NCBI GenBank assembly: GCA_048940445.1 | Contig: JBHLON010000007.1 | Coordinates: 1 to 64,000, forward strand | Length of the DNA: 64,000 bases | From: Promethearchaeota archaeon | Lineage (GTDB): Archaea; Asgardarchaeota; Lokiarchaeia; Sigyniarchaeales; SOKP01 | Direction of reading: 5' to 3' | Notes under the pieces: generated by a model | The model's input: the letters and a program-made list of their open reading frames with translations, nothing else | The model's database searches: none | What the model was told of the DNA's origin: nothing | Shown here: piece after piece, positions 1 through 64,000 of the stretch | How the letters are laid out: each line of letters opens with the position of its first letter | How positions within the stretch are numbered: the first letter of the stretch is position 1 | Made by a program: the position numbers and the translations under genes

Positions 1-354
1 GGCCCTCATGTAGTTGCAGCAGGTCTGGGAATTCTGGGAAGAAATGGACTTATAATTACACCTGAATTTGGACCAAGACAAAGATGGAGCATGATTACTA
101 CAGATGCTAATATTCCCAAAAGCAAAATACGAAATTTAAATGAATTAAAAGAATTTTGTAAAAGGTGTCGTTCATGTGTAGAAAACTGTAAAGGAGGAGC
201 TGTTTATGAAAAGCCAATAGCACAAAATTCGGGAATTCTTACACATATTGATCGCTCTAAATGCATAGAGTCTTTACTTAATAATAATTATTGCTCATAT
301 TGTTTGAAGATATGCCCTCCAGGCATTCCTAGCAAAAACAAAAAAGAATTCTAA
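1..354 (+). CDS. Reductive dehalogenase/epoxyqueuosine reductase (QueG)-like cobalamin/Fe-S protein, 5'-truncated by window edge
   Basis: Frame +1 is open from base 1: GPHVVAAGLGILGRNGLIITPEFGPRQRWSMITTD, then FCKRCRSCVENC and CSYCLKICP, the C-terminal motifs of the RdhA/QueG family. Confidence 0.7.
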   Translation, partial: GPHVVAAGLGILGRNGLIITPEFGPRQRWSMITTDANIPKSKIRNLNELKEFCKRCRSCVENCKGGAVYEKPIAQNSGILTHIDRSKCIESLLNNNYCSYCLKICPPGIPSKNKKEF

Positions 355-372
355 AAATAAAGATTTTTGTAT

Positions 373-3096
373 TTATGTAGATATTTCCTGCAAATAATTA
401 TCAATTGCTGCTGCCGCTTTCTTACCAGCTCCCATCGCAGAAATAACTGTTGCACTACCTGTAACTATATCACCACCTGCAAAGATACCTTCAATATTAG
501 TTTGACCCTCCTCGTCAGTTTCAATATATCCCCATTTGTTTAGTTTTAACTCTGGAATTGATTTTGTGAGGGTAGGGTTCGCTCTTGTACCTATAGCAAT
601 GATTATAGTATCAGTTTCGATAAGATATTCGGAATCTTCAATAGGAATAGGTCTTCTACGGCCTGATTGGTCTGGTTCTCCAAGTCTCATTTTTATAACC
701 TCCATTTGTTTAACATTATCATCTTCATCTCCAATAAATCTCACGGGATTAGTCAAAAATTCAAATTTTATCCCTTCTTCTATTGCATGGTGATATTCTT
801 CTCTCCTCGCAGGCATCTCTGCCTCCGAACGTCTATATACAATGGTTACCTGTTCAGCTCCTAATCTTAGAGCAGTTCTAGCCGAATCCAAAGCAACATT
901 ACCACCACCTATAACCGTTACGAGTTTTCCAACCTTTATAGGGGTGTCGTATTCGGGAAATCTATAGGCTTTCATTAAATTCGATCTTGTAAGAAATTCG
1001 TTAGCGGTTAAAACTCCATTCAAATTTAATCCCGCTACTTTTATAAAAGAAGGCAATCCAGCTCCAACGCCTATAAAGAATGCCTTGTATCCCTGTTCTT
1101 TTAAGTCATCAACTGTTAAAATTTTGCCAATAATTGCATCGTAGTTAATTTTTACATTAAGCATTTTAAGTGTTTCAATTTCTTCTTTTACGACTTCTTT
1201 TGGTAATCTAAATTCTGGGATTCCATAGGTTAACACACCACCTCCTGCATGAAATGCTTCAAAGATAGTGACATCATATCCTCTCATTGCTAATTCTCCC
1301 GCACATGTTAATCCAGCAGGACCTGATCCTATGACTGCAACTTTAATACCATTTGGAGGAGCGCATTCAGGACATTCTTTTAATTTATTTTTTCTTTCCC
1401 AATCTGCAATATATCTTTCTAAGTGTCCTATCGCAATTGGTTCTCCAATAGAATTAAGCATACAAGCTTCTTCACATTGTGTTTCTTGTGGACATACTCT
1501 ACCACAGATAGCAGGAAGAAGATTATTAGATTTTATTTTATAGAGAGCCTTTATATTATTTCCTTCTTTTAATAGTTTAATGAATTCTGGAATTCGTATA
1601 TTTACTGGGCATCCTGTTATGCATAAAGGTAAACCACATTGTAGACATCTGTTTACTTCTTGATTCATCATCTCATCTGTTAATCCGCAAGGAACTTCCT
1701 CAAAATTATTTATCCTCTCGTTGGGATCTTGTTCTATCATCTTTACTCTGTGGTGTTCAATGTAATGTTTTAGTTTAGAGGCAGCAATTCTATTTAATTC
1801 CTTAAAGTGATGGTTATCTACTTTAATATCTTCTTTAATAACCATTTCTAAATCTAGGGCTTTCTTAAAGAATTCAGCTCCCTTCTTTGTTCGAACAATT
1901 ACAGTGGACCAACCAGGCTCTGAACCAATTGATCCTACAGAAATATCAGCATAATTTGCTGTGAGATCTTCACAGAAAAAGCAACCAAATCTACCATATT
2001 TCTTAATTTTTTTAATTGGAATTTTAGATGGGATGCTATCTTGATTGTAGATGATAAAGCTACCCTTATTTATATCCATTTTTTTTACTTCAGAAGGATA
2101 TACATTAAATTCATTCTTGAGTAACTCAACAATTTTTTCATAATCGAAAGATTCCATGCAAAATAAACCAATTTTTAAAATAATATTATCATAAAAAGGT
2201 TTATTAATAGGACAGAGTGAGAGTTTTCTTAATGCTTTCATTATACATGGAGTACCAACTATTGCAATTTTACCGTGATCCTTTGCATCTTGAAAGATTT
2301 TAAGTAAAGGAACATTTGTATATTTAGTTCCAGCTGTTTTTAAGAGCTCTTCCTCATTTTTAACTAGTATCGGTATAGGCTTTAATGGCAAATCTCCTGT
2401 TGTTACAGCAAAAGAAGCCTCTATAATTCCTTCTCTAAAAGCAGTCTTGAGCAAGGTTGTGACTATCCCACCATCTTGAGCCACACCTTTAATTCTTTTA
2501 TCAGTAGTTTGAGCTGTACAGATTTCACGAAAATAATGGAAAGGTTCTACAAAATTAATATTTGTATCATGATTATCAGGAATCTTCTCCAATGGTTTTG
2601 GAAAAAAAGATCGCGGACACGCCGAATAACATAAACCACATTTAATGCATAAATCTTTATCTAGTTCGAAACTTCCTTCGGAGTAATTAATAGCATTAAC
2701 GGGACAGACTGAAACACATAAACCGCATCCACAACAAAGATTGCTTTCTTTAATCAAGTCGGTAGTTGGAAAAACTCCTTCTATTTCATAATTTTCAATA
2801 AATTCAGCAAAAAATCTTGGTTTTTCACCAATGAAACGTAATAAACCTAATTCTCTTAATGATTCTACCTTACATAATATGCTTTCTTCCGAACCCCCTA
2901 ATTCTTTTTGTAATATAGAAATATCAATTGATCCTAATTCCTTAATTTTATTCAAAACCTCTAGTCTTTCTCTTTCTACTTTTGTTACAGAGTCTAAAAG
3001 TTTCATAAATTCTTCTTCATTATACTTACCCGCTTCCAATATCTTATCTTTATTGTTAAGCAGTATATCGATTAATGCTGAACTAATTTCCATCAT
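373..3096 (-). CDS. Fusion: N-terminal wHTH-like region + 2x[4Fe-4S]/FrhB (FpoF-like, F420-binding) module + NfnB/SudA (GltD-like) flavoprotein
   Basis: CCGCGLCVSVCP and CIKCGLCYSACP; FrhB motifs AQDGGIVTTLL, GTPC, IGLFCMESF, ADISVGSIGS; then RCLQC..CITGCPVNI, CGRVCPQETQCE, GSGPAG, GGGNVA, GDIVTGSATVI. Likely start is ATG 3096 (ORF track starts at GTG 3108); overlaps the nfnA stop. Confidence 0.85.
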   Translation of the reverse strand: MMEISSALIDILLNNKDKILEAGKYNEEEFMKLLDSVTKVERERLEVLNKIKELGSIDISILQKELGGSEESILCKVESLRELGLLRFIGEKPRFFAEFIENYEIEGVFPTTDLIKESNLCCGCGLCVSVCPVNAINYSEGSFELDKDLCIKCGLCYSACPRSFFPKPLEKIPDNHDTNINFVEPFHYFREICTAQTTDKRIKGVAQDGGIVTTLLKTAFREGIIEASFAVTTGDLPLKPIPILVKNEEELLKTAGTKYTNVPLLKIFQDAKDHGKIAIVGTPCIMKALRKLSLCPINKPFYDNIILKIGLFCMESFDYEKIVELLKNEFNVYPSEVKKMDINKGSFIIYNQDSIPSKIPIKKIKKYGRFGCFFCEDLTANYADISVGSIGSEPGWSTVIVRTKKGAEFFKKALDLEMVIKEDIKVDNHHFKELNRIAASKLKHYIEHHRVKMIEQDPNERINNFEEVPCGLTDEMMNQEVNRCLQCGLPLCITGCPVNIRIPEFIKLLKEGNNIKALYKIKSNNLLPAICGRVCPQETQCEEACMLNSIGEPIAIGHLERYIADWERKNKLKECPECAPPNGIKVAVIGSGPAGLTCAGELAMRGYDVTIFEAFHAGGGVLTYGIPEFRLPKEVVKEEIETLKMLNVKINYDAIIGKILTVDDLKEQGYKAFFIGVGAGLPSFIKVAGLNLNGVLTANEFLTRSNLMKAYRFPEYDTPIKVGKLVTVIGGGNVALDSARTALRLGAEQVTIVYRRSEAEMPARREEYHHAIEEGIKFEFLTNPVRFIGDEDDNVKQMEVIKMRLGEPDQSGRRRPIPIEDSEYLIETDTIIIAIGTRANPTLTKSIPELKLNKWGYIETDEEGQTNIEGIFAGGDIVTGSATVISAMGAGKKAAAAIDNYLQEIST

Positions 3097-3979
3097 GAGA
3101 GCCCTCACTCTGCAATTTTTCTATTGCCTTACATTCATGATTATAATTAACTAATGCTTGTTTTTCTTGTTCAATAAATCTTTTAGACCGTTTCATGAGA
3201 TTATCAAAATCTACTACATGAGCATCAACATCTGGTCCATCTACGCAAGCAAAATAAATATCACCTTCTAAAGTTGAGAAACGACAGCCACCACACATTC
3301 CTGTGCCATCTATCATGATCGTGTTTAAAGAAACAAAGGTTTTTACCTTTGGTAAGTCTCCAGAACCATCGGTTGTTCGTGCCACATACTTCATCATAAC
3401 TAATGGGCCTATAGCGATTACAAGGCTTATCCTTTCTCGAGAGATGATTTCTTTTAATGGTTGAGTGACAACTCCTTTAATTCCTTCAGTTCCATCGTCG
3501 GTACATATAATTAATTCATCGCTAACAGAGCGGATCTTATCTCTCCAAAAGAGTAATCCAGTATTTCTTGCACCTATTATGGAGATAATTCTATTTCCCG
3601 CTTTTCTTAATTCTTTTGCTTGAGGATAACATTCTGCGATTCCTACACCTCCTCCAATAATTATAACAGGAAATTTGTACTTTTGGATATGAATTTTATT
3701 ACCTAATGGTCCAACCAGATCAAGTATTTCATCTCCAATATTTTGATGAGAGAGTAATTTGGTACTTTTTCCAGCAACTTGAAAGACTATAGTTATTGTT
3801 CCCTTTTTTTCATCATAATTAGCAATTGTTAGGGGAAACCTTTCTCCAGTTTCATTAATCCTTAACAGAATAAAATTACCCGGAAATGCTTTCTTAGCAA
3901 TTAAAGGAGCATTTAAAAGCATTTCATATATCAAACCACTCGTTCCAAGTGCTCTTTTATCCAAAATTTTATAAGGCAA
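3083..3979 (-). CDS. nfnA: NfnA/SudB (PyrK-like FAD/NAD-binding, 2Fe-2S subunit of NADH-dependent ferredoxin:NADP+ oxidoreductase)
   Basis: ERFPLTIA, GPLG, GGGVG, TDDG, IGPLVMM, MIDGTGMCGGCR, CVDGPD; adjacent to the NfnB-containing gene. Confidence 0.88.
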   Translation of the reverse strand: MPYKILDKRALGTSGLIYEMLLNAPLIAKKAFPGNFILLRINETGERFPLTIANYDEKKGTITIVFQVAGKSTKLLSHQNIGDEILDLVGPLGNKIHIQKYKFPVIIIGGGVGIAECYPQAKELRKAGNRIISIIGARNTGLLFWRDKIRSVSDELIICTDDGTEGIKGVVTQPLKEIISRERISLVIAIGPLVMMKYVARTTDGSGDLPKVKTFVSLNTIMIDGTGMCGGCRFSTLEGDIYFACVDGPDVDAHVVDFDNLMKRSKRFIEQEKQALVNYNHECKAIEKLQSEGSHDGN

Positions 3980-4271
3980 ATTATATCAATTCTCTTGTTT
4001 TTAAAATATAATATATTGTTGCGAGATTTAGTTTTACTTTTCTACTTTTTACAACTTCTTTATTGATTATTAAAGTGTATTTTATTTTTTTAATTAATTC
4101 CTTATGTTATAAAAGATGAACCTTCAATAAAATAAATCCTAATAAAAGGTTAACTTATTTATAATAGAATTTAATTTTTAAAGACTGAATTAGATAAATC
4201 TAACAATTAACCTAATAAAGAGTTATTCTCTATATTAAATTGTTTAATATCGAATTATAAACTAAAAAATA

Positions 4272-6212
4272 GTGAAAAACATGAGTAAAGCTAAGGAAGT
4301 AGCTGTACCCGATGATGTAAAAGGGTATACCCAGACGCGTCTTGATGTTGATCTAACCAATGGTAAAATTGAAAAAACCGAATTGTCTAGAGAATTCTGC
4401 CGAGATTGGATTGGAGGTTATGGGTTTGGTGCAAAAGTACTTTGGGATGAGCTTAAACCAAATGTGGATCCTCTTGGCCCTGATAATGTATTTGTTTATG
4501 CTCATGGACCATTTCCTACAACTATCTTACCAACTAGTTCCAAATATGGAGTGTTTGCAAAATCTCCCTTGACTGGAATGTTTGGCATGGCAATTTCTTC
4601 TGGGTCTGTAGGAGCTCAAGCTCGAAGGGCTGGAATGAACTTAATTGTGTTTAAGGGTAGATCTCCTGAACCTGTTTACATGGTTGTAGATGATGATGAC
4701 TATTATTTGGTAGCGTGTAAAAATACAGTATGGGGAAAAGGTTGCTGGGAGACAGAAGAAATGTTAAGGGAAGAATTTCAAGATCACAGACTTGCAGTTA
4801 TGGCTATTGGTCCAGCTGGAGAACGTATGAGTCATATGGCCTGCATTACAAATGATCGTAATAGACAAGCTGGTCGGACTGGTATGGGTGCAGTAATGGG
4901 CTCTAAAAATTTAAAGGCTGTCTGTTTTAGAGGTACTAAAGGAACTAAAGTCGCCAATCCTCCTGAATTTTATAAACTTGCAAAGAAATTGATCAAAGTA
5001 GCAAATGGACCCGCTACTGCAAAATATCGAGATTTAGGAACCCCTTCAGGATTAACTAGTTATAATAAACTTGGCATGATGCCTACCTTCAATCACCGTG
5101 AAGGATCATGGGAAAAAATTGATGATGGTACATTTACTGGAGATTCTCTTAATATTGATTGGGTGGTTAAAAAAGTTGCATGTTCACAGTGTTCAATAGC
5201 CTGTGATCACATCGCTAAAATCCCAAAAAGTCATCCAAATTGGCCTAATACATATGCTAGCGTAGATGTAGAGTTATGTTATGGATTTGGTACTGCTTGT
5301 GGAAATCCCGATTGGCCAACCGTATTCAAATGTATTACTTTATGCGATGATTTAGGTATCGATGCTATATCTGGAGGCGTTACTGCTGCTATGGCATGTG
5401 AATGCTTCGAAGAAGGCATTATCACAGAAAAAGAATTAGGATATAAATTACCTTTTGGCTCTACAACTAATTTAGTACGCTTTACTGAAGAGATGATTCT
5501 TGGTAAAGGTTTTGCTGGAGAAATCTTTGGAGATGGAGTAAGAGAAGCTGGAAAAAGGTTAGAGGAGAAGGGAAAGAAAAACGCTAGTTATTACGGTATG
5601 CATATTAAAGGACTAGAAATGCCTGCTTTCGATCTTCATGGAATGAGTTCTTTTGCTGTAGGTGAAAGTGTATCAGTACGAGGAGCTTGCCATCTTAGAA
5701 ATGGATCCTATGGTCTTGATGCTAAAGGTACATTCGATAGATTTAGTTACGATAAGCCACTGGAAAGAGGTAAAGCAATAAAGCAACTTGAAGATGTGTA
5801 TGCTCTTATCGATTCCTATATAGTTTGTAAATTTACGCGAGGAATTTACGAATCTGATGCTGAAATGGCAAAAGTATATGAACTAGTTACTGGAATTCCA
5901 CATACCGAAGAATCAATTTTACTCCGTGGCGATGCAATTGTGACTTTGTCCAAGTGCTTTAATATCAGAGAAGGATGGACAAGAGCAGATGATCATCCAC
6001 CAGAAAGATTCTTTAAAGAAGCTCATACAAAAGGACCAGCAAAAGGTGTCGTTCTAAAGGAGGAGGGGTATCAGACACTATTGAGTGGATATTATGAAGC
6101 TCGTGGCTGGGATAAAGAAACAGGAATACCAACAAATGAAACGTTGAAAAACTTAGGTTTAGATTTTGTAATTGGGAAATTAAAAGCACCAAGTAAGGGA
6201 GGGAAAAAATAA
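4272..6212 (+). CDS. aor: Tungsten-containing aldehyde:ferredoxin oxidoreductase family protein
   Basis: KSPLTG, IGPAGE, AGRTGMGAVMGSKNLKA, CSQCSIAC, CDDLGIDAIS, RGACHL, YYEARGWD. ATG 4281 is a possible start. Confidence 0.92.
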   Translation: MKNMSKAKEVAVPDDVKGYTQTRLDVDLTNGKIEKTELSREFCRDWIGGYGFGAKVLWDELKPNVDPLGPDNVFVYAHGPFPTTILPTSSKYGVFAKSPLTGMFGMAISSGSVGAQARRAGMNLIVFKGRSPEPVYMVVDDDDYYLVACKNTVWGKGCWETEEMLREEFQDHRLAVMAIGPAGERMSHMACITNDRNRQAGRTGMGAVMGSKNLKAVCFRGTKGTKVANPPEFYKLAKKLIKVANGPATAKYRDLGTPSGLTSYNKLGMMPTFNHREGSWEKIDDGTFTGDSLNIDWVVKKVACSQCSIACDHIAKIPKSHPNWPNTYASVDVELCYGFGTACGNPDWPTVFKCITLCDDLGIDAISGGVTAAMACECFEEGIITEKELGYKLPFGSTTNLVRFTEEMILGKGFAGEIFGDGVREAGKRLEEKGKKNASYYGMHIKGLEMPAFDLHGMSSFAVGESVSVRGACHLRNGSYGLDAKGTFDRFSYDKPLERGKAIKQLEDVYALIDSYIVCKFTRGIYESDAEMAKVYELVTGIPHTEESILLRGDAIVTLSKCFNIREGWTRADDHPPERFFKEAHTKGPAKGVVLKEEGYQTLLSGYYEARGWDKETGIPTNETLKNLGLDFVIGKLKAPSKGGKK

Positions 6213-6213
6213 G

Positions 6214-6771
6214 ATGTCAAAAGCTAAAACTAAGAAGCGGGGAGGTGTAATGCACCAATTTATTATCGTGGACCCAAATTTATGTACAGGCTGTGAAACT
6301 TGCGAGAGTGTTTGCAGCTTTGTTCACGATGCTGAGTTTAACCCAATTAATACTAGAATTCATCGAGTAAGAATTGAACCCATTTTTAATATAGCATTAG
6401 CATGTCAGAAATGTGAAGATTCACCTTGTGTGCGTAGTTGCCCTGAGAAAGCATTGGAGCAAGACCCAGAAACAGGTTCCATTATTGTGGAAGAAGACAA
6501 ATGTAATGGATGCGGTTTTTGTATCCGTGCATGCGATTTTGGAGTTATTTCACTTCATATATCCTCTCAGAAGGCTCTTGTCTGCGACTTATGTGAGAAT
6601 ATGAAAGAAGAATTTATTGATCCTGAAGTTGGCGTAAGAGAACCCCAATGCATTGCTGTATGCCCAAAAGAAGCGATCTCGCTTAAAAATGTTGAACAAA
6701 TAGGAGAAGAAACACGCATTGAAGCTGTAAAGCGATTGTTCGGCGATATAATTGCAGAATCTCAAGGTTAA
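6214..6771 (+). CDS. 4x[4Fe-4S] ferredoxin-type electron transfer subunit (HydN/CooF/DmsB-like) partnering AOR
   Basis: CTGCETCESVC, CQKCEDSPCVRSCP, CNGCGFCIRAC, CDLC..PQCIAVCP; starts 1 nt after the AOR stop. Confidence 0.85.
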   Translation: MSKAKTKKRGGVMHQFIIVDPNLCTGCETCESVCSFVHDAEFNPINTRIHRVRIEPIFNIALACQKCEDSPCVRSCPEKALEQDPETGSIIVEEDKCNGCGFCIRACDFGVISLHISSQKALVCDLCENMKEEFIDPEVGVREPQCIAVCPKEAISLKNVEQIGEETRIEAVKRLFGDIIAESQG

Positions 6772-6780
6772 AATATTATA

Positions 6781-6817
6781 TTTTTTTTGTTTTCCCATTT
6801 TTTTTCTTTTATTTTTT
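6781..6817 (+). terminator. Oligo-T archaeal terminator of the aor operon
   Basis: Several T6-T8 runs immediately after the stop codon. Confidence 0.45.
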
Positions 6818-6932
6818 CAATAAATCTACTTTTTTAGTTCTTTCTTATTCCATACTTTTCTTTGACTAGTACAAAGAGTTAAATATTACTATATAATTCT
6901 CATACAATAACAACTAATTTTAGGGGAAATTA

Positions 6933-9092
6933 TTGAAAAAAAGTCAGAAAAATAAATTAATTTTAGTTGGATTGATATTTTCGTTTTTAACACCAATTCT
7001 TTACAAAAATCTAAAGATTGATACAAATTATTTCCATGATTTTAACCAGGATGTAGCTTTGAAGTATAACAATGCAGATTGGGATAATGAGATTATGTTA
7101 CCAACAACTTATTCACCCTTTAGCACCTTTGTTGGAGATGTAAACAATGACGGTTTTAATGACATTGTTTTTGTTTACGATTCAACTGATAATATCGGAA
7201 TTTTTACCTGGAATTCCACTGCTAAAGATTGGAATAATGAGATAATCAGAACTGTCGGAGATGGACCTTATGGAGTCTTCGTTGGAGATGCTAATAATGA
7301 TGGATATAATGATATTGTCACTGGTAATCGATATACTAATGATGTATCAATTTTATTATGGAATAACGTGACTGGTAATTGGGGAGGTCCAATTAGTAAA
7401 GCGGTTGGAGATGATCCAAGAGTACCTTGTATTGGGGACGTTAATAATGATGGATATAATGACATTATTACTCCTAATTATGCAGGATCAGATATATCAA
7501 TTTTATTATGGAATAACATGACTGGTGATTGGGATTCAGCAATTTCAAAATCCGCAGGAAGCTATACTACTTGTGCATATATTGGAGATGTTAATAATGA
7601 CGGTTATAATGATATTGTAGCAGGAAATCATATAAGTTCCGATATCTCTATTTATCTGTGGAATAATAACATTGATAACTGGAATCCAGTAATTACGAAA
7701 TCAGTTACTAGTTTTCCTTATTCTATGTTTATAGCAGACGCGAATAATGATGGTTTTAATGATATTATTTTTGGTGGTGGTAATGGTGTGTCAATATTTA
7801 TTTGGAATACATTAATAAGTGACTGGAACCCAGAAATTAGGAGATGTATTGGCTTTGGGGGAGAATCTGTTTATATAGGAGATGCAAACAATGATGGCTC
7901 TAACGATATAGTAGTCACGGATAAAGCTAATGATCGAATATCAGTTACTTTATGGAATAGAACCATTGGTAATTGGAATGGGGATCTTATTAAGACAGTA
8001 GGAGACTCTCCTACTGGTATCTTCATAGGAGATGTAAATAATGATGGATACAACGATATTGTTTGTTCAAATAGTTTTGTTTCTTATGCTTCAGTATTTT
8101 TATGGGATGTCCCACCGACAATTGAAATAAATACTCCTTATAATAATGAAGTTTTTGGAAAGATGGCTCCAAAATTTAATATTAAAGTTAAGGAAGCTTC
8201 AATTGATTCAATGTGGTATACTCTTGATGGGGGGATTAGTAATAAAACATTTTTCACTAACACAACTATTGACCAACTAATTTGGGATGATGTTGGAAAT
8301 GGATCAGTTTTAATTGATTTCTATGTTAATGATACAACTGGTAATGTAGGAAGTGCATCAGTTTTAGTTAGAAAAGATGAATACTCACCGGCAATAGCAA
8401 TTATAGAGCCAACCAATGGAGAGGAATTTAGTAAATATCCACCGATATATAATATCACTATTGATGAAGCAAATTTAGCTGATACTTGGTATAGCATTGA
8501 TGGAGGTATAACAAATATATCATTTTCCTGTTTATATGGAGTGATAGATGAACAATTGTGGCAAAATGCTCCAGATGGCCCCATTACCGTTACTTTCTAT
8601 GCCAAAGATATTGCTAATAATACGGGGTTTACAACTGTTGATATTATCAAGAATACACTTCAATCTTTAAATGTTAAAATTGTGAAAATGATTTATTCAA
8701 TGGATACATACAATCTTACTTTTTCTATAGTGAACGAAACAAATAATGGAATTGACTCTGCTACAATATTTATGTGGTGGAATGGTATAGATGTATCTAG
8801 TGATATCCAAAATTATGGAAATGGACTGTATTTTGTTTCATTAGACACTATAACTGTAGCTCCTGGAGAGGACCCCATACCTCTCAATATGACAGTTTTA
8901 GCTTCGGGATATAAAGATAAATATTTTGAGATATATATTGCAGTGGATCCCGCAACTCTTTTAAAAGGAGGTGGAGGACCTGGTGAAGAATTTCCAATAA
9001 CTTTAATTATTATCATTTCAATAGTAAGCGCAGTAGCAGTTTTCGGAGTAGTAAGTTTTTATTTGTTAAGAAAGCGGAAATCACTCTCCTAA
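6933..9092 (+). CDS. Cell-surface FG-GAP/VCBS-repeat beta-propeller protein with Ig-like domains and C-terminal TM anchor
   Basis: N-terminal hydrophobic segment; seven (G/A)D(V/A)NNDG(F/Y/S)NDI(V/I) motifs about 50 aa apart; two repeated WY(T/S)(L/I)DGG domains; C-terminal TM followed by RKRK. Confidence 0.85.
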   Translation: MKKSQKNKLILVGLIFSFLTPILYKNLKIDTNYFHDFNQDVALKYNNADWDNEIMLPTTYSPFSTFVGDVNNDGFNDIVFVYDSTDNIGIFTWNSTAKDWNNEIIRTVGDGPYGVFVGDANNDGYNDIVTGNRYTNDVSILLWNNVTGNWGGPISKAVGDDPRVPCIGDVNNDGYNDIITPNYAGSDISILLWNNMTGDWDSAISKSAGSYTTCAYIGDVNNDGYNDIVAGNHISSDISIYLWNNNIDNWNPVITKSVTSFPYSMFIADANNDGFNDIIFGGGNGVSIFIWNTLISDWNPEIRRCIGFGGESVYIGDANNDGSNDIVVTDKANDRISVTLWNRTIGNWNGDLIKTVGDSPTGIFIGDVNNDGYNDIVCSNSFVSYASVFLWDVPPTIEINTPYNNEVFGKMAPKFNIKVKEASIDSMWYTLDGGISNKTFFTNTTIDQLIWDDVGNGSVLIDFYVNDTTGNVGSASVLVRKDEYSPAIAIIEPTNGEEFSKYPPIYNITIDEANLADTWYSIDGGITNISFSCLYGVIDEQLWQNAPDGPITVTFYAKDIANNTGFTTVDIIKNTLQSLNVKIVKMIYSMDTYNLTFSIVNETNNGIDSATIFMWWNGIDVSSDIQNYGNGLYFVSLDTITVAPGEDPIPLNMTVLASGYKDKYFEIYIAVDPATLLKGGGGPGEEFPITLIIIISIVSAVAVFGVVSFYLLRKRKSLS
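7125..8070 (+). repeat. Seven ~150-bp coding repeats (FG-GAP blades)
   Basis: Recurrent GGAGATG(T/C)NAA(T/C)AATGA motifs; 7341-7382 and 7491-7532 are nearly identical (TATCAATTTTATTATGGAATAAC(G/A)TGACTGGT). Confidence 0.8.
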
Positions 9093-9390
9093 TCTATTTA
9101 AAAATTCATTTTTTTTTATTATATTTTTTTATAAGTTTAACCACTCAACAAACTTTTAGTTATAAACTCAACAATTTAAATTAGTTCTATCTAATTTGTA
9201 TTATTTGAAAATGTTAGTTTTCGTTGGAAATAATAAAATAGGAAAATTTTCCCATCGAAAGACTTAAATAGGTTATTTTTTTTGTCGGAATTTACGAACA
9301 GATTTCATAAAATTCAAATATCATAAAATATTCAAAAATTTATAATTATTTTTAAAAAAAAATTACTGGAATAAATATAATTTATGTGTC

Positions 9391-11862
9391 GTGATTCACA
9401 CGTGCTTAGAAACAGTATCGTCAGAAATTTCTGACGAAGAGATACACACTCTCTTAGACAAATTATCTACTTGCAGGGAAGGTCTGACAACTTCCAAAGC
9501 TGATGAAAAACTTAAAAAATTAGGCCCAAACGAAATTCCAGAGAAAAAGAAAAACCGTTTTACTAACTTTTTAAAGAATTTTTGGGGTCCTATTCCGTGG
9601 ATGATCGAAGCAGCAGTTATTATGTCCATAATCGATCAACAATGGGAAGATTTTTGGATTATTTTTTCTTTATTAATGATAAATGCTATTGTTCGATTTT
9701 GGGAAGAACAGAAAGCTGACAATGCTATTGAACTTTTAAAAAAGCGACTAGCCTTAAATGCTCGTGTATTACGTGATGGAAAATGGATCGTATTACCAGC
9801 AAGAGACCTTGTTCCTGGAGATATTATTCGCCTACGCCTTGGAGATATCGTACCTGCTGATGTAAAACTTATTGAAGGCGATTATCTTATTGTGGATGAA
9901 TCTGTGTTAACTGGAGAATCTTTACCTGTTGAAAAGCATTTTATGGACGAAGAATATGCAGGGGCAATTATTAAGCAAGGTGAGATGGTTGCTGTAGTTA
10001 TAAAAACTGGGCAAAATACTTTTTTTGGTAAAACTACAAAATTAGTTGGAGGAACAAAAACCAAAAGTCACTTTCAAAAGGCAATTTTAAAAATAGGAAA
10101 TTACTTAATTACACTAGCTATTGCTATAGTATTGATAATTTTTGTTATTGCTACACTACGTCATGAAAGCATTTTGCAAACTTTACAATTTGCATTAATA
10201 TTGACGGTTTCCGGTATACCTGCTGCGTTACCAGCTGTACTTTCAGTGACAATGGCGATTGGAGCAATGGCTTTAGCTAGAAAAGAAGCAATTGTTAGTA
10301 AGTTAGTATCTATAGAAGAATTAGCCAGTATGGATATATTATGTTCTGATAAAACAGGAACTATAACTAAAAATGAACTTACGGTAAAAGAAATCGTACC
10401 AGTGTCGAATTTTACTGAAAAGGATGTATTAACATACGCTGCTTTAGCATCAAAAGAAGAAAATCAAGACCCTATAGATAACGTAATTATCAATAAGCTT
10501 AAAGAATCATTTTCTTATAATATCATTTTAAAAGATTATGTAGTTACTGTATTTAAACCATTTGATCCAATAATAAAACGTATAGAAGCCACTGTTGAAA
10601 CTGTATGTGAAATATCTGACAATAATAAAGATATGAAGCATGATTGTTTTACAGTCACCAAAGGTGCACCTCAGGTAATACTATCATTAATCAACAAGAC
10701 AAATGACATTGAAAATGTAAATAATTATGTTGAAGCATTTGCTATAAAGGGATATCGGACATTGGGTGTAGCTAAAACAGATCCTGCTGGTAATTGGCAT
10801 CTAGTGGGATTTATTGCTCTCTATGATCCACCACGAGATGATTCCGCTGAAACAATAAATACTGCTAAATCTATGGGTATCAATGTAAAAATGATAACGG
10901 GTGATCATATTGCCATAGCAAAAGAAACCGCAAAACAAGTTAATTTAGGAACAAACATAATAGACGCATCTTCTTTTCTGGAAAAAATTAATAGTGAAGC
11001 GCAACATACTGTAGAAGAAGCAGATGGGTTCGCACAGTTTTTTCCTGAACATAAGTATCAAATGGTTGAACTATTACAAAAGAGTGGACATATAGTTGGA
11101 ATGACTGGAGACGGTGTAAATGATGCCCCTGCTTTAAAGATAGCAGATGCTGGAATTGCTGTGGCAGGTGCTACAGATGCGGCTAAATCAGCTGCCGATA
11201 TCGTTCTAACGAAACCGGGAATTTCTGTAACTATTGACGCGATAAAAGAAAGTCGTAAAATTTTCCAAAGAATGACTAATTATGCCACTTACCGAATCGC
11301 AGAAACTATAAGGATTTTACTTTTCATCACTTTCTCAATTATTGTGTTTCGTTTTTACCCTGTTACTGCCCTTATGATAGTACTATTGGCTATATTAAAT
11401 GACATACCCATTATGACAGTCTCCTATGATAACGTTAGATACCAAAATGAACCTCAAACTTGGAATATGAAATCATTACTTTTTGTTGCGACATATCTTG
11501 GAATTATTGGTGTTGGTTCATCTTTCTTAATGCTCTATATAGGACTTGAAGTTTTTCATTTGAGCCCATTGATACTGCAATCTTTTATTTATTTAAAGCT
11601 ATCTGTCGCTGGCCATTTAACTATGTTTGTTGCACGAACTAGGGGACCATTTTGGTCTATTAAACCTTCAAAGATATTATTTTTCGCTATAGTAATTACC
11701 CAATTGATAGCAACAATGATAACTGTTTACGGATTTCTTCTTCCAGCACTGGGATGGGGACTTGCTATTTTTGTTTGGATGTATAGTTTAGGAATGTTTG
11801 TAGCAACAGATTTTTTCAAAGTTCAACTCTACAAGCTTTTTGATAAATTAGGTATTAAATAA
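9391..11862 (+). CDS. Plasma-membrane proton-efflux P-type ATPase (P3A, PMA1-like)
   Basis: WGPIPWMIEAA, LTGES, CSDKTGT phosphorylation site, KGAPQ, MTGDGVNDAPALK, YRIAET, NDIPIM. Confidence 0.93.
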   Translation: MIHTCLETVSSEISDEEIHTLLDKLSTCREGLTTSKADEKLKKLGPNEIPEKKKNRFTNFLKNFWGPIPWMIEAAVIMSIIDQQWEDFWIIFSLLMINAIVRFWEEQKADNAIELLKKRLALNARVLRDGKWIVLPARDLVPGDIIRLRLGDIVPADVKLIEGDYLIVDESVLTGESLPVEKHFMDEEYAGAIIKQGEMVAVVIKTGQNTFFGKTTKLVGGTKTKSHFQKAILKIGNYLITLAIAIVLIIFVIATLRHESILQTLQFALILTVSGIPAALPAVLSVTMAIGAMALARKEAIVSKLVSIEELASMDILCSDKTGTITKNELTVKEIVPVSNFTEKDVLTYAALASKEENQDPIDNVIINKLKESFSYNIILKDYVVTVFKPFDPIIKRIEATVETVCEISDNNKDMKHDCFTVTKGAPQVILSLINKTNDIENVNNYVEAFAIKGYRTLGVAKTDPAGNWHLVGFIALYDPPRDDSAETINTAKSMGINVKMITGDHIAIAKETAKQVNLGTNIIDASSFLEKINSEAQHTVEEADGFAQFFPEHKYQMVELLQKSGHIVGMTGDGVNDAPALKIADAGIAVAGATDAAKSAADIVLTKPGISVTIDAIKESRKIFQRMTNYATYRIAETIRILLFITFSIIVFRFYPVTALMIVLLAILNDIPIMTVSYDNVRYQNEPQTWNMKSLLFVATYLGIIGVGSSFLMLYIGLEVFHLSPLILQSFIYLKLSVAGHLTMFVARTRGPFWSIKPSKILFFAIVITQLIATMITVYGFLLPALGWGLAIFVWMYSLGMFVATDFFKVQLYKLFDKLGIK

Positions 11863-11870
11863 AATACATA

Positions 11871-11879
11871 TTTTTTTTT
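11871..11879 (+). terminator. Oligo-T terminator after the P-type ATPase
   Basis: T9 run starting 9 nt after the stop codon. Confidence 0.4.
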
Positions 11880-12170
11880 CTGATTATTCTTATTAAGAAA
11901 CTTAAAAAATTCGAGAAAAAATGAAATCCTCACATTCTTCACTTAATATCATTTTTTAGCAGTAAGATAAGTTTTAAAATTTTGTCGTGAAAGAGAAAGA
12001 TTATCTTTGCTAGATTTTTAAATTATTGAGTAAAATAGAATAACAATGTAATTTTAATAAGAGGAACTATTAACAATAACATAAATTATAGTTTTTATAC
12101 TATTATATAAGTATTCATATTGAATATACTCGCAAAAAGTTAGGAGGATATATAAACTAAGGTGTAAAAA

Positions 12171-14147
12171 TTGTCTGAAAACCAGACCAAAGAAAATAAC
12201 GAAGCTAAAAAGTCTATTGTTGGCGTTTTTGTGTGCCGCTGAGGTATTAACATTGCTGGAATTTTAGATGTTCCTAGAATCGTGGATGAACTTAATAAAA
12301 TAGAAGGAGTAAAAGCTTTTGAATATCTAAGCATGTGTACTGAAGGAGGATCTACCTACATTAAGGAACAAATCAAAGAAAGTAAACTAGAAAGAATTGT
12401 AGTTGCTGCTTGTACACCTAAGACTCATCAACCAGTTTTTCATGCAATACTTGCCGAAGCTGGCTTACCACCTAGATATTTAGAATTTGTAAATATCAGA
12501 GAACACTGTAGTTTCGTACATCAATCACCTGAAGTACGTGAAGCAGCCATTCAAAAAGCTGTTGAATTAATAAAGGCAGGAGTGGCAAGAGCAAGATTAT
12601 TAGAAGATGTCCCCACTATGACCGTCCCTGTTAAGAAGACAGCTTTAGTAGTAGGTGGAGGGATCGCAGGGTTATCGACAGCTATTGATTTAGGAAATGC
12701 TGGATTTAAGGTATACTTAGTTGAAAAGAATACTACAATTGGAGGAAGAATGTCACAATTAGACCGTACATTTCCAACAGACGATTGCTCAATTTGAATT
12801 CTGGGGCCAAAAATGTTAGAATCGAATAGGCATCCAAATATCGAGATATTAACCTATAGTGAAGTAATTAAAGTAGAGGGATACATTGGAAACTTTAAAA
12901 TCAAAGTGAAAAGAAATCAACGTTATGTGCTAGAGTCCAAATGTACTGGTTGTGGAGCTTGTGTTGATGTTTGCCCTATTTATGTACCTAATTATTTTGA
13001 TGAAAATCTTTCAGCTAGAAAATGTATTGATATTGCATTTGCACAGGCTGTACCTGCTGTATATGACATTGTTAGAGAATCTTGTGTTGAATGTTTCAGT
13101 TGTGTTGATTCCTGTGAGGAAGATGCAGTTGATTTTTCTCAGCAAGAGGAAATTCTAGATCTTGAGATAGGGACTATTGTTGTTGCTACTGGTTGGGACC
13201 TTTATGAGGGAGATGATTACGGTTATGGAAAATATGAGAATGTGATTAATCAGATTGAATTGGAAAGGATTATAGCCCCAAACGGTCCCACTTATGGTCA
13301 TCTAAAGCGTCCTTCCGATGGTAAACGTCCTTCTAAGATTTTATTCATAAATTGCGTTGGATCTCGTGATGTTAGCAAAAATCCATGGTGTTCTGTAGTT
13401 TGTTGTAATTTATCTCTTAAGAACTCAAAACTGATTAAATCGGAGTATCCTGATTCAGAAATAATATGTACATATATCGATATGAGATGTGCAGGTAAAG
13501 ATTATGAAGAATATTACCGGAGATCTCGAGATGCTGGAATTATTTTTGTTAAAGGTGTCGTAGGAAAAATTGAAGAAGATCCATTAACCAAGAATTTAAT
13601 TGCCCAATGGGAGCCTGTAGGTACTGATACTGTAGTAACGGGAGAATTTCACATGGTTGTTCTTTCTCCTGCTTCACTTCCATCTAAAGGAACAGTTGAA
13701 ATAGCTAAAGTATTAAATATGGAAAGAAGTCCTGATGGCTTCTTGAAAGAGTACCATGCTCGCCTCGATCCGATTAGTACTAAAGTACCCGGAATTTTTA
13801 TTTGTGGATCTGCTCAAGGGCAAAAAGAGATAGATAAAACTGTGAGCCAGGCAAGGGGAGCTGCTTCAGCAGCTGCGATTCCAATGAGTAAAGGTGAATA
13901 TACCATGGAATTAATTCGAGCAACTCCATCAGATGAGAGATGTGCCAAATGCTACAAATGTATTGAAGCGTGTCCTTACACAGCAATTTCAGTAAATGAA
14001 AAAGGGAACATAGTAGTAGATCTAATTCGCTGTAGGGGATGTGGAACATGTGCTGCTATGTGTCCTTCTAAAGCTATTGAATTAACTTATTTCAGAGACG
14101 AGCAATATATGGCATTAATCGATGAATTACTCCCTATACAAGAGTAG
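12171..14147 (+). CDS. hdrA: Heterodisulfide reductase subunit A, selenoprotein with two Sec (UGA at 12240-12242 and 12795-12797), 658 aa
   Basis: TTG 12171 (preceded by AAGGTG) reads MSENQTKENNEAKKSIVGVFVCR-TGA-GINIAG in frame with ORF 12282..12797. That ORF ends FPTDDCSI-TGA-ILGPKM, in frame with ORF 12813..14147. Both TGAs sit at conserved HdrA Cys positions (CxCG; DCxxCILxPKM). Confidence 0.93.
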
Positions 14148-14164
14148 AGAGGTAGATAAAAAAA

Positions 14165-14626
14165 ATGGCAGAGAAAGAAGATATAAAGATAATAGCTTTT
14201 CTTTGTTGGAAATGAGGTTATGGATCAGCTGATATGGCTGGAACGATTAGAGCGCAATATCCACCATCCCTAAGAACAATATTAGTACCATGTACAGGAC
14301 GGGTTGATAGTGATCTTATTGCTAGGGCATTTGGAAGAGGAGCAGACGGTGTAATGATAATTGGATGATACCCTCATGAATGTGATTATGAAACTGGTAA
14401 TTATTTTGCATATCGTGAGTTTGAATATATAACAGAAGTTGTTAAGGCTTTAGGACTCAATGAGAAACGAATTATGTTTGGATATTGTAGTGCAGCTGAA
14501 GGTCAGAAATTTCAAAATGCAGCTATAGAGTTTGATAAAGTGATACGTGAACTAGGACCCAGCCCTTTACGCTCGAAAGATAGCACACAAGAAAAAGCCA
14601 AAGTTAAAGAAAAAGCAAAAGCTTAA
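14165..14626 (+). CDS. mvhD: MvhD/VhuD [2Fe-2S] subunit, selenoprotein with two Sec (UGA at 14213-14215 and 14366-14368), 153 aa; absent from the ORF track
   Basis: Manual translation: MAEKEDIKIIAFLCWK-U-GYGSADMAGTIRAQYPPSLRTILVPCTGRVD...GADGVMIIG-U-YPHECDYETGN...YCSAAEGQKF...LGPSPL...KAKA-TAA. These are MvhD motifs with both UGAs at Cys/Sec positions. Confidence 0.93.
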
Positions 14627-14632
14627 AAATTA

Positions 14633-14705
14633 ATGTGTTGACTAATGACGCTGAGTTGAAAAAATGAGAACTTAGCTGAGGAAATGGGAGCACCATAAGA
14701 CACAT
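14633..14705 (+). ncRNA. Eukaryote-type SECIS element (cis-acting) in the mvhD 3' UTR
   Basis: AUGAC (14645-14649), 8-bp stem GCUGAGUU/AACUUAGC (14650-14657/14669-14676), A-rich loop GAAAAAAUGAG, then UGAG (14677-14680) completing the tandem GA core; basal helix AUGUGU/ACACAU (14633-14638/14700-14705). Confidence 0.88.
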
Positions 14706-14821
14706 AAAATTGTAAATTAAAAAATTTGAAATATTTTAAAAAAATAAAAATTTTCAGAAGAAAAATTATTGTAATTTAATTTTTATAAGAATCTTATATA
14801 AGAAATTTAAGTGGAAAAACT

Positions 14822-15961
14822 ATGGATACAATTGCAGAATACCTTATTAAAATTGAGGATTTTCCAAAAATTCTAGTTAGTTTGTTAAAAGAAAAAACAG
14901 TTGATAAAATAATTGGTGCTGAAACAAGAATAGATAAAAAAACTAATCAAGAAGATCGGTTTACGGTTTCTCCAAACATATATGAAAAACCAGATGATAT
15001 TAAAAGCTTTCCATTAACTAACCTTCTCTCTTATGGGTACGCGAGAACAGATTCAGCTGCTAAATTTTTACATAAATCCGTAAATGGAGCACTTCAAGAA
15101 AAAGTAGCACTCATTGCTCGACCCTGTGATACCAGAGCTATAATAGAGTTAGCTAAAATTAAACAGATTAATTTAGATAATCTTTTTATTATCGCATTTG
15201 AAGATAGAGGAATGGTTATAAATGTTTCACGTGAAATAAAGAAAGTTAAGGATATAGATCCCACTAAAGTTGTTAAAGAAAAAGTCGGAGATAATGGCTT
15301 GATCCTTAAATTTGCAGATGGAACAACAAAAGAAGTTGACTTAAGCATCGCAGAGAATTGTTCACGCTGTACTAGGAAAATTCCCGTTATAGCTGATATA
15401 GGGATAAGTGATCTGGGAATCCCTATTGATTCTGATGAGATAATTTTAAAAGCTTATTCTGATAAAGGAGTGAATCTCATTGATGCATCTAAAATAAATA
15501 AAAAACAGATTTCAGCAGAAATTAAAAATGCTCATAAAGAAAAAGTTAAGGAGATTAAGGAAAATGCATTGGCAAAAAGAGCAAAAGATTTAGAAGAATG
15601 GGATAAATTCCCCCAAGAAGAGAAAATCGCAAAATTACAAGCATGTACTATGTGTGGGATGTGTATCCGTGGATGTCCTGTTTGTTATTGTGTCGATTGC
15701 ATTTTACAAAAAAAGAGAAAAGATAAAACCATAAACAAAGAGACTTATCAATTAACTCGAATAGCCCATGTAGCAGACAGATGTGTAGAATGTGGAAATT
15801 GCGATAATAATTGTCCTCAACATATACCTTTATCTCTATACTTCCAATCACTAAATGAAGCATTTAAGGATAAATTTGGATATAAAGCAGGGGAAAGTGT
15901 AGAAGACATCCCTTTTAGATCTGGTAAGGCAATTGAACAGATGGAGTTAGAAAAAACATAA
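14822..15961 (+). CDS. FdhB/FrhB-family (F420-dependent dehydrogenase beta subunit-like) Fe-S protein
   Basis: ALIARPCD, NCSRC..ADI, CTMCGMCIRGCPVCYCVDC, RIAHVADRCVECGNCDNNCP, as in archaeal FdhB. Confidence 0.8.
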   Translation: MDTIAEYLIKIEDFPKILVSLLKEKTVDKIIGAETRIDKKTNQEDRFTVSPNIYEKPDDIKSFPLTNLLSYGYARTDSAAKFLHKSVNGALQEKVALIARPCDTRAIIELAKIKQINLDNLFIIAFEDRGMVINVSREIKKVKDIDPTKVVKEKVGDNGLILKFADGTTKEVDLSIAENCSRCTRKIPVIADIGISDLGIPIDSDEIILKAYSDKGVNLIDASKINKKQISAEIKNAHKEKVKEIKENALAKRAKDLEEWDKFPQEEKIAKLQACTMCGMCIRGCPVCYCVDCILQKKRKDKTINKETYQLTRIAHVADRCVECGNCDNNCPQHIPLSLYFQSLNEAFKDKFGYKAGESVEDIPFRSGKAIEQMELEKT

Positions 15962-16011
15962 ATTATTATTAATTTTAAATAAAATTTTAAGAGAAAAGGA
16001 GTGAGATTATT

Positions 16012-16773
16012 TTGTCATTACCAGCAAAAAAAGCAATTCAAATTGATGAAAATATCACCCATTATGTTTATAAGATGCTTAGTCATGAAATGATTTTAAA
16101 ATATGATGAATCAAAATGTCTCGAATGTGGATTTTGTCATCGTGTTTGCCCTGTTACTGTTTCAATATATGATGAACCTCTCAAAAAGACTGCCATTGGA
16201 ACTCCAGAAGAAATGGGAATTGAATCTAAGAAGAAAATTGTAGTAGATACAGAGAAATGTATTTGGTGTGGTAGTTGCAGCTGGATCTGTCCCGGATATA
16301 CGTTGGAGTTATTGATTAATGGAGAGAACAAAATTTTACTAGTAGAAAATGGTTCTTTGCCAGAATTTGCAGAAGAAGTTCGAACTTTAGAGGATGGACG
16401 AAAAGTTCGTAAAGTCGTTGATGGGTCAATAAAAATAACTTGTAATGAGAAAGATACAAAGATTATAGATAAATTTGCTGAGGAATGTTCCGTTGATGCA
16501 ATGTCTCGAGAAGGTAAAGAAATTAAGGTTGATACAGATAAATGCATTTTATGTTTCAAATGTTCTGATGCAGCAAAGAAATATGACAATATTGAGGTAG
16601 AAGTTCATCGGGATCGATTTAAGAACGTAAAAGGAGAACCTAGTTCAGTTTGGAACGGGATTATGCTCAGAGTGACCGGTATAGAAGGCAAAGTAAAAGG
16701 GATCATGAGTCGCAGTCAGAATAAACTTGCGGATGCAGTTATGCGTTTAATGGGTAAAGAAGAAGAAGCATAA
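16012..16773 (+). CDS. Polyferredoxin (FwdF/MvhB-like)
   Basis: CLECGFCHRVCP, CIWCGSCSWICP and a degenerate CILCFKC motif. Confidence 0.7.
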   Translation: MSLPAKKAIQIDENITHYVYKMLSHEMILKYDESKCLECGFCHRVCPVTVSIYDEPLKKTAIGTPEEMGIESKKKIVVDTEKCIWCGSCSWICPGYTLELLINGENKILLVENGSLPEFAEEVRTLEDGRKVRKVVDGSIKITCNEKDTKIIDKFAEECSVDAMSREGKEIKVDTDKCILCFKCSDAAKKYDNIEVEVHRDRFKNVKGEPSSVWNGIMLRVTGIEGKVKGIMSRSQNKLADAVMRLMGKEEEA

Positions 16774-16829
16774 ATTAATTCTATTTTTTATATACTTTTT
16801 TTGAGAATTTAAAGCAAATTGAAATATTA

Positions 16830-18050
16830 CTACTTCAAATAGTTCAAAGCAGTTAAGGCATAAATTTTTACGGCATTTATCACGTCATCAATATACACAA
16901 ACTCATCCTGAGCGTGGTAATTATTATCTCCTCGCAGTGTACCTATAATAATAGTTTCAATTCCTTTCATCTGAAAAAGTTGAGCGTCTGTAGTTGGTAT
17001 AAAAGCTTTAAAATCTCTTTCTTCACTAAATACTTTTTTAAAAGCATTTTTTACTACTTTAGCTATAACAGAATCGGGATCACCTATTTGTGTTGGTATT
17101 GAAACAGGATTTTGGAAAGTAATTTCTACATTCGGATCTTTCTTTTTTAGTTCATCAATGAAATCCAAAATTCTTATTCGAATAAGATTAATATCTTGTT
17201 CTGGAATAAAATTCATAATACAGTTTAAAGTACAACGATCTGCTACAGTATCAATTGCATTTCCTCCATCTAATTTTGTTATTTCAATGCTACTTACCTT
17301 TTTAGATAAATCTGGAGGAATTGGATATTTAGTTTCTACTTGATTAAACTCGTTTTGTAATTTCATGAGAAAATTCATAATAGGGAGCATTCTATGTACT
17401 GCGTTTATTCCAGAATATTCATTACGATATTTAGGAATTATATCAGGATAAGCCATAGCATGACGGCGAATTCCTTTTATTTTAAAATTAACTTGAAGCA
17501 TACCTCCACGATATAATACAGGATAATCAGCAGGTCCATCTCCTACTAGACAAGCATCTCCCTTAATTATGCCCTCATTAACAAGATATTCAGTTCCACC
17601 TGCACCTCCAATTTCCTCGTTTACAACAGCAGTAACAATTAATTTCCCTTTTAAGTCGATGTTTGCTTCTAAAAGTGCTTTTGCTGCAAAAATTTCAGCA
17701 GCTATACATGATTTATCGTCAGCAGACCCTCTACCGTATAATTTATTGTCAACTATTTCGCCAGAATGAGGTTCTTTTGTCCATCCATCATGTATTGTAC
17801 TTGTATCATAATGTGCATTGAATATCAAAGTCGGACCATTTTCATTGCCTAATTGTCCGATAATATTATTCCTCTTAATTTGGGTTTTAATGCCAAAATT
17901 TTCCATTTTTGTTGCAATAAATTTAGATAGTTCTCTATATTTTCCAGGAGGCACCTCAGAAGGATTATGAACGAGTTGCTGAAGAAACTCAATGATTTCT
18001 TCTCTCATTGCGTCAATTTTACTTAAAGTTAGTTTATCTAAATCTTCCAT
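16830..18050 (-). CDS. M20 family ArgE/DapE-like deacylase
   Basis: FNAHYDT, YGRGSADDK, NEEIGG, TTDA, YHAQDE. Confidence 0.88.
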   Translation of the reverse strand: MEDLDKLTLSKIDAMREEIIEFLQQLVHNPSEVPPGKYRELSKFIATKMENFGIKTQIKRNNIIGQLGNENGPTLIFNAHYDTSTIHDGWTKEPHSGEIVDNKLYGRGSADDKSCIAAEIFAAKALLEANIDLKGKLIVTAVVNEEIGGAGGTEYLVNEGIIKGDACLVGDGPADYPVLYRGGMLQVNFKIKGIRRHAMAYPDIIPKYRNEYSGINAVHRMLPIMNFLMKLQNEFNQVETKYPIPPDLSKKVSSIEITKLDGGNAIDTVADRCTLNCIMNFIPEQDINLIRIRILDFIDELKKKDPNVEITFQNPVSIPTQIGDPDSVIAKVVKNAFKKVFSEERDFKAFIPTTDAQLFQMKGIETIIIGTLRGDNNYHAQDEFVYIDDVINAVKIYALTALNYLK

Positions 18051-18150
18051 ATAAATTTCCTAATAATTTTAGATTGATAATTAATTAGTTCATATAAAGA
18101 TTAAGATATATAAAAATTGATAAGAGAAATAGGCTAATGGGGACCTTAAA

Positions 18151-19563
18151 TTAAACCTTCTTCCCCCTCATGTATGATAATAAAGCTGCAGCAATGCAAA
18201 TAATAGTTGAGACAATCAAAACAATCTGCATACCTTTAGTAAATTCAACTATAGCTAAAGGATCTGTTATTATTATTCGATTCGATAAAATAGAACTTAG
18301 TAAGGTAACCGGAATAAAAATAGTCAAAATTGCGCTTAACAATGCCACACTTATTGATTGCCCTACAACACGCATGGTAGAAAGAGTTCCAGCAGCAATT
18401 CCATGATCTCTTGGTTCAACAGCATTCATAATTGCTGAATTATTTGGAGATGAAAATAACCCGATCCCGATGCCAACTACAAATTGAGTTAAGATAATAT
18501 AAATTAATGGTAGAAAACTTATTACTATAATTAAAAGAATAAATCCAACAGCCATAGTGCTCATACCTAACGTCGTTAAGATCCTAGTCCCATATTTATC
18601 AGAAAGTCTTCCACTAATTGGAGAGATACTAGCCATTGTAATAGTTGTTGGTAGTAAGTATAACGCTGTAATAGCTGGAGGAATTGCTAATATTGATTGA
18701 AGATAAATTGATAGTAGAAAACTAATCCCTGAAAGAGTAATGTAATTTAATAAAGCAGCAAAATTAGCAAAAGAAAAAATTCTATTTACTCTAAATAAAC
18801 TTAGTTTAAATAAAGGGTATTTAGTTTTACCCTCAATAAAAATAAAGAAACTTATACTAAATATAGAAATAGAGAATAATAAGAGAACCAAAAATGAAAG
18901 CCATCCTATTGTATTAGTAAGGGTCAATGCTAAAAGTAGTGAAGCCAAGAATAATCCGAATAGAACCGTTCCCCGAAAATCAAAGCTTTCCTCCTTAATT
19001 CCTTGATCGATCTTTTTTAATTTAAACCAACCTATGATAAAAAGGATTATCCCTATGGGAATATTAATAAAAAAAATGAGTCTCCAAGTTGTAAATTGGA
19101 CAATTAATCCTCCTAAAACAGGTCCTATTACTAATCCGATATAAATCGTTGCTACGTTGAACCCTAATGCTTTTCCAGTCTCTTGGCGAGGAAAAATGTC
19201 TGTTATCATTGAGGGCGCATTTGCAGCAATAAAGGAACTTCCAATTCCTTGAATAGCACGAAAAAATATGATGATAATTCCTGAAGTAGCAAATATTGTT
19301 AAGAAACTTGAAAATGTGAAAAAGAAAATTCCAAGTAAGAAGAAAAGCTTCCTACCCTTAAGATCAGACAATCTCCCAAAACTAATTAAAGTGACTGCAT
19401 TTACTAACAAATATATAATTGGAATCCATTGGACTACTTCAAATGAGGTTCCCAAATCTCTTGAAATTGATGGAATTGCAATATTTACAATACTTCCATC
19501 TAAAGAAGCCATAAACACTCCAATGGTAGTAATTACTAACACTTTCCATTTATATTCCACCAT
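18151..19563 (-). CDS. MFS transporter, DHA2 (EmrB/QacA)-like
   Basis: LDGSIVNIAIPSI, GRLSDLKGRK, IGPVLGG, WRLIFFINIPIG; about 14 TM segments. Confidence 0.88.
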   Translation of the reverse strand: MVEYKWKVLVITTIGVFMASLDGSIVNIAIPSISRDLGTSFEVVQWIPIIYLLVNAVTLISFGRLSDLKGRKLFFLLGIFFFTFSSFLTIFATSGIIIIFFRAIQGIGSSFIAANAPSMITDIFPRQETGKALGFNVATIYIGLVIGPVLGGLIVQFTTWRLIFFINIPIGIILFIIGWFKLKKIDQGIKEESFDFRGTVLFGLFLASLLLALTLTNTIGWLSFLVLLLFSISIFSISFFIFIEGKTKYPLFKLSLFRVNRIFSFANFAALLNYITLSGISFLLSIYLQSILAIPPAITALYLLPTTITMASISPISGRLSDKYGTRILTTLGMSTMAVGFILLIIVISFLPLIYIILTQFVVGIGIGLFSSPNNSAIMNAVEPRDHGIAAGTLSTMRVVGQSISVALLSAILTIFIPVTLLSSILSNRIIITDPLAIVEFTKGMQIVLIVSTIICIAAALLSYMRGKKV

Positions 19564-19763
19564 TACTATAGAACCAGATTTAAATTTTTATATTGCTAAA
19601 CCTCTAATTGATTAAAAAGATTTTGATTATGCTTCATTTATATGTTTTAAGAAACCATTTTAAAGTTCTTTATACGAATTTAAATATAATTAGGTATGAA
19701 AATTGAATTCATATAAATATAGCCATTTCACTAATTTAAATGAAAAGAAATAAATTACTTCAT

Positions 19764-21191
19764 TTATTCTTCTAATTTTTTAGCTCTATTTTCTAGGAAA
19801 ACCCGCATTTTTTCATAATCTTTAGGATACGTGAAATAGACTAAAGTATAGAGAATTAAACAAATAATCCACGGAATTAATGCAACTAGGAACATTCCCA
19901 TGGCTAAAGCTTGCATATTAGTGATTCTTAAAACAGAATCTACCGGTAAATCGCTTACTACTGTACCTAAAGGAGGTGTTATAAATCCAAAACTAGCAGC
20001 AACTATGCTAACAAAAATAGACCCTAAAGCTCCAAAAGATCCCTCAAAAACTCTATCTACGGCATAAGCAGAACTTCTTATTTCGGGAGGGAAGATTTCG
20101 CTAAAAATAGGATTATTACAACCACCTGCCGTCCATGAGATTCCAAATCCTGTTAATCCTCCTAATACAAGATACATTAACAAAGAATTGGTACTCATGG
20201 GAACTAAAATGAAAATTATAGCCGTCATGGGAATACCAATGAGTACCGAAATCTGAGCAATAATAAGACGACCTCGTTTTAGATTCCATTTCGCTGCTTT
20301 ATCTCCAATCCAGCCTCCAAAAAGATTCCCTAGAGCGGCACCAATTCCAAGTACAACAAATATAATACCGGAAAAAAAACTCGGATATCCAATATATTGA
20401 AACCAGGTAATCATAAAAGCAGTTAGTCCACTCCATGGAATAGAGCCCGCAGTTCCTTGAAGAAATATCAAAACAAAGGTTTTTGTCTTGAAAATCTTTT
20501 TAAAGTCTGAAATTTGAATTCTATATTGTTCTGCTTTTCTAGCAGTAATTACTTCTTTTAATTCAGGTTCCATTTCTCCTCTGATAGGATCTTTTAAGAA
20601 GATTAATACAAGAATGCCCACTATTATACTAATGATACCCCACACAATAAAAACAAATCTCCATGCCTCAATACCTAAAATAAAGTCATAAGAAACCATA
20701 AATGTGGCAAATAAAGCACCAAACACAGCACCTAAAACCCCTGTGAGACCTAACCATCCAAACGCTTTACCTCTTGTTTTGGGAGAAAAATAATCTGCAA
20801 TTAAAGATTGAGCTGTTGGTACAATAACGGCGAGTCCAATACCTGTTAAAGCTCTATAAATCAATATATCTATATAACTGAAGGTAAATGCAATTAAAAT
20901 GGTAAATATTGCCCAAACAAAGCACCCTATGGAAAGTACGCGCTTCCTTGAATGTCTATCACTCCACCATCCCCAAATCGGAGTTGAAATCGCTTGAAGA
21001 ATAGTTCTAACTCCAGTTAAAGATCCTAATCCTACTATACCAATGCCTAACGAACTCTGAACTTGGGGAAAAACAGAAGAAAATAATTGTTGGTCGGCAT
21101 TATCTATTACATTTGCTAAGTTGATTGTCCCTTGAGTCCCACGTCTCCCAGGAATTTTAACTTCTATTTCTGCATTATTTTTTTTTTTCAT
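19764..21191 (-). CDS. MFS transporter
   Basis: WGWWSDRHSRKR, LIADYF..RG, GGWIGD; about 12 TM segments. Confidence 0.85.
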   Translation of the reverse strand: MKKKNNAEIEVKIPGRRGTQGTINLANVIDNADQQLFSSVFPQVQSSLGIGIVGLGSLTGVRTILQAISTPIWGWWSDRHSRKRVLSIGCFVWAIFTILIAFTFSYIDILIYRALTGIGLAVIVPTAQSLIADYFSPKTRGKAFGWLGLTGVLGAVFGALFATFMVSYDFILGIEAWRFVFIVWGIISIIVGILVLIFLKDPIRGEMEPELKEVITARKAEQYRIQISDFKKIFKTKTFVLIFLQGTAGSIPWSGLTAFMITWFQYIGYPSFFSGIIFVVLGIGAALGNLFGGWIGDKAAKWNLKRGRLIIAQISVLIGIPMTAIIFILVPMSTNSLLMYLVLGGLTGFGISWTAGGCNNPIFSEIFPPEIRSSAYAVDRVFEGSFGALGSIFVSIVAASFGFITPPLGTVVSDLPVDSVLRITNMQALAMGMFLVALIPWIICLILYTLVYFTYPKDYEKMRVFLENRAKKLEE

Positions 21192-21644
21192 TCTTTTTCC
21201 CTTCTTTGGAAATAAATTTTATTTTTAAAATTGAGATCAATTGTAAATCGATGATAATTAAAAATTTGGGTTTAAAATTATTAATGTAAATACAAATTAT
21301 TTTAAAAGCTATTTCATATGTAAATTAAAAAACTACCTTTTTACAAAAGTAATTCATAATTCTAGGAGAGATTACATGTTTAAAGAGTTAGATTTAAATC
21401 TTAAATAGTATCATGTGAACTTCTGAACTCGTAGGAATAGAATCAATTAACTTAATTAATTCTCATATAATAAAAAAGCTTCCTAATAGTCTAATTATAC
21501 AAATTAGCTTCCATTATTGTCAATTTAAAAAAAATTCACATTTACGATTTAAAACTAGAAAATTAAAAAACTATCTACCACATATTTAGCTTGATATTCC
21601 TATATAAATGAATTAAATAAATACAAAAAATGATGTGAAAATAA

Positions 21645-22652
21645 ATGACAAAAAATGTCTCTATTAATGGTTTTGGTCGTATTGGTCGATTATTTTTCAG
21701 AGCAGTCTATGATAATTTCTGGAACGATATAAATATCACCTCTATAAACGATCTTTTTGAACCAAAATATTTAGCTTATGCATTAAAATATGATACTGTT
21801 TTTGGTAAGTTTAAAGGAAAGATTGAAGCAAAAGAGAAAGCATTAGTAATTGACGGTAAAGAAATTCCTATTACCGCAGAGAGAGACCCGGCAAATTTGC
21901 CTCATGGAAGTCATAATGTGGATGTTGCCGTAGAATCAACTGGAAGATTTACTGATAGAGATGGGGCATCTAAGCATTTAGCTGCTGGAGCTAAAAGAGT
22001 GCTTATTAGCGCTCCCGCAACAAATCCCGATATTACCGTAGTTTTAGGATGTAATGATGATAAAATAACTAGCGAAGATAAAATCATTTCAAACGCATCG
22101 TGCACTACAAATTGTTTAGCACCCATTGTTAAGGTCTTACATGAGAATTTTAAGATTAAATATGGGTTAATGACAACTATTCATTCATATACTAATGATC
22201 AATCTATAGCAGACATAGCAAGAGCTGGAGCACCTGAAAAGATGATCAGGGGTAGAGCTGCAGCAGCAAATATGATCCCAACATCAACAGGAGCTGCTAA
22301 AGCAATAGGTTTAGTTTTTCCCGAACTTAAAGGTAGACTAGACGGAATAGCTATTCGTGTACCTACCATAGATGGGAGTGTGGTTGATTTGAAAGCAATT
22401 GTTGAAAATAGATGCACTCCTGAGGAACTAAATGCAAAAATGCGTGAAGCGTCAATGGGAGCTTTGAAGGGAATTTTAGACTATGTTGAAGATCCAATTG
22501 TAAGCAGCGATATTATTGGTAATTCCCATAGTTCTGTATTCAGTGCTATGTGGACTAAAGTTATCGAAGATGAGGTATTTATACTTTCCTACTATGACAA
22601 CGAGTGGGGCTTTTCAAATCGTATGGCAGAACTGATAATAAAAAGATTATAA
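21645..22652 (+). CDS. gap: Class I (bacterial/eukaryotic-type) glyceraldehyde-3-phosphate dehydrogenase
   Basis: INGFGRIGR, ESTG, ISAP, SNASCTTNCLAP, TGAAKA, RVPT, YDNEWG. Confidence 0.95.
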   Translation: MTKNVSINGFGRIGRLFFRAVYDNFWNDINITSINDLFEPKYLAYALKYDTVFGKFKGKIEAKEKALVIDGKEIPITAERDPANLPHGSHNVDVAVESTGRFTDRDGASKHLAAGAKRVLISAPATNPDITVVLGCNDDKITSEDKIISNASCTTNCLAPIVKVLHENFKIKYGLMTTIHSYTNDQSIADIARAGAPEKMIRGRAAAANMIPTSTGAAKAIGLVFPELKGRLDGIAIRVPTIDGSVVDLKAIVENRCTPEELNAKMREASMGALKGILDYVEDPIVSSDIIGNSHSSVFSAMWTKVIEDEVFILSYYDNEWGFSNRMAELIIKRL

Positions 22653-22671
22653 GTCTCAAATTTATTTACTC

Positions 22672-22687
22672 TTTTTTTATTTTTTTT
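22672..22687 (+). terminator. Oligo-T terminator after gap
   Basis: T7-A-T8 tract starting 20 nt after the stop. Confidence 0.4.
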
Positions 22688-22763
22688 AAAAATTTGCAGT
22701 GTCTTTAAGGTTTTATTCAATCAAAAACTGATAATTCCAGCTTCAGATTAAAGTAGGAATATT

Positions 22764-23198
22764 ATGTATGATGCATTAAAAAAATTTAACAATAGAATTT
22801 ATACTGGTATGAAAGTGGGAGGAACCCATCATTGGAATTATAATAATGGAAAATGGGTAGAGACTAAGATTGCTCCAGATCAATGGACTATAAAGTTTAA
22901 TTCTATTAAAAGCCGAATAAATCCTGCACCCCATAACACAGGAGCTAGCATTGGGACTCAATTTCATTGGTATATCATAGCAGATCAAATTGCGACTAAA
23001 ATAGATGCGAATTCATATATAACAGAAATGGAGGGGTTAAAATTTAAAATTGGACATAAGCGACCTCATTGGAAAACATTTAGTTATAATTATCCTGAAC
23101 AGATTTCATACAAAAAAAAGATTATAGAAATTTTAAAGGATATAATTAAAAATTTAGAGAAGAATGATAGTTTCGTTAGTAATTTATATCAATATTAA
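22764..23198 (+). CDS. Hypothetical protein, aromatic/His-rich
   Basis: 144-aa ORF with ATG; YTGMKVGGTHHWNY, GTQFHWYIIADQ, GLKFKIGHKRP. Confidence 0.7.
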   Translation: MYDALKKFNNRIYTGMKVGGTHHWNYNNGKWVETKIAPDQWTIKFNSIKSRINPAPHNTGASIGTQFHWYIIADQIATKIDANSYITEMEGLKFKIGHKRPHWKTFSYNYPEQISYKKKIIEILKDIIKNLEKNDSFVSNLYQY

Positions 23199-23887
23199 GA
23201 AGTTCTTTCTCTTTCGAGTGATTCCTTGATTTTTTCGAAAAACTCCTCATCTTCTTTTTTCATCTCCGGAGTATATTGTTTTTCAAATTTAATTGAGCTG
23301 ATAACTTTTATTAGGAAAAGAACCAAGGCAGCTATTGCAATATAATCGAATACTTGAAGCCATATTTCAGTTACATCCCATGTATAATCTATTTCTGCTG
23401 AACTAATAGTAATTCTTATAGCTAATTCAAAAGATTTTGCGACTTGTTGTTCGATTCCTCCAACCAGAAATTTTATTATTACATTTCCTTGACAGATTAC
23501 TTCATCATTTTTGGCTAGGTTTAGATTATGATCCTTTTGATATGAGAGTTTGGGAATTATGTAATTATTATCATAAGTTGCTATTGTTTGTGTACCCTTA
23601 TAAATATTGTAATTAATGTCCGTAATTCCAATCTTTTCAACTGAACCACTCGAGATTACATTAAAAATGACTGTTCCTCTATATTTATCATAACCTGTTA
23701 AACTTACAATAAAATTAACATTAACACCTCCACTTCCCACACCTAAATTATCACTAAAATCTTCATTATCATTATATGTACCAATTCCCAATAATTCTGT
23801 CAGATTATATATTATAGGTAAGAGTATAATAGAAGACGCTAATAGTATACTGATGATTATTAATTGATTTCTATGGTTTTTTTTAAT
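23195..23887 (-). CDS. Hypothetical membrane-anchored protein (N-terminal signal/TM and C-terminal TM); start uncertain
   Basis: ORF track gives 23195..23791. The frame stays open upstream and encodes IKKNHRNQLIIISILLASSIILLPIIY (signal-like), beginning at ATT 23887. Confidence 0.55.
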   Translation of the reverse strand: MKKNHRNQLIIISILLASSIILLPIIYNLTELLGIGTYNDNEDFSDNLGVGSGGVNVNFIVSLTGYDKYRGTVIFNVISSGSVEKIGITDINYNIYKGTQTIATYDNNYIIPKLSYQKDHNLNLAKNDEVICQGNVIIKFLVGGIEQQVAKSFELAIRITISSAEIDYTWDVTEIWLQVFDYIAIAALVLFLIKVISSIKFEKQYTPEMKKEDEEFFEKIKESLERERTS

Positions 23888-24125
23888 ATTAAATCCTACT
23901 CCATTTTTGGATAGAAATAGAATAGAAAACTTATAAAAATTACCTTAGGAAAGCTGTTATTTGAAACGTAAAATAATAAAAGAGATAGTATTGAATAAGA
24001 AAAAGAATATTTTTGTTCTCTACTAAAATTTAGTATCCATTATTAGTCCTTTATCACATTTACATTAAACCTATTATTCTTTTAAATAAGAATAATTTTT
24101 TATATTCTCTTTTTTTTAAATATGT

Positions 24126-25061
24126 ATGGATTTAGACTCAGCAAAACCAATAAAGATTGAGGATAAGTATTTATTTGATAATTATTTTAAGAGATATTCA
24201 CCTGAAATCTCTGAATTTACCTTTACTAACCTTTTCATGTGGAGAAATTATTATCAATTTCTATTTATCGAGTATAAAAATCATTTAATTATTTTTTCTA
24301 ATGATTATCTAAAAACCAGAAGAAAACCAATTCTTAGAGAAGATCCTAGAAACTTTAGATATTTTTTTCCTCCTATTGGACCCCATGCAGACCAAATTAT
24401 AATAGATTTATTTGAAAATCTTGAGAATCTAGAAGTTCACAGGCTTTCAGATAGAATTTGTAAGGATTTAGTTCAAAACGAGAAATATATTAATCTAAAT
24501 CTAAAATGCATAGAAGATCGAAATAATTGGGATTATATTTATGATAAAAATGAGATTATAAATTTAGAGGGAAATAAATACAGACAAAATAGAAGATGGT
24601 TACATAAATTTTTAGGTAACTATAATTATGATTTCCAATTATTAACGGAAGATTTAATTGAGAAATGTAAAGAACTTCAATTGGAGTGGTGCATTTTAAG
24701 AGGTTGCACTGAAGATGAGAGTTTAGAGGCAGAACAAGAGGCAATATATGAAGCTCTAAATAATTTTAGTGATCTTGGTTTTAGTGGTGGAATATTATGC
24801 GTAGATGATAAATGTGCTGCTTACACATTTGGTGAAATGTTGAATGATAATACTTTGGTAATCCACATTGAAAAAGCCCATATAAAGTATGAGGGGGCTT
24901 ATCAAGCAATCAATAATTTCTTCTTGAAAAATTGTTGTATAAATGCTTTATTTGTTAATAGAGAACAAGATCTGGGAATAGATGGTATAAAAAGAGCAAA
25001 AGAGTCCTATAAACCTATAAGAATGGTAAGAAAGAGTATTATTTACCGCAAGCCTGTATAA
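24126..25061 (+). CDS. DUF2156 / phosphatidylglycerol lysyltransferase C-terminal-like (aa-tRNA-dependent transferase fold) protein
   Basis: SEFTFTNLFMW, WDYIY, HIEKA, GAYQAIN, VNREQDLG..G.KRAKESYKP. Confidence 0.85.
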   Translation: MDLDSAKPIKIEDKYLFDNYFKRYSPEISEFTFTNLFMWRNYYQFLFIEYKNHLIIFSNDYLKTRRKPILREDPRNFRYFFPPIGPHADQIIIDLFENLENLEVHRLSDRICKDLVQNEKYINLNLKCIEDRNNWDYIYDKNEIINLEGNKYRQNRRWLHKFLGNYNYDFQLLTEDLIEKCKELQLEWCILRGCTEDESLEAEQEAIYEALNNFSDLGFSGGILCVDDKCAAYTFGEMLNDNTLVIHIEKAHIKYEGAYQAINNFFLKNCCINALFVNREQDLGIDGIKRAKESYKPIRMVRKSIIYRKPV

Positions 25062-25210
25062 TCCCCATGTGCACTATTCTTTTTCTTTTCAATAAATATT
25101 GGATTTATGAAGATTTATATACTCTTATTACTTGACAATTCTAGTTAGTAAGCATTAATAAGTCATAATTATCTTATATTACTATAAAAATGAAATTAAT
25201 GTGAAAAACA

Positions 25211-26905
25211 ATGTCAGATGATTTAAATAAAGAGACTCAAAAAGAGGAAATGCCTGTTGGCAGACTGTATGGAAAAACAACCCCATACGAGGTTACAATG
25301 CAAGTCCAAGATCCATCCGTCTTAAAAAGCACATATCTTGCAATTTATGGTGAAAAAGATAAAGAAGGAAAACGATCCCACTATGTTCTTAGTATTGCTG
25401 ATATGTGGAGTGATGAAAGTGGAATGCTTGCGTCCTTAACGGTTCTAGGAGAGAGACCTAAAAGACCTTTTGAGGTTGGTGCTGAAGTTTACAAGGCAAA
25501 AAAGGAACAAATTACAAAATTGTTAGGTATTTATAATCCTCCTGAAGAATCGATTTCAATTGGAAAGTTACTTGGGTACGAGTTTAATGTTAACTTATTA
25601 GTAAAAAACTTTGGGAGAATATTTATTACAGGGAAATCTGGCAGTGGAAAATCATATACTATGGGAGTATTATGTGAAGAATTTATGGATAAGGGAATTC
25701 CCGTGGTTATTTTAGATCGTCATGGAGAATATGGTTCATTAAAGGTAGCAGCTAAGTCAGAGGGAATGAAAGGAGAGAAAGCAGAAAGTGAATATGTTGA
25801 TAAAATTATTGAATTTTCCGATCTAAAAATTAATAAAGGTGGTGATATCGATGTAGAATATTTATTTTCACTAGACGCAACTGATCTCGTAGCTCCAAAT
25901 TTATGTACCATAGTAAATATGAGAGGTATGGATTTAAATGTTCAAGAGATGATTGCTGGAAAGTTGCTCAAGAAATTATATCAAGCAAGTACTGCAAGGA
26001 GGATTCAACCATTTTATCTATTCCTAGATGAGGCACATTTATTTGCTGGCAAAAAAAGAACAGAGACGTGTGAAACTGTAAAGCTATTCTCGCAAGAAGG
26101 ACGAAAGTTTGGTGCAAATTTAGTAATAGGAACACAAAGACCTCAACTTTTGGATACAACAATTCGAGCACAAGCGGGTTCATGGATAGTTCATAATCTC
26201 ACAGATGTAAGAGATATTGATGTTACTATTTCAAGCGCAGAAGATTTAAGTAAAGATAATAGAAAAGATATCTCTGGATTGGATAAGGGTCAAGCAATAA
26301 TCTGTGGAGAAGCTGTTAAAGGCATCCCCTTGTATGTTAAAATAAGAACTCGACGCACAGAACATGGCGGAATTGGCTTTAATCCTTTAGATTTTCTTCC
26401 AAAACAAACTGTTGACGAATTGCAGATGAGACGCCAAAGAATACTTGGAGGAAAAAGTGCAAATGAATTAGAGACTGGCAAGGCAATATTTGAGGAAATA
26501 ACTGCCCCAAAAACGTCTGCAGAATATTTGGATGAAATTGCTTCATTAAAAATTAAAATTAAAGAATTGGAAGAAGAAATTCAAGCACTTAAAGAAAAGT
26601 TAGTGGAGTTAGAAGCAGAAAAGCCTTCAGAAACGTCCGTTACCGCAGAAAATGTTGATGAGAGAATTAAAGATTTACAAACGGATTTAAAAGTTTGGCA
26701 AGAAAAATATAATTATCTAAAGGAGACATTAGAAAATCCAGACTCATTTCCTCAAACTGACGATGAGAGTAGTGGAGCAATAATTGATTTGCAGGAAAAA
26801 ACTATCGAATTAGAAGCTCAACTTGGAAAATATAAATCTAAATATGCTGATGCAATTGTTATTGCTGAAAAAGCAATAAATGAGCTCAAAAAAAGAAGTA
26901 CATGA
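25211..26905 (+). CDS. HerA/FtsK-like (DUF87) ATPase with C-terminal coiled coil
   Basis: Walker A GKSGSGKS, LDRHGEY, Walker B FLDEAH, EGRKFG, TQRP; heptad-rich C-terminus. Confidence 0.85.
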   Translation: MSDDLNKETQKEEMPVGRLYGKTTPYEVTMQVQDPSVLKSTYLAIYGEKDKEGKRSHYVLSIADMWSDESGMLASLTVLGERPKRPFEVGAEVYKAKKEQITKLLGIYNPPEESISIGKLLGYEFNVNLLVKNFGRIFITGKSGSGKSYTMGVLCEEFMDKGIPVVILDRHGEYGSLKVAAKSEGMKGEKAESEYVDKIIEFSDLKINKGGDIDVEYLFSLDATDLVAPNLCTIVNMRGMDLNVQEMIAGKLLKKLYQASTARRIQPFYLFLDEAHLFAGKKRTETCETVKLFSQEGRKFGANLVIGTQRPQLLDTTIRAQAGSWIVHNLTDVRDIDVTISSAEDLSKDNRKDISGLDKGQAIICGEAVKGIPLYVKIRTRRTEHGGIGFNPLDFLPKQTVDELQMRRQRILGGKSANELETGKAIFEEITAPKTSAEYLDEIASLKIKIKELEEEIQALKEKLVELEAEKPSETSVTAENVDERIKDLQTDLKVWQEKYNYLKETLENPDSFPQTDDESSGAIIDLQEKTIELEAQLGKYKSKYADAIVIAEKAINELKKRST

Positions 26906-27030
26906 GTTTTATTTTTTTAAAATCTTACTTTTACTATTCCAAGAAAGTGATCAGTATTTTGGATAATTTTATTTTAGATTAGTCAAACTAATACATATTA
27001 AAAAGATTTCTTATTGTATGTGATCATAAA

Positions 27031-28098
27031 TTGGATTTACAAAGTATTAAAGATCTTCAAAAGCAATTATCTTCTTTATTTGGTGTGTCTGGATTCGAAG
27101 ATCAGGTAAGTGATTTTATATTGAATAGCATTGAAAATGAACAACTGGCAGATAAAGTCTGGAAGGATCCGCTTGGAAATGTACTTGCTATTAAGGAGGG
27201 AAAAGAGGGAAAAAGTAGAATTTTATTTGATGCTCATATTGATGAAATTGGATTCATGATTTCCCATATAGAAAAATCAGGGTTCTTAAGATTTGTTTTG
27301 ATAGGTGGTTGGGATATAAGAATATTATTAGGCCAAGCTATAATTTTAAAGTCTAATTCTGGAGAGATTTTACACGGGATTATTGGATCTAAACCTCCAC
27401 ACCTTACAACTGCTAAGGAGAGAAAAAGAATTACCGACACTTCTGATATGTATATTGATATTGGCATGAATTCATATGAGGACGTAATTAACAGTGGAAT
27501 AGAAATAGGCTCAGTTGGCACTTTATTTGATCCATTTGAAGATTTCCCTAATAATATGGTTCGCGGAAAAGCATTTGATGATAGAACCGGATGTAACGTC
27601 CTTTTACATTTAATGAGGCAATTAAAACAAAATCTAACAATCGAAGATACACTCTTATTTAATTTTGCTGTACAAGAAGAATTTGGGCGGATTGGAGCAG
27701 TGACTGGCGCTTTTAGATTAAAACCAACAATGGCAATTGCCATAGAAAATACAACTGCTGGAGATGTTCCAGACATTAAGGAATCAAGGATTCCAGTTTT
27801 TATTGGAAAAGGACCAGCAATTTCAGTAGCAGATAAATCTATTATTTGTTCGCCTCATGTCAACAAAAGACTTATAGAAAATGCTAAAATTGAAAAAGTT
27901 CCCTTTCAAATTAAAAAGCCTATGTATGGAAAGACAGATGCTGGTAAAATTCAGCTCACTCGTGAAGGAGTTCCAAGCACAGTTGTGTCAGTTCCTTGTC
28001 GCTATATACACTCTCCAACATCATTACTAAGATTAGATGATGTCTCAAATACAGTACGATTACTAGAGGCATTTATAAAAAATCCTGCAAATATATAA
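27031..28098 (+). CDS. M42 family (TET) aminopeptidase
   Basis: AHIDEIG, KAFDDRTG, VQEEFG, TDAG, RYIHSP. Confidence 0.9.
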   Translation: MDLQSIKDLQKQLSSLFGVSGFEDQVSDFILNSIENEQLADKVWKDPLGNVLAIKEGKEGKSRILFDAHIDEIGFMISHIEKSGFLRFVLIGGWDIRILLGQAIILKSNSGEILHGIIGSKPPHLTTAKERKRITDTSDMYIDIGMNSYEDVINSGIEIGSVGTLFDPFEDFPNNMVRGKAFDDRTGCNVLLHLMRQLKQNLTIEDTLLFNFAVQEEFGRIGAVTGAFRLKPTMAIAIENTTAGDVPDIKESRIPVFIGKGPAISVADKSIICSPHVNKRLIENAKIEKVPFQIKKPMYGKTDAGKIQLTREGVPSTVVSVPCRYIHSPTSLLRLDDVSNTVRLLEAFIKNPANI

Positions 28099-28192
28099 TT
28101 TTTAAACGGATTTTTTCGATTCTCTACTTTTTATAAATCAAATAATATTTAGAAATAAAAATTAAAGAAAAAAGTGAAATTTAGAATTATTA

Positions 28193-28756
28193 TTATTTAG
28201 CACCAATCGGTAGAATGGTTCTACCATATGTTTCATTTAAAATTTCGGCAATTGCTAAATAGATTGCACTTGAGCCACATAAGACTCCTTCATATCCTGC
28301 TATCACAGTTATCAAAGAGATTCCTGTAAAATCACCTATGGCTAAAAGGAAAAACAAGACTGCTAAAGTTAAAAAAACCGTTTGTAAAGCTCTATTTATC
28401 TTCAAAGTGCCAAAAAACATAAGTAAAGTAAAGATACCCCACATTAATAAATAGGCCCCTATTTCGATTGACCCAGATGTAGTAGGCCAAAAACCTACAT
28501 TGGGAAAGACATTTAGAAACACCAACGTTAACCAAAATAATCCATATGAAGTAAAAGCAACCGTACCGAAACTATTACCTTTCTTATATTCCATAATTCC
28601 TGCAATTATTTGAGCTATACCTCCATAAAAAATACCCATACTGAGTATCATTGGACCTAAAAGGTATAAACCCGCATTATGAAGATTTAATAATACTGTT
28701 GTCATACCAAATCCCATGAGGCCGAGAGGTGCTGGATTTGCCAATTCATCACTCAT
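28193..28756 (-). CDS. satP: Acetate/succinate uptake transporter, GPR1/FUN34/YaaH family
   Basis: [29 protein letters not shown]. Confidence 0.92.
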
Positions 28757-28975
28757 TTTAATTTCACAATTAGTAATTTTGAATATTATGATCCTTATCT
28801 ATGTAAAAATTATTACAAAGTTAAAAAGATTATATTAATCTTATATAAAAAAACAAAAATAAGAAAAGTTAAGATATTAGAATCTATAACTTCTTTCTTT
28901 TTTATTTCATTATCTATTATGTAAAAAAGTGTTCTATGTTATTTTTTTAAATAGGATTAGGTCGTATTTGTTACT

Positions 28976-30673
28976 ATGAGTCCATTTATTCTTTCAAAAA
29001 AGAGAATTATTTTAATCTGTATCTTTTCAACCATTTTTATAATCGGTACTATCTTTATTTTTATAACTCCATTTAGCGTAAAAAGCACCTATGGGCTTAC
29101 AACTACTACTACTGATGGTGTAACAATTGCCTTCAATGTATTTGAACCTCAAAATGGCGGAATAAACAAACCAGCCTTCATAATAGGGCATGGGATCATG
29201 GCTAATAAAGAAATGTTAAAAGACTATGCAATTGAGTTAGCTACGACAGGATTTGTGGCAATTCCTTTCGACTTTAGAGGTCATGGTCAAAGTTCAGCAG
29301 GAGATCCTGATGGTATGTTTAGAGATATCATTGCAATTAAAGAATACTTAAACACTAGAGGCGACGTTAACATGAATTCATTAGGTTATATAGGATATAG
29401 TATGGGAGGATTAGGTCAGGGTCTAATTAATAATGACACTGACTTTATTTGCTTTATTGGAGTAGGTACTGGGTTATATAACAGTACTAAGCTTAGATTA
29501 GGTAATTCAACAAATCCATTGGACATCCTTATGATTCAAGCTTTATTCGATGAAGCCGTTGAGCTAGATGGATTAAAAATGAATTTAGCAACGCGGATAA
29601 ACGTTCCTTCTGCGAATGATGTCAATGTAAATAAGATTTATGGTTCATTTAATGAAGGTAATGCTACAATGATTTATTTAGATGACGATAGTAATCATTT
29701 AAAAGTTGCGTGGGATGTTGACTTTATACGATTAGCGAGAGATTGGGCAATTAATTCTTTTGATATTAACGTAATTGATGAAAATTTTTATGCAAATACA
29801 AGAGCAATTATCTTATTAATACAAGTTATCGGTGGGATGGGATTCTTCTTTATAATAATCGAACCTTTTTCAAAGTTAATAGTTCAGTCAAAAAAAGAGA
29901 GAAAAAGAGGAGTAGACATAGATTCATATAAAATTGAATCAACAAGCCTAACTGTAAAAAACTTATCAATAAAAGCGTTTGTTTATTCTCTAGTGTTTGG
30001 CATTCCAGGGATTTTAATTTTTATACCCCTCTTATTGATTTTACCCTTAGCAATAGCTGGTTTTGCATTAGCATTGTTATTTGGTCAAACTTTTGGATTT
30101 ATTGTTTTATTGTGGAGAATTGGTAAAAAAGTAAATACATCACTAATAGAAATGATCACAAACGTATTCAAAGGAACTACCAGATTTTTAAAGCACTTAG
30201 CCTTAGGTACCATTCTTGCAGCCATATTATATATTATCGCATACTTGTCTGTGGGATTAAATTATTTCGCATTATTGCCTTCGATAAATAAATTTTGGAT
30301 ATTACCTATCTATTTCGTTATTCTATTTTTTATAAACATAATATATTCTCTATTAATGCAAGTTATAATTCAAAATAAATACCTAGATTCACTCCAGAAT
30401 ACATTGAAGATATTTATTATAGGGCTGATATTACCATCCTCTTACTACTTTATTTACCTTTTAATCTTGGGGTTTATCTTGAGAAGTTTCTTTTTCCTTG
30501 GAATCTTTTTCCCTATAGCTTTAATTCTATTTATGGTTAATTCATCTACATCAATAATGGTTTATAAAAAGTCGGGTAACATTATTGCTGGAGCTGTGAT
30601 TAATGCTATTTTAGTTGCTTTCATAATTGTGACTATTTCTCCATCGTTTGTAGGTTTAGCATTTTTCTTATAA
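28976..30673 (+). CDS. Membrane-bound alpha/beta hydrolase
   Basis: GHG, DFRGHGQS, GYSMGG nucleophile elbow; multi-TM C-terminal half. Confidence 0.8.
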   Translation: MSPFILSKKRIILICIFSTIFIIGTIFIFITPFSVKSTYGLTTTTTDGVTIAFNVFEPQNGGINKPAFIIGHGIMANKEMLKDYAIELATTGFVAIPFDFRGHGQSSAGDPDGMFRDIIAIKEYLNTRGDVNMNSLGYIGYSMGGLGQGLINNDTDFICFIGVGTGLYNSTKLRLGNSTNPLDILMIQALFDEAVELDGLKMNLATRINVPSANDVNVNKIYGSFNEGNATMIYLDDDSNHLKVAWDVDFIRLARDWAINSFDINVIDENFYANTRAIILLIQVIGGMGFFFIIIEPFSKLIVQSKKERKRGVDIDSYKIESTSLTVKNLSIKAFVYSLVFGIPGILIFIPLLLILPLAIAGFALALLFGQTFGFIVLLWRIGKKVNTSLIEMITNVFKGTTRFLKHLALGTILAAILYIIAYLSVGLNYFALLPSINKFWILPIYFVILFFINIIYSLLMQVIIQNKYLDSLQNTLKIFIIGLILPSSYYFIYLLILGFILRSFFFLGIFFPIALILFMVNSSTSIMVYKKSGNIIAGAVINAILVAFIIVTISPSFVGLAFFL

Positions 30674-30791
30674 ATTTCAAAAATTTTTTTTAATTTTAAT
30701 CTTTCAAAATTTAAATTAATAAGTTTAAAATGTTATATAGTATGGTGAATTTATTAATTAAAATACAGACAAACTAGAAATAATATTAATT

Positions 30792-31163
30792 ATGTCCTCA
30801 ATTAAAGGATTTCTTTGGAGTTTAGTATTTTTATTAACAGCTGGGATTTATGGTTCGATACCCACCTATTTAATGGTTGAATACTGGCAGTGGTTAAATT
30901 CATTTACAACACCAACTGGAACACCAGTGTACACAATTCCCCTGTTTTTATTATTTCTGTGGATAATCTCGTTAGTAGTTACATTAATTTATCTTGTAGC
31001 AATGATGAGAGCAATTATACAAAGAAAGAATGAGGATTTAGGAATTCCTAGAGGTGTAAAAGGTTTTGGCCTTATATCTTCAATACTAGTAATTTCATTT
31101 ATGGTTATATGGTATATATTATTTCAACAAATTGCTTTTTTTTCTATGGCGTCTCCTCTATAA
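30792..31163 (+). CDS. Small 3-TM membrane protein
   Basis: 123-aa ORF with three hydrophobic segments. Confidence 0.7.
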   Translation: MSSIKGFLWSLVFLLTAGIYGSIPTYLMVEYWQWLNSFTTPTGTPVYTIPLFLLFLWIISLVVTLIYLVAMMRAIIQRKNEDLGIPRGVKGFGLISSILVISFMVIWYILFQQIAFFSMASPL

Positions 31164-31188
31164 TCATAAACGCCACAAAACCTCTCAA

Positions 31189-32367
31189 CTATTCTAATGA
31201 AAGAGGATATTCACCGAACTCTCTTGTTGCTTCAACCATCCAACGCAAATTTTGAACTTTTACAGCAGGATGCATATTAGCAGCACTAACAATAAAGCCT
31301 CCTCCTGCACCAGCTGTTTTAATCGCATTTTTAACAGCATCTAAAACTTCTTGTTTGGTTCCATAAGTCAAAGTGTGAGCAATATCAATATTTCCCATAA
31401 GGCACAATTTATCACCTACTTTTTTCTTCACTAGACCTAAATCAACTCCTGCTGTAGGTTCAAGAGAATGAAGCCCATCAAATCCACAATTCACGATAAA
31501 ATCCAATAAGGGAGTTATGTGCCCATCGGTGTGAAGTACTATTTTTCCTCCTCGCTCATGAACAGTATCAGTAATTATTTTATATGCCGGTAAAAGTAGT
31601 TCTGTGAACTTTTTAGGACTCATCATAGGACCAGTTTTATAAGCTAGATCTCCTGATTCAACAAATACTTCAGCACCAGCTTCCATATAACTCTTGTATA
31701 ATTCTGCCGTGAATTGAGCCAAAGTGATATGTACTTCTTTAATAAATCGCGGGTCTTTTCTTACCATCCTCGCATAGAAAGACCACCCTAATCCTTGTGA
31801 AGCAGATTCGAAGGTTCCTAAGTAATCGTTTGTTACGATTACAAAAATTTTATCTTTATGTTTTTTATTAATCCGTCGGAAAAACTTTTTAGCCATTTTT
31901 TTATACTTACTAAGAGTAGGCCCCTCTAAATTGCCTTTGATGTCTTTCCATGCTTCTTTGCTATTAACAGTGCCATGGATGTAATAGGGATTAAAATTCC
32001 CCTCATTGTTTAATACTTTCCACACTCTACCAAAGATATCTCCTAAAAGAAATTTATCATCTTTTTGTTCTTCTAAAACATAAAAAGGGATAATTCCTAC
32101 TTGCATAACATCTAAACCAATAGTAGCAGCGGCCTCTACACATCGAGAAAAAACTGAAATTTCGATACCTTCAATTAAGTTACTCATTTCATCTATCCAT
32201 CCTTCAGGATTATGGATTCTTACTTTTTCAAGGGTTTCAAAATCATCAATTTGAGGTTTACCAAGAATTTCATCAACATTGTTAGCATCAATTAAGATTG
32301 TGTGACAAGGAACTCGATCTGGTTCTTCTAAGTTTAAAGTAGTAAGAACTCTTTCTCTACAGTCCAT
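31189..32367 (-). CDS. Uroporphyrinogen decarboxylase / MtaA-CmuA methyltransferase family protein
   Basis: RERVL..L..EEPDRVP, GDLAYKTGPMMSP, LHTDG, LMGNID, GGFIVS. Confidence 0.82.
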   Translation of the reverse strand: MDCRERVLTTLNLEEPDRVPCHTILIDANNVDEILGKPQIDDFETLEKVRIHNPEGWIDEMSNLIEGIEISVFSRCVEAAATIGLDVMQVGIIPFYVLEEQKDDKFLLGDIFGRVWKVLNNEGNFNPYYIHGTVNSKEAWKDIKGNLEGPTLSKYKKMAKKFFRRINKKHKDKIFVIVTNDYLGTFESASQGLGWSFYARMVRKDPRFIKEVHITLAQFTAELYKSYMEAGAEVFVESGDLAYKTGPMMSPKKFTELLLPAYKIITDTVHERGGKIVLHTDGHITPLLDFIVNCGFDGLHSLEPTAGVDLGLVKKKVGDKLCLMGNIDIAHTLTYGTKQEVLDAVKNAIKTAGAGGGFIVSAANMHPAVKVQNLRWMVEATREFGEYPLSLE

Positions 32368-32495
32368 AATTTTACACGATTGTAAAAATAAGTTTAATAA
32401 AAAGACCAGTTTAGCCTTTTTAGTATATATTTTTATTTGTTCAATATAAAGATTTACTTTTTAATTGATTGAATAAAAATAGTATCATAAAGTTT

Positions 32496-33719
32496 TCATT
32501 TTATTAATTTGAGAGAATTTGTAAGAATTATGGGATTTTTAATTAAAAATCTAAATAAAAACAAGAATATAAATGGATTTCTAAGCATTTTTATTACAAT
32601 ATTTTTTGGAAAATCCATATCTCCATATATAGATATTAATTTTTCTATTTTATAGCGCTTAATTATGTTAAAAAAAACTTTAAAATCTTTATTAGAAAGT
32701 CTCATTAAAATAAGACGGAGTAAATAATGAATTTTTAACTCTCTACCTATTGATTTTTTACATGGTATTTCATAATGTTTCTTAATAAATTTTTTTGAAA
32801 AGTTGTTTCTGATAAAACATAATTTTATACAATTACATGCTATCTTTGCGGCTTTTAGAAGCATTATAATTCCCCCTCCAGTAGTTGCTTTAACCTGTCC
32901 AGCTGCGTCTCCAAGTAAAAAACCATTATTAAAAGCTAATTTGTTCATAAATCCAAATGGTATAATACCTCCTTGTTGGTCTAATTTATGCTCAAATTTT
33001 AACCCTAATTTTTTTAAATAGAATTCAAAATTTTTCTTTAACTTTGAGCAAGTAGCTAGTCCTATTCGGTAGATATTATCTCCCTCAGGAACAATCCATC
33101 CAAAAAGTTCTTTCCATCTTTGATGAAAATACAATACAGCTTCATTCTCATCAAACTCTCCACTAATACGAATTTGAATCGCATAAATAATTTTATTCTT
33201 GACACTTATTAACTTTCCTACTCTGCTTAAGGGTCCATCACATCCTATTATCATTTTAGCTTTAATCAATCGTTTGTCTGTAGTGATAAATAACTCTTTT
33301 TGGGCAATTTCCTCTCTAAATTCAAAATTCTTGAATTTTTCATTTAAAAAGTATGTGATATTTGATTTATCTTTGATCTTATAATAAAATAGGCGATCTA
33401 ATGCTACACGATCAATTATATATGGATTATCTGAACCCGAAAGTCTGATAAATTTCCCTTTTGGAGCAACAATTCTTGCAATCTTAACACGATTTAATAT
33501 TATGTTTTTTGGGATATTAATAAGATTTGTCAACTTTTGAGAAATAATTCCAGCACATTGAAATGGTAATCCAATATTAGAATGCTCTTCAATAATACAA
33601 ATCTTCAAATTAGAGTTTGCTAATAAATAAGATAAATAATTGCCTGCAATGCTTCCACCTATAATACAGATATCAAAATATTCAAAAGTATTATCCATTA
33701 ACAGATAATATTTTAACAA
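32496..33719 (-). CDS. Geranylgeranyl reductase family (digeranylgeranylglycerophospholipid reductase-like)
   Basis: IIGGSIAG, GLPFQCAG, IGCDG, FGWIVP, GDAAGQVKATTGGG. Confidence 0.85.
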   Translation of the reverse strand: MLKYYLLMDNTFEYFDICIIGGSIAGNYLSYLLANSNLKICIIEEHSNIGLPFQCAGIISQKLTNLINIPKNIILNRVKIARIVAPKGKFIRLSGSDNPYIIDRVALDRLFYYKIKDKSNITYFLNEKFKNFEFREEIAQKELFITTDKRLIKAKMIIGCDGPLSRVGKLISVKNKIIYAIQIRISGEFDENEAVLYFHQRWKELFGWIVPEGDNIYRIGLATCSKLKKNFEFYLKKLGLKFEHKLDQQGGIIPFGFMNKLAFNNGFLLGDAAGQVKATTGGGIIMLLKAAKIACNCIKLCFIRNNFSKKFIKKHYEIPCKKSIGRELKIHYLLRLILMRLSNKDFKVFFNIIKRYKIEKLISIYGDMDFPKNIVIKMLRNPFIFLFLFRFLIKNPIILTNSLKLIK

Positions 33720-33741
33720 GGAATTAGAATTTTATTATTAA

Positions 33742-34773
33742 TCAAGAATAAAGCTTAAAGAATCTTAAATCTCCTTCCGGGATTGGACGATAACCTAATG
33801 ATATCATCATCCCATAAACGAGTGCAAGAACCATTCCTTTGAAAACAGAGTCTTTTTTTAGATTCAAATCTGTTCTAGAAGTTAATAATGGCAAAACTTT
33901 ATTTACAATATATCGTGTTTCATTCTTTTGCTCATGATACTCTCTTATTTTTGTTTCGAATAAATTCATAAAACTTTCATGTTCTAATAATATTTTCTGA
34001 ACATTCTCTTGACCGTTTATTATCCCAAAATGTCCAAAGCCAGCTCTTTTGGGTCTTAACTTTTTTAAATGCTCAAGAGTCCTCATATATTCAGTATGGT
34101 TATAATAAATGGGCATTGAGACAGGCATAGTACACAATTTTGATGAATGATAAATAGTACCTACAGCTTCGCCTAAAAAAATGAAATCTATTTTATTATT
34201 TTTTAAAAAAAAAGCAGATTGATGATCTGGGGCATGACCTGGGGTTTTAAGTATACCTAATTTAATTTCATCTTCATTTACATAGAAATTATCAATAGTT
34301 TCAAACTTATCAGTATTACTATCGAAAATATTGCTCGGTTTTATAATTTCAAAAGCTTTCTCTTCGATTTTTTCCATTTTTCCAACAAAGTTACCATAAG
34401 TTCTTCTTGCTCGATTAAGATGATGCTCATAATCATTAAGTAACTTCATTGTTTTTTGATTAGTTAAGATTTTAACATCTGGATTATGTTTCTTCAAAAA
34501 ATTGTAAACTAAATACATCCCTCCAGCATGATCAAAATGATGATGAGACGTTATCAGATACTTGAAAGAACTAAGAGGAATTTCATTCTTTTTGATATAA
34601 TCTATAAGGTTCTTCGCATCTAAAGAACTTCCACAGTCTAAAAGAATGCTGCCATTGTCAAATTCTCCGATATAAGCAGACAACATTTTTGATTTCCCAT
34701 ATGATCTTAAATCAATATGATGAAGGTATGCATTAGTTTTCCCAGAACTAATCGTTATTAAATCTTGTTTCAT
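33742..34773 (-). CDS. MBL-fold metallo-hydrolase
   Basis: LDCG, SHHHFDHAGG, TPGHAPDH, FGHFG. Confidence 0.85.
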   Translation of the reverse strand: MKQDLITISSGKTNAYLHHIDLRSYGKSKMLSAYIGEFDNGSILLDCGSSLDAKNLIDYIKKNEIPLSSFKYLITSHHHFDHAGGMYLVYNFLKKHNPDVKILTNQKTMKLLNDYEHHLNRARRTYGNFVGKMEKIEEKAFEIIKPSNIFDSNTDKFETIDNFYVNEDEIKLGILKTPGHAPDHQSAFFLKNNKIDFIFLGEAVGTIYHSSKLCTMPVSMPIYYNHTEYMRTLEHLKKLRPKRAGFGHFGIINGQENVQKILLEHESFMNLFETKIREYHEQKNETRYIVNKVLPLLTSRTDLNLKKDSVFKGMVLALVYGMMISLGYRPIPEGDLRFFKLYS

Positions 34774-34866
34774 GTAAAAGAAAATAAAATATTAAATTTG
34801 AATTATTTCATTTCAAAAGAAAATCATTTTAAAAGAATAGGTTTTGAATTTTAAAAAATAGAGTTT

Positions 34867-37047
34867 TTATAAATTTAATTTCTGCTTCCAAAATTGCATT
34901 TTCATTTTTAAATCCTCTTTCTCAGACTGACTTAAAATATAAGTTTTTCCCCGAATGTCATTACTTGTATTATTAATATTTTTCAATACGCTATTGTATC
35001 CCTCTTTATTAATGTATTCAGTTTGAAATTTTTCTAATGCTTTAGAAAGCTCTAAACCCGTCATACTTTCAAGTCCTTCTAAGATTAAATCAAATTGTTT
35101 TGATAAAAGAGATTTTGCTTCTGTAGTTTGGACTTCTTTTAATGGTTCTTCCATTACTTTTGGCTTTTGAGCAATTGGTTCCACCTTTACAGCAGGTGTT
35201 GGGGTGGTGGGTTTTTCTAATATCTGGCGTTTTACTTCATGAACCACCTCTTTCCTTGCACCTAACCAGGCTTCCTCGAGTATTGGTACAAAAATCTTGA
35301 TGTGTTCTTCAATGATACTTCCTACTCCAGCAATTTCTGTGACAATATCTCCTCTTACTTCGGTTTTATTAAGCACACATACTACTACAGATTCATAATC
35401 CTTATTTATACCCCATAAGTTTTGTAGCCCCCTGTGTCTGTAATCAACATTATCCATTTTATCAAATTGTTCAATGATAGATAGATGATTAGGATTTGAT
35501 AAGTCAATGCTAGTCGCTATTCTAAAGTTTATATGAGAAGGTCGATCTTTAATTGCTTCAATATCAATATCATCTAACTGAGGAGCTACAATTAACACTC
35601 GCATTTTAGCTTTTAAGATTTCATCATTAATATGAGCTTTAGCACTTTCAGGTGATCTTATAAACCAAATATCCTTCATCGTAAAACCGGCACCTTTTTT
35701 TGCTTGTTCCCAAAATTCGCTTGTAACTCTCTCAGATACTTCTAGCTTTTGTAAGATATCATCTAATGTGGTGTTTAATGTAGAGACAATTTGATTGGAA
35801 AAAACATCTCTCATATCACCAAAAGATTCCAAAACACCTCCAGAGATACCCTCAATTTTTTCCTCAGCAGCTTGCACTGCCTTATTAAAATTTTCAGCGA
35901 TATCCGAATAAATTTTTTCTTTATCCTCTTCTACTTTTGATGCAAGCCCATCTATATTTTTCATCGTACTTTGCAATGAATCTTTTAATTTATTGATAAT
36001 TTCAGGATCAATACCTGTAGAGACTTTTTTCAGCTCATCTGAGAAAGCCATCTGGCTGACACTTAGTTGAACATTTACAGCATCAGTGATTTCTTTTAAT
36101 CTAGAATCTATTATTTTTTCAAGGACTTGATCAACTGTTTGTTGGATAACACCTAATCGAAGTTTCTGTAGATTCGAAGATACGGTTGATTTAATATTAT
36201 CAAATTCACTTTTTAAATCTGACAACTGACCTTTAATAATTTGATTTGTCTTCTTATTAATCTCTTCAAATTTTGTTGACATATCCCCTAACTGATCTGT
36301 TGGTACAGTTGTAGTTGCTCCTTCTAATTTTGATATATCTTCAGTTATACCTCGAATTTGATCCATGACTGCCATTGTCTCATCAAACTCTTTTTTCTGA
36401 GAGCGAATCTGAGAAAGCATTGTATCTTTAAGTTCTTTCATTAATTTTGTAGAGTCTGTAGGCACTGCTTTACTTGGAGTCGTTTCGATTGTTGTAAATG
36501 TTTTATTTAATTGGATAGGTATGCTGGATTTAATATCAGATATATATTTATGAAACTTTTTTAATTGTCCAATTAAAGCCGCATAAGGGGGTAAAGCTGT
36601 ATAATGAGGCTTAGCTCCAACAATTTCCTTGAATAAACCTTTTTCTACAAATCTTTTTGCGATGCCCTCACATAACTCTTTCGGTTTATTAATTAATAGA
36701 GCCATTTCACCTATAGATACAGCTTCTCTTCCAGTGGTTCTGAAATATAATTCAATTTCTTCATCATTTAATCCAAGTTCACCTAATACTTGTCTTGTTA
36801 ACTCTTCAGAATATGAAACATCTTCTCTCTGCACTACATCCTTAATTTCGAAATTTTCTACTTCTAAGTATTGATTTAGATAGACAATTAATTTATGAGG
36901 TGGGTCTCCATGCAAACTTTCTTTTTTGATTGGAAATTTTGTAACCGCTTTATATTCATCAACAGTAACCTTAAATTTAATTTCTTTTAAACACACCTTA
37001 CAAGAATAAGGAATTTCAATTTGTTCTTTATCTTTAAATAAATACAT
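34867..37047 (-). CDS. Multidomain protein: CxxC..HGxPxH module + TrmB-like wHTH + long coiled coil + TrmB C-terminal-like domain
   Basis: CKVC...HGDPPH; LGLNDEEIELY..SIGEMA..VEKGLF..HYTALPP; about 300 aa of heptad-rich sequence; IWFIRS..AKAHI..AKMRVLIVAP. Confidence 0.55.
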   Translation of the reverse strand: MYLFKDKEQIEIPYSCKVCLKEIKFKVTVDEYKAVTKFPIKKESLHGDPPHKLIVYLNQYLEVENFEIKDVVQREDVSYSEELTRQVLGELGLNDEEIELYFRTTGREAVSIGEMALLINKPKELCEGIAKRFVEKGLFKEIVGAKPHYTALPPYAALIGQLKKFHKYISDIKSSIPIQLNKTFTTIETTPSKAVPTDSTKLMKELKDTMLSQIRSQKKEFDETMAVMDQIRGITEDISKLEGATTTVPTDQLGDMSTKFEEINKKTNQIIKGQLSDLKSEFDNIKSTVSSNLQKLRLGVIQQTVDQVLEKIIDSRLKEITDAVNVQLSVSQMAFSDELKKVSTGIDPEIINKLKDSLQSTMKNIDGLASKVEEDKEKIYSDIAENFNKAVQAAEEKIEGISGGVLESFGDMRDVFSNQIVSTLNTTLDDILQKLEVSERVTSEFWEQAKKGAGFTMKDIWFIRSPESAKAHINDEILKAKMRVLIVAPQLDDIDIEAIKDRPSHINFRIATSIDLSNPNHLSIIEQFDKMDNVDYRHRGLQNLWGINKDYESVVVCVLNKTEVRGDIVTEIAGVGSIIEEHIKIFVPILEEAWLGARKEVVHEVKRQILEKPTTPTPAVKVEPIAQKPKVMEEPLKEVQTTEAKSLLSKQFDLILEGLESMTGLELSKALEKFQTEYINKEGYNSVLKNINNTSNDIRGKTYILSQSEKEDLKMKMQFWKQKLNL

Positions 37048-37072
37048 TTTTGCAGATCATCTCATTTTATTT

Positions 37073-38329
37073 TTAAAATACAACTTTTTCAGGATACGAC
37101 ACTTCTAATAAATCTAATGCTTTTTTTGCTACTTCATATGTTATTTTTCCATCAGAATCTTCTTGTCTATAGGCTTCTCTAATTTTAGGGAGCAAATACT
37201 CTGGGAATATAGTTAAAGGTTTAATATCTGTTAAAAGTAAAATCCAGCTTCTCTTATTTTCATCTTTAATCTCAGTGATTACGTTAATCTTTTTAAGATT
37301 ATCAAGCAATATTTCAGTTACAGCAAATTCACTAAAGATTTTAGGAATTTTATCAAGGGGGTAATGGTTACTGCGGAGCAGAACGAAGAAGTCATAGATA
37401 TCAGGATTTAATAATATGGCTGCAAGTCGTTTGATTTCTTCAACTGGTTCAGTATAAGGGTCATAATGGGCGAAAAAATCTATTGCCTTTTGTTTATAAG
37501 GTTCCAATAACTCATTGTTAGTATCTTTGAAATGTTTTAGAAGATTTTCATTTGGTACGCGTGAAAACATTATATCTTTTACCAAAAATAAATATTCACC
37601 TTGATTCCTGATGACTCCTGTCTTTTTATCTTTTTCCCCTTTAATCCAATCACGCCTCACTAGATTTAATTCAAGAAAAGGACGTAGAAGGATATCAATA
37701 TTCGCTGTAGGTTTCATCTTTTCAACTATCTTTTTCATTTCATCCTTTGATATTGGTCGTTTTCTGAGAGTCTCAAGAATTTTTAATCGTTCATTACTGT
37801 TATAAATTAATGCAACTTTCTGTAATCTATCTAATTGACTTAAACGCTCAATTTGAAAGATTGTATATTTTAATTCATTCATTAATCGGATATTTACATT
37901 AGAGATTAGGTCGATCTGTTTAGTATTTGTTGCTTTAGTTAACTTTTCAAAAATGACATCTAAACGTTTAGCCATATCCTTGAGTATATCCTCAAATAAT
38001 TCGATTTCATCGTCTAATTCAAAAATTGCTATTGTAAGATATTGAGTTCCATCTGGAAGTTGTTTAAAATAAGACACTACTTGATAAGGTGTTTCTTTTA
38101 ATTTCCCTTCATAAAAATTGCTGAAACCATATTTTGTTCCATAAATTCCAGTAGTATGTTGATAAAAAGTCGCAAAGATATCATTCTGTATAATCAATTC
38201 TAAATAATTGTTTTCATTAAACTGTTCATTTTTAAAAACTAATTGAATAGGGCTGAATTCAGGATTTATCTCACCAGTAGTTTCATTTTGATTTAATAAA
38301 AAATTAAAACTTAATATTCCTTGAATCAT
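37073..38329 (-). CDS. Hypothetical protein; possible N-terminal longin/DENN-like region and central wHTH
   Basis: 418-aa ORF co-oriented with 34867..37047; ERLKILETLRKRPISKDEM..LLRPFLELNLVRRDW resembles a winged helix. The domain calls are tentative. Confidence 0.45.
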   Translation of the reverse strand: MIQGILSFNFLLNQNETTGEINPEFSPIQLVFKNEQFNENNYLELIIQNDIFATFYQHTTGIYGTKYGFSNFYEGKLKETPYQVVSYFKQLPDGTQYLTIAIFELDDEIELFEDILKDMAKRLDVIFEKLTKATNTKQIDLISNVNIRLMNELKYTIFQIERLSQLDRLQKVALIYNSNERLKILETLRKRPISKDEMKKIVEKMKPTANIDILLRPFLELNLVRRDWIKGEKDKKTGVIRNQGEYLFLVKDIMFSRVPNENLLKHFKDTNNELLEPYKQKAIDFFAHYDPYTEPVEEIKRLAAILLNPDIYDFFVLLRSNHYPLDKIPKIFSEFAVTEILLDNLKKINVITEIKDENKRSWILLLTDIKPLTIFPEYLLPKIREAYRQEDSDGKITYEVAKKALDLLEVSYPEKVVF

Positions 38330-38619
38330 GTTTGATGTCGCACTCTTAGATTTTAATTTTTTTCAAATATTTGTTTTCTTATAATAATTTCTTAAGTAAT
38401 GTATTAAATTAAATTTAACCTATAAGAATATTTAAAATTCATTATTTTATCAAGATTTCTCTCAAAAGGTTGCAAATAATTTATAATAATAAAAAAATAT
38501 GTTATATCCTATAATCAAAATAAATAATTTGCCAAGTTAAATTAAAAACATAATTTGTTTAAGTAGCTTGTTTAATAATATTTAAACTAAATGGAGTTTT
38601 ATATTTAAAATATTGATTC

Positions 38620-40293
38620 TTGAGAGTGATTTTCATGATTAAAAATCCTAAAATCAAAAAATATTTTCTGTTTATTTTTATAATATTACCATTAATTTTG
38701 CTAAATCCATTTATTCTCCAATTTAACTCTATTCAAGTAAGAGATTATAATCCTAAAAAGGAAGGTGTAAAAAGTTCTTATGTTGTATCCCATAGTGGTT
38801 CATGGTTAAAAAACTCAAATTTTGATACTACTATTGTTCCATGGTTTCCAAGTATAAGCGGTGATTCCTCAGATGTGAATGCTTCCTACTCTCCTGGTCA
38901 GGCAAATTTGGAAATTACTGGTGATCAAAGAACTTTTTCTGAAATTTCTGGAACACCTACTGAAACAGACTGGCATAATGTTACTAATCCACTTTTTCCG
39001 GCATTACCCGATAATTACGGAATTGATAGCTATGGCTGTTGGGCAAATCATACATGGATTGATCCAACAGATCCTAATCAATCTCCTAGTATTCATTGGG
39101 AAAGAAATGTTACTATGCCAGTAAATATGGCTGATTATGAGATAACTTCCGCTTCAATTTCAGCGGTTTATAACGCAACAGTCACAGCCTATCCAGGAGG
39201 AGCAGGATCTCCAAGTAATAATTATGGTGTAGAGGTGCCTGGTGATCAAGTAGGTTCTAATACTCAATATCAAAGGGATTATGATAATGTAAGATTTTAT
39301 GTTTTAGTCTCTGATTTAGAGAATAATGAAAGCTATGAAATAGCATGGTATCAATCTATTGATTTGGGAAAAGATTCAGCAGGTGCTTATGATAGTATTG
39401 CGGATTCATTTATGAATACGGTTGTTAATCAAACCTTGATTTATTATTTGAGTTCTCTATTTGAACGTGATAATTTTCACTTTAAAATAACACTTGGGAT
39501 AAGAATTAAATGTGTTGATAATTGGACTTATGATCGCGATCGCTGGGACTCTCTTCGGATTAAATCATGTAATTTAAGTTTCACTTATGAAAAAAAAATT
39601 GATAAATTTACTACTGTCTCATGGAATCAAATTGGGAATCAAATTACTGGAGATAACGTTTATATAACAGGAGCTAACCTAACTTTTAAATATAAAATTG
39701 ATCAACCTTGGCCTGAAATTCTTTCACCAAATTCTGAGCTTATTGTTTTGATAAACAATAATTCACACAGTGAAACAATTAATTTAAATTTGGCAACCAC
39801 AACCTTTCAGGAAGCGAAAACAGAAGGTTTTGATGTGGAATATCTAATCCTGAAAGATGTAAATATCTCTCTTTCTATAGAGCTTTATTTAGCTGACGAT
39901 TTTTTGTTGAATCGAACAATTACGGTCTCTTTAGATGATGTATTCCTTGAGATCAGTTATATCACCGTGTATCGTGAATTTTTATCTGAACCCGAAATAT
40001 TTCGGTTATTATTAATATTAGCATTAGTAGCTGCTGCCGCTGTGGGAACTTACTTTATATTATATCAACGAATATTAAAGTATCCTTTAGCTGTTAGAAA
40101 AGTAAGAAGATATAGGAGCTCTCTAAATAAAGCAGAGGCTCCCAGTTCCTCCATAGCGGATTCCGGATCATCATTTAATAAGATTTACAACAATGAGTTA
40201 AATAAGTCATCAAAATATTTGAAATTAAAAACCTCCGGAGAAATAAATAAATCAAATATGATAAGAAAAGAAGGAGGAGAGGGTTTAAAATGA
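38620..40293 (+). CDS. Membrane-anchored surface glycoprotein, paralog type A, with conserved cytoplasmic tail
   Basis: N-terminal TM, Asn/Trp-rich extracellular domain with many N-x-S/T sequons, C-terminal TM then YQRILKYPLAVRKVRRYR. Confidence 0.8.
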   Translation: MRVIFMIKNPKIKKYFLFIFIILPLILLNPFILQFNSIQVRDYNPKKEGVKSSYVVSHSGSWLKNSNFDTTIVPWFPSISGDSSDVNASYSPGQANLEITGDQRTFSEISGTPTETDWHNVTNPLFPALPDNYGIDSYGCWANHTWIDPTDPNQSPSIHWERNVTMPVNMADYEITSASISAVYNATVTAYPGGAGSPSNNYGVEVPGDQVGSNTQYQRDYDNVRFYVLVSDLENNESYEIAWYQSIDLGKDSAGAYDSIADSFMNTVVNQTLIYYLSSLFERDNFHFKITLGIRIKCVDNWTYDRDRWDSLRIKSCNLSFTYEKKIDKFTTVSWNQIGNQITGDNVYITGANLTFKYKIDQPWPEILSPNSELIVLINNNSHSETINLNLATTTFQEAKTEGFDVEYLILKDVNISLSIELYLADDFLLNRTITVSLDDVFLEISYITVYREFLSEPEIFRLLLILALVAAAAVGTYFILYQRILKYPLAVRKVRRYRSSLNKAEAPSSSIADSGSSFNKIYNNELNKSSKYLKLKTSGEINKSNMIRKEGGEGLK

Positions 40294-41870
40294 AAATACT
40301 ATCAAGAAGAGGCAAAAAGTTTCTCTATATGTTCCTTTTTTTCACTCTAGTAGGAATTTCAACTCTAGTCTATAACTCTCAAAATTTAGTGATATTTGAC
40401 AATGAAAACTTAAATCTTCATTCTTCTGATATAGTTACAAGAACTCGAGAGTGGATAAAGAATGCTGATTTTTCATATCCAATAGAACCATGGTATTCTC
40501 AAGCTTCAGGTGATATATCAGACACTGCCGTTGGATTTAGTCCTGGGGAGGGATATTTTAAAGTAATAGGTGAGGAGTATACATTTTCAGATATTTCAGG
40601 AACGCCATTGAGTTCTAATTGGACAAGGGTTCATAATCCTGAATTTCCAGCATACCCTGATACAGCAACAATCAATTCAGGCGGATGCTATGTCAGCCAT
40701 CAATGGGCAGAATATGCTGATCAATCTCCGAGTGTAAATTGGGATAGAAACGTCAGCATGCCAATTGATATGTCAGATTACATTATCACATCGGCATCAT
40801 TAACAGCAATAGTGAATGGAAGTGTTGATGTTAATGTAGAAGCTCCTGGTGATTCTGCAACAGATCACTATACATGGGATTATGCCAGATTCTACGTCCT
40901 ATTATCAGATTTATCTAAAAGTAAAAAGTATGAGATTGCACATTATCAAACTGTTGATTTAGGGAAAGATGGTCCTCCAGCAATCACTCAACTAAATGAT
41001 ACATTGATGACAACAGTTTCAGAAAATGATTTGAAATTTTATTTAACCTCTGTTTTATCAAGTGATTTCCAGAATTTTACTATAACATTAGGAATAAGAA
41101 TCTGGTGTGAAGATAATCGCCTAAGTGATCAAGATGATTGGAATTATTTATATATAAATTCATGCTCTCTCACATTCACTTATCAAAAGAAAGTAGATCA
41201 GAGATCTAGTGCTTCTTGGAATCAGATAGGAGATAGGATTAGTGGTCAAAACGTTTCTATAGTAGATGGAAATCTTCAATTTAAATATAAGATTGATCAA
41301 TTATGGCCCATGGAATTATCTACAAACTCTAGATTAAATATTTTAATCAATAATAACACTTTATTAGAAAATATTAAATTAATTACTGCAACTTCAACAT
41401 TTCAAGATGCTAAGGCTGGAGGTTTTGATGTAACGAGATTAATTCTAAAGGATGTCAATATCTCATTAAGTATAGAGCTCTTTTTAGGTGACACGTTTCC
41501 ATTAGATCATAATTTTACAATATCCATAACGGATGTATATTTAAGAATAATTTATACTGAATTTGTTCCAGAACGTGAAGAACAGCCTTGGTTCTTTGCA
41601 GGTTTGTTTATAATATCTGCGATCGCAGCAGCAGTATTGACTGGATTATTAATAGCATATGCAAAGGTATGGAGATTCCCTATTCCAATTAGAAAGATAC
41701 GAAAACATAAAAAAGCATTAACCGATGAAAAAGCTCCCGATGTTAAAATTATAAGTCGTGAGGCTGCTTTCAAGAGAAATTACTCTGGAGAAATGGACAA
41801 AACAACTAAAATTCTTAAAGGGCCCCCTCTCAATGGAAAAATTGAAAAGGAAAAGTTATTTAGAAAATAA
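40290..41870 (+). CDS. Membrane-anchored surface glycoprotein, paralog type A
   Basis: Clear paralog of 38620 (WIKNADF, QSPSVNWDRNVSMP, DLGKD, FKYKIDQ); ATGA overlap; tail YAKVWRFPIPIRKIRKHK. Confidence 0.8.
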   Translation: MKILSRRGKKFLYMFLFFTLVGISTLVYNSQNLVIFDNENLNLHSSDIVTRTREWIKNADFSYPIEPWYSQASGDISDTAVGFSPGEGYFKVIGEEYTFSDISGTPLSSNWTRVHNPEFPAYPDTATINSGGCYVSHQWAEYADQSPSVNWDRNVSMPIDMSDYIITSASLTAIVNGSVDVNVEAPGDSATDHYTWDYARFYVLLSDLSKSKKYEIAHYQTVDLGKDGPPAITQLNDTLMTTVSENDLKFYLTSVLSSDFQNFTITLGIRIWCEDNRLSDQDDWNYLYINSCSLTFTYQKKVDQRSSASWNQIGDRISGQNVSIVDGNLQFKYKIDQLWPMELSTNSRLNILINNNTLLENIKLITATSTFQDAKAGGFDVTRLILKDVNISLSIELFLGDTFPLDHNFTISITDVYLRIIYTEFVPEREEQPWFFAGLFIISAIAAAVLTGLLIAYAKVWRFPIPIRKIRKHKKALTDEKAPDVKIISREAAFKRNYSGEMDKTTKILKGPPLNGKIEKEKLFRK

Positions 41871-42071
41871 ACAATAAACTGTAGAAAGAGTAAAAATCCA
41901 TAATTAACTTTAATTTTTTCTTTAAAGCTAATAATTATAAAATATCTTTAACATTTTTCTTCAATCATCAAAATTTAATATAATATTGTAATTCGCTAAA
42001 AAAAATTTAAATCAAAAGTTCCTATAATATTATATTTAAATAATACGAAAAAATTAGGAAAGGGTTGAAAT

Positions 42072-45000
42072 ATGAAATTGATAACTTTTTTCATAAAAAA
42101 AAGAAAAATTCGAAGAATTATGGCATTGTTCTTAATGATAGGGATTTTTATCTCCTTAAATGTCGGAACGAATATTAATAACAACTCTTTAAGAAATCAA
42201 ATTCAGAATAAAGTTGATCAAGATTATTTGAATACACAAGATTTAGATCCATCAAATACATTCACAGGTATAGGAGAAGCATGGAATATTACTCATTGGG
42301 CAAATCGAACGGACACAGGGTTAGCAGTTAATTTTGCCGAGGGCGAAAATGCTATATTAAAATTTCCATTATATTCAGAATGGGAAGGATACAAGCTTGA
42401 TGCAAATATTTTAAATTTCTATGATACAAGAAATTGGAATAATGGAACTCTTAATTATGGTACTGATAATGGTTATAGTACAGGAGCAAATGATTCTATG
42501 TGGATTCAAAATACGTTTCAAAATTGGACTTTTAATCAAAATGTAGTCGGACAAGGAAATGTAATGTCGGGAAATTATATCGATAATACAGAAATCTCCC
42601 CTAATTCGTTATCTCATGACTGTCTGGAATTAAGAATGGCGGGAAATCCTTATACTGGTAGTGGTGGTCAACGATATTGGTATGATAATGGGGATGGATG
42701 CTGGTGGGATACAATGTTCTATATTCCAAGAGGACAAGTTTTAAACAATGTTTTAAAATTCCAAATTAATCCCATCCATCTTATAAGTTTTAATTCATGG
42801 GAATTAAGAATTTATATTAACAATATTCGTGTATTCAGCCTTGGAATATACACATTAAAAGGAATGGGTATAAATGAATGGCATAATTTTTCAATTCCTC
42901 AAGGAATCTGGACGAATACTACTAATGTCTTTTCATCTGGAAATTTAAACGATACAATCATACCCTTAAGAGTAGCTCTTGAATATACTGCAACAAGTGC
43001 GGGATATGGGTTTGAAGACGGAGAAAATATTGATTACCAACAAATACTATTCGATAATGTAGAATTAGTTACAACAGCTGAAGCAAATCCTTCTGATCTA
43101 GGATTAAAATTGAATAATACTAAAATTTCAGATGAGAATTGGGGTAAAGGAAGCGTGGAGTTAAATGGAGAATGGCAGGGAGTCAATAATAATTTAGATT
43201 TATTATTTTCAACTGATGATATAAGTAAATTAGGCTCTTATAGTGTTAATTTTTTTACTGATGTAAATCTATTTGTTTTAAAGAATTTACCAGAAAGTAA
43301 TTATGAAACTAACATAGCGTCTCTTGGTACAAAAGTTATTGTTAAAAATAGTTCCTCTGTAGAATGGTCATGTTATGGGAGAGTCAGTGTACCAACTAGA
43401 TATGTAGAAAATTTAATGAGTGTTGTGGTTCCTCAAGATGTAAATATAACTGCAGTATATGATCCGCAAAATCCAAATTTAAATATCTTGAATCAATGTG
43501 ATAATAGTTCGGCAGGAATACTGTTAATACCTATTAATAGCATTTCAGCTACACCAGATGGATTTTGGAGATTTTTAGCTAAATCACCAAATTATTGCGA
43601 GGATTCAATAATATATGGCAATACTACAGGTCCTTGGGTTGAGGATTACGAATTTTTAAGTGGTGATTTTGTTAATATCACTGCCAAAATTACTAATTCA
43701 CCCATAATCACGTCATATATTCAGAACACTAATGCATTGCTTAATGTTAGATTTCCAAATGGTACTATCTGGGCAGATCATACCCAGATGTCACAAGTTG
43801 ATTCAAACGGTATGGTTTATTTTAACACTTTCCAGATTCCAAATAACCCACCTAATTATGATGTAGGATTGTATGACGCAATAATAACTTGGAATAATTC
43901 ATATTCTAATTTTGGATTTAATGAATCGGGGATTATTTATAAGCAATTTAAAGTTGTTCATGAATCGGTATTAATTCCCGAAGAGAAGTTTTACGAAGAT
44001 AATTTTGAAAATTCAATTCTTAACCTCAAGGTAACATTCCATGACTTCATAACCAATGCTCCCATCAGAAATGCTAAATTATATACATATGACTTTATAA
44101 ATCCTGGAATTAAGAGATATTTTAGTGAAACTAGTCCTGGTTATTATTTTCTTGAATTTAATCTAAGTGGAGCTAGCTTTGGAAATAACTCTATAACGAT
44201 ATATGCCGAATCTGCAAATTATGAAGACAAACAAGTGGTTGTAGATATAGAGGTAATACAAAGAACTAATTTGAATGTAGATAATGATTTTCTCGATAGC
44301 GTTCAATATAAAAGTAATTTCACAATTCAAGTAGACTATATTGATAATGTAACTGGATTAGGTGTAGATCCCGGTGAACTTTATACTGATTGGGGTGGTG
44401 ATAATCATTTCTCAAGAATATCTCAAGGAAAATATAATTTAATATGTAATGCATCAGGTCCCGGTTATTCTGCTGGGAATCTTTATTCATTTAACATTTA
44501 TGCTAGTGCATATCAATATGAATCGCAAATGAAAACTGTTCGCGTATTTATAACGGAACTAGATTCACAAATTGACTTAAAATTAAATAGCACGCCCACA
44601 GAACCGAATGCAGTATATATCGTTCAAGTTTGGCAACAAGTAAACATCACCATTCGATATAGAGATTCTTTTGGAAATCCTATCCATGGAGCATTAGTAA
44701 ATCTTACTAGCCAAGAGTTTACAAAAGAACTAAAAGAGGATTTATTGCATAATCAGTACACAATTTTTTTAAATGCGACTGATCTTGGACAAGGAATTGA
44801 TAACTTAATAGTAACAGCTGAAAAGGTAAATTATAAACCTAATTCAATACCTTTTATTTTCGAGATTATAGAAAGGCAAACCTATTTCAATATATACATT
44901 AATGGAAATAATAAAACCAACGATCCATTCGAATCAGTGGTAGTAACATCAATGGTAAATATAACAGTTGGTTATTATGATAACTTGAGTAAATTCATAT

Positions 45001-45821
45001 CAGGAGCAATGGTTTCTTTATCGGGTGATTATATAGGTACTCTGAATGAAAGTACTACTTTTCATCAATATACCATCATTATCAATACAGAAGATTTAAG
45101 TATTGGTCTTAGGCAACTCAAACTTACTGCAATTCGACCTAATTATGAATTGCAATCTAAGGTTATTAGAATACAAGTTCAAAGAATCACAGCACAAATA
45201 AATACTACTTCAGGATCACCAATCATTATTGCTAGTCCCGGTGAAAGTGTTAAGTTAGAAGTCATTCTTAATAATGTAGATTTTAGCACACCAATAGTAG
45301 GAGCATCGGTAAACTATAGTTGGGCTTTTGGAAATGGTGTTTTTACGGATCTAAACAATGGAATCTATGAAGCCGTTTTACCAAACGTTAACGAAGGTAC
45401 TTACACAATTGTTGTCTCTGCCTATTTTGGAGATAATTATGAGTTTCATAGTTTTGAAATAACCTTAACAGTAATACAAGCTCCAGGAGAATTATGGATT
45501 GTCTCATTTGCTTTAATTTGTACTGCTATTGCTGCCGCTGCATTAATAGGTTATCTTATCCTTTATATGAAAGTCTTGAAATATCCTAAACCTGTTAGGA
45601 AAGTCAGAAAGTATCGCCGTACATTAATGAGCAAAAAGCATCCAAGGAAAGCAATTGAATCAAGAGAAAGTTCAATTAAATCTATATATGAAAACCAGAT
45701 TTCTGACTCAAAAAAATATCTTAAAGGAAAGCCGAGTGGTGAGCAAATGAGCATTGATAAACTGATCAAGAAAAATCCAGAAGATGAATATCCTAAAAGC
45801 ACTGGAGGTGAAATGGAATGA
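42072..45821 (+). CDS. Large membrane-anchored surface glycoprotein, paralog type B (Ig-like stalk)
   Basis: N-terminal TM, NITHWANRTD, HDCLELRM, TPDGFW, repeated Ig-like segments, C-terminal TM then YMKVLKYPKPVRKVRKYR. Confidence 0.8.
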   Translation: MKLITFFIKKRKIRRIMALFLMIGIFISLNVGTNINNNSLRNQIQNKVDQDYLNTQDLDPSNTFTGIGEAWNITHWANRTDTGLAVNFAEGENAILKFPLYSEWEGYKLDANILNFYDTRNWNNGTLNYGTDNGYSTGANDSMWIQNTFQNWTFNQNVVGQGNVMSGNYIDNTEISPNSLSHDCLELRMAGNPYTGSGGQRYWYDNGDGCWWDTMFYIPRGQVLNNVLKFQINPIHLISFNSWELRIYINNIRVFSLGIYTLKGMGINEWHNFSIPQGIWTNTTNVFSSGNLNDTIIPLRVALEYTATSAGYGFEDGENIDYQQILFDNVELVTTAEANPSDLGLKLNNTKISDENWGKGSVELNGEWQGVNNNLDLLFSTDDISKLGSYSVNFFTDVNLFVLKNLPESNYETNIASLGTKVIVKNSSSVEWSCYGRVSVPTRYVENLMSVVVPQDVNITAVYDPQNPNLNILNQCDNSSAGILLIPINSISATPDGFWRFLAKSPNYCEDSIIYGNTTGPWVEDYEFLSGDFVNITAKITNSPIITSYIQNTNALLNVRFPNGTIWADHTQMSQVDSNGMVYFNTFQIPNNPPNYDVGLYDAIITWNNSYSNFGFNESGIIYKQFKVVHESVLIPEEKFYEDNFENSILNLKVTFHDFITNAPIRNAKLYTYDFINPGIKRYFSETSPGYYFLEFNLSGASFGNNSITIYAESANYEDKQVVVDIEVIQRTNLNVDNDFLDSVQYKSNFTIQVDYIDNVTGLGVDPGELYTDWGGDNHFSRISQGKYNLICNASGPGYSAGNLYSFNIYASAYQYESQMKTVRVFITELDSQIDLKLNSTPTEPNAVYIVQVWQQVNITIRYRDSFGNPIHGALVNLTSQEFTKELKEDLLHNQYTIFLNATDLGQGIDNLIVTAEKVNYKPNSIPFIFEIIERQTYFNIYINGNNKTNDPFESVVVTSMVNITVGYYDNLSKFISGAMVSLSGDYIGTLNESTTFHQYTIIINTEDLSIGLRQLKLTAIRPNYELQSKVIRIQVQRITAQINTTSGSPIIIASPGESVKLEVILNNVDFSTPIVGASVNYSWAFGNGVFTDLNNGIYEAVLPNVNEGTYTIVVSAYFGDNYEFHSFEITLTVIQAPGELWIVSFALICTAIAAAALIGYLILYMKVLKYPKPVRKVRKYRRTLMSKKHPRKAIESRESSIKSIYENQISDSKKYLKGKPSGEQMSIDKLIKKNPEDEYPKSTGGEME

Positions 45822-48800
45822 ATTTGCAAAAGAATAGGATCACTAAAAAACAATTAAAAGTTATTGTGCTTATACTATTAACTTTTAACCTCTCTCTCCT
45901 AAGCTATCTTGTGAATATTAATGATATAATTTCTAATAGTATTGATGTAAGAGAAAATTTAAATCCAAAAAGTCAAGATATTTCTAATGATAACATCTAT
46001 ACCGGAATTGGAGCACCTCTAAACATCACTCATTGGGCTAACAGGACAGATGTAGATCTTACAGTTAATTTCGATGAAAGTGAATGGGATACGGCAAATA
46101 TTCCACTAGGAAGCGGATGGGATGCATATAAATTAAATATTGATGTGGATGGATTGAGAGATAATCGAAATTGGATTAATGGGTCCTTTTCATATGGTAT
46201 TGATGATGGAAGTGATACACCCGGTGCTGATGATACAAATTGGATAAGTAATAAGTATGAAAATTGGACATTTGGATTTAATGACACGGGACTGGGAACT
46301 AACTTAATGAGTGGAAATTATTTGAGTAGCGTTGGAGGTCATGATTGTTTAGAGTTACGTATGGATAGTAATGATACAGTTTTATCAGGCTGGAGTACAT
46401 ACGATCCAAATGATCGATTATGGTGGAATTCTTCAGTACTAATTCCAAGAGGTAAACTTCTTGACAGTGTTTTAAATTTTGAATTGTATCCAAATCACCT
46501 AGCAGGATTTAATTCTTGGGCTTATGCCATATATATTAATGATATTTGTGTGTATTCAATTGGTACATATACATTATTGCAATATGGGCAAAATATTTGG
46601 CATAGTTTCTCCATCCCGCAAGATATCTGGATAAATACTACTAATGTATTTCCAAATGGACCAATCAATAATCAATTGGTTAAACTAAGGGCAGATTTAG
46701 AATGTGTTGGAGGAGGAAATTATTCTGGATTCACTAATGAAGATTATCAGAGGTTATATTTCGATAATCTTGAACTTGTAACCCTAACTCAAGCAATGCC
46801 TTCTAATCTTGGTTTGAGTGTTAACCAAACAGTTGTTCAAGATATCGATTGGGGTAAAGGAAGAGCTATTCTTTCAGGTAATTGGCAGAATACTTTCATT
46901 ACTGCAAATTTCAGTTCTAATGATGTTGGTCTTTTGGGTCCATATTCTGTGAATCTAAAAACTGACTTAAATTTATTTGCATTAAAAGATGTCCCAGAAA
47001 CTAATTATGAGACAAATACAGCATCAATAGGAACAAATTTTCAAGTAAATAACAATACCAATGTAATTTGGGAATTCTATGGCTTTATTGCAGTTCCTAC
47101 GGGTTATTCGGAATCACAAATGAAAATCGAATTTCCTAGTGATATGTCAATTACTTCAGTATTTGCACCAGATGAACCCTCTACTAATATCCTTAATTTA
47201 TGTGACGATTCAATCTCGGGTATCTTATCAATCCCAATTAATACATTAACATCTACCCCAGATGGATTCTGGAAATTTAAGGCTGTCTCCCCTAATTATT
47301 GCGAAGAATTATCAATATATGGGAATTCAACTGGAACATGGCTACCCAATAATGAGTTTAAAGCAGGTGATTTCATAAATATTAGTGCAAAAATTACAAA
47401 TTCACCTGTTATATCTTCCTATATTCAAAATACTATAGCTCAACTTCAAATAAGATTTCCAAACGGTTCTTTATGGGCTCAAGAAATTCAACATGAAATG
47501 GTAGCCTTGAATGGATTTACTCATTTTGATCCAATAAGAATTCCCTCAAATACTCCCAATTATGAGGTAGGAGAATATGAAGCGATTGTTTCATGGAATA
47601 ATTCTTTTTCTCTTTATGGTATGAATGAAACGGGAATAATCTATAAAACATTTCGAGTAATTCATTATTCTAAGTTAACACCTGACCAAAATTATTTCGA
47701 AAATTATTTGGAAGGAACGGTATTAAATCTTAAAATTTCATTTAATGATAAAGAAAATTTTGCCGCGATTGAAAATGCAATAGTATATACATATAATTTT
47801 ACACATCCGAGTATTGTGCAATATTTCAATGAAGTAAGTCCAGGATTTTATATCTTAGAATTTAATACAATAGGGGGATTAGCAGGTAATAATACGGTTA
47901 CTATTTATGCAAATTCAACCAATTATGTTAATACTCAAACATCTATCACAATAGACATTATAAAGCAAACGACTCTAACCGTTGATAATGATTTTTTTAC
48001 CAATGTTCCCTACAAATCCAACTTTTCTATACAATTTAATTATACTGAATATTATACAGGAGGAGGCATCGATCCAACATCGCTTTCTACAAATTGGGCT
48101 GGTGATTTTCAATTTAAACGTATTACTCAAGGGATGTACAATTTAGTATGTAATGCTTCTGGACCGGGATATGATCCAGGAAAACTTTATACTCTCTTAA
48201 TTAATGTAGCAGCAAATAATCATGTTCCTCAATCAATTCCGATAAGAGTCCTTATTAGTGAGTTAAATTCTAGAATAAAACTCTATATTAATGGCACTGA
48301 AATCTTTAATGATGAACTAATTTCAGTAGAAGTTTGGCAAGAGATTAATGTAACTGTAAAATATACAGATGCACATTCAAATCCTTTGAGCTTAGCATCA
48401 GTTAAGCTAAGGATTGGTGAATTTACGAGAGATATTCCAGAAATTCCTTCATTAGAGCAATATAGTATATTAATCAATGCAACTGAATTAGGACAGGGAA
48501 TTGATTATTTATCGGTTTATGCTAATAGCACTTTCTACAATCCGCAATTCATTCGAGCGATTCTTCAAATTACTGAAAGATTAACACAAATGCGTATATT
48601 CTTAAATAATGTAGAAAAAACGAGTGATCCGTTTATTAATATACCCATTGGTGAAATGCTAAATATTACAATAAAATACCTAGATACTCAAGGACACTTC
48701 ATTGATAATGCGCTTCTCTCATTGTCTGGTGACTATTCAGACAACTTAACTGAGAATCCCGGATTGGAGCAATATACTATATTAATTAACTCCACTGATT

Positions 48801-49516
48801 TGAAAATAGGAGTAAAAATAATAACGATTTCTGCTGAAAAGTTTGACTTTCAATATAAATCAGAGGATTTGAGAATTGTTGTTAATAGAATTCAAGCCGA
48901 AATTATATCAGAACATGTTCAATATATTGTGAGACCAGGTGCAAATGTGAAATTAGAAGTAAAATTGAACAACACAGATTTTGGGGGTCTAATTTTGGGC
49001 GCTAATGTCAAATATTCAGGAGTACTTGGGACAGGAGATTTAATTGATTCTAATGGAGATGGAATATATGAAGCTGTATTAGAGAATATCCCATTAGGAA
49101 CATATAAAGTCTATATTACTGCTTTTGCAGGGGATAATTATGAATTTAAGACTTTAAGTATCACTATAACTGCAATTATTCCTGAAGCAGAGTTAACATT
49201 ATATTTAATATTATTATTACTCGCAATAGGTATTACCGCAGCTATTGGAATTTATATATATCTTTATCGTAGGGTACTAAGATTCCCTAAGAAAGTTAGA
49301 ACTGTAAGGAAGTATGCCAAAACTTTAAACAAAGGAAGAGCCCCAAGAGCAGAAATTAATAGTCGAGAAAAGTTAATTAAGGATGTGTATCAAGATGAAG
49401 TGGATAGAAGCACTAAAATACTAAAAAGGCGTTCAGCTATTCCCGTTGAAAAACCAGATAAATTTATTAAAAAGTTACCTCAAGAGAAACTCGATGAAAA
49501 TATCGAAACTAAATAA
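45818..49516 (+). CDS. Large membrane-anchored surface glycoprotein, paralog type B
   Basis: Colinear paralog of 42072; ATGA overlap with GGAGGTG upstream; tail YRRVLRFPKKVRTVRKY. Confidence 0.8.
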   Translation: MNLQKNRITKKQLKVIVLILLTFNLSLLSYLVNINDIISNSIDVRENLNPKSQDISNDNIYTGIGAPLNITHWANRTDVDLTVNFDESEWDTANIPLGSGWDAYKLNIDVDGLRDNRNWINGSFSYGIDDGSDTPGADDTNWISNKYENWTFGFNDTGLGTNLMSGNYLSSVGGHDCLELRMDSNDTVLSGWSTYDPNDRLWWNSSVLIPRGKLLDSVLNFELYPNHLAGFNSWAYAIYINDICVYSIGTYTLLQYGQNIWHSFSIPQDIWINTTNVFPNGPINNQLVKLRADLECVGGGNYSGFTNEDYQRLYFDNLELVTLTQAMPSNLGLSVNQTVVQDIDWGKGRAILSGNWQNTFITANFSSNDVGLLGPYSVNLKTDLNLFALKDVPETNYETNTASIGTNFQVNNNTNVIWEFYGFIAVPTGYSESQMKIEFPSDMSITSVFAPDEPSTNILNLCDDSISGILSIPINTLTSTPDGFWKFKAVSPNYCEELSIYGNSTGTWLPNNEFKAGDFINISAKITNSPVISSYIQNTIAQLQIRFPNGSLWAQEIQHEMVALNGFTHFDPIRIPSNTPNYEVGEYEAIVSWNNSFSLYGMNETGIIYKTFRVIHYSKLTPDQNYFENYLEGTVLNLKISFNDKENFAAIENAIVYTYNFTHPSIVQYFNEVSPGFYILEFNTIGGLAGNNTVTIYANSTNYVNTQTSITIDIIKQTTLTVDNDFFTNVPYKSNFSIQFNYTEYYTGGGIDPTSLSTNWAGDFQFKRITQGMYNLVCNASGPGYDPGKLYTLLINVAANNHVPQSIPIRVLISELNSRIKLYINGTEIFNDELISVEVWQEINVTVKYTDAHSNPLSLASVKLRIGEFTRDIPEIPSLEQYSILINATELGQGIDYLSVYANSTFYNPQFIRAILQITERLTQMRIFLNNVEKTSDPFINIPIGEMLNITIKYLDTQGHFIDNALLSLSGDYSDNLTENPGLEQYTILINSTDLKIGVKIITISAEKFDFQYKSEDLRIVVNRIQAEIISEHVQYIVRPGANVKLEVKLNNTDFGGLILGANVKYSGVLGTGDLIDSNGDGIYEAVLENIPLGTYKVYITAFAGDNYEFKTLSITITAIIPEAELTLYLILLLLAIGITAAIGIYIYLYRRVLRFPKKVRTVRKYAKTLNKGRAPRAEINSREKLIKDVYQDEVDRSTKILKRRSAIPVEKPDKFIKKLPQEKLDENIETK

Positions 49517-49555
49517 TAATAATTAATATTTTAATATTTATTTCTTTTTTATTCT

Positions 49556-49856
49556 ATGAATTTAGAAAGATAAATCATGCTTCTTCAAGCTAACATACTC
49601 AGGAAATTTGATTGAGTTATCATCTGGTAAAGGATTAAATTATTTCAATCTATTTGACATTATTGCTATATTTATCCCTAATCAAAAAAGAATGTATGTT
49701 TGAATTGTTAAAAAGACAACACAAAGTCTAAGAAGTCATATTCCAAGAAAACCTCAGATCTTCTTCAAAGAATACCCTGAATTAGAGATATTGCGTAATA
49801 TCACAATCGAAGTTGGTTTTGAACCTACTGAATTTTTTGTTATCAAATTTGGTTAA
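49556..49856 (+). pseudogene. Degenerate copy of the gelsolin-like domain of 53517..54563
   Basis: Frame from 49566 reads FFKLTYSGNLIE..LFDII..NQKRMYV*IVKK..LRSHIP..YPELEILRNITIEVGFEPTEFF, aligning with FKLKYSGDLEE..LFDIL..NQKRLYIWVSKK..LKSHIP..YPQFKVIRNIIIEQDLEPANFF. TGA 49701 replaces the Trp; ATG 49556 is out of frame; truncated at TAA 49854. Confidence 0.8.
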
Positions 49857-50036
49857 TGGAGACTATTTTTGTTTTTGAATTAATTGTAAATTCTTGATCT
49901 CTATTGAGAAAAGTATAAAACTTAAACTATAAATTATTAATATCAACATATTATCATAAAAAATTGATTAAGGTTTTTTAATCAATATTGTATCCGAAAT
50001 ATTTTAATAGATAAATTAAGGAGGAGACATAATTTA

Positions 50037-53000
50037 ATGGCTTCAATAACAAAAGAAAATAAAAAGGTATTTATCAGTGTTATAATTTTTTGCTTATTTA
50101 TAACTTTAGGTTTATATATCTTCTCAAATTACCAAAATAGTTACTCCAAATACAATCAAAATAGAATGTTATTATTGAATCAAGGGGGATTTCTTGGCCA
50201 GTGGTTTAGTGAATCACATCAAGAACAATGGATAAATAATCCCGATTTTAATAATAGTATAGGATGGACTTCTGAATATAGTGGAGATCTGTCGGATGTA
50301 GGAACTTATATTAGTGGTGGAAGTGCTAGCTTTCAAGTAATTGGAGCGAGTCACACAACAACATTAATATCGGGCACACCTAATTCGTCAAAATCCCCAA
50401 ATTGGCATAATATTACTAATCCTGAAATTCCTGTCTATCCGACTCATGGTCATAGAATTGATCAATTTGGATGTTTTGCATCTCATTACTGGGCAGAAAA
50501 CTTAGGGACAACGACTAATGCATATCAAAAGACTAGTGTTCATTGGGAAAAAATCATTACCACACCATATAATATGTCTGATTATATTATAAATAATGCT
50601 TCTCTCTCAGTATTGGTAAATGCAACTGCAAAAGCTTACACCGGAGGAAATACTGAGGATAAGTGGAGTTGGGAGGGCGTAGAAGTGTATGGGGACGCGT
50701 ATGCAAGATTTTATGAGGGTGATTACATACGTTTTTATGTGAGACTTTCAAATCTAAATAAAGATGTGAGCTTCAAAGTTGCCCAATATCAAACTTCTAC
50801 TTTAGGGCAAGATGGATCAAGCATTAATGGTAGTTATGACTATTTAAATGATACTTTTTTCGAAGCTAACAACATGAATGATTTAATTTTTTATCTAAAT
50901 CAGGTATTGATTAATGGTGACTTTCAAAATTTTATTATCACTTTGGGAATGGAATTTAATTGTGAAGATAATCAAATTACCGATCTTGACGAATTTACTG
51001 CTGCTTACATAAAATCCTGCAACTTTACAATTAGCTATGTAAAGAGAATAAATCAACTAACTTCCGCATCATGGAAATATCTAGGGGAACAGATTAATAA
51101 TAAAGGAGGAATCGTGAGAGTAACAGACGCAAAATTATATTATGACTATAAAATCGATAAATTATGGTCTAGTAATTTATCTCCAAACTCTGAATTAAAA
51201 ATTTTAATTAATGATTTAGAACATGATGAAACAATAAAGTTAAGTAGTGCAGGATTAACATTCAATTCTGCGAAACAAAATGGGTTTGAAATTACGAGGT
51301 TGATTCCACCTTATGAGAGAATTAATATTTCAATACAAATGGTTCTTGCGGACGAATTTCAACTTAGTGAAAATTATACAATAGGCATAGATAATGTAAT
51401 TCTGGATATATCCTATGATTTATTCTTTCAAGCTCAACTAAACACATTATTTCAGACTTTACTATTACTAGCTTTAATTACCTTGGGTGGGTTAACGTTT
51501 TACTATGTATATTATCGTAGAGTTTTACGCTTTCCCAAAGCAGTTAGGAAATTAAGAAGATTTAGAAAAACATTGAATAAGGAGACCTCTCCTGATGTTA
51601 AGGTTATAGATCGTAATAAAGCTTTTAAAAATCAATACAAAAAGGATATAAAACCTACATCGAATCTCTTAGGAATACAATCTACCCCAAAAAGAGAGGA
51701 TCGGAATCTTACTAGTAATAAAAAACAACTAATTATAATCATATTCTTAATATTTGGTTTACTTTTTAGCCCAATATTATTTGGAACTAGAGTTACTGGC
51801 TATAAAAACGAGATCAGGCGGGAAGGGATAACTTTAACTCAAAATACTCCACCAGAACAATATCAAAGAGAGACTCGGATAGCTCAATGGATTCAAAATT
51901 CTCAATTCAACACAGAAGATAGATGGATTAGTCTACTAGATGGTGATATGTCAGACATAGGTGCAAATATTAGCGGGGGTCATGCAAATTTTAATGTAAT
52001 AGGAAATTCTGGCATAACAGAGTTTTCTGAAAATGGATTAAGTAATAATTGGACTAGAATAGAAAACGAGGATAATATTGTATTACCTGATGTGATAGCG
52101 GGTGGGGGATATGGAATGGATGATCGTGGATGGTATGCTTATTATAATTGGCCAGATAATCAACCCCAATCGGTAAAAGTCCAGTGGATGAAGAATTTTA
52201 GCATGAATGTAAACATGTCGGATTATTATATCACTTCAGCTTCACTAAAGGCTTGGATTAATGGAACTGCCCAGGCTACTTCTATGGATAATGGGGGGAT
52301 AGATCGCCCAGGAGACTCTCTTGTTAATAACCCAAGTAATGAACTTCAAATAGCAACCGGAGATTTTGCAAGATTTTTCATTTTAATTTCTGATCCAGAA
52401 GCAAGCAGAAAATTCACTGCAATTGAATATCAAACTGATGATTTAGGGAAAGATGGGCCACCAGCAATCACTCAACTAAATGATACGCTAATAACACCCA
52501 TCAATGAAGAGACTCTAAAATTCTTTCTTGAAGAAGCATTACATTCTGATCATCAGAATTTTGCTATTACTTTAGGGATATACATTTGGTGCGAAGATTC
52601 AGGACATCCTGGAGATCAAGACAATTGGCAGAGTTTAGTAATTAAAAATTGGAGTTTATCTGTCTCATATGAAAAAAAAATTAATCAATTCTCAACAATC
52701 ACTTGGAAATATTTAGGAGATCAAATTGAGGCAGGAGGTTATGAAATAGAGATTACTCAAGCCATACTTAATTTTGATTATCGAATTAACCGATTATGGC
52801 CAACCTCCGCCTCACCAAACTCAGAGATGAGAGTTTTAGTTGACAATGTTGATTATACTGAAACATTAAAATTAGGTAGAGCGGAAACTAGTTTTACAAG
52901 AGTAAGTGAAACTGGATTTGATGTGACTGAATTAATTCCAAATGATAAAGAGATTAATGTGTCAATTCAAACATATTTAGCTGATGAATTTAGATTATCA

Positions 53001-53399
53001 GAAGATATTACTATTTCAATTGATAATGTGATACTCCAAATAACCTATGATGTGTTCGTCCCCGTTGAAGAATCGTATTTATTTCCACTATTATTTGCCA
53101 TTGCCGCATTAGTGGCATCGGGAGTAACCATCTACATTATTTATTATCAGAAAGTACTTAAATATCCCATCCCGGTAAGGAAAGTACGAAAATTCCGTAA
53201 AACCTTAATGAAAGAGGAAACACCAAACAAACCTATTAAAGCACGTGAACGAGCATTTGAAGATGTATATCAAGAAGAATTAAAGAAATCATCGAAGTTT
53301 ATAAGGGGAACGCCAGTCAATGGGAAATTACTAAGAGATAAAATGTTAAGTAGAATTAACAATAGAACACTAAGCCCATCAGATGAAAAAGCCGATTGA
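50037..53399 (+). CDS. Tandem fusion of two type A surface-protein units (TM-ecto-TM-tail-TM-ecto-TM-tail)
   Basis: Two full type A domains, each followed by a TM and tail (YRRVLRFPKAVRKLRRFRK; YQKVLKYPIPVRKVRKFRK), with an internal signal-anchor LIIIIFLIFGLLFSPILF. Confidence 0.8.
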   Translation: MASITKENKKVFISVIIFCLFITLGLYIFSNYQNSYSKYNQNRMLLLNQGGFLGQWFSESHQEQWINNPDFNNSIGWTSEYSGDLSDVGTYISGGSASFQVIGASHTTTLISGTPNSSKSPNWHNITNPEIPVYPTHGHRIDQFGCFASHYWAENLGTTTNAYQKTSVHWEKIITTPYNMSDYIINNASLSVLVNATAKAYTGGNTEDKWSWEGVEVYGDAYARFYEGDYIRFYVRLSNLNKDVSFKVAQYQTSTLGQDGSSINGSYDYLNDTFFEANNMNDLIFYLNQVLINGDFQNFIITLGMEFNCEDNQITDLDEFTAAYIKSCNFTISYVKRINQLTSASWKYLGEQINNKGGIVRVTDAKLYYDYKIDKLWSSNLSPNSELKILINDLEHDETIKLSSAGLTFNSAKQNGFEITRLIPPYERINISIQMVLADEFQLSENYTIGIDNVILDISYDLFFQAQLNTLFQTLLLLALITLGGLTFYYVYYRRVLRFPKAVRKLRRFRKTLNKETSPDVKVIDRNKAFKNQYKKDIKPTSNLLGIQSTPKREDRNLTSNKKQLIIIIFLIFGLLFSPILFGTRVTGYKNEIRREGITLTQNTPPEQYQRETRIAQWIQNSQFNTEDRWISLLDGDMSDIGANISGGHANFNVIGNSGITEFSENGLSNNWTRIENEDNIVLPDVIAGGGYGMDDRGWYAYYNWPDNQPQSVKVQWMKNFSMNVNMSDYYITSASLKAWINGTAQATSMDNGGIDRPGDSLVNNPSNELQIATGDFARFFILISDPEASRKFTAIEYQTDDLGKDGPPAITQLNDTLITPINEETLKFFLEEALHSDHQNFAITLGIYIWCEDSGHPGDQDNWQSLVIKNWSLSVSYEKKINQFSTITWKYLGDQIEAGGYEIEITQAILNFDYRINRLWPTSASPNSEMRVLVDNVDYTETLKLGRAETSFTRVSETGFDVTELIPNDKEINVSIQTYLADEFRLSEDITISIDNVILQITYDVFVPVEESYLFPLLFAIAALVASGVTIYIIYYQKVLKYPIPVRKVRKFRKTLMKEETPNKPIKARERAFEDVYQEELKKSSKFIRGTPVNGKLLRDKMLSRINNRTLSPSDEKAD

Positions 53400-53516
53400 T
53401 AAAAAGAATAAAATGATTTAAAATACATATTTATTTATCTATCTTTAAAGAAAAAATAAAATTAATTATTTAATTTATCTATTTAATCTTAAAATAGGGT
53501 CAGAGGGCTCTCAAAA

Positions 53517-54563
53517 TTGATTAATGAAATAAAAGTATTTAAATTAAAGTATTCAGGAGATTTAGAAGAAATTTCAACAGAGAATTTATTATCAAATTTT
53601 ACGTTGTTTGACATTTTAACTTTTTATGATATAAATCAAAAGCGATTATATATCTGGGTTAGTAAAAAAGTTTCCCATACTTTAAAAAGCCATATTCCTT
53701 CTATTCGTGAGATATTTCTAAGGAATTATCCCCAATTCAAAGTCATACGCAATATAATAATAGAACAGGATTTAGAACCAGCAAATTTTTTTGATATTAT
53801 AGGAATTTCAGAAAAAAGATATAGAGATCACTTTAAACAATTAGAATTTAAACTATTGCCTGTATTATCTGAAATATATCGATTAAAAGAGAGCATAGAT
53901 AAATATTTTGAGTCAGAGAATTATAAAGAAGCGGCGAATATAGCTCAGAAAGTTTTAAAGTTAGCTCAAGAAATCGACGATTATTCACTCGAAAGGGATA
54001 TGCTTAATTTTATTGAGGAAATGAAATTGAGGGCCAAAGCTAAGCAGAATGTAAGAGAAATTGAAACTGAAGCAGAAATAAAGTTAAAAGTTTTTGAAAA
54101 TCTAATTAGAGCTGAAAATTACAAAGAAGCCCATAAGATAGCGCAAGATTTTAAAGATAAATATCAAAATAACTTTAATTTGCATTCAATTCAATATGCT
54201 CAAGACTTACTACTAAAAGATGAAAATATTGTATATAATTTGAGAGAAGAACAGCGGGTATTAGAAAAGAATTTTGAAGTGATAGGAAAAAAAATTGAAA
54301 AATTGATTGAAGCCAAAAAGATACTTCATACTGGAAAAATGATAAAAGAAGCTGAAATTTTAGTAGATAAAATAATTGATAGGACAACTTTAAACAAATT
54401 TGACTCAATAAAAAGAAGGTATCAAGCGATCAAGATAAACCAAAAAAATGCTCTCGAGGAATTAAGTAAAAGCGCTCTTAGTCTTATTGATAAGCGTAAA
54501 TTTTTAGATGCGATAGAAATATTCGACCAGATTATCGATCTTTTAGAGAATTCTATTCAATAA
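53517..54563 (+). CDS. Gelsolin-like domain + helical (TPR/coiled-coil) protein
   Basis: RLYIWVSKK and IEQDLEPANFF resemble gelsolin Y(I/V)WxG and ExxEPxxF motifs; repeated ENYKEA helices. Confidence 0.6.
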   Translation: MINEIKVFKLKYSGDLEEISTENLLSNFTLFDILTFYDINQKRLYIWVSKKVSHTLKSHIPSIREIFLRNYPQFKVIRNIIIEQDLEPANFFDIIGISEKRYRDHFKQLEFKLLPVLSEIYRLKESIDKYFESENYKEAANIAQKVLKLAQEIDDYSLERDMLNFIEEMKLRAKAKQNVREIETEAEIKLKVFENLIRAENYKEAHKIAQDFKDKYQNNFNLHSIQYAQDLLLKDENIVYNLREEQRVLEKNFEVIGKKIEKLIEAKKILHTGKMIKEAEILVDKIIDRTTLNKFDSIKRRYQAIKINQKNALEELSKSALSLIDKRKFLDAIEIFDQIIDLLENSIQ

Positions 54564-54569
54564 ATAGTT

Positions 54570-55730
54570 ATGAGGGTATCACTAATGGATTCCAAAGAAG
54601 AAAAATTAGATGAAAGGAAAAAAATTGTTATAATTTCAGAGATTGATGAATTAAAGGTAATTGCACACAATCATTACTTAATGGGAAAATATGATGATGC
54701 AATTAAAACAGCAAAAGATATAATAGAACTTGCAAGACAGGCAGAACTAAATTCTATAGTAAAGGAACAGCAAAAATTCATATCTAAAGTATATCAACTC
54801 AGCGAAAAAGGAGATCAAAAGTCCATTCTCATTGATGATTTTAAGGATTTAAAAAAAAATTTCGAAAACTTATTAAATAGTAATAAAATTTATGAAGCAC
54901 ATGAATTAGTAAGAAATTTTAATGAAAAACATAATAAAGTTATCAATTTAAGCCTAAATACCGAAATCCAAGATCTTATTAATAGAGAAAAAAAAATTTG
55001 GGAACTTTATTCTACCAAACAAAAAGATATAAGAAGAAAATTAGAGCCACTCGAAATTCAATTAAATAGTTATCTTAGTACGAATAATGTCATCCTAGCT
55101 AATGATGTAATGAAAAAAGCTAAAGGGCTCTTGAAAGAAGTTACAGATGAATCTATAAAAGAAAAGTGGGATACACTAGAGGTTATTTTTATTGAACTCA
55201 AAAAGAAATATGACTTTCTTGAAAAGATTGAAAGTTTGATGCGAGAGGTTACAAAACTCACAGATAAATATGAATTTGACCAAGCTAATAATTTATTAAG
55301 ATTAATCAATCAAATTGTTGAAGAAAAAAGCTTAGGAAACTTTAAGAAAGAAATAAATTTAAAAAAGAGGTCTATTCTTGATGCAAAACAGAAATATAAT
55401 AAATTAATGCAGGATATTGAACATCTCGAAATTCTAGTTGAAGAAAGTATAAAGAAATTTTTATTTAATGATGCTATAGATAATTGTAATCAAATAATAA
55501 AAATAGCGAGATTTATCGGAAAAAAAAATTATGTTGATAAATATTCTGAATACATCAATGATATCAAGAAAAAAATCAGAGATTTTAATGAGTTTGAAAA
55601 ACTTCGGATTCTTATAATCAAACTTAATTCAGAAGCTATAAATGCCTTAAACAAGGAACATTTTGAGTTAGCTTTAAAAAGATTTAAAGAAATTAAAGAA
55701 AAATTAACATTTTTTATTAATGAACAATAA
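54570..55730 (+). CDS. Helical TPR/coiled-coil protein related to the C-terminal part of 53517
   Basis: YDDAIKTAKDIIELARQ, IYEAHEL..F..K and FNDAIDNCNQIIKIAR repeats resembling those of the upstream gene. Confidence 0.6.
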   Translation: MRVSLMDSKEEKLDERKKIVIISEIDELKVIAHNHYLMGKYDDAIKTAKDIIELARQAELNSIVKEQQKFISKVYQLSEKGDQKSILIDDFKDLKKNFENLLNSNKIYEAHELVRNFNEKHNKVINLSLNTEIQDLINREKKIWELYSTKQKDIRRKLEPLEIQLNSYLSTNNVILANDVMKKAKGLLKEVTDESIKEKWDTLEVIFIELKKKYDFLEKIESLMREVTKLTDKYEFDQANNLLRLINQIVEEKSLGNFKKEINLKKRSILDAKQKYNKLMQDIEHLEILVEESIKKFLFNDAIDNCNQIIKIARFIGKKNYVDKYSEYINDIKKKIRDFNEFEKLRILIIKLNSEAINALNKEHFELALKRFKEIKEKLTFFINEQ

Positions 55731-55840
55731 TTAATCCTTTATTCTTGGATTAATAACTAATTTAAATTTACACTTGAATCTATACTTTATTTAGAAAATT
55801 TTTAAATAGTTGAGAATTGAATAAATAATTCTGAGAAGAA

Positions 55841-56266
55841 TTGATCCAAGAAATAATTATTTTATCTAATACAGGTATTCCATTATTTAATTATACTATA
55901 GATGATAACCTCAATAAGAAATACGATTATCGGTTAATTGCGAGTTATTTTGACCAAATTTGCCGCTTTACTCGCTATAAATTTAACCAGAGTCTAGTAA
56001 CCTTAAAAATAGGTAAAAATGAATTCTATTTTTATACTTCTCCCGATAAGGTTTGTCATTTAGTTATTAAAACTGATAATAAAAAGATGAATAAAAAAAC
56101 TGTAGATCTATTTGCCAAGGAAATATTGGATAAATTCAGTTCTAAATTTAAAATGAAATTAATTGAATTTAATGGCAATATCAATGTATTTAAATCATTT
56201 ACTAAGGATATTGAACGGTTAATCAAAACTAAAAATCTTAAATCAATTACATCAAGACTTTTTTAG
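55841..56266 (+). CDS. Longin-like domain protein
   Basis: 141 aa; MIQEIIILSNTGIPLFNY start and F..KF....FNGN...F..F C-terminal pattern typical of longin/sigma-adaptin-like folds. Confidence 0.55.
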   Translation: MIQEIIILSNTGIPLFNYTIDDNLNKKYDYRLIASYFDQICRFTRYKFNQSLVTLKIGKNEFYFYTSPDKVCHLVIKTDNKKMNKKTVDLFAKEILDKFSSKFKMKLIEFNGNINVFKSFTKDIERLIKTKNLKSITSRLF

Positions 56267-56806
56267 ACAAGCCAATATAATAGCATCATAAAATTTGCTA
56301 TTTAAATTTAAATATTCTTTTAATTGACCTTCTTCTATAAATCCAGAGCTTTTAAAAGTAGAAATTGAACGAACGTTTTCTAAAGCGATATGAGCCTGAA
56401 TTCTATTTAGTTTGAGGTGGAAAAAAGCAATAATTTTTATCAAATTTAGAGTTTTTTTTCCAAAACCTTTTTCCCAATAATTAGGAATTAGCCATACCCC
56501 TACTTCGGCTCTTTTATGTTGCCAACTTATGTTCCATAAGCTCACAGATCCAATTTTAAGAGGTTCATTTATTTCTCGGAGTTCGATTATATAATTAAAT
56601 TGAATATAACTATCCCAATATTTTAAATAGTTTTTAACGATACGTTTTGCATGATCAAGAGAGTATAAAGGGCCTAACGAGAGATAATCCGTTATTTCCT
56701 TAATTTTTAAGCTTTTAAAAAAAAAAGAAATATCATCTTTGGAAATTTTTCTTAAATAGAGATTATTATCATTAATCTCTTCGATTAAGTCGATATTTGG
56801 CAACAT
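56252..56806 (-). CDS. GNAT acetyltransferase, RimJ/RimL family
   Basis: LYLRKI, AEVGVWL..YWEKGFG, LNRIQA..N..S..GF.EEG.L. Confidence 0.85.
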   Translation of the reverse strand: MLPNIDLIEEINDNNLYLRKISKDDISFFFKSLKIKEITDYLSLGPLYSLDHAKRIVKNYLKYWDSYIQFNYIIELREINEPLKIGSVSLWNISWQHKRAEVGVWLIPNYWEKGFGKKTLNLIKIIAFFHLKLNRIQAHIALENVRSISTFKSSGFIEEGQLKEYLNLNSKFYDAIILACLKKS

Positions 56807-56860
56807 TTTTTATCCAAAAATTTAATTTTTGAAGAAAAAAATAGAAAAAAGATATAACAA

Positions 56861-57814
56861 TTACATCCCTTTGAAATGGGGAGTATCTTTTATTCGTTTC
56901 GCTCCACCACAATTTTGACAGGTACTTCCATCTTCCATTTTACCTTTACCATTGCAGACAGGACATCTAACTTTCCGGTTAAATGCAGCAACACCTTCTT
57001 TAGAATCAAAGCTTGCACTATTAACTCCAAAACCAAGTTGTTCCATCATAATACCTAATTGTGGGTATCTGGTTCCAAATTTTACGCATTTCTTTATAAT
57101 AAATAGAGCAGTCGTTGGGGCATCCCCAAGCCATTTTGCTTTTTCATGAACTAAGTTTTCAAATTCATCTCCAGCTGGAACCATCCATGTTACCAACCCC
57201 CAATCAAGCATTGTTTTTGCATCAAATTGTTCTCCAAAATAACCCACACGTAAGGCTCTATTGAGTCCGATTCTTTCAGCTAATCTCGTGACTCCCCCAT
57301 TTGCTGAAAAGATTCCACGATGAATCTCTGGGGTTCCAAATATAGCTCTATCGCTCGCGATGACAATATCACAAGTTAATACTAATTCAAAACCTCCACC
57401 CAGAGCAAATCCATCGACAGCAGCGATTAATGGCTTGGAGAATTGTGCTAATTCATCATATTCTCTATGTCGTATTCTCATTGCCATACTCATATGCATT
57501 GGAACATTCATTTTTAATCTTGGATCAACCATTGCTGCAAGATCTGCACCTGCAGAAAATGCAGGTTTTTTTGTATAGTTTTTCGTCCCTCTTAAAACTA
57601 CAGCTCTAATTGAATGGTCAAGTTCCATAATTCTAAGAGCCTTTGAAATTTCTGCAACAGTCTGCTCTGTTAAGGCATTTAATCTATCTGGTCTATTAAT
57701 TGAAATAACACCATAATTTCCATCAATAGTTCCTTCACGAATCACATTTCCATTGTCATCCTTTAAGGTGGGCCACTCTATTTTAATATGCTCAAATTTT
57801 GTTTCTTCAGCCAC
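56861..57814 (-). CDS. Enoyl-CoA hydratase/isomerase with C-terminal DnaJ-type Zn finger
   Basis: INRPDRLNAL, FSAGADL, KPLIAAVDGFALGGGFEL, FGTPE; CPVCNGKG..CQNCGG near the C-terminus. Confidence 0.88.
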   Translation of the reverse strand: MAEETKFEHIKIEWPTLKDDNGNVIREGTIDGNYGVISINRPDRLNALTEQTVAEISKALRIMELDHSIRAVVLRGTKNYTKKPAFSAGADLAAMVDPRLKMNVPMHMSMAMRIRHREYDELAQFSKPLIAAVDGFALGGGFELVLTCDIVIASDRAIFGTPEIHRGIFSANGGVTRLAERIGLNRALRVGYFGEQFDAKTMLDWGLVTWMVPAGDEFENLVHEKAKWLGDAPTTALFIIKKCVKFGTRYPQLGIMMEQLGFGVNSASFDSKEGVAAFNRKVRCPVCNGKGKMEDGSTCQNCGGAKRIKDTPHFKGM

Positions 57815-57974
57815 TCTTCTTACCTTCTTATCCTATATTTTTTGAATTTAATTTAATTTTGAACTATTTTAAGCAATTACTTAAATAATTTTTAAAATTA
57901 AAATTTTAAGAATTTATTAATTAAATTTAATCCAATCTTTTTGATATACAGAATAAAAAAAATAGAAATTTAGG

Positions 57975-59168
57975 TTATTTTCTCATTTTAGAGAATTCTC
58001 CTGATTTCATTAGATCAATTGGACGAAAATAATCTTTCCCAGTCTTATCAGCTAAATCGTTTAAAACTTTTGACCATTCTTCATAGTTCTTTTTACCTGC
58101 TCCAAAAGGTCCTGGAGCATTCATTCCTGCCATATTTGCATCATCAATCACTTTAAATCCACTAGCAATACCTTCATCTAAGATTCGGCAACCTTCATTT
58201 AGCATTATAGCAAAGACCGTATTTAAGTTAAAAAGTCCTGCTGGTTCAGCGGTTTTTATTTTGGTCATGATTGCATCTCGTCCTTGGCTCCAATCATAAA
58301 AACCTTTTCCAGTTTTCTGGCCTAAATTTCCCTTATTAACCATTTCATTTATAACTTCGCCTGGCTCAAAATCTGGAGAGAGTGTTTCTTTATAATAATT
58401 CATTACATGGAAAGTTGTATCGAGACCAACAAAATCAGTCAAAACACAAGGCGGCATTGGCATCTTACCACCAGCATCAGCATCTAATCGCTCCCAAGGG
58501 ATATTAATCTTTTTTGCTTCTTCAAATGCCCAATTTAGATAAATTTGAACTGGTGCATTCATTCGGTTAACAATAAAACCGGGTCTATCTTTTAATACTG
58601 GAGCAATATATCTTTGACCTCTTAAGCATGGTAATTTACCAGCTACCTCCATAGCTGTATTAAAGGTTTCATCTGATGTGTTTTTACCTCGTATAACTTC
58701 CACGCATCTCATAAGGGGTACGGGATTGAAGAAATGCATTCCACAAACACGATCAGGAGCACCACTATCTTTTCCTATCTCTGTTATACTCATTGTTGAA
58801 GTATTTGACGCAAAAATAGCGTGAGAAGGGCCATTTTCCATAACAGTTTTAGCGACTTTCTTCTTAATATCCATTTTTTCAACTACTGCTTCAATTACAA
58901 AATCAATATTTTTTACTGCAGATACAAGGTCAATTGACTTTTTACATCGAGTTAAAACATCATTTGCGGATACACCTTCACCCAAAGCCCCTTTTAATTC
59001 AAGTTTCTTTAGACCCTCTTCAATCTGAGAAAATCCTTTATTTACTAATTCATCATTAATATCTACCATAGTAACATTATATCCCGCCATTAAAGCAACT
59101 TGTCCAATACCACTCCCCATCAATCCGGCTCCTAACACTAAGATATTTTTAACCATTTTTAATTTCAA
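57975..59168 (-). CDS. 3-hydroxyacyl-CoA dehydrogenase
   Basis: GAGLMGSGI, EAVVE, ASNTS, GMHFFNP, PGFIVNR, GQKTGKGFY. Confidence 0.92.
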   Translation of the reverse strand: MKLKMVKNILVLGAGLMGSGIGQVALMAGYNVTMVDINDELVNKGFSQIEEGLKKLELKGALGEGVSANDVLTRCKKSIDLVSAVKNIDFVIEAVVEKMDIKKKVAKTVMENGPSHAIFASNTSTMSITEIGKDSGAPDRVCGMHFFNPVPLMRCVEVIRGKNTSDETFNTAMEVAGKLPCLRGQRYIAPVLKDRPGFIVNRMNAPVQIYLNWAFEEAKKINIPWERLDADAGGKMPMPPCVLTDFVGLDTTFHVMNYYKETLSPDFEPGEVINEMVNKGNLGQKTGKGFYDWSQGRDAIMTKIKTAEPAGLFNLNTVFAIMLNEGCRILDEGIASGFKVIDDANMAGMNAPGPFGAGKKNYEEWSKVLNDLADKTGKDYFRPIDLMKSGEFSKMRK

Positions 59169-59453
59169 CCTTTCTTAATATATTTTTAGATAAAGATTTT
59201 AACAAATAATTAAATCTTATTTTTTTTATAACTTTTAACATTTTGTTTATCTTAAAAGTCAACCTGATGATCTATTTCTTAAATTACTATATTAATTTTA
59301 TAAAAGAGTATAAACTTGTTATATATCCTAATATTAATTCAAGAACTATAAATAATAAATATAGAAAATTTTGGTTTAATTTTTTTTCTTTAAAATTAAA
59401 AACTTGTGCTACTATTTGTATTATAATATTAAAAAACAGATAAGCAAAAGTAT

Positions 59454-60065
59454 ATGCCTTTTTACAATGTTGCAGAGAATGGTTCTTTACGAAAAGTTAC
59501 AAAATTGCATTTTAGTGATAACAATAGAGTATATCTGATCGACACAGACAACATAATTTATCTCTGGTATGGTGAAAAAGCATCGAAAAAGAAGAAGAAT
59601 TTGGGATTAAATAGAGCTAAACAACTTAAAGAAAAAAAGGAGATCTCTGCAAAAGTTCAAATAATTCAACAAAATCAAGAATTCGGAGGATTCTTAGCAA
59701 TAATGGAAGCTTATAAAGCTAATGGAGCTATCGATGGTAATATTAAACTGCGCCCTGAATTAGAATTAGAAGTGGAGGATACAAAAGAACTTATTGAAGC
59801 GGGTTTAGAACCAGATCTTATTGCAGAGATAAATATAGCAGCATATGAACTTACTCAAAAAAATAAAGAGTATAAAGAATTATGTACAGAACTTGCTAAA
59901 TTACAATTGTCTATTATCAAAGGAAAAGGAAAAAAAATCACTGAAAATGAGATTAAAAGGAAATCAGAAGTAATTTTAAAATCATCAGCAACTTACGAAG
60001 AAGTTTGTTGGTTAATTTCTGAGCTGAGTATCTTATCTAACAAGAAAATTTTTAAGAAACATTAA
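59454..60065 (+). CDS. Asgard one-domain gelsolin + helical domain X protein (1DGelX-like)
   Basis: VYLIDTDNIIYLWYGEKAS...IIQQNQE..F gelsolin domain; C-terminal duplicated helix AAYEL..YKELC..LA / SEVI..TYEEVCWLISE. Confidence 0.7.
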   Translation: MPFYNVAENGSLRKVTKLHFSDNNRVYLIDTDNIIYLWYGEKASKKKKNLGLNRAKQLKEKKEISAKVQIIQQNQEFGGFLAIMEAYKANGAIDGNIKLRPELELEVEDTKELIEAGLEPDLIAEINIAAYELTQKNKEYKELCTELAKLQLSIIKGKGKKITENEIKRKSEVILKSSATYEEVCWLISELSILSNKKIFKKH

Positions 60066-60140
60066 TAAAAGTTATTTTTAAAAATTTTTATTTATCTTAT
60101 TTTTTCTAAAATTTAGTAATTAGGTTTTACTTTTTTTCTA

Positions 60141-60635
60141 CTAATTATTTTCTATAATTTTTTGAATTAATTTCTCAATGTTGCTATCAATAATCTTTAA
60201 AATTTTTAAGTAAGTTTCAGAATTCGTATAGTAGGGATCTAAAATGTCAGGGTTAAATGAGTCTCCATTAAATTCTTTAAGAGTTAAAATTTTCTTGTCA
60301 ATATCTTTGATATTGGAGTATGTTCTAATTATTTCAACTGATTGTGCTTTCTCCATAGTTAAAATTAAGTCTTGTTTTTCCAAAAGTGCCTTATTGATAA
60401 GCTGAGGTCGAAAATCTGAATGATCTATACCTTTGGAATTTAAATATTCATGAGACTTTGGTTGCATATAAGAAAAGACATTTATAAAACCGGCGCTCTT
60501 AAAAGAAAGATTAATATTAGATTTTTTCGCATAATAACGTGCTAAATATTCAGCTACGGGACTCCTGGCTGTATTTCTGGCTTTCTAATTAATACTTCCA
60601 GTACAGACAAAGAGTATAGATTTGATTTTTTTCAT
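60141..60635 (-). CDS. Low-molecular-weight protein tyrosine phosphatase/arsenate reductase family; join(60635..60596, 60574..60141), 157 aa after removing a 21-nt insert
   Basis: Spliced product MKKIKSILFVCTGNTARSPVAEYL...FKSAG...DLILTME...DILDPYY has an intact CX5R P-loop and DPYY acid loop. The ORF track only shows the 108-aa tail. Confidence 0.85.
60575..60595 (-). other. Candidate bulge-helix-bulge (tRNA-type) intron in a protein-coding mRNA, 21 nt, with in-frame UAG
   Basis: mRNA CUGUA-CUGG-AA^G-UAUUAAUUAGAAAG-CCAG-AA^A-UACAG: 5-bp exon helix, 3-nt bulge, 4-bp helix, 3-nt bulge. Canonical cuts remove exactly GUAUUAAUUAGAAAGCCAGAA. Confidence 0.75.
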
Positions 60636-60707
60636 AATTTTTCTATTATTAGAATGGTATTCAATTAAAATAAACATTTATGTATTCAATAGAAGAAAAA
60701 TTTAGAT

Positions 60708-61229
60708 CTACGGTTTATCTTCTTCAAGTTTATTAATTTTTATAATTCTTTCAACTACTTTGATTACTCCATTTTCTATCCTTTGTAAAACTTTTTTATA
60801 CTCATTTTGATCTAAATTAAACGGATCTTTTATATCTAAGTTTTCTGTTTCACCAGCAAACTCTAATAATAAGAATAATTTATTATCCAGACCTTGTAAG
60901 TTCTTATATTTTCTCTTTAATTTATCGATATGTCTTTTTCTTTCAAACCCAATGATAAGATCTTGTTTTTTTAGTAATTTTTCATCAATTCTTTTAGCTT
61001 TAAAATCGGAAATGTCTATATTTTTAGATTTAAGATAATTGACAGTACCTTCCTGAGGGCGGTCGTAATAATGATAAATTCCTGCTGAATCGAATACAAC
61101 TTCTTTTAGGTCTTCTTTATACTTATTTTTTTGGAGCCATTTTGAAAAGTATTCTGCAAATGGACTCCTACATGTGTTTCCTGCACAAAACCACAATACA
61201 CGATGGATTCTGGTCATTTTATCTATCAA
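60708..61229 (-). CDS. Low-molecular-weight protein tyrosine phosphatase (uninterrupted paralog)
   Basis: WFCAGNTCRSP, DSAG, DLIIGFE, DIKDPF. Confidence 0.9.
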   Translation of the reverse strand: MIDKMTRIHRVLWFCAGNTCRSPFAEYFSKWLQKNKYKEDLKEVVFDSAGIYHYYDRPQEGTVNYLKSKNIDISDFKAKRIDEKLLKKQDLIIGFERKRHIDKLKRKYKNLQGLDNKLFLLLEFAGETENLDIKDPFNLDQNEYKKVLQRIENGVIKVVERIIKINKLEEDKP

Positions 61230-61518
61230 ATAAATCTTTTTGAGAAAAATTACATATAATTATTGAACCTTATTCAAAAAAATGCTAAGAATATAAAAAA
61301 AATTCCTAAGCAGAAAAAGCTTTATTTCTTTAAATTTCCTTTTAAAGTAATTTAAATTTGAATAAAATTAATAAGAATAAAATTGTTGTCTCGGAAATTT
61401 TTCTAATTTTTTTAATTTCTAAGAAAAAAATATTAATTTCTGTTAATCTTTTGGATATTAATTTAATTATTTGTAATTTTAAAATTCGCGGAAATTAAAT
61501 CGTGAATGTTGAATTCCC

Positions 61519-63090
61519 TTGAGAATTAAAACTGATATTTTAATAGTAGGAGGAGGAGTCTCTGGATTAACATTAGCAATTAAATTAGCACAATTAATAC
61601 CAGATCAGGATATTCTATTAATTACAAAAGAAAGTTGTAAAGAATCAAATACATTTTATGCCCAAGGTGGTATTGCGTGTGTATGGAATAAAGATGATAG
61701 TTTTGAAAAACATATTCAAGACACTCTAATTGCTGGAGATGGTTTATGCGATGAAAATATTGTCAAGAAAATAATTACTCAAGCGCCAGAAAGAATAAAA
61801 GAATTAATCGACTTGGGTGTTGAATTTACTCATAATGATAATGGAGATTATGATCTTGGTAAGGAAGGAGGCCATTCAGAAAGACGGATACTTCATGTAA
61901 ATGATTTAACAGGCCAAAATATAGCGTTAAAGCTAATTGAAGAAGCAAAAAAATATGATAATATAGAGATTAAGGAATATTGGGTTGGAATTAACTTATT
62001 TTCAAACAACTTCAGATGCGATGGATTATATGTCTTGGATCAGAATAAAGATGATATTCATAATATTGCATCCAAAGTAACTATTTTAGCTACTGGTGGA
62101 GCTGGTAAAATTTATCTTTATACAACAAACCCAGATGTTGCCTCTGGAGATGGAATTGCTATGGCGTATCGAGCGGGAGCTATAATTGCAAATATGGAAT
62201 TTTATCAATTCCATCCCACATGTTTATATCACCCATTTGCCAAGTCTCTTCTAATTACTGAGGCGATGCGGGGTGAGGGAGCCGTTCTTAAGGATTTGAA
62301 AGGAAATGCATTTATGCAGAAGTATCATCCTTTAAAGGAATTAGCTCCCCGTGACATTGTGTCTAGGGCCATAGATTCTGAGCTTAAAAAATCTGGAGAT
62401 GATCATGTTTACTTGGATATTGCATCATATAAGAATACCGATTTTATTAAGAACCATTTCCCCGGAGTTTATGAGGCTTGTAAGAATTTCAATATAGATA
62501 TTACTAAAGAACCAATTCCTGTGGTTCCAGCAGCACATTATTGTTGTGGAGGTGTATTAACTAAACTTGATGGATCTACAAAAGTTAAAAATTTATATGT
62601 TATTGGAGAATCTGCATGTACGGGGTTACATGGAGCAAATCGATTAGCTAGTAATTCTTTATTAGAAGGACTTGTATGTGCCCATGAATGTGCAAATACT
62701 CTCGCAAAAAAGATAAGAGATTTAAAAGTTAACGAATTTAAGGAATGGGAACATGGACATGCTGTACCCTCGACAGAAGCGGTTGTTATTACCCAGAATT
62801 GGGATGAAATACGCAGATTCTGTTGGAACTACGTTGGAATTGTTCGAACTGATTTACGACTACAAAGAGCCAAAAAGAGAATAAATTTGCTTCTTGATGA
62901 GATTAATCAATATTATTGGGATTTTAAAATCGAAAGGGATCTGCTTGAATTAAGAAATTTAGCAACCGTGGCAAAAATAATAATAGTGAGTGCAATCTCC
63001 AGAAAAGAAAGTCGTGGGATACATTATAATCTTGATTATCCGAATAAATCAGCAATGAGTAGAATGACTACTCTCAGAAGACCTTGGTAA
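61519..63090 (+). CDS. nadB: L-aspartate oxidase
   Basis: SNTFYAQGGIA, EGGHSERRILH, QFHPT, TEAMRGEG, LAPRDIV, AAHYCCGG, GLHGANRLASNSLLE, ESRGIHY. Confidence 0.95.
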   Translation: MRIKTDILIVGGGVSGLTLAIKLAQLIPDQDILLITKESCKESNTFYAQGGIACVWNKDDSFEKHIQDTLIAGDGLCDENIVKKIITQAPERIKELIDLGVEFTHNDNGDYDLGKEGGHSERRILHVNDLTGQNIALKLIEEAKKYDNIEIKEYWVGINLFSNNFRCDGLYVLDQNKDDIHNIASKVTILATGGAGKIYLYTTNPDVASGDGIAMAYRAGAIIANMEFYQFHPTCLYHPFAKSLLITEAMRGEGAVLKDLKGNAFMQKYHPLKELAPRDIVSRAIDSELKKSGDDHVYLDIASYKNTDFIKNHFPGVYEACKNFNIDITKEPIPVVPAAHYCCGGVLTKLDGSTKVKNLYVIGESACTGLHGANRLASNSLLEGLVCAHECANTLAKKIRDLKVNEFKEWEHGHAVPSTEAVVITQNWDEIRRFCWNYVGIVRTDLRLQRAKKRINLLLDEINQYYWDFKIERDLLELRNLATVAKIIIVSAISRKESRGIHYNLDYPNKSAMSRMTTLRRPW

Positions 63091-63178
63091 TTCTCATATT
63101 TTTAGATTTGTATAATTTTAAATGTTTATTCTCATTACATAAGCATAATTTGATATTCTTAAGAAAAGTGCCTTATAT

Positions 63179-63976
63179 TTGAATGTAGGAAAACGTATCA
63201 GAATTGAGCGAATAATTGATAGAAAGACTAAACGAACTATCATAATTCCCTTGGATCATGGACTTACTTTAGGTTCTATAAAAGGGTTGGAAGATTTGGC
63301 TAGTATGGTAGAAAAAGTCGCTTTAGGAGGAGCTAATGCTGTTTTGATGCATTCGGGCATGGTAGAAGCGGGACATAGAAGGTATGGGAAAGACATAGGA
63401 CTTATTATTCATCTATCAGGAGCCACAAATTTAGCGCCAGATCCGGATCGGAAAGTATTAGTCTGTTCTGTTGAAACAGCAGTAAAGATGGGTGCTGATG
63501 CTGTTTCAATCCATATAAACATTGGAGCAGATGAAGAACCACTTATGTTGCAAGATGCTCAGAAAGTAGTTCAAGCTGCAAGGAAATGGGGTATGCCTCT
63601 ACTAGCGATGATGTATCCTAGAGGCCAAAAAATCACGAATGAAAATGATCCTGAAGTAGTAAATATTGCCGTTAGGGTAGGAGCAGAATTAGGAGCGGAT
63701 ATTGTTAAAACTAATTATACAGGAGATATTGACTCATTCAAGTATATTGTAAAAAGTGTACCAATTCCAGTATTAATTGCTGGAGGACCAAAAATGGATA
63801 CGAGTGTTGATCTTCTTCAAGTTGCTTATGAATCTGTTCAAGCAGGCGGTATAGGAGTAGCATTTGGTAGAAATGTGTTTCAATCAGAAGATCCTACAAA
63901 GTTAGTCAGTGCATTAACAAAAATTATCCATCAAAATTATACTGTAGAAGAAGTACTTAAGGAATATGAATTCTAA
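63179..63976 (+). CDS. DhnA-type class I aldolase, probably 2-amino-3,7-dideoxy-D-threo-hept-6-ulosonate synthase (or archaeal FBP aldolase)
   Basis: GKRIRIERI..PLDHG, IIHLSG, AMMYPRG, ELGADIVKT (Schiff-base Lys), IAGG, GRNVFQ. Confidence 0.85.
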   Translation: MNVGKRIRIERIIDRKTKRTIIIPLDHGLTLGSIKGLEDLASMVEKVALGGANAVLMHSGMVEAGHRRYGKDIGLIIHLSGATNLAPDPDRKVLVCSVETAVKMGADAVSIHINIGADEEPLMLQDAQKVVQAARKWGMPLLAMMYPRGQKITNENDPEVVNIAVRVGAELGADIVKTNYTGDIDSFKYIVKSVPIPVLIAGGPKMDTSVDLLQVAYESVQAGGIGVAFGRNVFQSEDPTKLVSALTKIIHQNYTVEEVLKEYEF

Positions 63977-64000
63977 TAAAAGTAATAAAAATAAAAACAT

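Follow-up and report, generated by a model that had tools for sequence, protein, structure and literature searches.

The surface-protein array on the + strand of the window (the whole 64,000-nucleotide stretch of Promethearchaeota DNA that was analyzed) carries a conserved cytoplasmic tail that is accompanied nearly everywhere by the gene of one cytoplasmic protein, A5, and in Lokiarchaeia also by that of a second, F726. We favor, at about an even chance of being right, the reading that the array exemplifies a cassette found across Asgard archaea, in which the tails would dock the A5/F726 pair encoded upstream, and that the gelsolin, helical, and longin genes downstream would form a separate Lokiarchaeales module.

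The tail-bearing array consists, as read from the open reading frames, of five genes and six units, all on the + strand. The first two genes encode the type A surface proteins A1 (38620..40293; 557 aa), which has a signal anchor, a sequon-rich ectodomain, a transmembrane (TM) helix, and the tail, and A2 (40290..41870; 526 aa), whose gene overlaps that of A1 in an ATGA. For A1, the ATG at 38635 is a likelier start than 38620. The type B proteins B1 (42072..45821; 1249 aa, with TM and tail) and B2 (45818..49516; 1232 aa) come next, their genes again joined by an ATGA overlap, followed by a fused double type A protein (50037..53399; 1120 aa) arranged as anchor-ectodomain-TM-tail-anchor-ectodomain-TM-tail. 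In gene 50037, two complete A units are truly fused, with two tail matches within one frame, and both halves are 37 to 42% identical to A1/A2. Ectodomain identity amounts to 37 to 47% in A-A pairs and 48% between the B proteins, whereas type A and type B ectodomains share no BLAST similarity (E > 1); the original prediction of five genes with six units and two unrelated ectodomain types thus holds. The matches of the A2 protein in the ESM Atlas are Promethearchaeota hypothetical clusters only, and B1 gives weak matches to Ig-like repeats (Big_1, PKD, CarboxypepD_reg), all below the cutoff. Within the genus, the tail is carried by at least three ectodomain types: A, B, and giant proteins of 1676 to 2417 aa.

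That the same motif stands right after the TM in all six units is confirmed to the nucleotide, with regular-expression matches at nt 40063, 41658, 45564, 49265, 51513, and 53145, each directly after a hydrophobic helix. The tails extend over 40045..40266 in A1 and over 41640-41861, 45546-45767, 49247-49468, 51495-51716, and 53127-53348 in the other units (+ strand). Their core, [FL]-[KR]-[YF]-P-x-x-[VI]-R-K-[VIL]-R-K, is strongly basic and adjoins the membrane; a six-way alignment shows no variation at the residues Y, P, R, R, L, P, and Y, and the similarity reaches ~70 residues past the membrane. When orthologs are compared, the whole tail is no more conserved than the ectodomain, the conserved part being the ~20-residue core only. 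Searched against the 3.64-Mb genome to which the window belongs, a TM-plus-tail profile matches strongly only at the six array sites (E 1e-38 to 1e-42), with one further, weaker copy on contig C22; 7 proteins of this genome bear the tail, compared with ~55 anchored type-I-like proteins that end in basic tails of 3 to 10 residues. Among 1.84 billion (1.84e9) representative proteins, the tail defines 345 clusters at E<=1e-3. The pattern lies far beyond chance, and these sequence comparisons indicate that the tail is a specific module and not a generic positive-inside signal. PGF-CTERM type signals lie at the extreme C terminus and comprise a short motif, then the TM helix, then a few basic residues. 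An archaeosortase signal of this type was considered for the tail and rejected because the conserved motif follows the TM and spans ~70 residues; gene 50037, in which the first tail copy is internal and a second signal anchor follows it, also contradicts that assignment.

Upstream of the array and divergent from it lie, on the - strand, the genes of F726 (34867..37047), a 726-aa cytoplasmic protein and neighbor of tail genes in Lokiarchaeia, and of A5 (37073..38329), a 418-aa cytoplasmic protein and the most constant neighbor of tail genes across Asgard; an AT-rich intergenic region of 290 bp (38330..38619) separates this pair from the array. The pair falls outside the coordinates of the finding as originally described. 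An A5 gene is located within 6 kb of ~50 tail loci, including the Odin-like G061 and G113. The tail core is present in 63/68 genomes of family f1, 6/7 of f2, 4/4 of the Odin-like f8, 40/76 of f12, 13/19 of f17, and 3/3 of f26, and A5 in 68/68, 7/7, 4/4, 76/76, 18/19, and 3/3, respectively; in f10, f27, and f19, the tail core is absent (0/28, 0/21, and 0/11) and A5 is rare or absent (1/28, 1/21, and 0/11), all of these counts covering related genomes and not independent samples. Families f13, f18, and f24 have A5 with no tail detected, and some distant tail-like matches (f12, f17, and a second Odin-like locus) have no A5 within the stretch fetched. Homologs of F726 adjoin tail genes in L097, L098, L099, L100, and L125-L128. 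The arrangement of the neighbors varies: in two closed genomes of the MK-D1 family, the tail gene is preceded, on its own strand, by A5 and F726 homologs, with a gap of 15 nt or an overlap between F726 and the tail gene, and the gene directly downstream of the tail gene, in the same operon, is A5 in the Odin-like genome and in f26, where F726 was not found in the stretches fetched. A tail gene, an A5-like gene, and a TrmB-like gene occur together again at the second tail locus of the window's own genome, on C22. Moreover, A5 subtype tracks tail subtype, a form of ~362-375 aa occurring with YPP-x-[VI]RK[IL]RKL tails and a form of 417-423 aa with YP-[KIV]-x-[VI]RK[VI]RK[YF] tails.

The database relatives of A5 are all annotated "hypothetical protein" and come from Promethearchaeota; sequence and profile searches of Pfam and the PDB yield no match, and there are weak winged-helix hints (HTH_69, HVO_A0261_N). 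Set beside the longin plus winged-helix proteins of the NPRL2/NPRL3 type (GATOR1), A5 shows, by eye, an α/β N-terminal part and then two winged-helix-like segments; the PDB profile search was likewise negative for this relation, Pfam NPR2 (PF06218) has no match in the genome at E<=1, and hhalign of A5 against the longin profile A3 gives a probability of 1.6%. F726 is made up of a CxxC N terminus, a TrmB-like winged helix-turn-helix (HTH), a coiled-coil/apolipoprotein-like region of ~280 aa, and a strongly conserved C-terminal domain. Pfam TrmB (PF01978) matches 4 of 8 family members, near or below the cutoff (best E 7.5e-6), with no match to the window's own copy at E<=0.1; against the PDB, TrmB 3qph is found at E 0.0097 over profile positions 84-182, a range that takes in the HTH and the first part of the coiled coil. 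F726 resembles TrmB regulators (Pyrococcus furiosus TrmB, PDB 3QPH) in its putative winged HTH, its coiled coil, and its globular C-terminal domain and in being divergent from the genes it accompanies. Unlike TrmB, it has ~280 aa of extra coiled coil, a CxxC segment at the N terminus, and an additional helical region at the C terminus, and it is co-inherited with a membrane-protein tail, not with sugar-metabolism genes.

In the cassette that we favor, the variable part would be the large, fast-diverging, N-glycan-sequon-rich ectodomains, and the constant part the TM helix, the basic juxtamembrane core [FL]K[YF]PxxVRKxRK, and ~50 further residues, this constant module being co-inherited with the highly conserved A5 and, in Lokiarchaeia, also with the TrmB-like coiled-coil protein F726. 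The most likely mechanism is that the tails would serve as docking sites for the A5/F726 pair, which, from inside the cell, may organize the surface proteins, sort them, or report on their state. Because F726 has a putative TrmB-type HTH and the pair shares a putative divergent promoter region of 290 bp with the array, A5 and F726 could instead be plain transcription regulators of the divergent surface genes, with the tail conserved on other grounds, for instance lipid binding, insertion into the membrane, or lateral packing of the surface proteins; the winged-helix hints in A5 and the strongly basic, membrane-proximal tail core are consistent with this. We consider it unlikely, however, since the same neighbors accompany entirely different ectodomains (A, B, giant, and Odin-type) and only the TM and tail are constant in the supposed targets. 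The matched subtypes of A5 and tail, the same-operon position of A5 in the Odin-like genome and f26, and the long coiled coil of F726, which is atypical for TrmB regulators, likewise argue against it.

Downstream of the array, GelX (53517..54563, + strand; 348 aa) comprises a gelsolin domain (residues 1-96) followed by ~250 aa of helical hairpins and three-helix bundles. Its AF2 model has a pLDDT of 90, with residues 99-347 all helical; Foldseek retrieves 7c2f_B (E 8e-4, TM 0.79), the top 50 matches all being gelsolin family, and VIA superposes the domain on Thor ProGel 7c2f over 88/88 residues (Z 11.7, RMSD 1.9 Å, 23-24% identity) and on adseverin, gelsolin, villin, and fragmin with Z of 9-11. 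Pfam Gelsolin has no match to 53517 at E<=1, and a profile of the GelX gelsolin domain (profile A2) finds in the PDB ProGel 7c2f_B at E 3.4e-5 and Loki 2DGel 7whg_G at E 0.0067. Model and profile agree with the claimed gelsolin-like plus helical protein and confirm the gelsolin fold of the 53517 N terminus. The whole protein has the "1DGelX" layout published for Thorarchaeota, in which a lone gelsolin domain precedes a helical domain X (Akil et al. 2020, PMC7444086). Like Asgard 1DGelX/ProGel (PMC7444086; PDB 7C2F), it has a single gelsolin/cofilin-type domain ahead of its helical part, the likeness of that part to Thor domain X being one of architecture and its actin binding putative; unlike Thor 1DGelX, it is always paired with a gelsolin-less X paralog and in two genera stands beside a surface-protein array. 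This X paralog (54570..55730, + strand; 386 aa) is all-helical, as claimed a paralog of the X part of GelX, and follows GelX wherever GelX occurs. The gelsolin-domain relic reported inside the array proves to be a pseudogene of a single gelsolin domain (49581..49844, + strand), which lacks a start codon, has a frame that ends just past the domain, and carries a single in-frame TGA where the Y-I-W strand has its conserved Trp codon. It is 47% identical to residues 7-94 of 53517 (E 2.6e-20) and matches profile A2 at E 2.3e-35; because its DNA is ~60% identical to the 5' part of 53517, it is an old copy.

The third downstream gene, 55841 (55841..56266, + strand; 141 aa), was called longin-like, and its AF2 model (pLDDT 78) supports the assignment of a longin domain, with a β2-α-β3-α topology (β-β-α-β-β-β-α-α by DSSP), a Foldseek match at E 1e-4, and VIA matches to a VAMP7-like longin (Z 13.1), Sec22b (Z 12.9), and sedlin/synbindin/AP sigma-mu (Z 10-12), above roadblock/MglB (Z 7-8.5 only). 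The predicted fold, with β2-α-β3-α2 topology, is thus like that of eukaryotic longins (VAMP7, Sec22b, TRAPP sedlin/synbindin, AP sigma/mu N-domains, SRX) and of the Lokiarchaeal Roadblock-Longin 8YQG (Z 9.7-13.1 over ~120-130 residues, at an identity of only 10-17%); unlike those, 55841 stands alone, with no SNARE, GTPase, or adaptor context visible, and no GTPase gene was seen among the genes scanned between 34867 and 60065. Genomes contain several longin paralogs each, 55841 being one of them. In L102, a giant tail gene and a longin-Ras-like fusion are 2 kb apart.

The co-location of these genes with the tail array is real in two genera. In ~30 species of genus g1, array, GelX, X, and longin follow one another in this order, at 31-70% identity, and the gelsolin block comes after the array in each species whose contig extends far enough; in g22, the block again lies next to tail genes, with another gene order. 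GelX adjoins tail genes in these two genera only; the synteny is not kept in g18, g19, g20, g23, or family f2, and the downstream genes appear as optional companions. In g18, the array runs directly into GNAT/ECH/HCDH genes, and in g18, g19, and g23, GelX-X is either 190 kb away or on a different contig. In both closed genomes of the MK-D1 family, GelX is followed by a TPR-longin fusion and no tail genes are nearby. GelX is also narrower in distribution than the tail (49/68 in f1, 6/7 in f2, about 0 elsewhere), and outside Lokiarchaeales the tail is present without it. Within f1, 19 of the 68 genomes keep full tail arrays although GelX is not found in them, many of these being >=98% complete (for instance, G213, G109, and G192, at 99-100% completeness). 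Tested among Asgard families, tail and GelX did not turn out to be co-inherited, and the claim that the downstream genes are the tail's conserved partner finds no support in the GelX-less arrays or in g18.

A role of the tails in docking GelX, the X paralog, or the longin, which would couple the surface proteins to lokiactin in a manner functionally like integrin-talin adhesions, draws on the gelsolin fold and its profile homology to actin-binding Asgard gelsolins within a 1DGelX architecture, on the gene order in g1 with renewed adjacency in g22, and on the relic within the array. We nevertheless judge it very improbable: full-length tails persist where GelX is not detected, in f1 and in Odin-like and other classes; GelX-X lies elsewhere in g18, g19, and g23; and the closed MK-D1-family genomes keep GelX and longin apart from tail genes. 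By our reading of the sequence, basic residues in 53517 replace the acidic pair that is usual at the start of the long gelsolin helix, which we take to be part of the calcium site. A surface-to-actin link is not established, because the tail travels with the upstream pair and the gelsolin/longin genes are optional; the adjacency in g1 and g22 is more than chance and therefore leaves room for a real lineage-specific coupling. Under the cassette reading, GelX, the X paralog, and the small longin would be a module of actin-regulator type and not the tail's obligatory partner; in the two genera where it stands beside the array, g1 and g22, it may work together with it. Finally, the tail is hardly likely to be a sorting or retention signal read by general machinery (protrusion targeting, ESCRT/ubiquitin turnover) with no neighbor gene as receptor: its core does resemble linear sorting motifs in being short and basic and in keeping Tyr, Pro, and Lys, adaptor sigma/mu type longins are among the closest folds to 55841, and surface structures of cultured Lokiarchaeia are elaborate and concentrated at curved membrane (PMC9834061), but the near-universal A5 adjacency would be left unexplained, and only 7 of the ~60 anchored surface proteins of the genome carry the tail.

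In layout, the array recalls integrin/cadherin-type receptors, with single-pass proteins, variable ectodomains, a conserved short cytoplasmic tail, and a nearby gene of an actin-regulator family; this is no membership, as there is no sequence or fold relation and co-inheritance favors A5/F726. Attractive as an "archaeal integrin" may be, gene neighborhood alone is insufficient ground for accepting it. More tentatively, and with some doubt, the cassette might represent a phylum-wide, eukaryote-style system of receptor tail plus cytoplasmic adaptor, in which interchangeable ectodomains share one docking tail that recruits A5 and the F726 coiled-coil scaffold to the inner membrane face and that in some Lokiarchaeal genera is wired via the 1DGelX gelsolin and longin to actin. 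Cultured Lokiarchaeia have no S-layer, and their membranes bear complex, unidentified surface structures over actin-filled protrusions (PMC9834061). The locus points to candidates for the surface proteins, to a cytoplasmic tail that stays constant, and to two putative cytoplasmic partners that are highly conserved and unannotated, and it gives a 1DGelX-type gelsolin a definite genomic setting. Homologous loci occur in the two closed MK-D1-family genomes, which probably belong to the cultured species; if so, the idea is directly testable. The tail-adaptor reading, if true, would provide the first genetically defined link from the Asgard cell surface to the cytoskeleton or to trafficking-type machinery.

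Five same-strand genes starting at 38620 (A1), 40290 (A2), 42072 (B1), 45818 (B2), and 50037 (AA) form an array of six surface-protein units in the window, which has a low GC content (about 30%) and represents the initial 64 kb of contig C84 (92.7 kb) in a 3.64-Mb genome that is 93% complete. Every unit is built from an N-terminal signal anchor, a sequon-rich ectodomain (1.8 to 3.0 N-x-S/T per 100 residues), a transmembrane (TM) helix, and the tail. All six motif positions listed in the original prediction were recovered exactly in a motif re-search, and the two ectodomain types that it distinguished, A (four units) and B (two units), indeed show no detectable mutual similarity. The gene at 50037 encodes two complete A units in one reading frame; because its first tail is flanked by two membrane passes, this layout fits a cytoplasmic location of the tail. 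ATGA overlaps are present in both A1/A2 (at 40290) and B1/B2 (at 45818) and suggest translational coupling inside each pair, and the fused gene is the same A-A pair with the stop missing. A TTG at 38620 is the listed start of the first array gene; in this stretch (38620 to 38640), a more plausible start candidate is the ATG at 38635, which lies immediately before the K-rich/hydrophobic signal anchor. Promoters and terminators could not be read reliably in the AT-rich spacers. None of the eight genes of the finding gave a match above cut-off in Pfam or NCBIfam, and in the ESM Atlas the type A ectodomain and A5 (described below) matched only hypothetical clusters of Promethearchaeota; a MAM-domain lead from these searches (0.76) was dropped as too weak.

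The aligned tails are conserved over about 70 residues, and the basic core right behind the membrane is nearly invariant; compared with the ectodomain between orthologs, the tail as a whole is not better conserved, the core excepted. The TM-plus-tail profile retrieved from this genome the six array copies, one more on the short contig C22, and no others. A crude census of anchored proteins in the same genome (long open reading frames with a hydrophobic segment at each end) yielded about 60 candidates, nearly all of which stop 3 to 10 basic residues past the helix, and among them the tail is limited to the array proteins. A tail-only profile (A4), searched against 1.84 billion representative proteins, matched 345 clusters at E ≤ 1e-3, of which 169 reached E ≤ 1e-10; the matches nearly always lie at the C terminus of proteins of 500 to 2000 residues or occur twice in doubled proteins. 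The census and the distribution of A4 matches thus remove the reading of the tail as a generic positive-inside signal, an objection raised with the original prediction, and together with the TM-plus-tail profile they establish it as a specific module. A sortase-type C-terminal signal was also ruled out; the motif is long and placed behind the helix, and it can also take an internal position. Within the limited set of papers searchable, a literature search returned nothing pertinent on a surface-protein tail conserved in Asgard archaea.

This TM-plus-tail module stays constant across interchangeable ectodomains and is linked by both inheritance and location to A5, a 418-aa protein (37073 to 38329), and in Lokiarchaeia also to F726, a 726-aa protein (34867 to 37047), both of which are encoded divergently from the array. 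Homologs of A5 and F726 are present at all other tail loci opened, namely, C22, the giant-protein loci of the same genus (g1), loci of the genera g18, g20, and g22, and loci of the MK-D1 family and of another family of the class. MK-D1-family genomes carry A5 and F726 on the strand of the tail gene, and F726 either overlaps the tail gene or is separated from it by 15 nt. In family f26 and in a closed Odin-like genome of 1.4 Mb, the tail gene is immediately followed by a gene for an A5 homolog of ~362 aa. By coordinate comparison, about 50 tail loci from some 45 genomes have an A5 gene at a distance of ≤6 kb, and the A5 subtype follows the tail subtype. A5 occurs in all genomes of the same family (f1, 68/68), of f2 (7/7), f8 (4/4), f12 (76/76), and f26 (3/3), and in 18 of the 19 of f17, and is nearly absent in f10, f27, f19, and f21; the tail is confined to a subset of the A5-bearing families, and no A5-lacking family has it, i.e., the two distributions nest.

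A5 is highly conserved, with more than 100 database clusters of equal length and 76 to 97% identity, annotated as hypothetical and assigned to Promethearchaeota throughout. It gave no sequence match in Pfam or, by profile search, in the PDB; comparison with a longin profile by hhalign was negative, and Pfam NPR2 had no match in this genome. F726 comprises a TrmB-type winged helix-turn-helix (matches weak but repeated), a coiled coil of about 280 residues, and a strongly conserved C-terminal domain. That the A5/F726 pair consists of transcription regulators only is an unlikely alternative; quite improbable is a tail read by general machinery.

The second tail locus of this genome, on the 3.7-kb contig C22 (L007, 1 to 2528), carries a C-terminal fragment of a type-B-like protein with Ig repeats and the tail form YPP-x-VRKIRKL, followed by a 375-aa A5 homolog and then a TrmB-like gene, and is syntenic with the 2.63-Mb locus of the closed genome G044 (E 8e-43). 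The 375-aa protein had been considered as a longin, which was negative by hhalign before it was found to be an A5 homolog.

The original prediction instead linked the tail to actin through the block downstream, which comprises GelX (53517), a paralog of its helical part (X, 54570), and a longin (55841). Within g1, tail units form single-contig arrays of up to seven in 33 of the 36 genomes, and in about 30 species the last tail gene is immediately followed by a 53517 ortholog (31 to 70% identity), next to which come the X paralog and then the longin. Array content and order vary among species, from AA-A1-A2-B1-B2-GelX in G028 to A1-A2-AA-GelX without B genes in G017 and A1-A2-B1-B2-relic-AA-GelX in the window. 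The same neighbors recur in g22 in the changed order array-longin-GelX-X. In g18, the orthologous array abuts, with no gelsolin block in between, the GNAT, enoyl-CoA hydratase, and hydroxyacyl-CoA dehydrogenase genes found behind the longin in the window; where GelX is present in g18, g19, and g23, it lies with the X paralog on a separate contig or 190 kb off. Two closed MK-D1-family genomes encode a longer GelX-like protein (847 to 914 aa) and, adjacent to it, a TPR protein (684 to 693 aa) with a terminal longin domain (L107, 8103 to 13001; L108, 7924 to 12559), with no tail gene nearby; these C-terminal longins match the A3 profile at E 5e-12 and 2e-8. The expected synteny of array and gelsolin block is retained in g1 and, reordered, in g22, but not in g18, g19, g23, and the MK-D1 family.

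A GelX profile search of 301 Asgard genomes placed GelX in 49/68 genomes of f1 and 6/7 of f2, with essentially none elsewhere; within f1, the counts were 27/27 for g1, 12/22 for g18, 0/4 for g20, and 4/5 for g22. Nineteen f1 genomes, several of them 98 to 100% complete, carry tail arrays but gave no GelX in this search, and the downstream block fails as the tail's constant partner. Because arrays occur without GelX, GelX away from arrays, and GelX without tail genes, GelX-X, often with the longin, is a self-contained Lokiarchaeales module that lies beside the array in two genera. Gelsolin-actin coupling through this block is favored by the GelX-array adjacency, which is universal in g1, but it cannot account for the conservation of the tail, and we consider it improbable. 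As further observations, a divergent 1487-aa SMC-like ATPase gene adjoins the GelX-like/TPR-longin pair in G044 and G037, and a 294-aa fusion of a longin-like N-domain and a Ras/Arf/Roc-type small GTPase (L102, 2072 to 2953; contig C87 of G016) is encoded at a distance of 2 kb from a tail-bearing protein of 1181 aa.

The folds of the block, originally guessed by eye, were all confirmed. In the predicted structure of the 53517 product (pLDDT 90, 28-species alignment), residues 1 to 96 form a gelsolin domain closest to Thor ProGel (7C2F; Z 11.7, rmsd 1.9 Å, 88/88 residues) followed in similarity by domains of adseverin, gelsolin, villin, and fragmin; at the sequence level, the GelX family profile also matches ProGel (E 3.4e-5). 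For the other 250 residues, the model shows helical hairpins, whose matches were all generic three-helix bundles (GAT, CNOT3, ArnB C-terminal, designed proteins). The modeled architecture corresponds to the "1DGelX" of Akil et al. 2020 (PMC7444086), with which it shares the layout of one gelsolin domain plus a helical part; the Thor member bound rabbit actin with a Kd of 7.7 µM, showed filament nucleation and severing that are not controlled by calcium, and in human cells was enriched close to internal membranes (PMC7444086). A Sec23/24-like reading as a cargo coat that combines gelsolin, helical, and longin parts was set aside, since no Sec23/24 domain appeared among the top 50 Foldseek or the listed VIA gelsolin-fold matches, which are actin-binding gelsolins.

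The 54570 product is a paralog of the helical part of GelX without the gelsolin domain; a Rosetta-stone link to 55841 through the MK-D1-family TPR-longin fusions was rejected, as 54570 has no significant similarity to the TPR part. The 55841 model (pLDDT 78) adopts a longin fold, matching VAMP7-like, Sec22b, sedlin, synbindin, adaptor sigma/mu, and SRX domains at Z 10 to 13, with roadblock domains clearly lower. GelX and the longin each add a new member to a known family. The relic inside the array (49581 to 49844) is a lone gelsolin domain with one TGA at a Trp codon and no start; its DNA identity of about 60% to the 5' end of 53517 rules out a recent duplicate and points to an old copy. A 203-aa protein encoded at 59454 to 60065 (+), with a Gelsolin repeat (PF00626, E 1e-9) at residues 22 to 80 and then a helical tail, adds a third gelsolin-domain sequence in 11 kb and is syntenic in G017 (76% identity). 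Its gene lies 3.2 kb past the longin gene, with three metabolic genes (56252 to 59168, −; GNAT acetyltransferase, enoyl-CoA hydratase, and 3-hydroxyacyl-CoA dehydrogenase) convergent with the longin gene in between; the GNAT gene overlaps the longin 3' end by 15 nt.

No curated family covers the tail/A5/F726 cassette, nor do the papers searchable describe it, and the evidence bearing on its function is genomic. On that evidence, we infer, at about even probability, that the tail may serve as a docking site for the A5/F726 pair, which would in turn organize, sort, or sense the surface proteins.

What the first reader, a model, noticed from the sequence alone, without database searches (positions are those of the whole stretch)
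60555..60635. Candidate bulge-helix-bulge (tRNA-type) intron inside the catalytic P-loop of an LMW protein tyrosine phosphatase mRNA
Seen in sequence: on the minus strand the gene reads ATG AAA AAA ATC AAA TCT ATA CTC TTT GTC TGT ACT GGA A[GT ATT AAT TAG AAA GCC AGA A]AT ACA GCC AGG AGT. The 21-nt insert (60575-60595) carries an in-frame UAG and splits CTG|NTARS. The RNA folds as CUGUA/UACAG (5 bp), bulge AAA, central helix CUGG/CCAG (4 bp), bulge AAG, then a weak intron-side stem. The exon helix extends further (ACUC/GAGU). Established: archaeal EndA cuts after the second nucleotide of each 3-nt bulge flanking a 4-bp helix, and RtcB ligates. Applying that rule removes exactly this 21-mer and regenerates CTGNTARS in frame with the rest of an intact 157-aa phosphatase. 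The neighbouring paralog (60708..61229) has the uninterrupted CAGNTCRS. The archaeal mRNA BHB intron I know of is in crenarchaeal cbf5. Inference: in an Asgard-like archaeon, the tRNA splicing machinery may gate expression of a signalling phosphatase (unspliced gives a 16-aa peptide). This is conceptually similar to non-spliceosomal HAC1/XBP1 splicing.
Basis: partly seen in the sequence, partly recalled or inferred. Interest (0 to 1): 0.95.

Follow-up and report, generated by a model that had tools for sequence, protein, structure and literature searches.

The report
tRNA-type mini-intron in Asgard phosphatase gene
A 21-base insert with a stop codon splits the active-site codons of a phosphatase gene in an Asgard (Loki-type) archaeon; it has the shape that the tRNA-splicing enzyme cuts and thirteen diverged copies keep that shape, so the messenger RNA is very probably spliced, which in the papers I could search is reported for the coding part of only one other archaeal gene (cbf5).

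Summary
Confirmed. A 21-nt insert (60595-60575, minus strand, in-frame UAG) splits the P-loop Asn codon of an otherwise intact 157-aa LMW-phosphatase gene in a Promethearchaeota genome. It folds as a bulge-helix-bulge (BHB). I found 13 distinct same-site copies (20, 21, 22 and 33 nt; the 20- and 22-nt ones shift the frame), with compensatory changes in all three helices. In three copies only the EndA-rule cut rebuilds C-x-G-N-T-A-R-S. Exon 2 is under purifying selection (dN/dS 0.16-0.42), and another public assembly holds the identical insert. The genome has a two-subunit EndA and RtcB. Six more genes carry BHB inserts, including the only purA match, and metG is split too. Splicing itself was not observed: no RNA run was listed. 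Regulatory gating is unsupported, because most relatives lack the intron and such introns also sit in housekeeping genes. 'Tyrosine' specificity is unproven: P-loop position 5 is Thr, as in the arginine phosphatase YwlE. This scan has already noted this intron in another genome, and many similar Asgard mRNA introns. In print I found only cbf5 and a Haloferax 5' UTR intron.

The parts
60596..60635 (-). Exon 1 of the LMW phosphatase (paralog B): ATG to the first base of the P-loop Asn codon; includes the nucleophile Cys codon
   Evidence: orthologs start at the same place
60575..60595 (-). 21-nt BHB intron, phase 1 within the Asn codon; in-frame UAG at 60587-60585
60141..60574 (-). Exon 2: 144 codons to the stop, intact, with the catalytic Arg and the DPY general-acid motif
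   Evidence: PF01451, E 5e-19; dN/dS 0.19-0.29 to the nearest intron-bearing copies
60598..60601 (-). Exon strand of the 4-bp central helix (CUGG)
60577..60580 (-). Intron strand of the 4-bp central helix (CCAG)
   Evidence: covaries with the exon strand in G017/G019
60595..60597 (-). 5' bulge AAG; predicted cut between 60596 and 60595
   Evidence: EndA rule (established)
60574..60576 (-). 3' bulge AAA; predicted cut between 60575 and 60574
   Evidence: EndA rule (established)
60602..60615 (-). 5' strand of the exon-exon helix (5 bp, one bulged base, 8 bp)
   Evidence: synonymous sites here are constrained in intron-bearing copies
60561..60573 (-). 3' strand of the exon-exon helix
   Evidence: A-U to G-C compensation in G065
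60582..60594 (-). Intron-side stem-loop (4 bp in the consensus, one mismatch in this copy), followed by one unpaired base at 60581
60708..61229 (-). Upstream tandem paralog A, uninterrupted here (37% identical); in G017 and G019 it is paralog A that carries the same intron

Best explanation
The insert is a tRNA-type intron in an mRNA. The transcript folds into a 13-bp exon-exon helix, a 4-bp central helix flanked by two 3-nt bulges, and a short intron stem with one extra base (a slightly relaxed hBHBh'). The cell's two-subunit splicing endonuclease cuts after the second base of each bulge and RtcB joins the exons, restoring the Asn codon of the C-x5-R loop and a 157-aa phosphatase. Splicing is most likely constitutive and uses the same route as this organism's many non-canonical tRNA introns and its other mRNA introns. 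The intron is then a tolerated passenger that persists in active-site codons, where imprecise deletion kills the enzyme; it is gained or moved together with its exon flanks (once into the neighbouring paralog) and lost precisely. Shown: sequence, conservation, covariation, selection, presence of the enzymes. Inferred: cleavage, ligation, constitutive use, route of spread.
For: 13 distinct same-site copies of 20, 21, 22 and 33 nt, all interrupting translation by a stop or a frameshift. Compensatory changes in the central helix (C-G to G-U), exon helix (A-U to G-C) and intron stem. In L197, L198 and G020 the only excision register that rebuilds the P-loop is the EndA-rule cut, and register 0 is the only one shared by all 12 copies tested. 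Frameshifting 20- and 22-nt versions keep exon 2 intact. dN/dS 0.16-0.42 within intron-bearing clades. Flank synonymous divergence 0.38 vs 0.65 distally in cross-clade intron pairs, but 0.71 vs 0.68 in intron-less pairs. Two EndA paralogs over the TIGR00324 cut-off, and RtcB. Motif-free comparison with G017: 6 of 8 high-confidence disruptive inserts have a BHB vs 1 of 14 stop-free in-frame indels, P = 0.002. BHB-driven scan: 6 homology-supported introns with true geometry, 0 with shifted geometry. The only purA match is stop-interrupted by a BHB insert.
Against: No spliced transcript, circular intron or peptide was observed. The window's copy has the weakest intron stem of the set, and G020 and G065 each have one mismatch in the central helix, so cleavage efficiency may vary. 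The intact paralog A next door could buffer loss of B. The 13 copies fall into only about 5 lineages and are not independent.
Confidence: 0.8

Rival explanations
1. Real intron, but regulated: splicing efficiency changes with conditions and gates phosphatase output, in the manner of HAC1/XBP1.
For: All copies block translation when unspliced. The motif is slightly relaxed and could be a marginal substrate. In Haloferax the mRNA with a BHB intron in its 5' UTR drops when endA is repressed (PMC7714728).
Against: Only 6 of 42 genomes of the genus were seen to carry it. Close sisters have it or lack it (G022 vs G006). It sits in paralog A in some species and paralog B in others. Equivalent introns interrupt housekeeping genes. 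No regulated nuclease is known here.
Confidence: 0.12
2. Paralog B is a pseudogene killed by an inherited insertion that happens to fold; paralog A does the job.
For: An intact paralog is adjacent. No RNA evidence of splicing is in hand.
Against: No second lesion in any of 13 copies, whose distal synonymous sites are near saturation between clades (pS about 0.6-0.75); dN/dS 0.16-0.42; covariation. In G017 and G019 the intron is in paralog A, with dN/dS 0.16.
Confidence: 0.03
3. The insert is bypassed at translation (stop read-through, recoding, ribosomal hopping) or an internal start makes a catalytically dead protein.
For: The window's insert is a multiple of 3. Gene callers annotate 108-155-aa truncated products.
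Against: Stop type and position vary (UAG, UAA). The 20- and 22-nt copies shift the frame. Seven extra residues would break the C-x5-R spacing. Exon 1 and its Cys are conserved. The register is fixed at the EndA position.
Confidence: 0.04
4. Assembly artefact.
For: The genome is a draft in 139 contigs.
Against: Identical insert in a Logan contig and diverged versions in many unrelated samples.
Confidence: 0.01

Closest known systems
BHB intron in the cbf5 pre-mRNA of Crenarchaeota (Watanabe 2002; Yoshinari 2006; Yokobori 2009, PMC2738675)
   Same: Short insert in coding sequence; lies between the first and second base of an active-site codon; often relaxed BHB; host has a hetero-oligomeric EndA; patchy gain and loss.
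   Different: Different gene and phylum (Promethearchaeota); one of at least seven BHB-split genes in this genome rather than a single case; found in either of two tandem paralogs; splicing not yet shown experimentally here.
BHB intron in the 5' UTR of Haloferax volcanii HVO_1309 (Schwarz 2020, PMC7714728)
   Same: mRNA substrate of the tRNA splicing endonuclease.
   Different: Untranslated region, 46 nt, shown in vitro and as a circle; does not interrupt a reading frame.
Non-canonical tRNA introns of Asgard archaea (bioRxiv 10.64898/2026.10.13.758758)
   Same: Short AT-rich inserts at BHB motifs, repeatedly gained, two EndA paralogs; this genome's tRNAs carry such inserts.
   Different: In tRNAs. 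A term search of that paper found no occurrence of 'mRNA' or 'cbf5'. No tRNA intron similar to this one was found in the genome.
HAC1/XBP1 non-spliceosomal splicing (own knowledge)
   Same: Endonuclease cut plus tRNA-ligase joining of an mRNA.
   Different: Uses the stress-activated nuclease Ire1 on two stem-loops, not EndA on a BHB; no evidence of regulation here.
Host protein: LMWPc family (PF01451); YwlE arginine phosphatase and LMW-PTPs
   Same: C-x5-R-S loop and DP(Y) acid; best PDB matches YwlE (E 1e-13) and an LMW-PTP entry 2gi4 (E 1e-13); Thr at loop position 5 as in YwlE and DARP (PMC7772506).
   Different: Ala instead of the second Cys at position 6; below all NCBIfam cut-offs; no PF00217 (McsB-type kinase) match in this 93%-complete genome.

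Membership tests
Archaeal BHB (EndA-spliced) intron | 4-bp central helix between exon and intron strands | tested here: met
   CUGG/CCAG; 98-100% of cells paired across copies, one both-side change; one mismatch each in G020 and G065
Archaeal BHB (EndA-spliced) intron | Two 3-nt bulges on opposite strands, cut after the second base | tested here: met
   AAG and AAA; register 0 is the only one that restores the P-loop in all 12 copies tested and is unique in 3
Archaeal BHB (EndA-spliced) intron | Flanking exon helix (h) | tested here: met
   5 + 8 bp, 92-93% paired, A-U to G-C compensation
Archaeal BHB (EndA-spliced) intron | Strict intron helix (h') directly abutting the central helix | tested here: not met
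   A 4-bp covarying stem exists but is offset by one unpaired base, and has an A-A mismatch in the window: a relaxed motif, of the kind (alpha-beta)2 and epsilon2 enzymes accept (PMC5829648 abstract; PMC2738675)
Archaeal BHB (EndA-spliced) intron | Host encodes EndA and an RNA ligase | tested here: met
   Two EndA paralogs, one with the Tyr/His/Lys triad by inspection, and RtcB
Archaeal BHB (EndA-spliced) intron | Excision shown in RNA or in vitro; circular intron | not testable with these tools
   No RNA holder was listed; no 157-aa spliced-form protein among the hits
Group I / group II self-splicing intron | Ribozyme core of more than 100-200 nt | tested here: not met
   21 nt; no Rfam match in the window
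Homing-endonuclease-bearing mobile archaeal intron | Intron-encoded nuclease ORF | tested here: not met
   Longest same-site copy is 33 nt; no long version among the listed matches of 151 genomes, though 99 weaker matches were not listed
Regulated non-spliceosomal mRNA splicing (HAC1/XBP1) | Signal-dependent cleavage | not testable with these tools
   Patchy distribution argues against it
LMW protein tyrosine phosphatase (strict) | C-x5-R-S loop and general-acid Asp | tested here: met
   After excision
LMW protein tyrosine phosphatase (strict) | Hydrophobic (Ile) residue at loop position 5 and phosphotyrosine preference | tested here: not met
   Thr at position 5, linked to phosphoarginine specificity (PMC7772506); activity itself not testable here

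The most novel reading that the evidence does not exclude
Loki-type Asgard archaea routinely splice mRNAs with the tRNA endonuclease and ligase, and these mini-introns form a mobile class that moves with its exon flanks between species and between paralogs without a nuclease gene of its own, landing in catalytic motifs. This would be a pre-spliceosomal, intron-bearing protein-coding transcriptome in the closest relatives of eukaryotes.
Probability: 0.6. Interest if true: 0.92.

Novelty: new variant of a known kind. Interest (0 to 1): 0.78.

Why it matters
The papers I could search treat coding-sequence introns in archaea as a single case (cbf5). Here an Asgard archaeon appears to need mRNA splicing for at least seven proteins, among them adenylosuccinate synthetase and mevalonate kinase (and EF-1alpha in a congener). 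If so, Asgard gene catalogues miss or truncate such genes (public databases hold this one as 108-155-aa fragments), endonuclease/RtcB splicing of mRNA is in use in the closest prokaryotic relatives of eukaryotes, and transcription-translation coupling must leave room for RNA processing. This locus is a compact test substrate: a 62-nt RNA whose natural variants pin down the cut site.

Tried and rejected
RNA evidence: the look-up of sequencing runs (kind rna) listed no RNA holder, so no reads could be laid; this says nothing on expression. Searching protein collections for a spliced full-length form: nothing near-identical to an intron-bearing gene; the full-length hits in the G022 clade are 75-89% identical to the intron-bearing genes, and the two I looked up are intron-less genomic alleles. 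Ab initio BHB plus broken-ORF scans without homology are swamped by noise (18 candidates vs 14 and 22 with shifted geometry). The 'shared intron' test between G000 and G017 is uninformative because the genomes are too close (about 500-620 hits under true and shifted geometry). Only about 2.66 Mb of G017 could be fetched, so intron counts are lower bounds and shared introns are missed by the census. No donor for the intron among the genome's tRNA introns or elsewhere at up to 4 mismatches. No Rfam hit in the window. The promoter scan is bacterial-type and at chance level. The thirteenth row of alignment A2 ('G006_probe') had wrong coordinates and should be ignored; it affects only the helix-3 counts (one of the both-side changes at column 25), so one search is the clean count for that helix. 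Nine of the 12 metagenome pattern hits were chance matches. P0124 is short because of an N-terminal miscall, not an intron; P0129 had no DNA. The 32-nt metG insert did not pass my strict BHB filter. The second tree (N-terminal 32 residues removed) is the quick version only.

Full report
Observation. On the minus strand an ATG at 60635 opens 13 codons plus one base, followed by 21 extra bases (60595-60575) with an in-frame UAG and then 144 open codons to the stop at 60141. The downstream part is an LMWPc-family phosphatase lacking only its first residues. Removing the 21 bases gives 157 aa with the loop C-T-G-N-T-A-R-S and the DPY acid. The RNA folds with a 4-bp central helix, two 3-nt bulges on opposite strands and a 5 + 8 bp exon-exon helix. 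The folding z-score of the single sequence is not significant, so the case rests on comparison. A Logan contig, possibly from the same sample, has the identical insert.

Host. The genome is 3.64 Mb, 30% G+C, 93% complete. Congeners are deposited as Promethearchaeota / Lokiarchaeota. It encodes two EndA paralogs above the TIGR00324 cut-off. By inspection one has the Tyr/His/Lys triad and the other lacks the His (triad from own knowledge), which fits the (alpha-beta)2 type reported for most Asgard genomes. RtcB is present, and many tRNA genes carry short AT-rich inserts at non-canonical places.

Relatives. Most orthologs are uninterrupted. Six of 42 genomes of the genus carry an insert at exactly this site (G000, G017, G019, G020, G022, G065); none was seen among the listed matches in other genera. 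Seven further distinct versions came from metagenomes. Ten are 21 nt, one 20, one 22 and one 33 nt. Every one stops or shifts the reading frame, and exon 2 is open to its normal stop in the 12 copies translated and is a called 155-aa ORF in the thirteenth. RNAalifold on ten copies returns the full BHB and a 4-bp intron stem without being told the structure. Pairing is 93% against 34-50% for slid registers, with both-side changes in the central helix and the intron stem and, when G065 is added, in the exon-exon helix. The copies are related, so shuffle counts are not probabilities.

The cut site. In the window four excision registers would restore the loop. In L197, L198 and G020 the first and last bases of the insert have both changed, and the only register that gives back the invariant Asn is a cut after the first base of its codon. 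That is where EndA cuts, after the second base of each bulge (established; restated). Substitutions and length changes are thus tolerated inside the predicted intron and not outside it. Frameshifting 20- and 22-nt versions (the latter in three samples) exclude read-through.

The gene is alive. Exon-2 dN/dS is 0.19 and 0.29 between the window and its nearest intron-bearing relatives, and 0.16-0.42 within the other clades. Synonymous sites in the 15 codons around the intron differ at 0.38 between intron-bearing copies of different clades (0.65 further downstream), whereas intron-less pairs show no such dip (0.71 vs 0.68). This is expected if exon flanks are part of the splicing signal, or if they travel with the intron.

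History. On a protein tree of 64 copies the intron needs at least four changes, forced by well-supported branches; the quick tree without the N-terminal region gives the same count (G020, G065 and the 22-nt copy were found later and are not on it, and duplicate loci were left out). Three groups lie in paralog B and one in paralog A (G017, G019, L204), whose flanks resemble B (3 non-synonymous differences in 33 sites vs 0.44 distally). G006 lacks the intron but keeps intron-type flanks nearly identical to G022, which looks like a precise loss or a recent gain. One old gain with many losses and one conversion between the tandem genes, or repeated transfer with co-conversion, both fit; I could not separate them.

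Not a single case. A motif-free comparison of G000 with 2.66 Mb of G017 found further disruptive inserts with near-perfect flanks: in G000 a UvrA-like gene (31 nt), an alpha-mannosidase-like gene (30), a Rab-like GTPase (30) and an unnamed gene (30); in G017 EF-1alpha (33, in the P-loop) and one more (33) (gene names from motifs, own knowledge). Six of eight high-confidence disruptive inserts have a BHB against one of 14 stop-free in-frame indels (P = 0.002). A BHB-first scan gave six homology-supported introns with true geometry and none with shifted geometry. The only purA match has two stops in a 30-nt BHB insert. Mevalonate kinase has a 31-nt one, shared with G017 with a compensatory U-A to C-G change. 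metG is split by 32 nt at its HIGH motif, though that insert failed my strict filter. Earlier notes of this scan pointed me to purA, mvk and metG. An organism with these genes split very probably must splice mRNA, which makes splicing of the phosphatase message the economical reading.

Mechanism. Shown: anatomy, conservation, covariation, selection, enzymes. Inferred: EndA cleavage at 60596/60595 and 60575/60574, RtcB ligation, release of a 21-nt intron, translation of the 157-aa enzyme. I favour constitutive splicing of a tolerated passenger (0.8) over regulated gating (0.12), because presence is patchy, the intron switches paralog, and housekeeping genes carry the same kind of insert. The bias to catalytic motifs may reflect that only precise loss is viable there, targeting of conserved sites, or ease of detection.

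The enzyme. It is LMWPc family but below all NCBIfam cut-offs. The best solved relatives of the intron-less ortholog are YwlE and an LMW-PTP at equal score. Loop position 5 is Thr, which in YwlE and DARP confers phosphoarginine preference (PMC7772506); no McsB-family kinase was found with PF00217. Substrate is open.

Prior knowledge. Splicing of cbf5 pre-mRNA in Crenarchaeota is the published coding-sequence case, and introns in other genes were only 'predicted' (PMC2738675). In 2020 it was still called the only additional example beside the Haloferax HVO_1309 5' UTR intron (PMC7714728). An October 2026 preprint on Asgard tRNA introns does not use the word mRNA, and four further searches found no report of Asgard mRNA introns; subscription papers are not covered. 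This scan's own notes already describe this intron in another genome and many similar ones, two reportedly with spliced RNA; I did not check those RNA claims.

Verdict. Real, very probably a spliced BHB intron (about 0.92 including the regulated variant), a new variant of a known kind. Interest 0.78.

Noticed in passing
G000:C134:73804 (minus), locus L183: Only purA match, interrupted by a 30-nt BHB insert with two in-frame stops in the GDEGKG loop.
   Followed up: partly
G000:C78:74291 (minus); G017:C28 about 379870-379900: Mevalonate kinase split by a 31-nt BHB insert in both genomes, central helix with a compensatory change.
   Followed up: partly
G000:C10:14380-14412 (plus), locus L180: metG split by 32 nt just before the HIGH motif; did not pass my strict BHB filter, so probably a relaxed motif.
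   Followed up: partly
G000:C63:31236 (minus), C78:67401 (plus), C72:22765 (minus), C134:109550 (plus): UvrA-like, alpha-mannosidase-like, Rab-like GTPase and an unnamed gene, each with a 30-31-nt BHB insert that G017 lacks.
   Followed up: partly
G017:C11:167345 (minus) and C17:23476 (plus): EF-1alpha P-loop and one more gene carry 33-nt BHB inserts that G000 lacks; C23:175447 (30 nt) is a further strong candidate shared by both genomes.
   Followed up: partly
G000:C47:63579 (plus): A 30-nt in-frame insert without a stop that also folds as a BHB: possibly a cryptic intron that no broken-gene search would find.
   Followed up: no
G000:C65:2933 (plus): Deacetylase-like gene with a 32-nt disruptive difference to G017 that has no BHB; possibly a pseudogene or an unresolved junction.
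   Followed up: no
L030 (G006) and L212: Intron-less alleles that keep the intron-type exon flanks and sit inside an intron-bearing clade: precise loss or very recent gain.
   Followed up: partly
window 59454-60065 (plus): Gelsolin-repeat protein convergent on the phosphatase pair; nadB-like and DeoC/LacD-family aldolase genes diverge on the other side. In other members a macro-domain gene follows paralog B (L213, L215).
   Followed up: no
G000 tRNA genes, e.g. C61:59350-59522, C97:10690-10822, C72:26564-26700, C67:30070-30180: Several tRNA genes carry one to three non-canonical short inserts that ARAGORN misses or misassigns.
   Followed up: partly
L005, L007, L015, L016: A third tandem LMWPc paralog with a variant loop (C-Y-A-N-T-C-R-S) in part of the genus; up to four copies per genome.
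   Followed up: no
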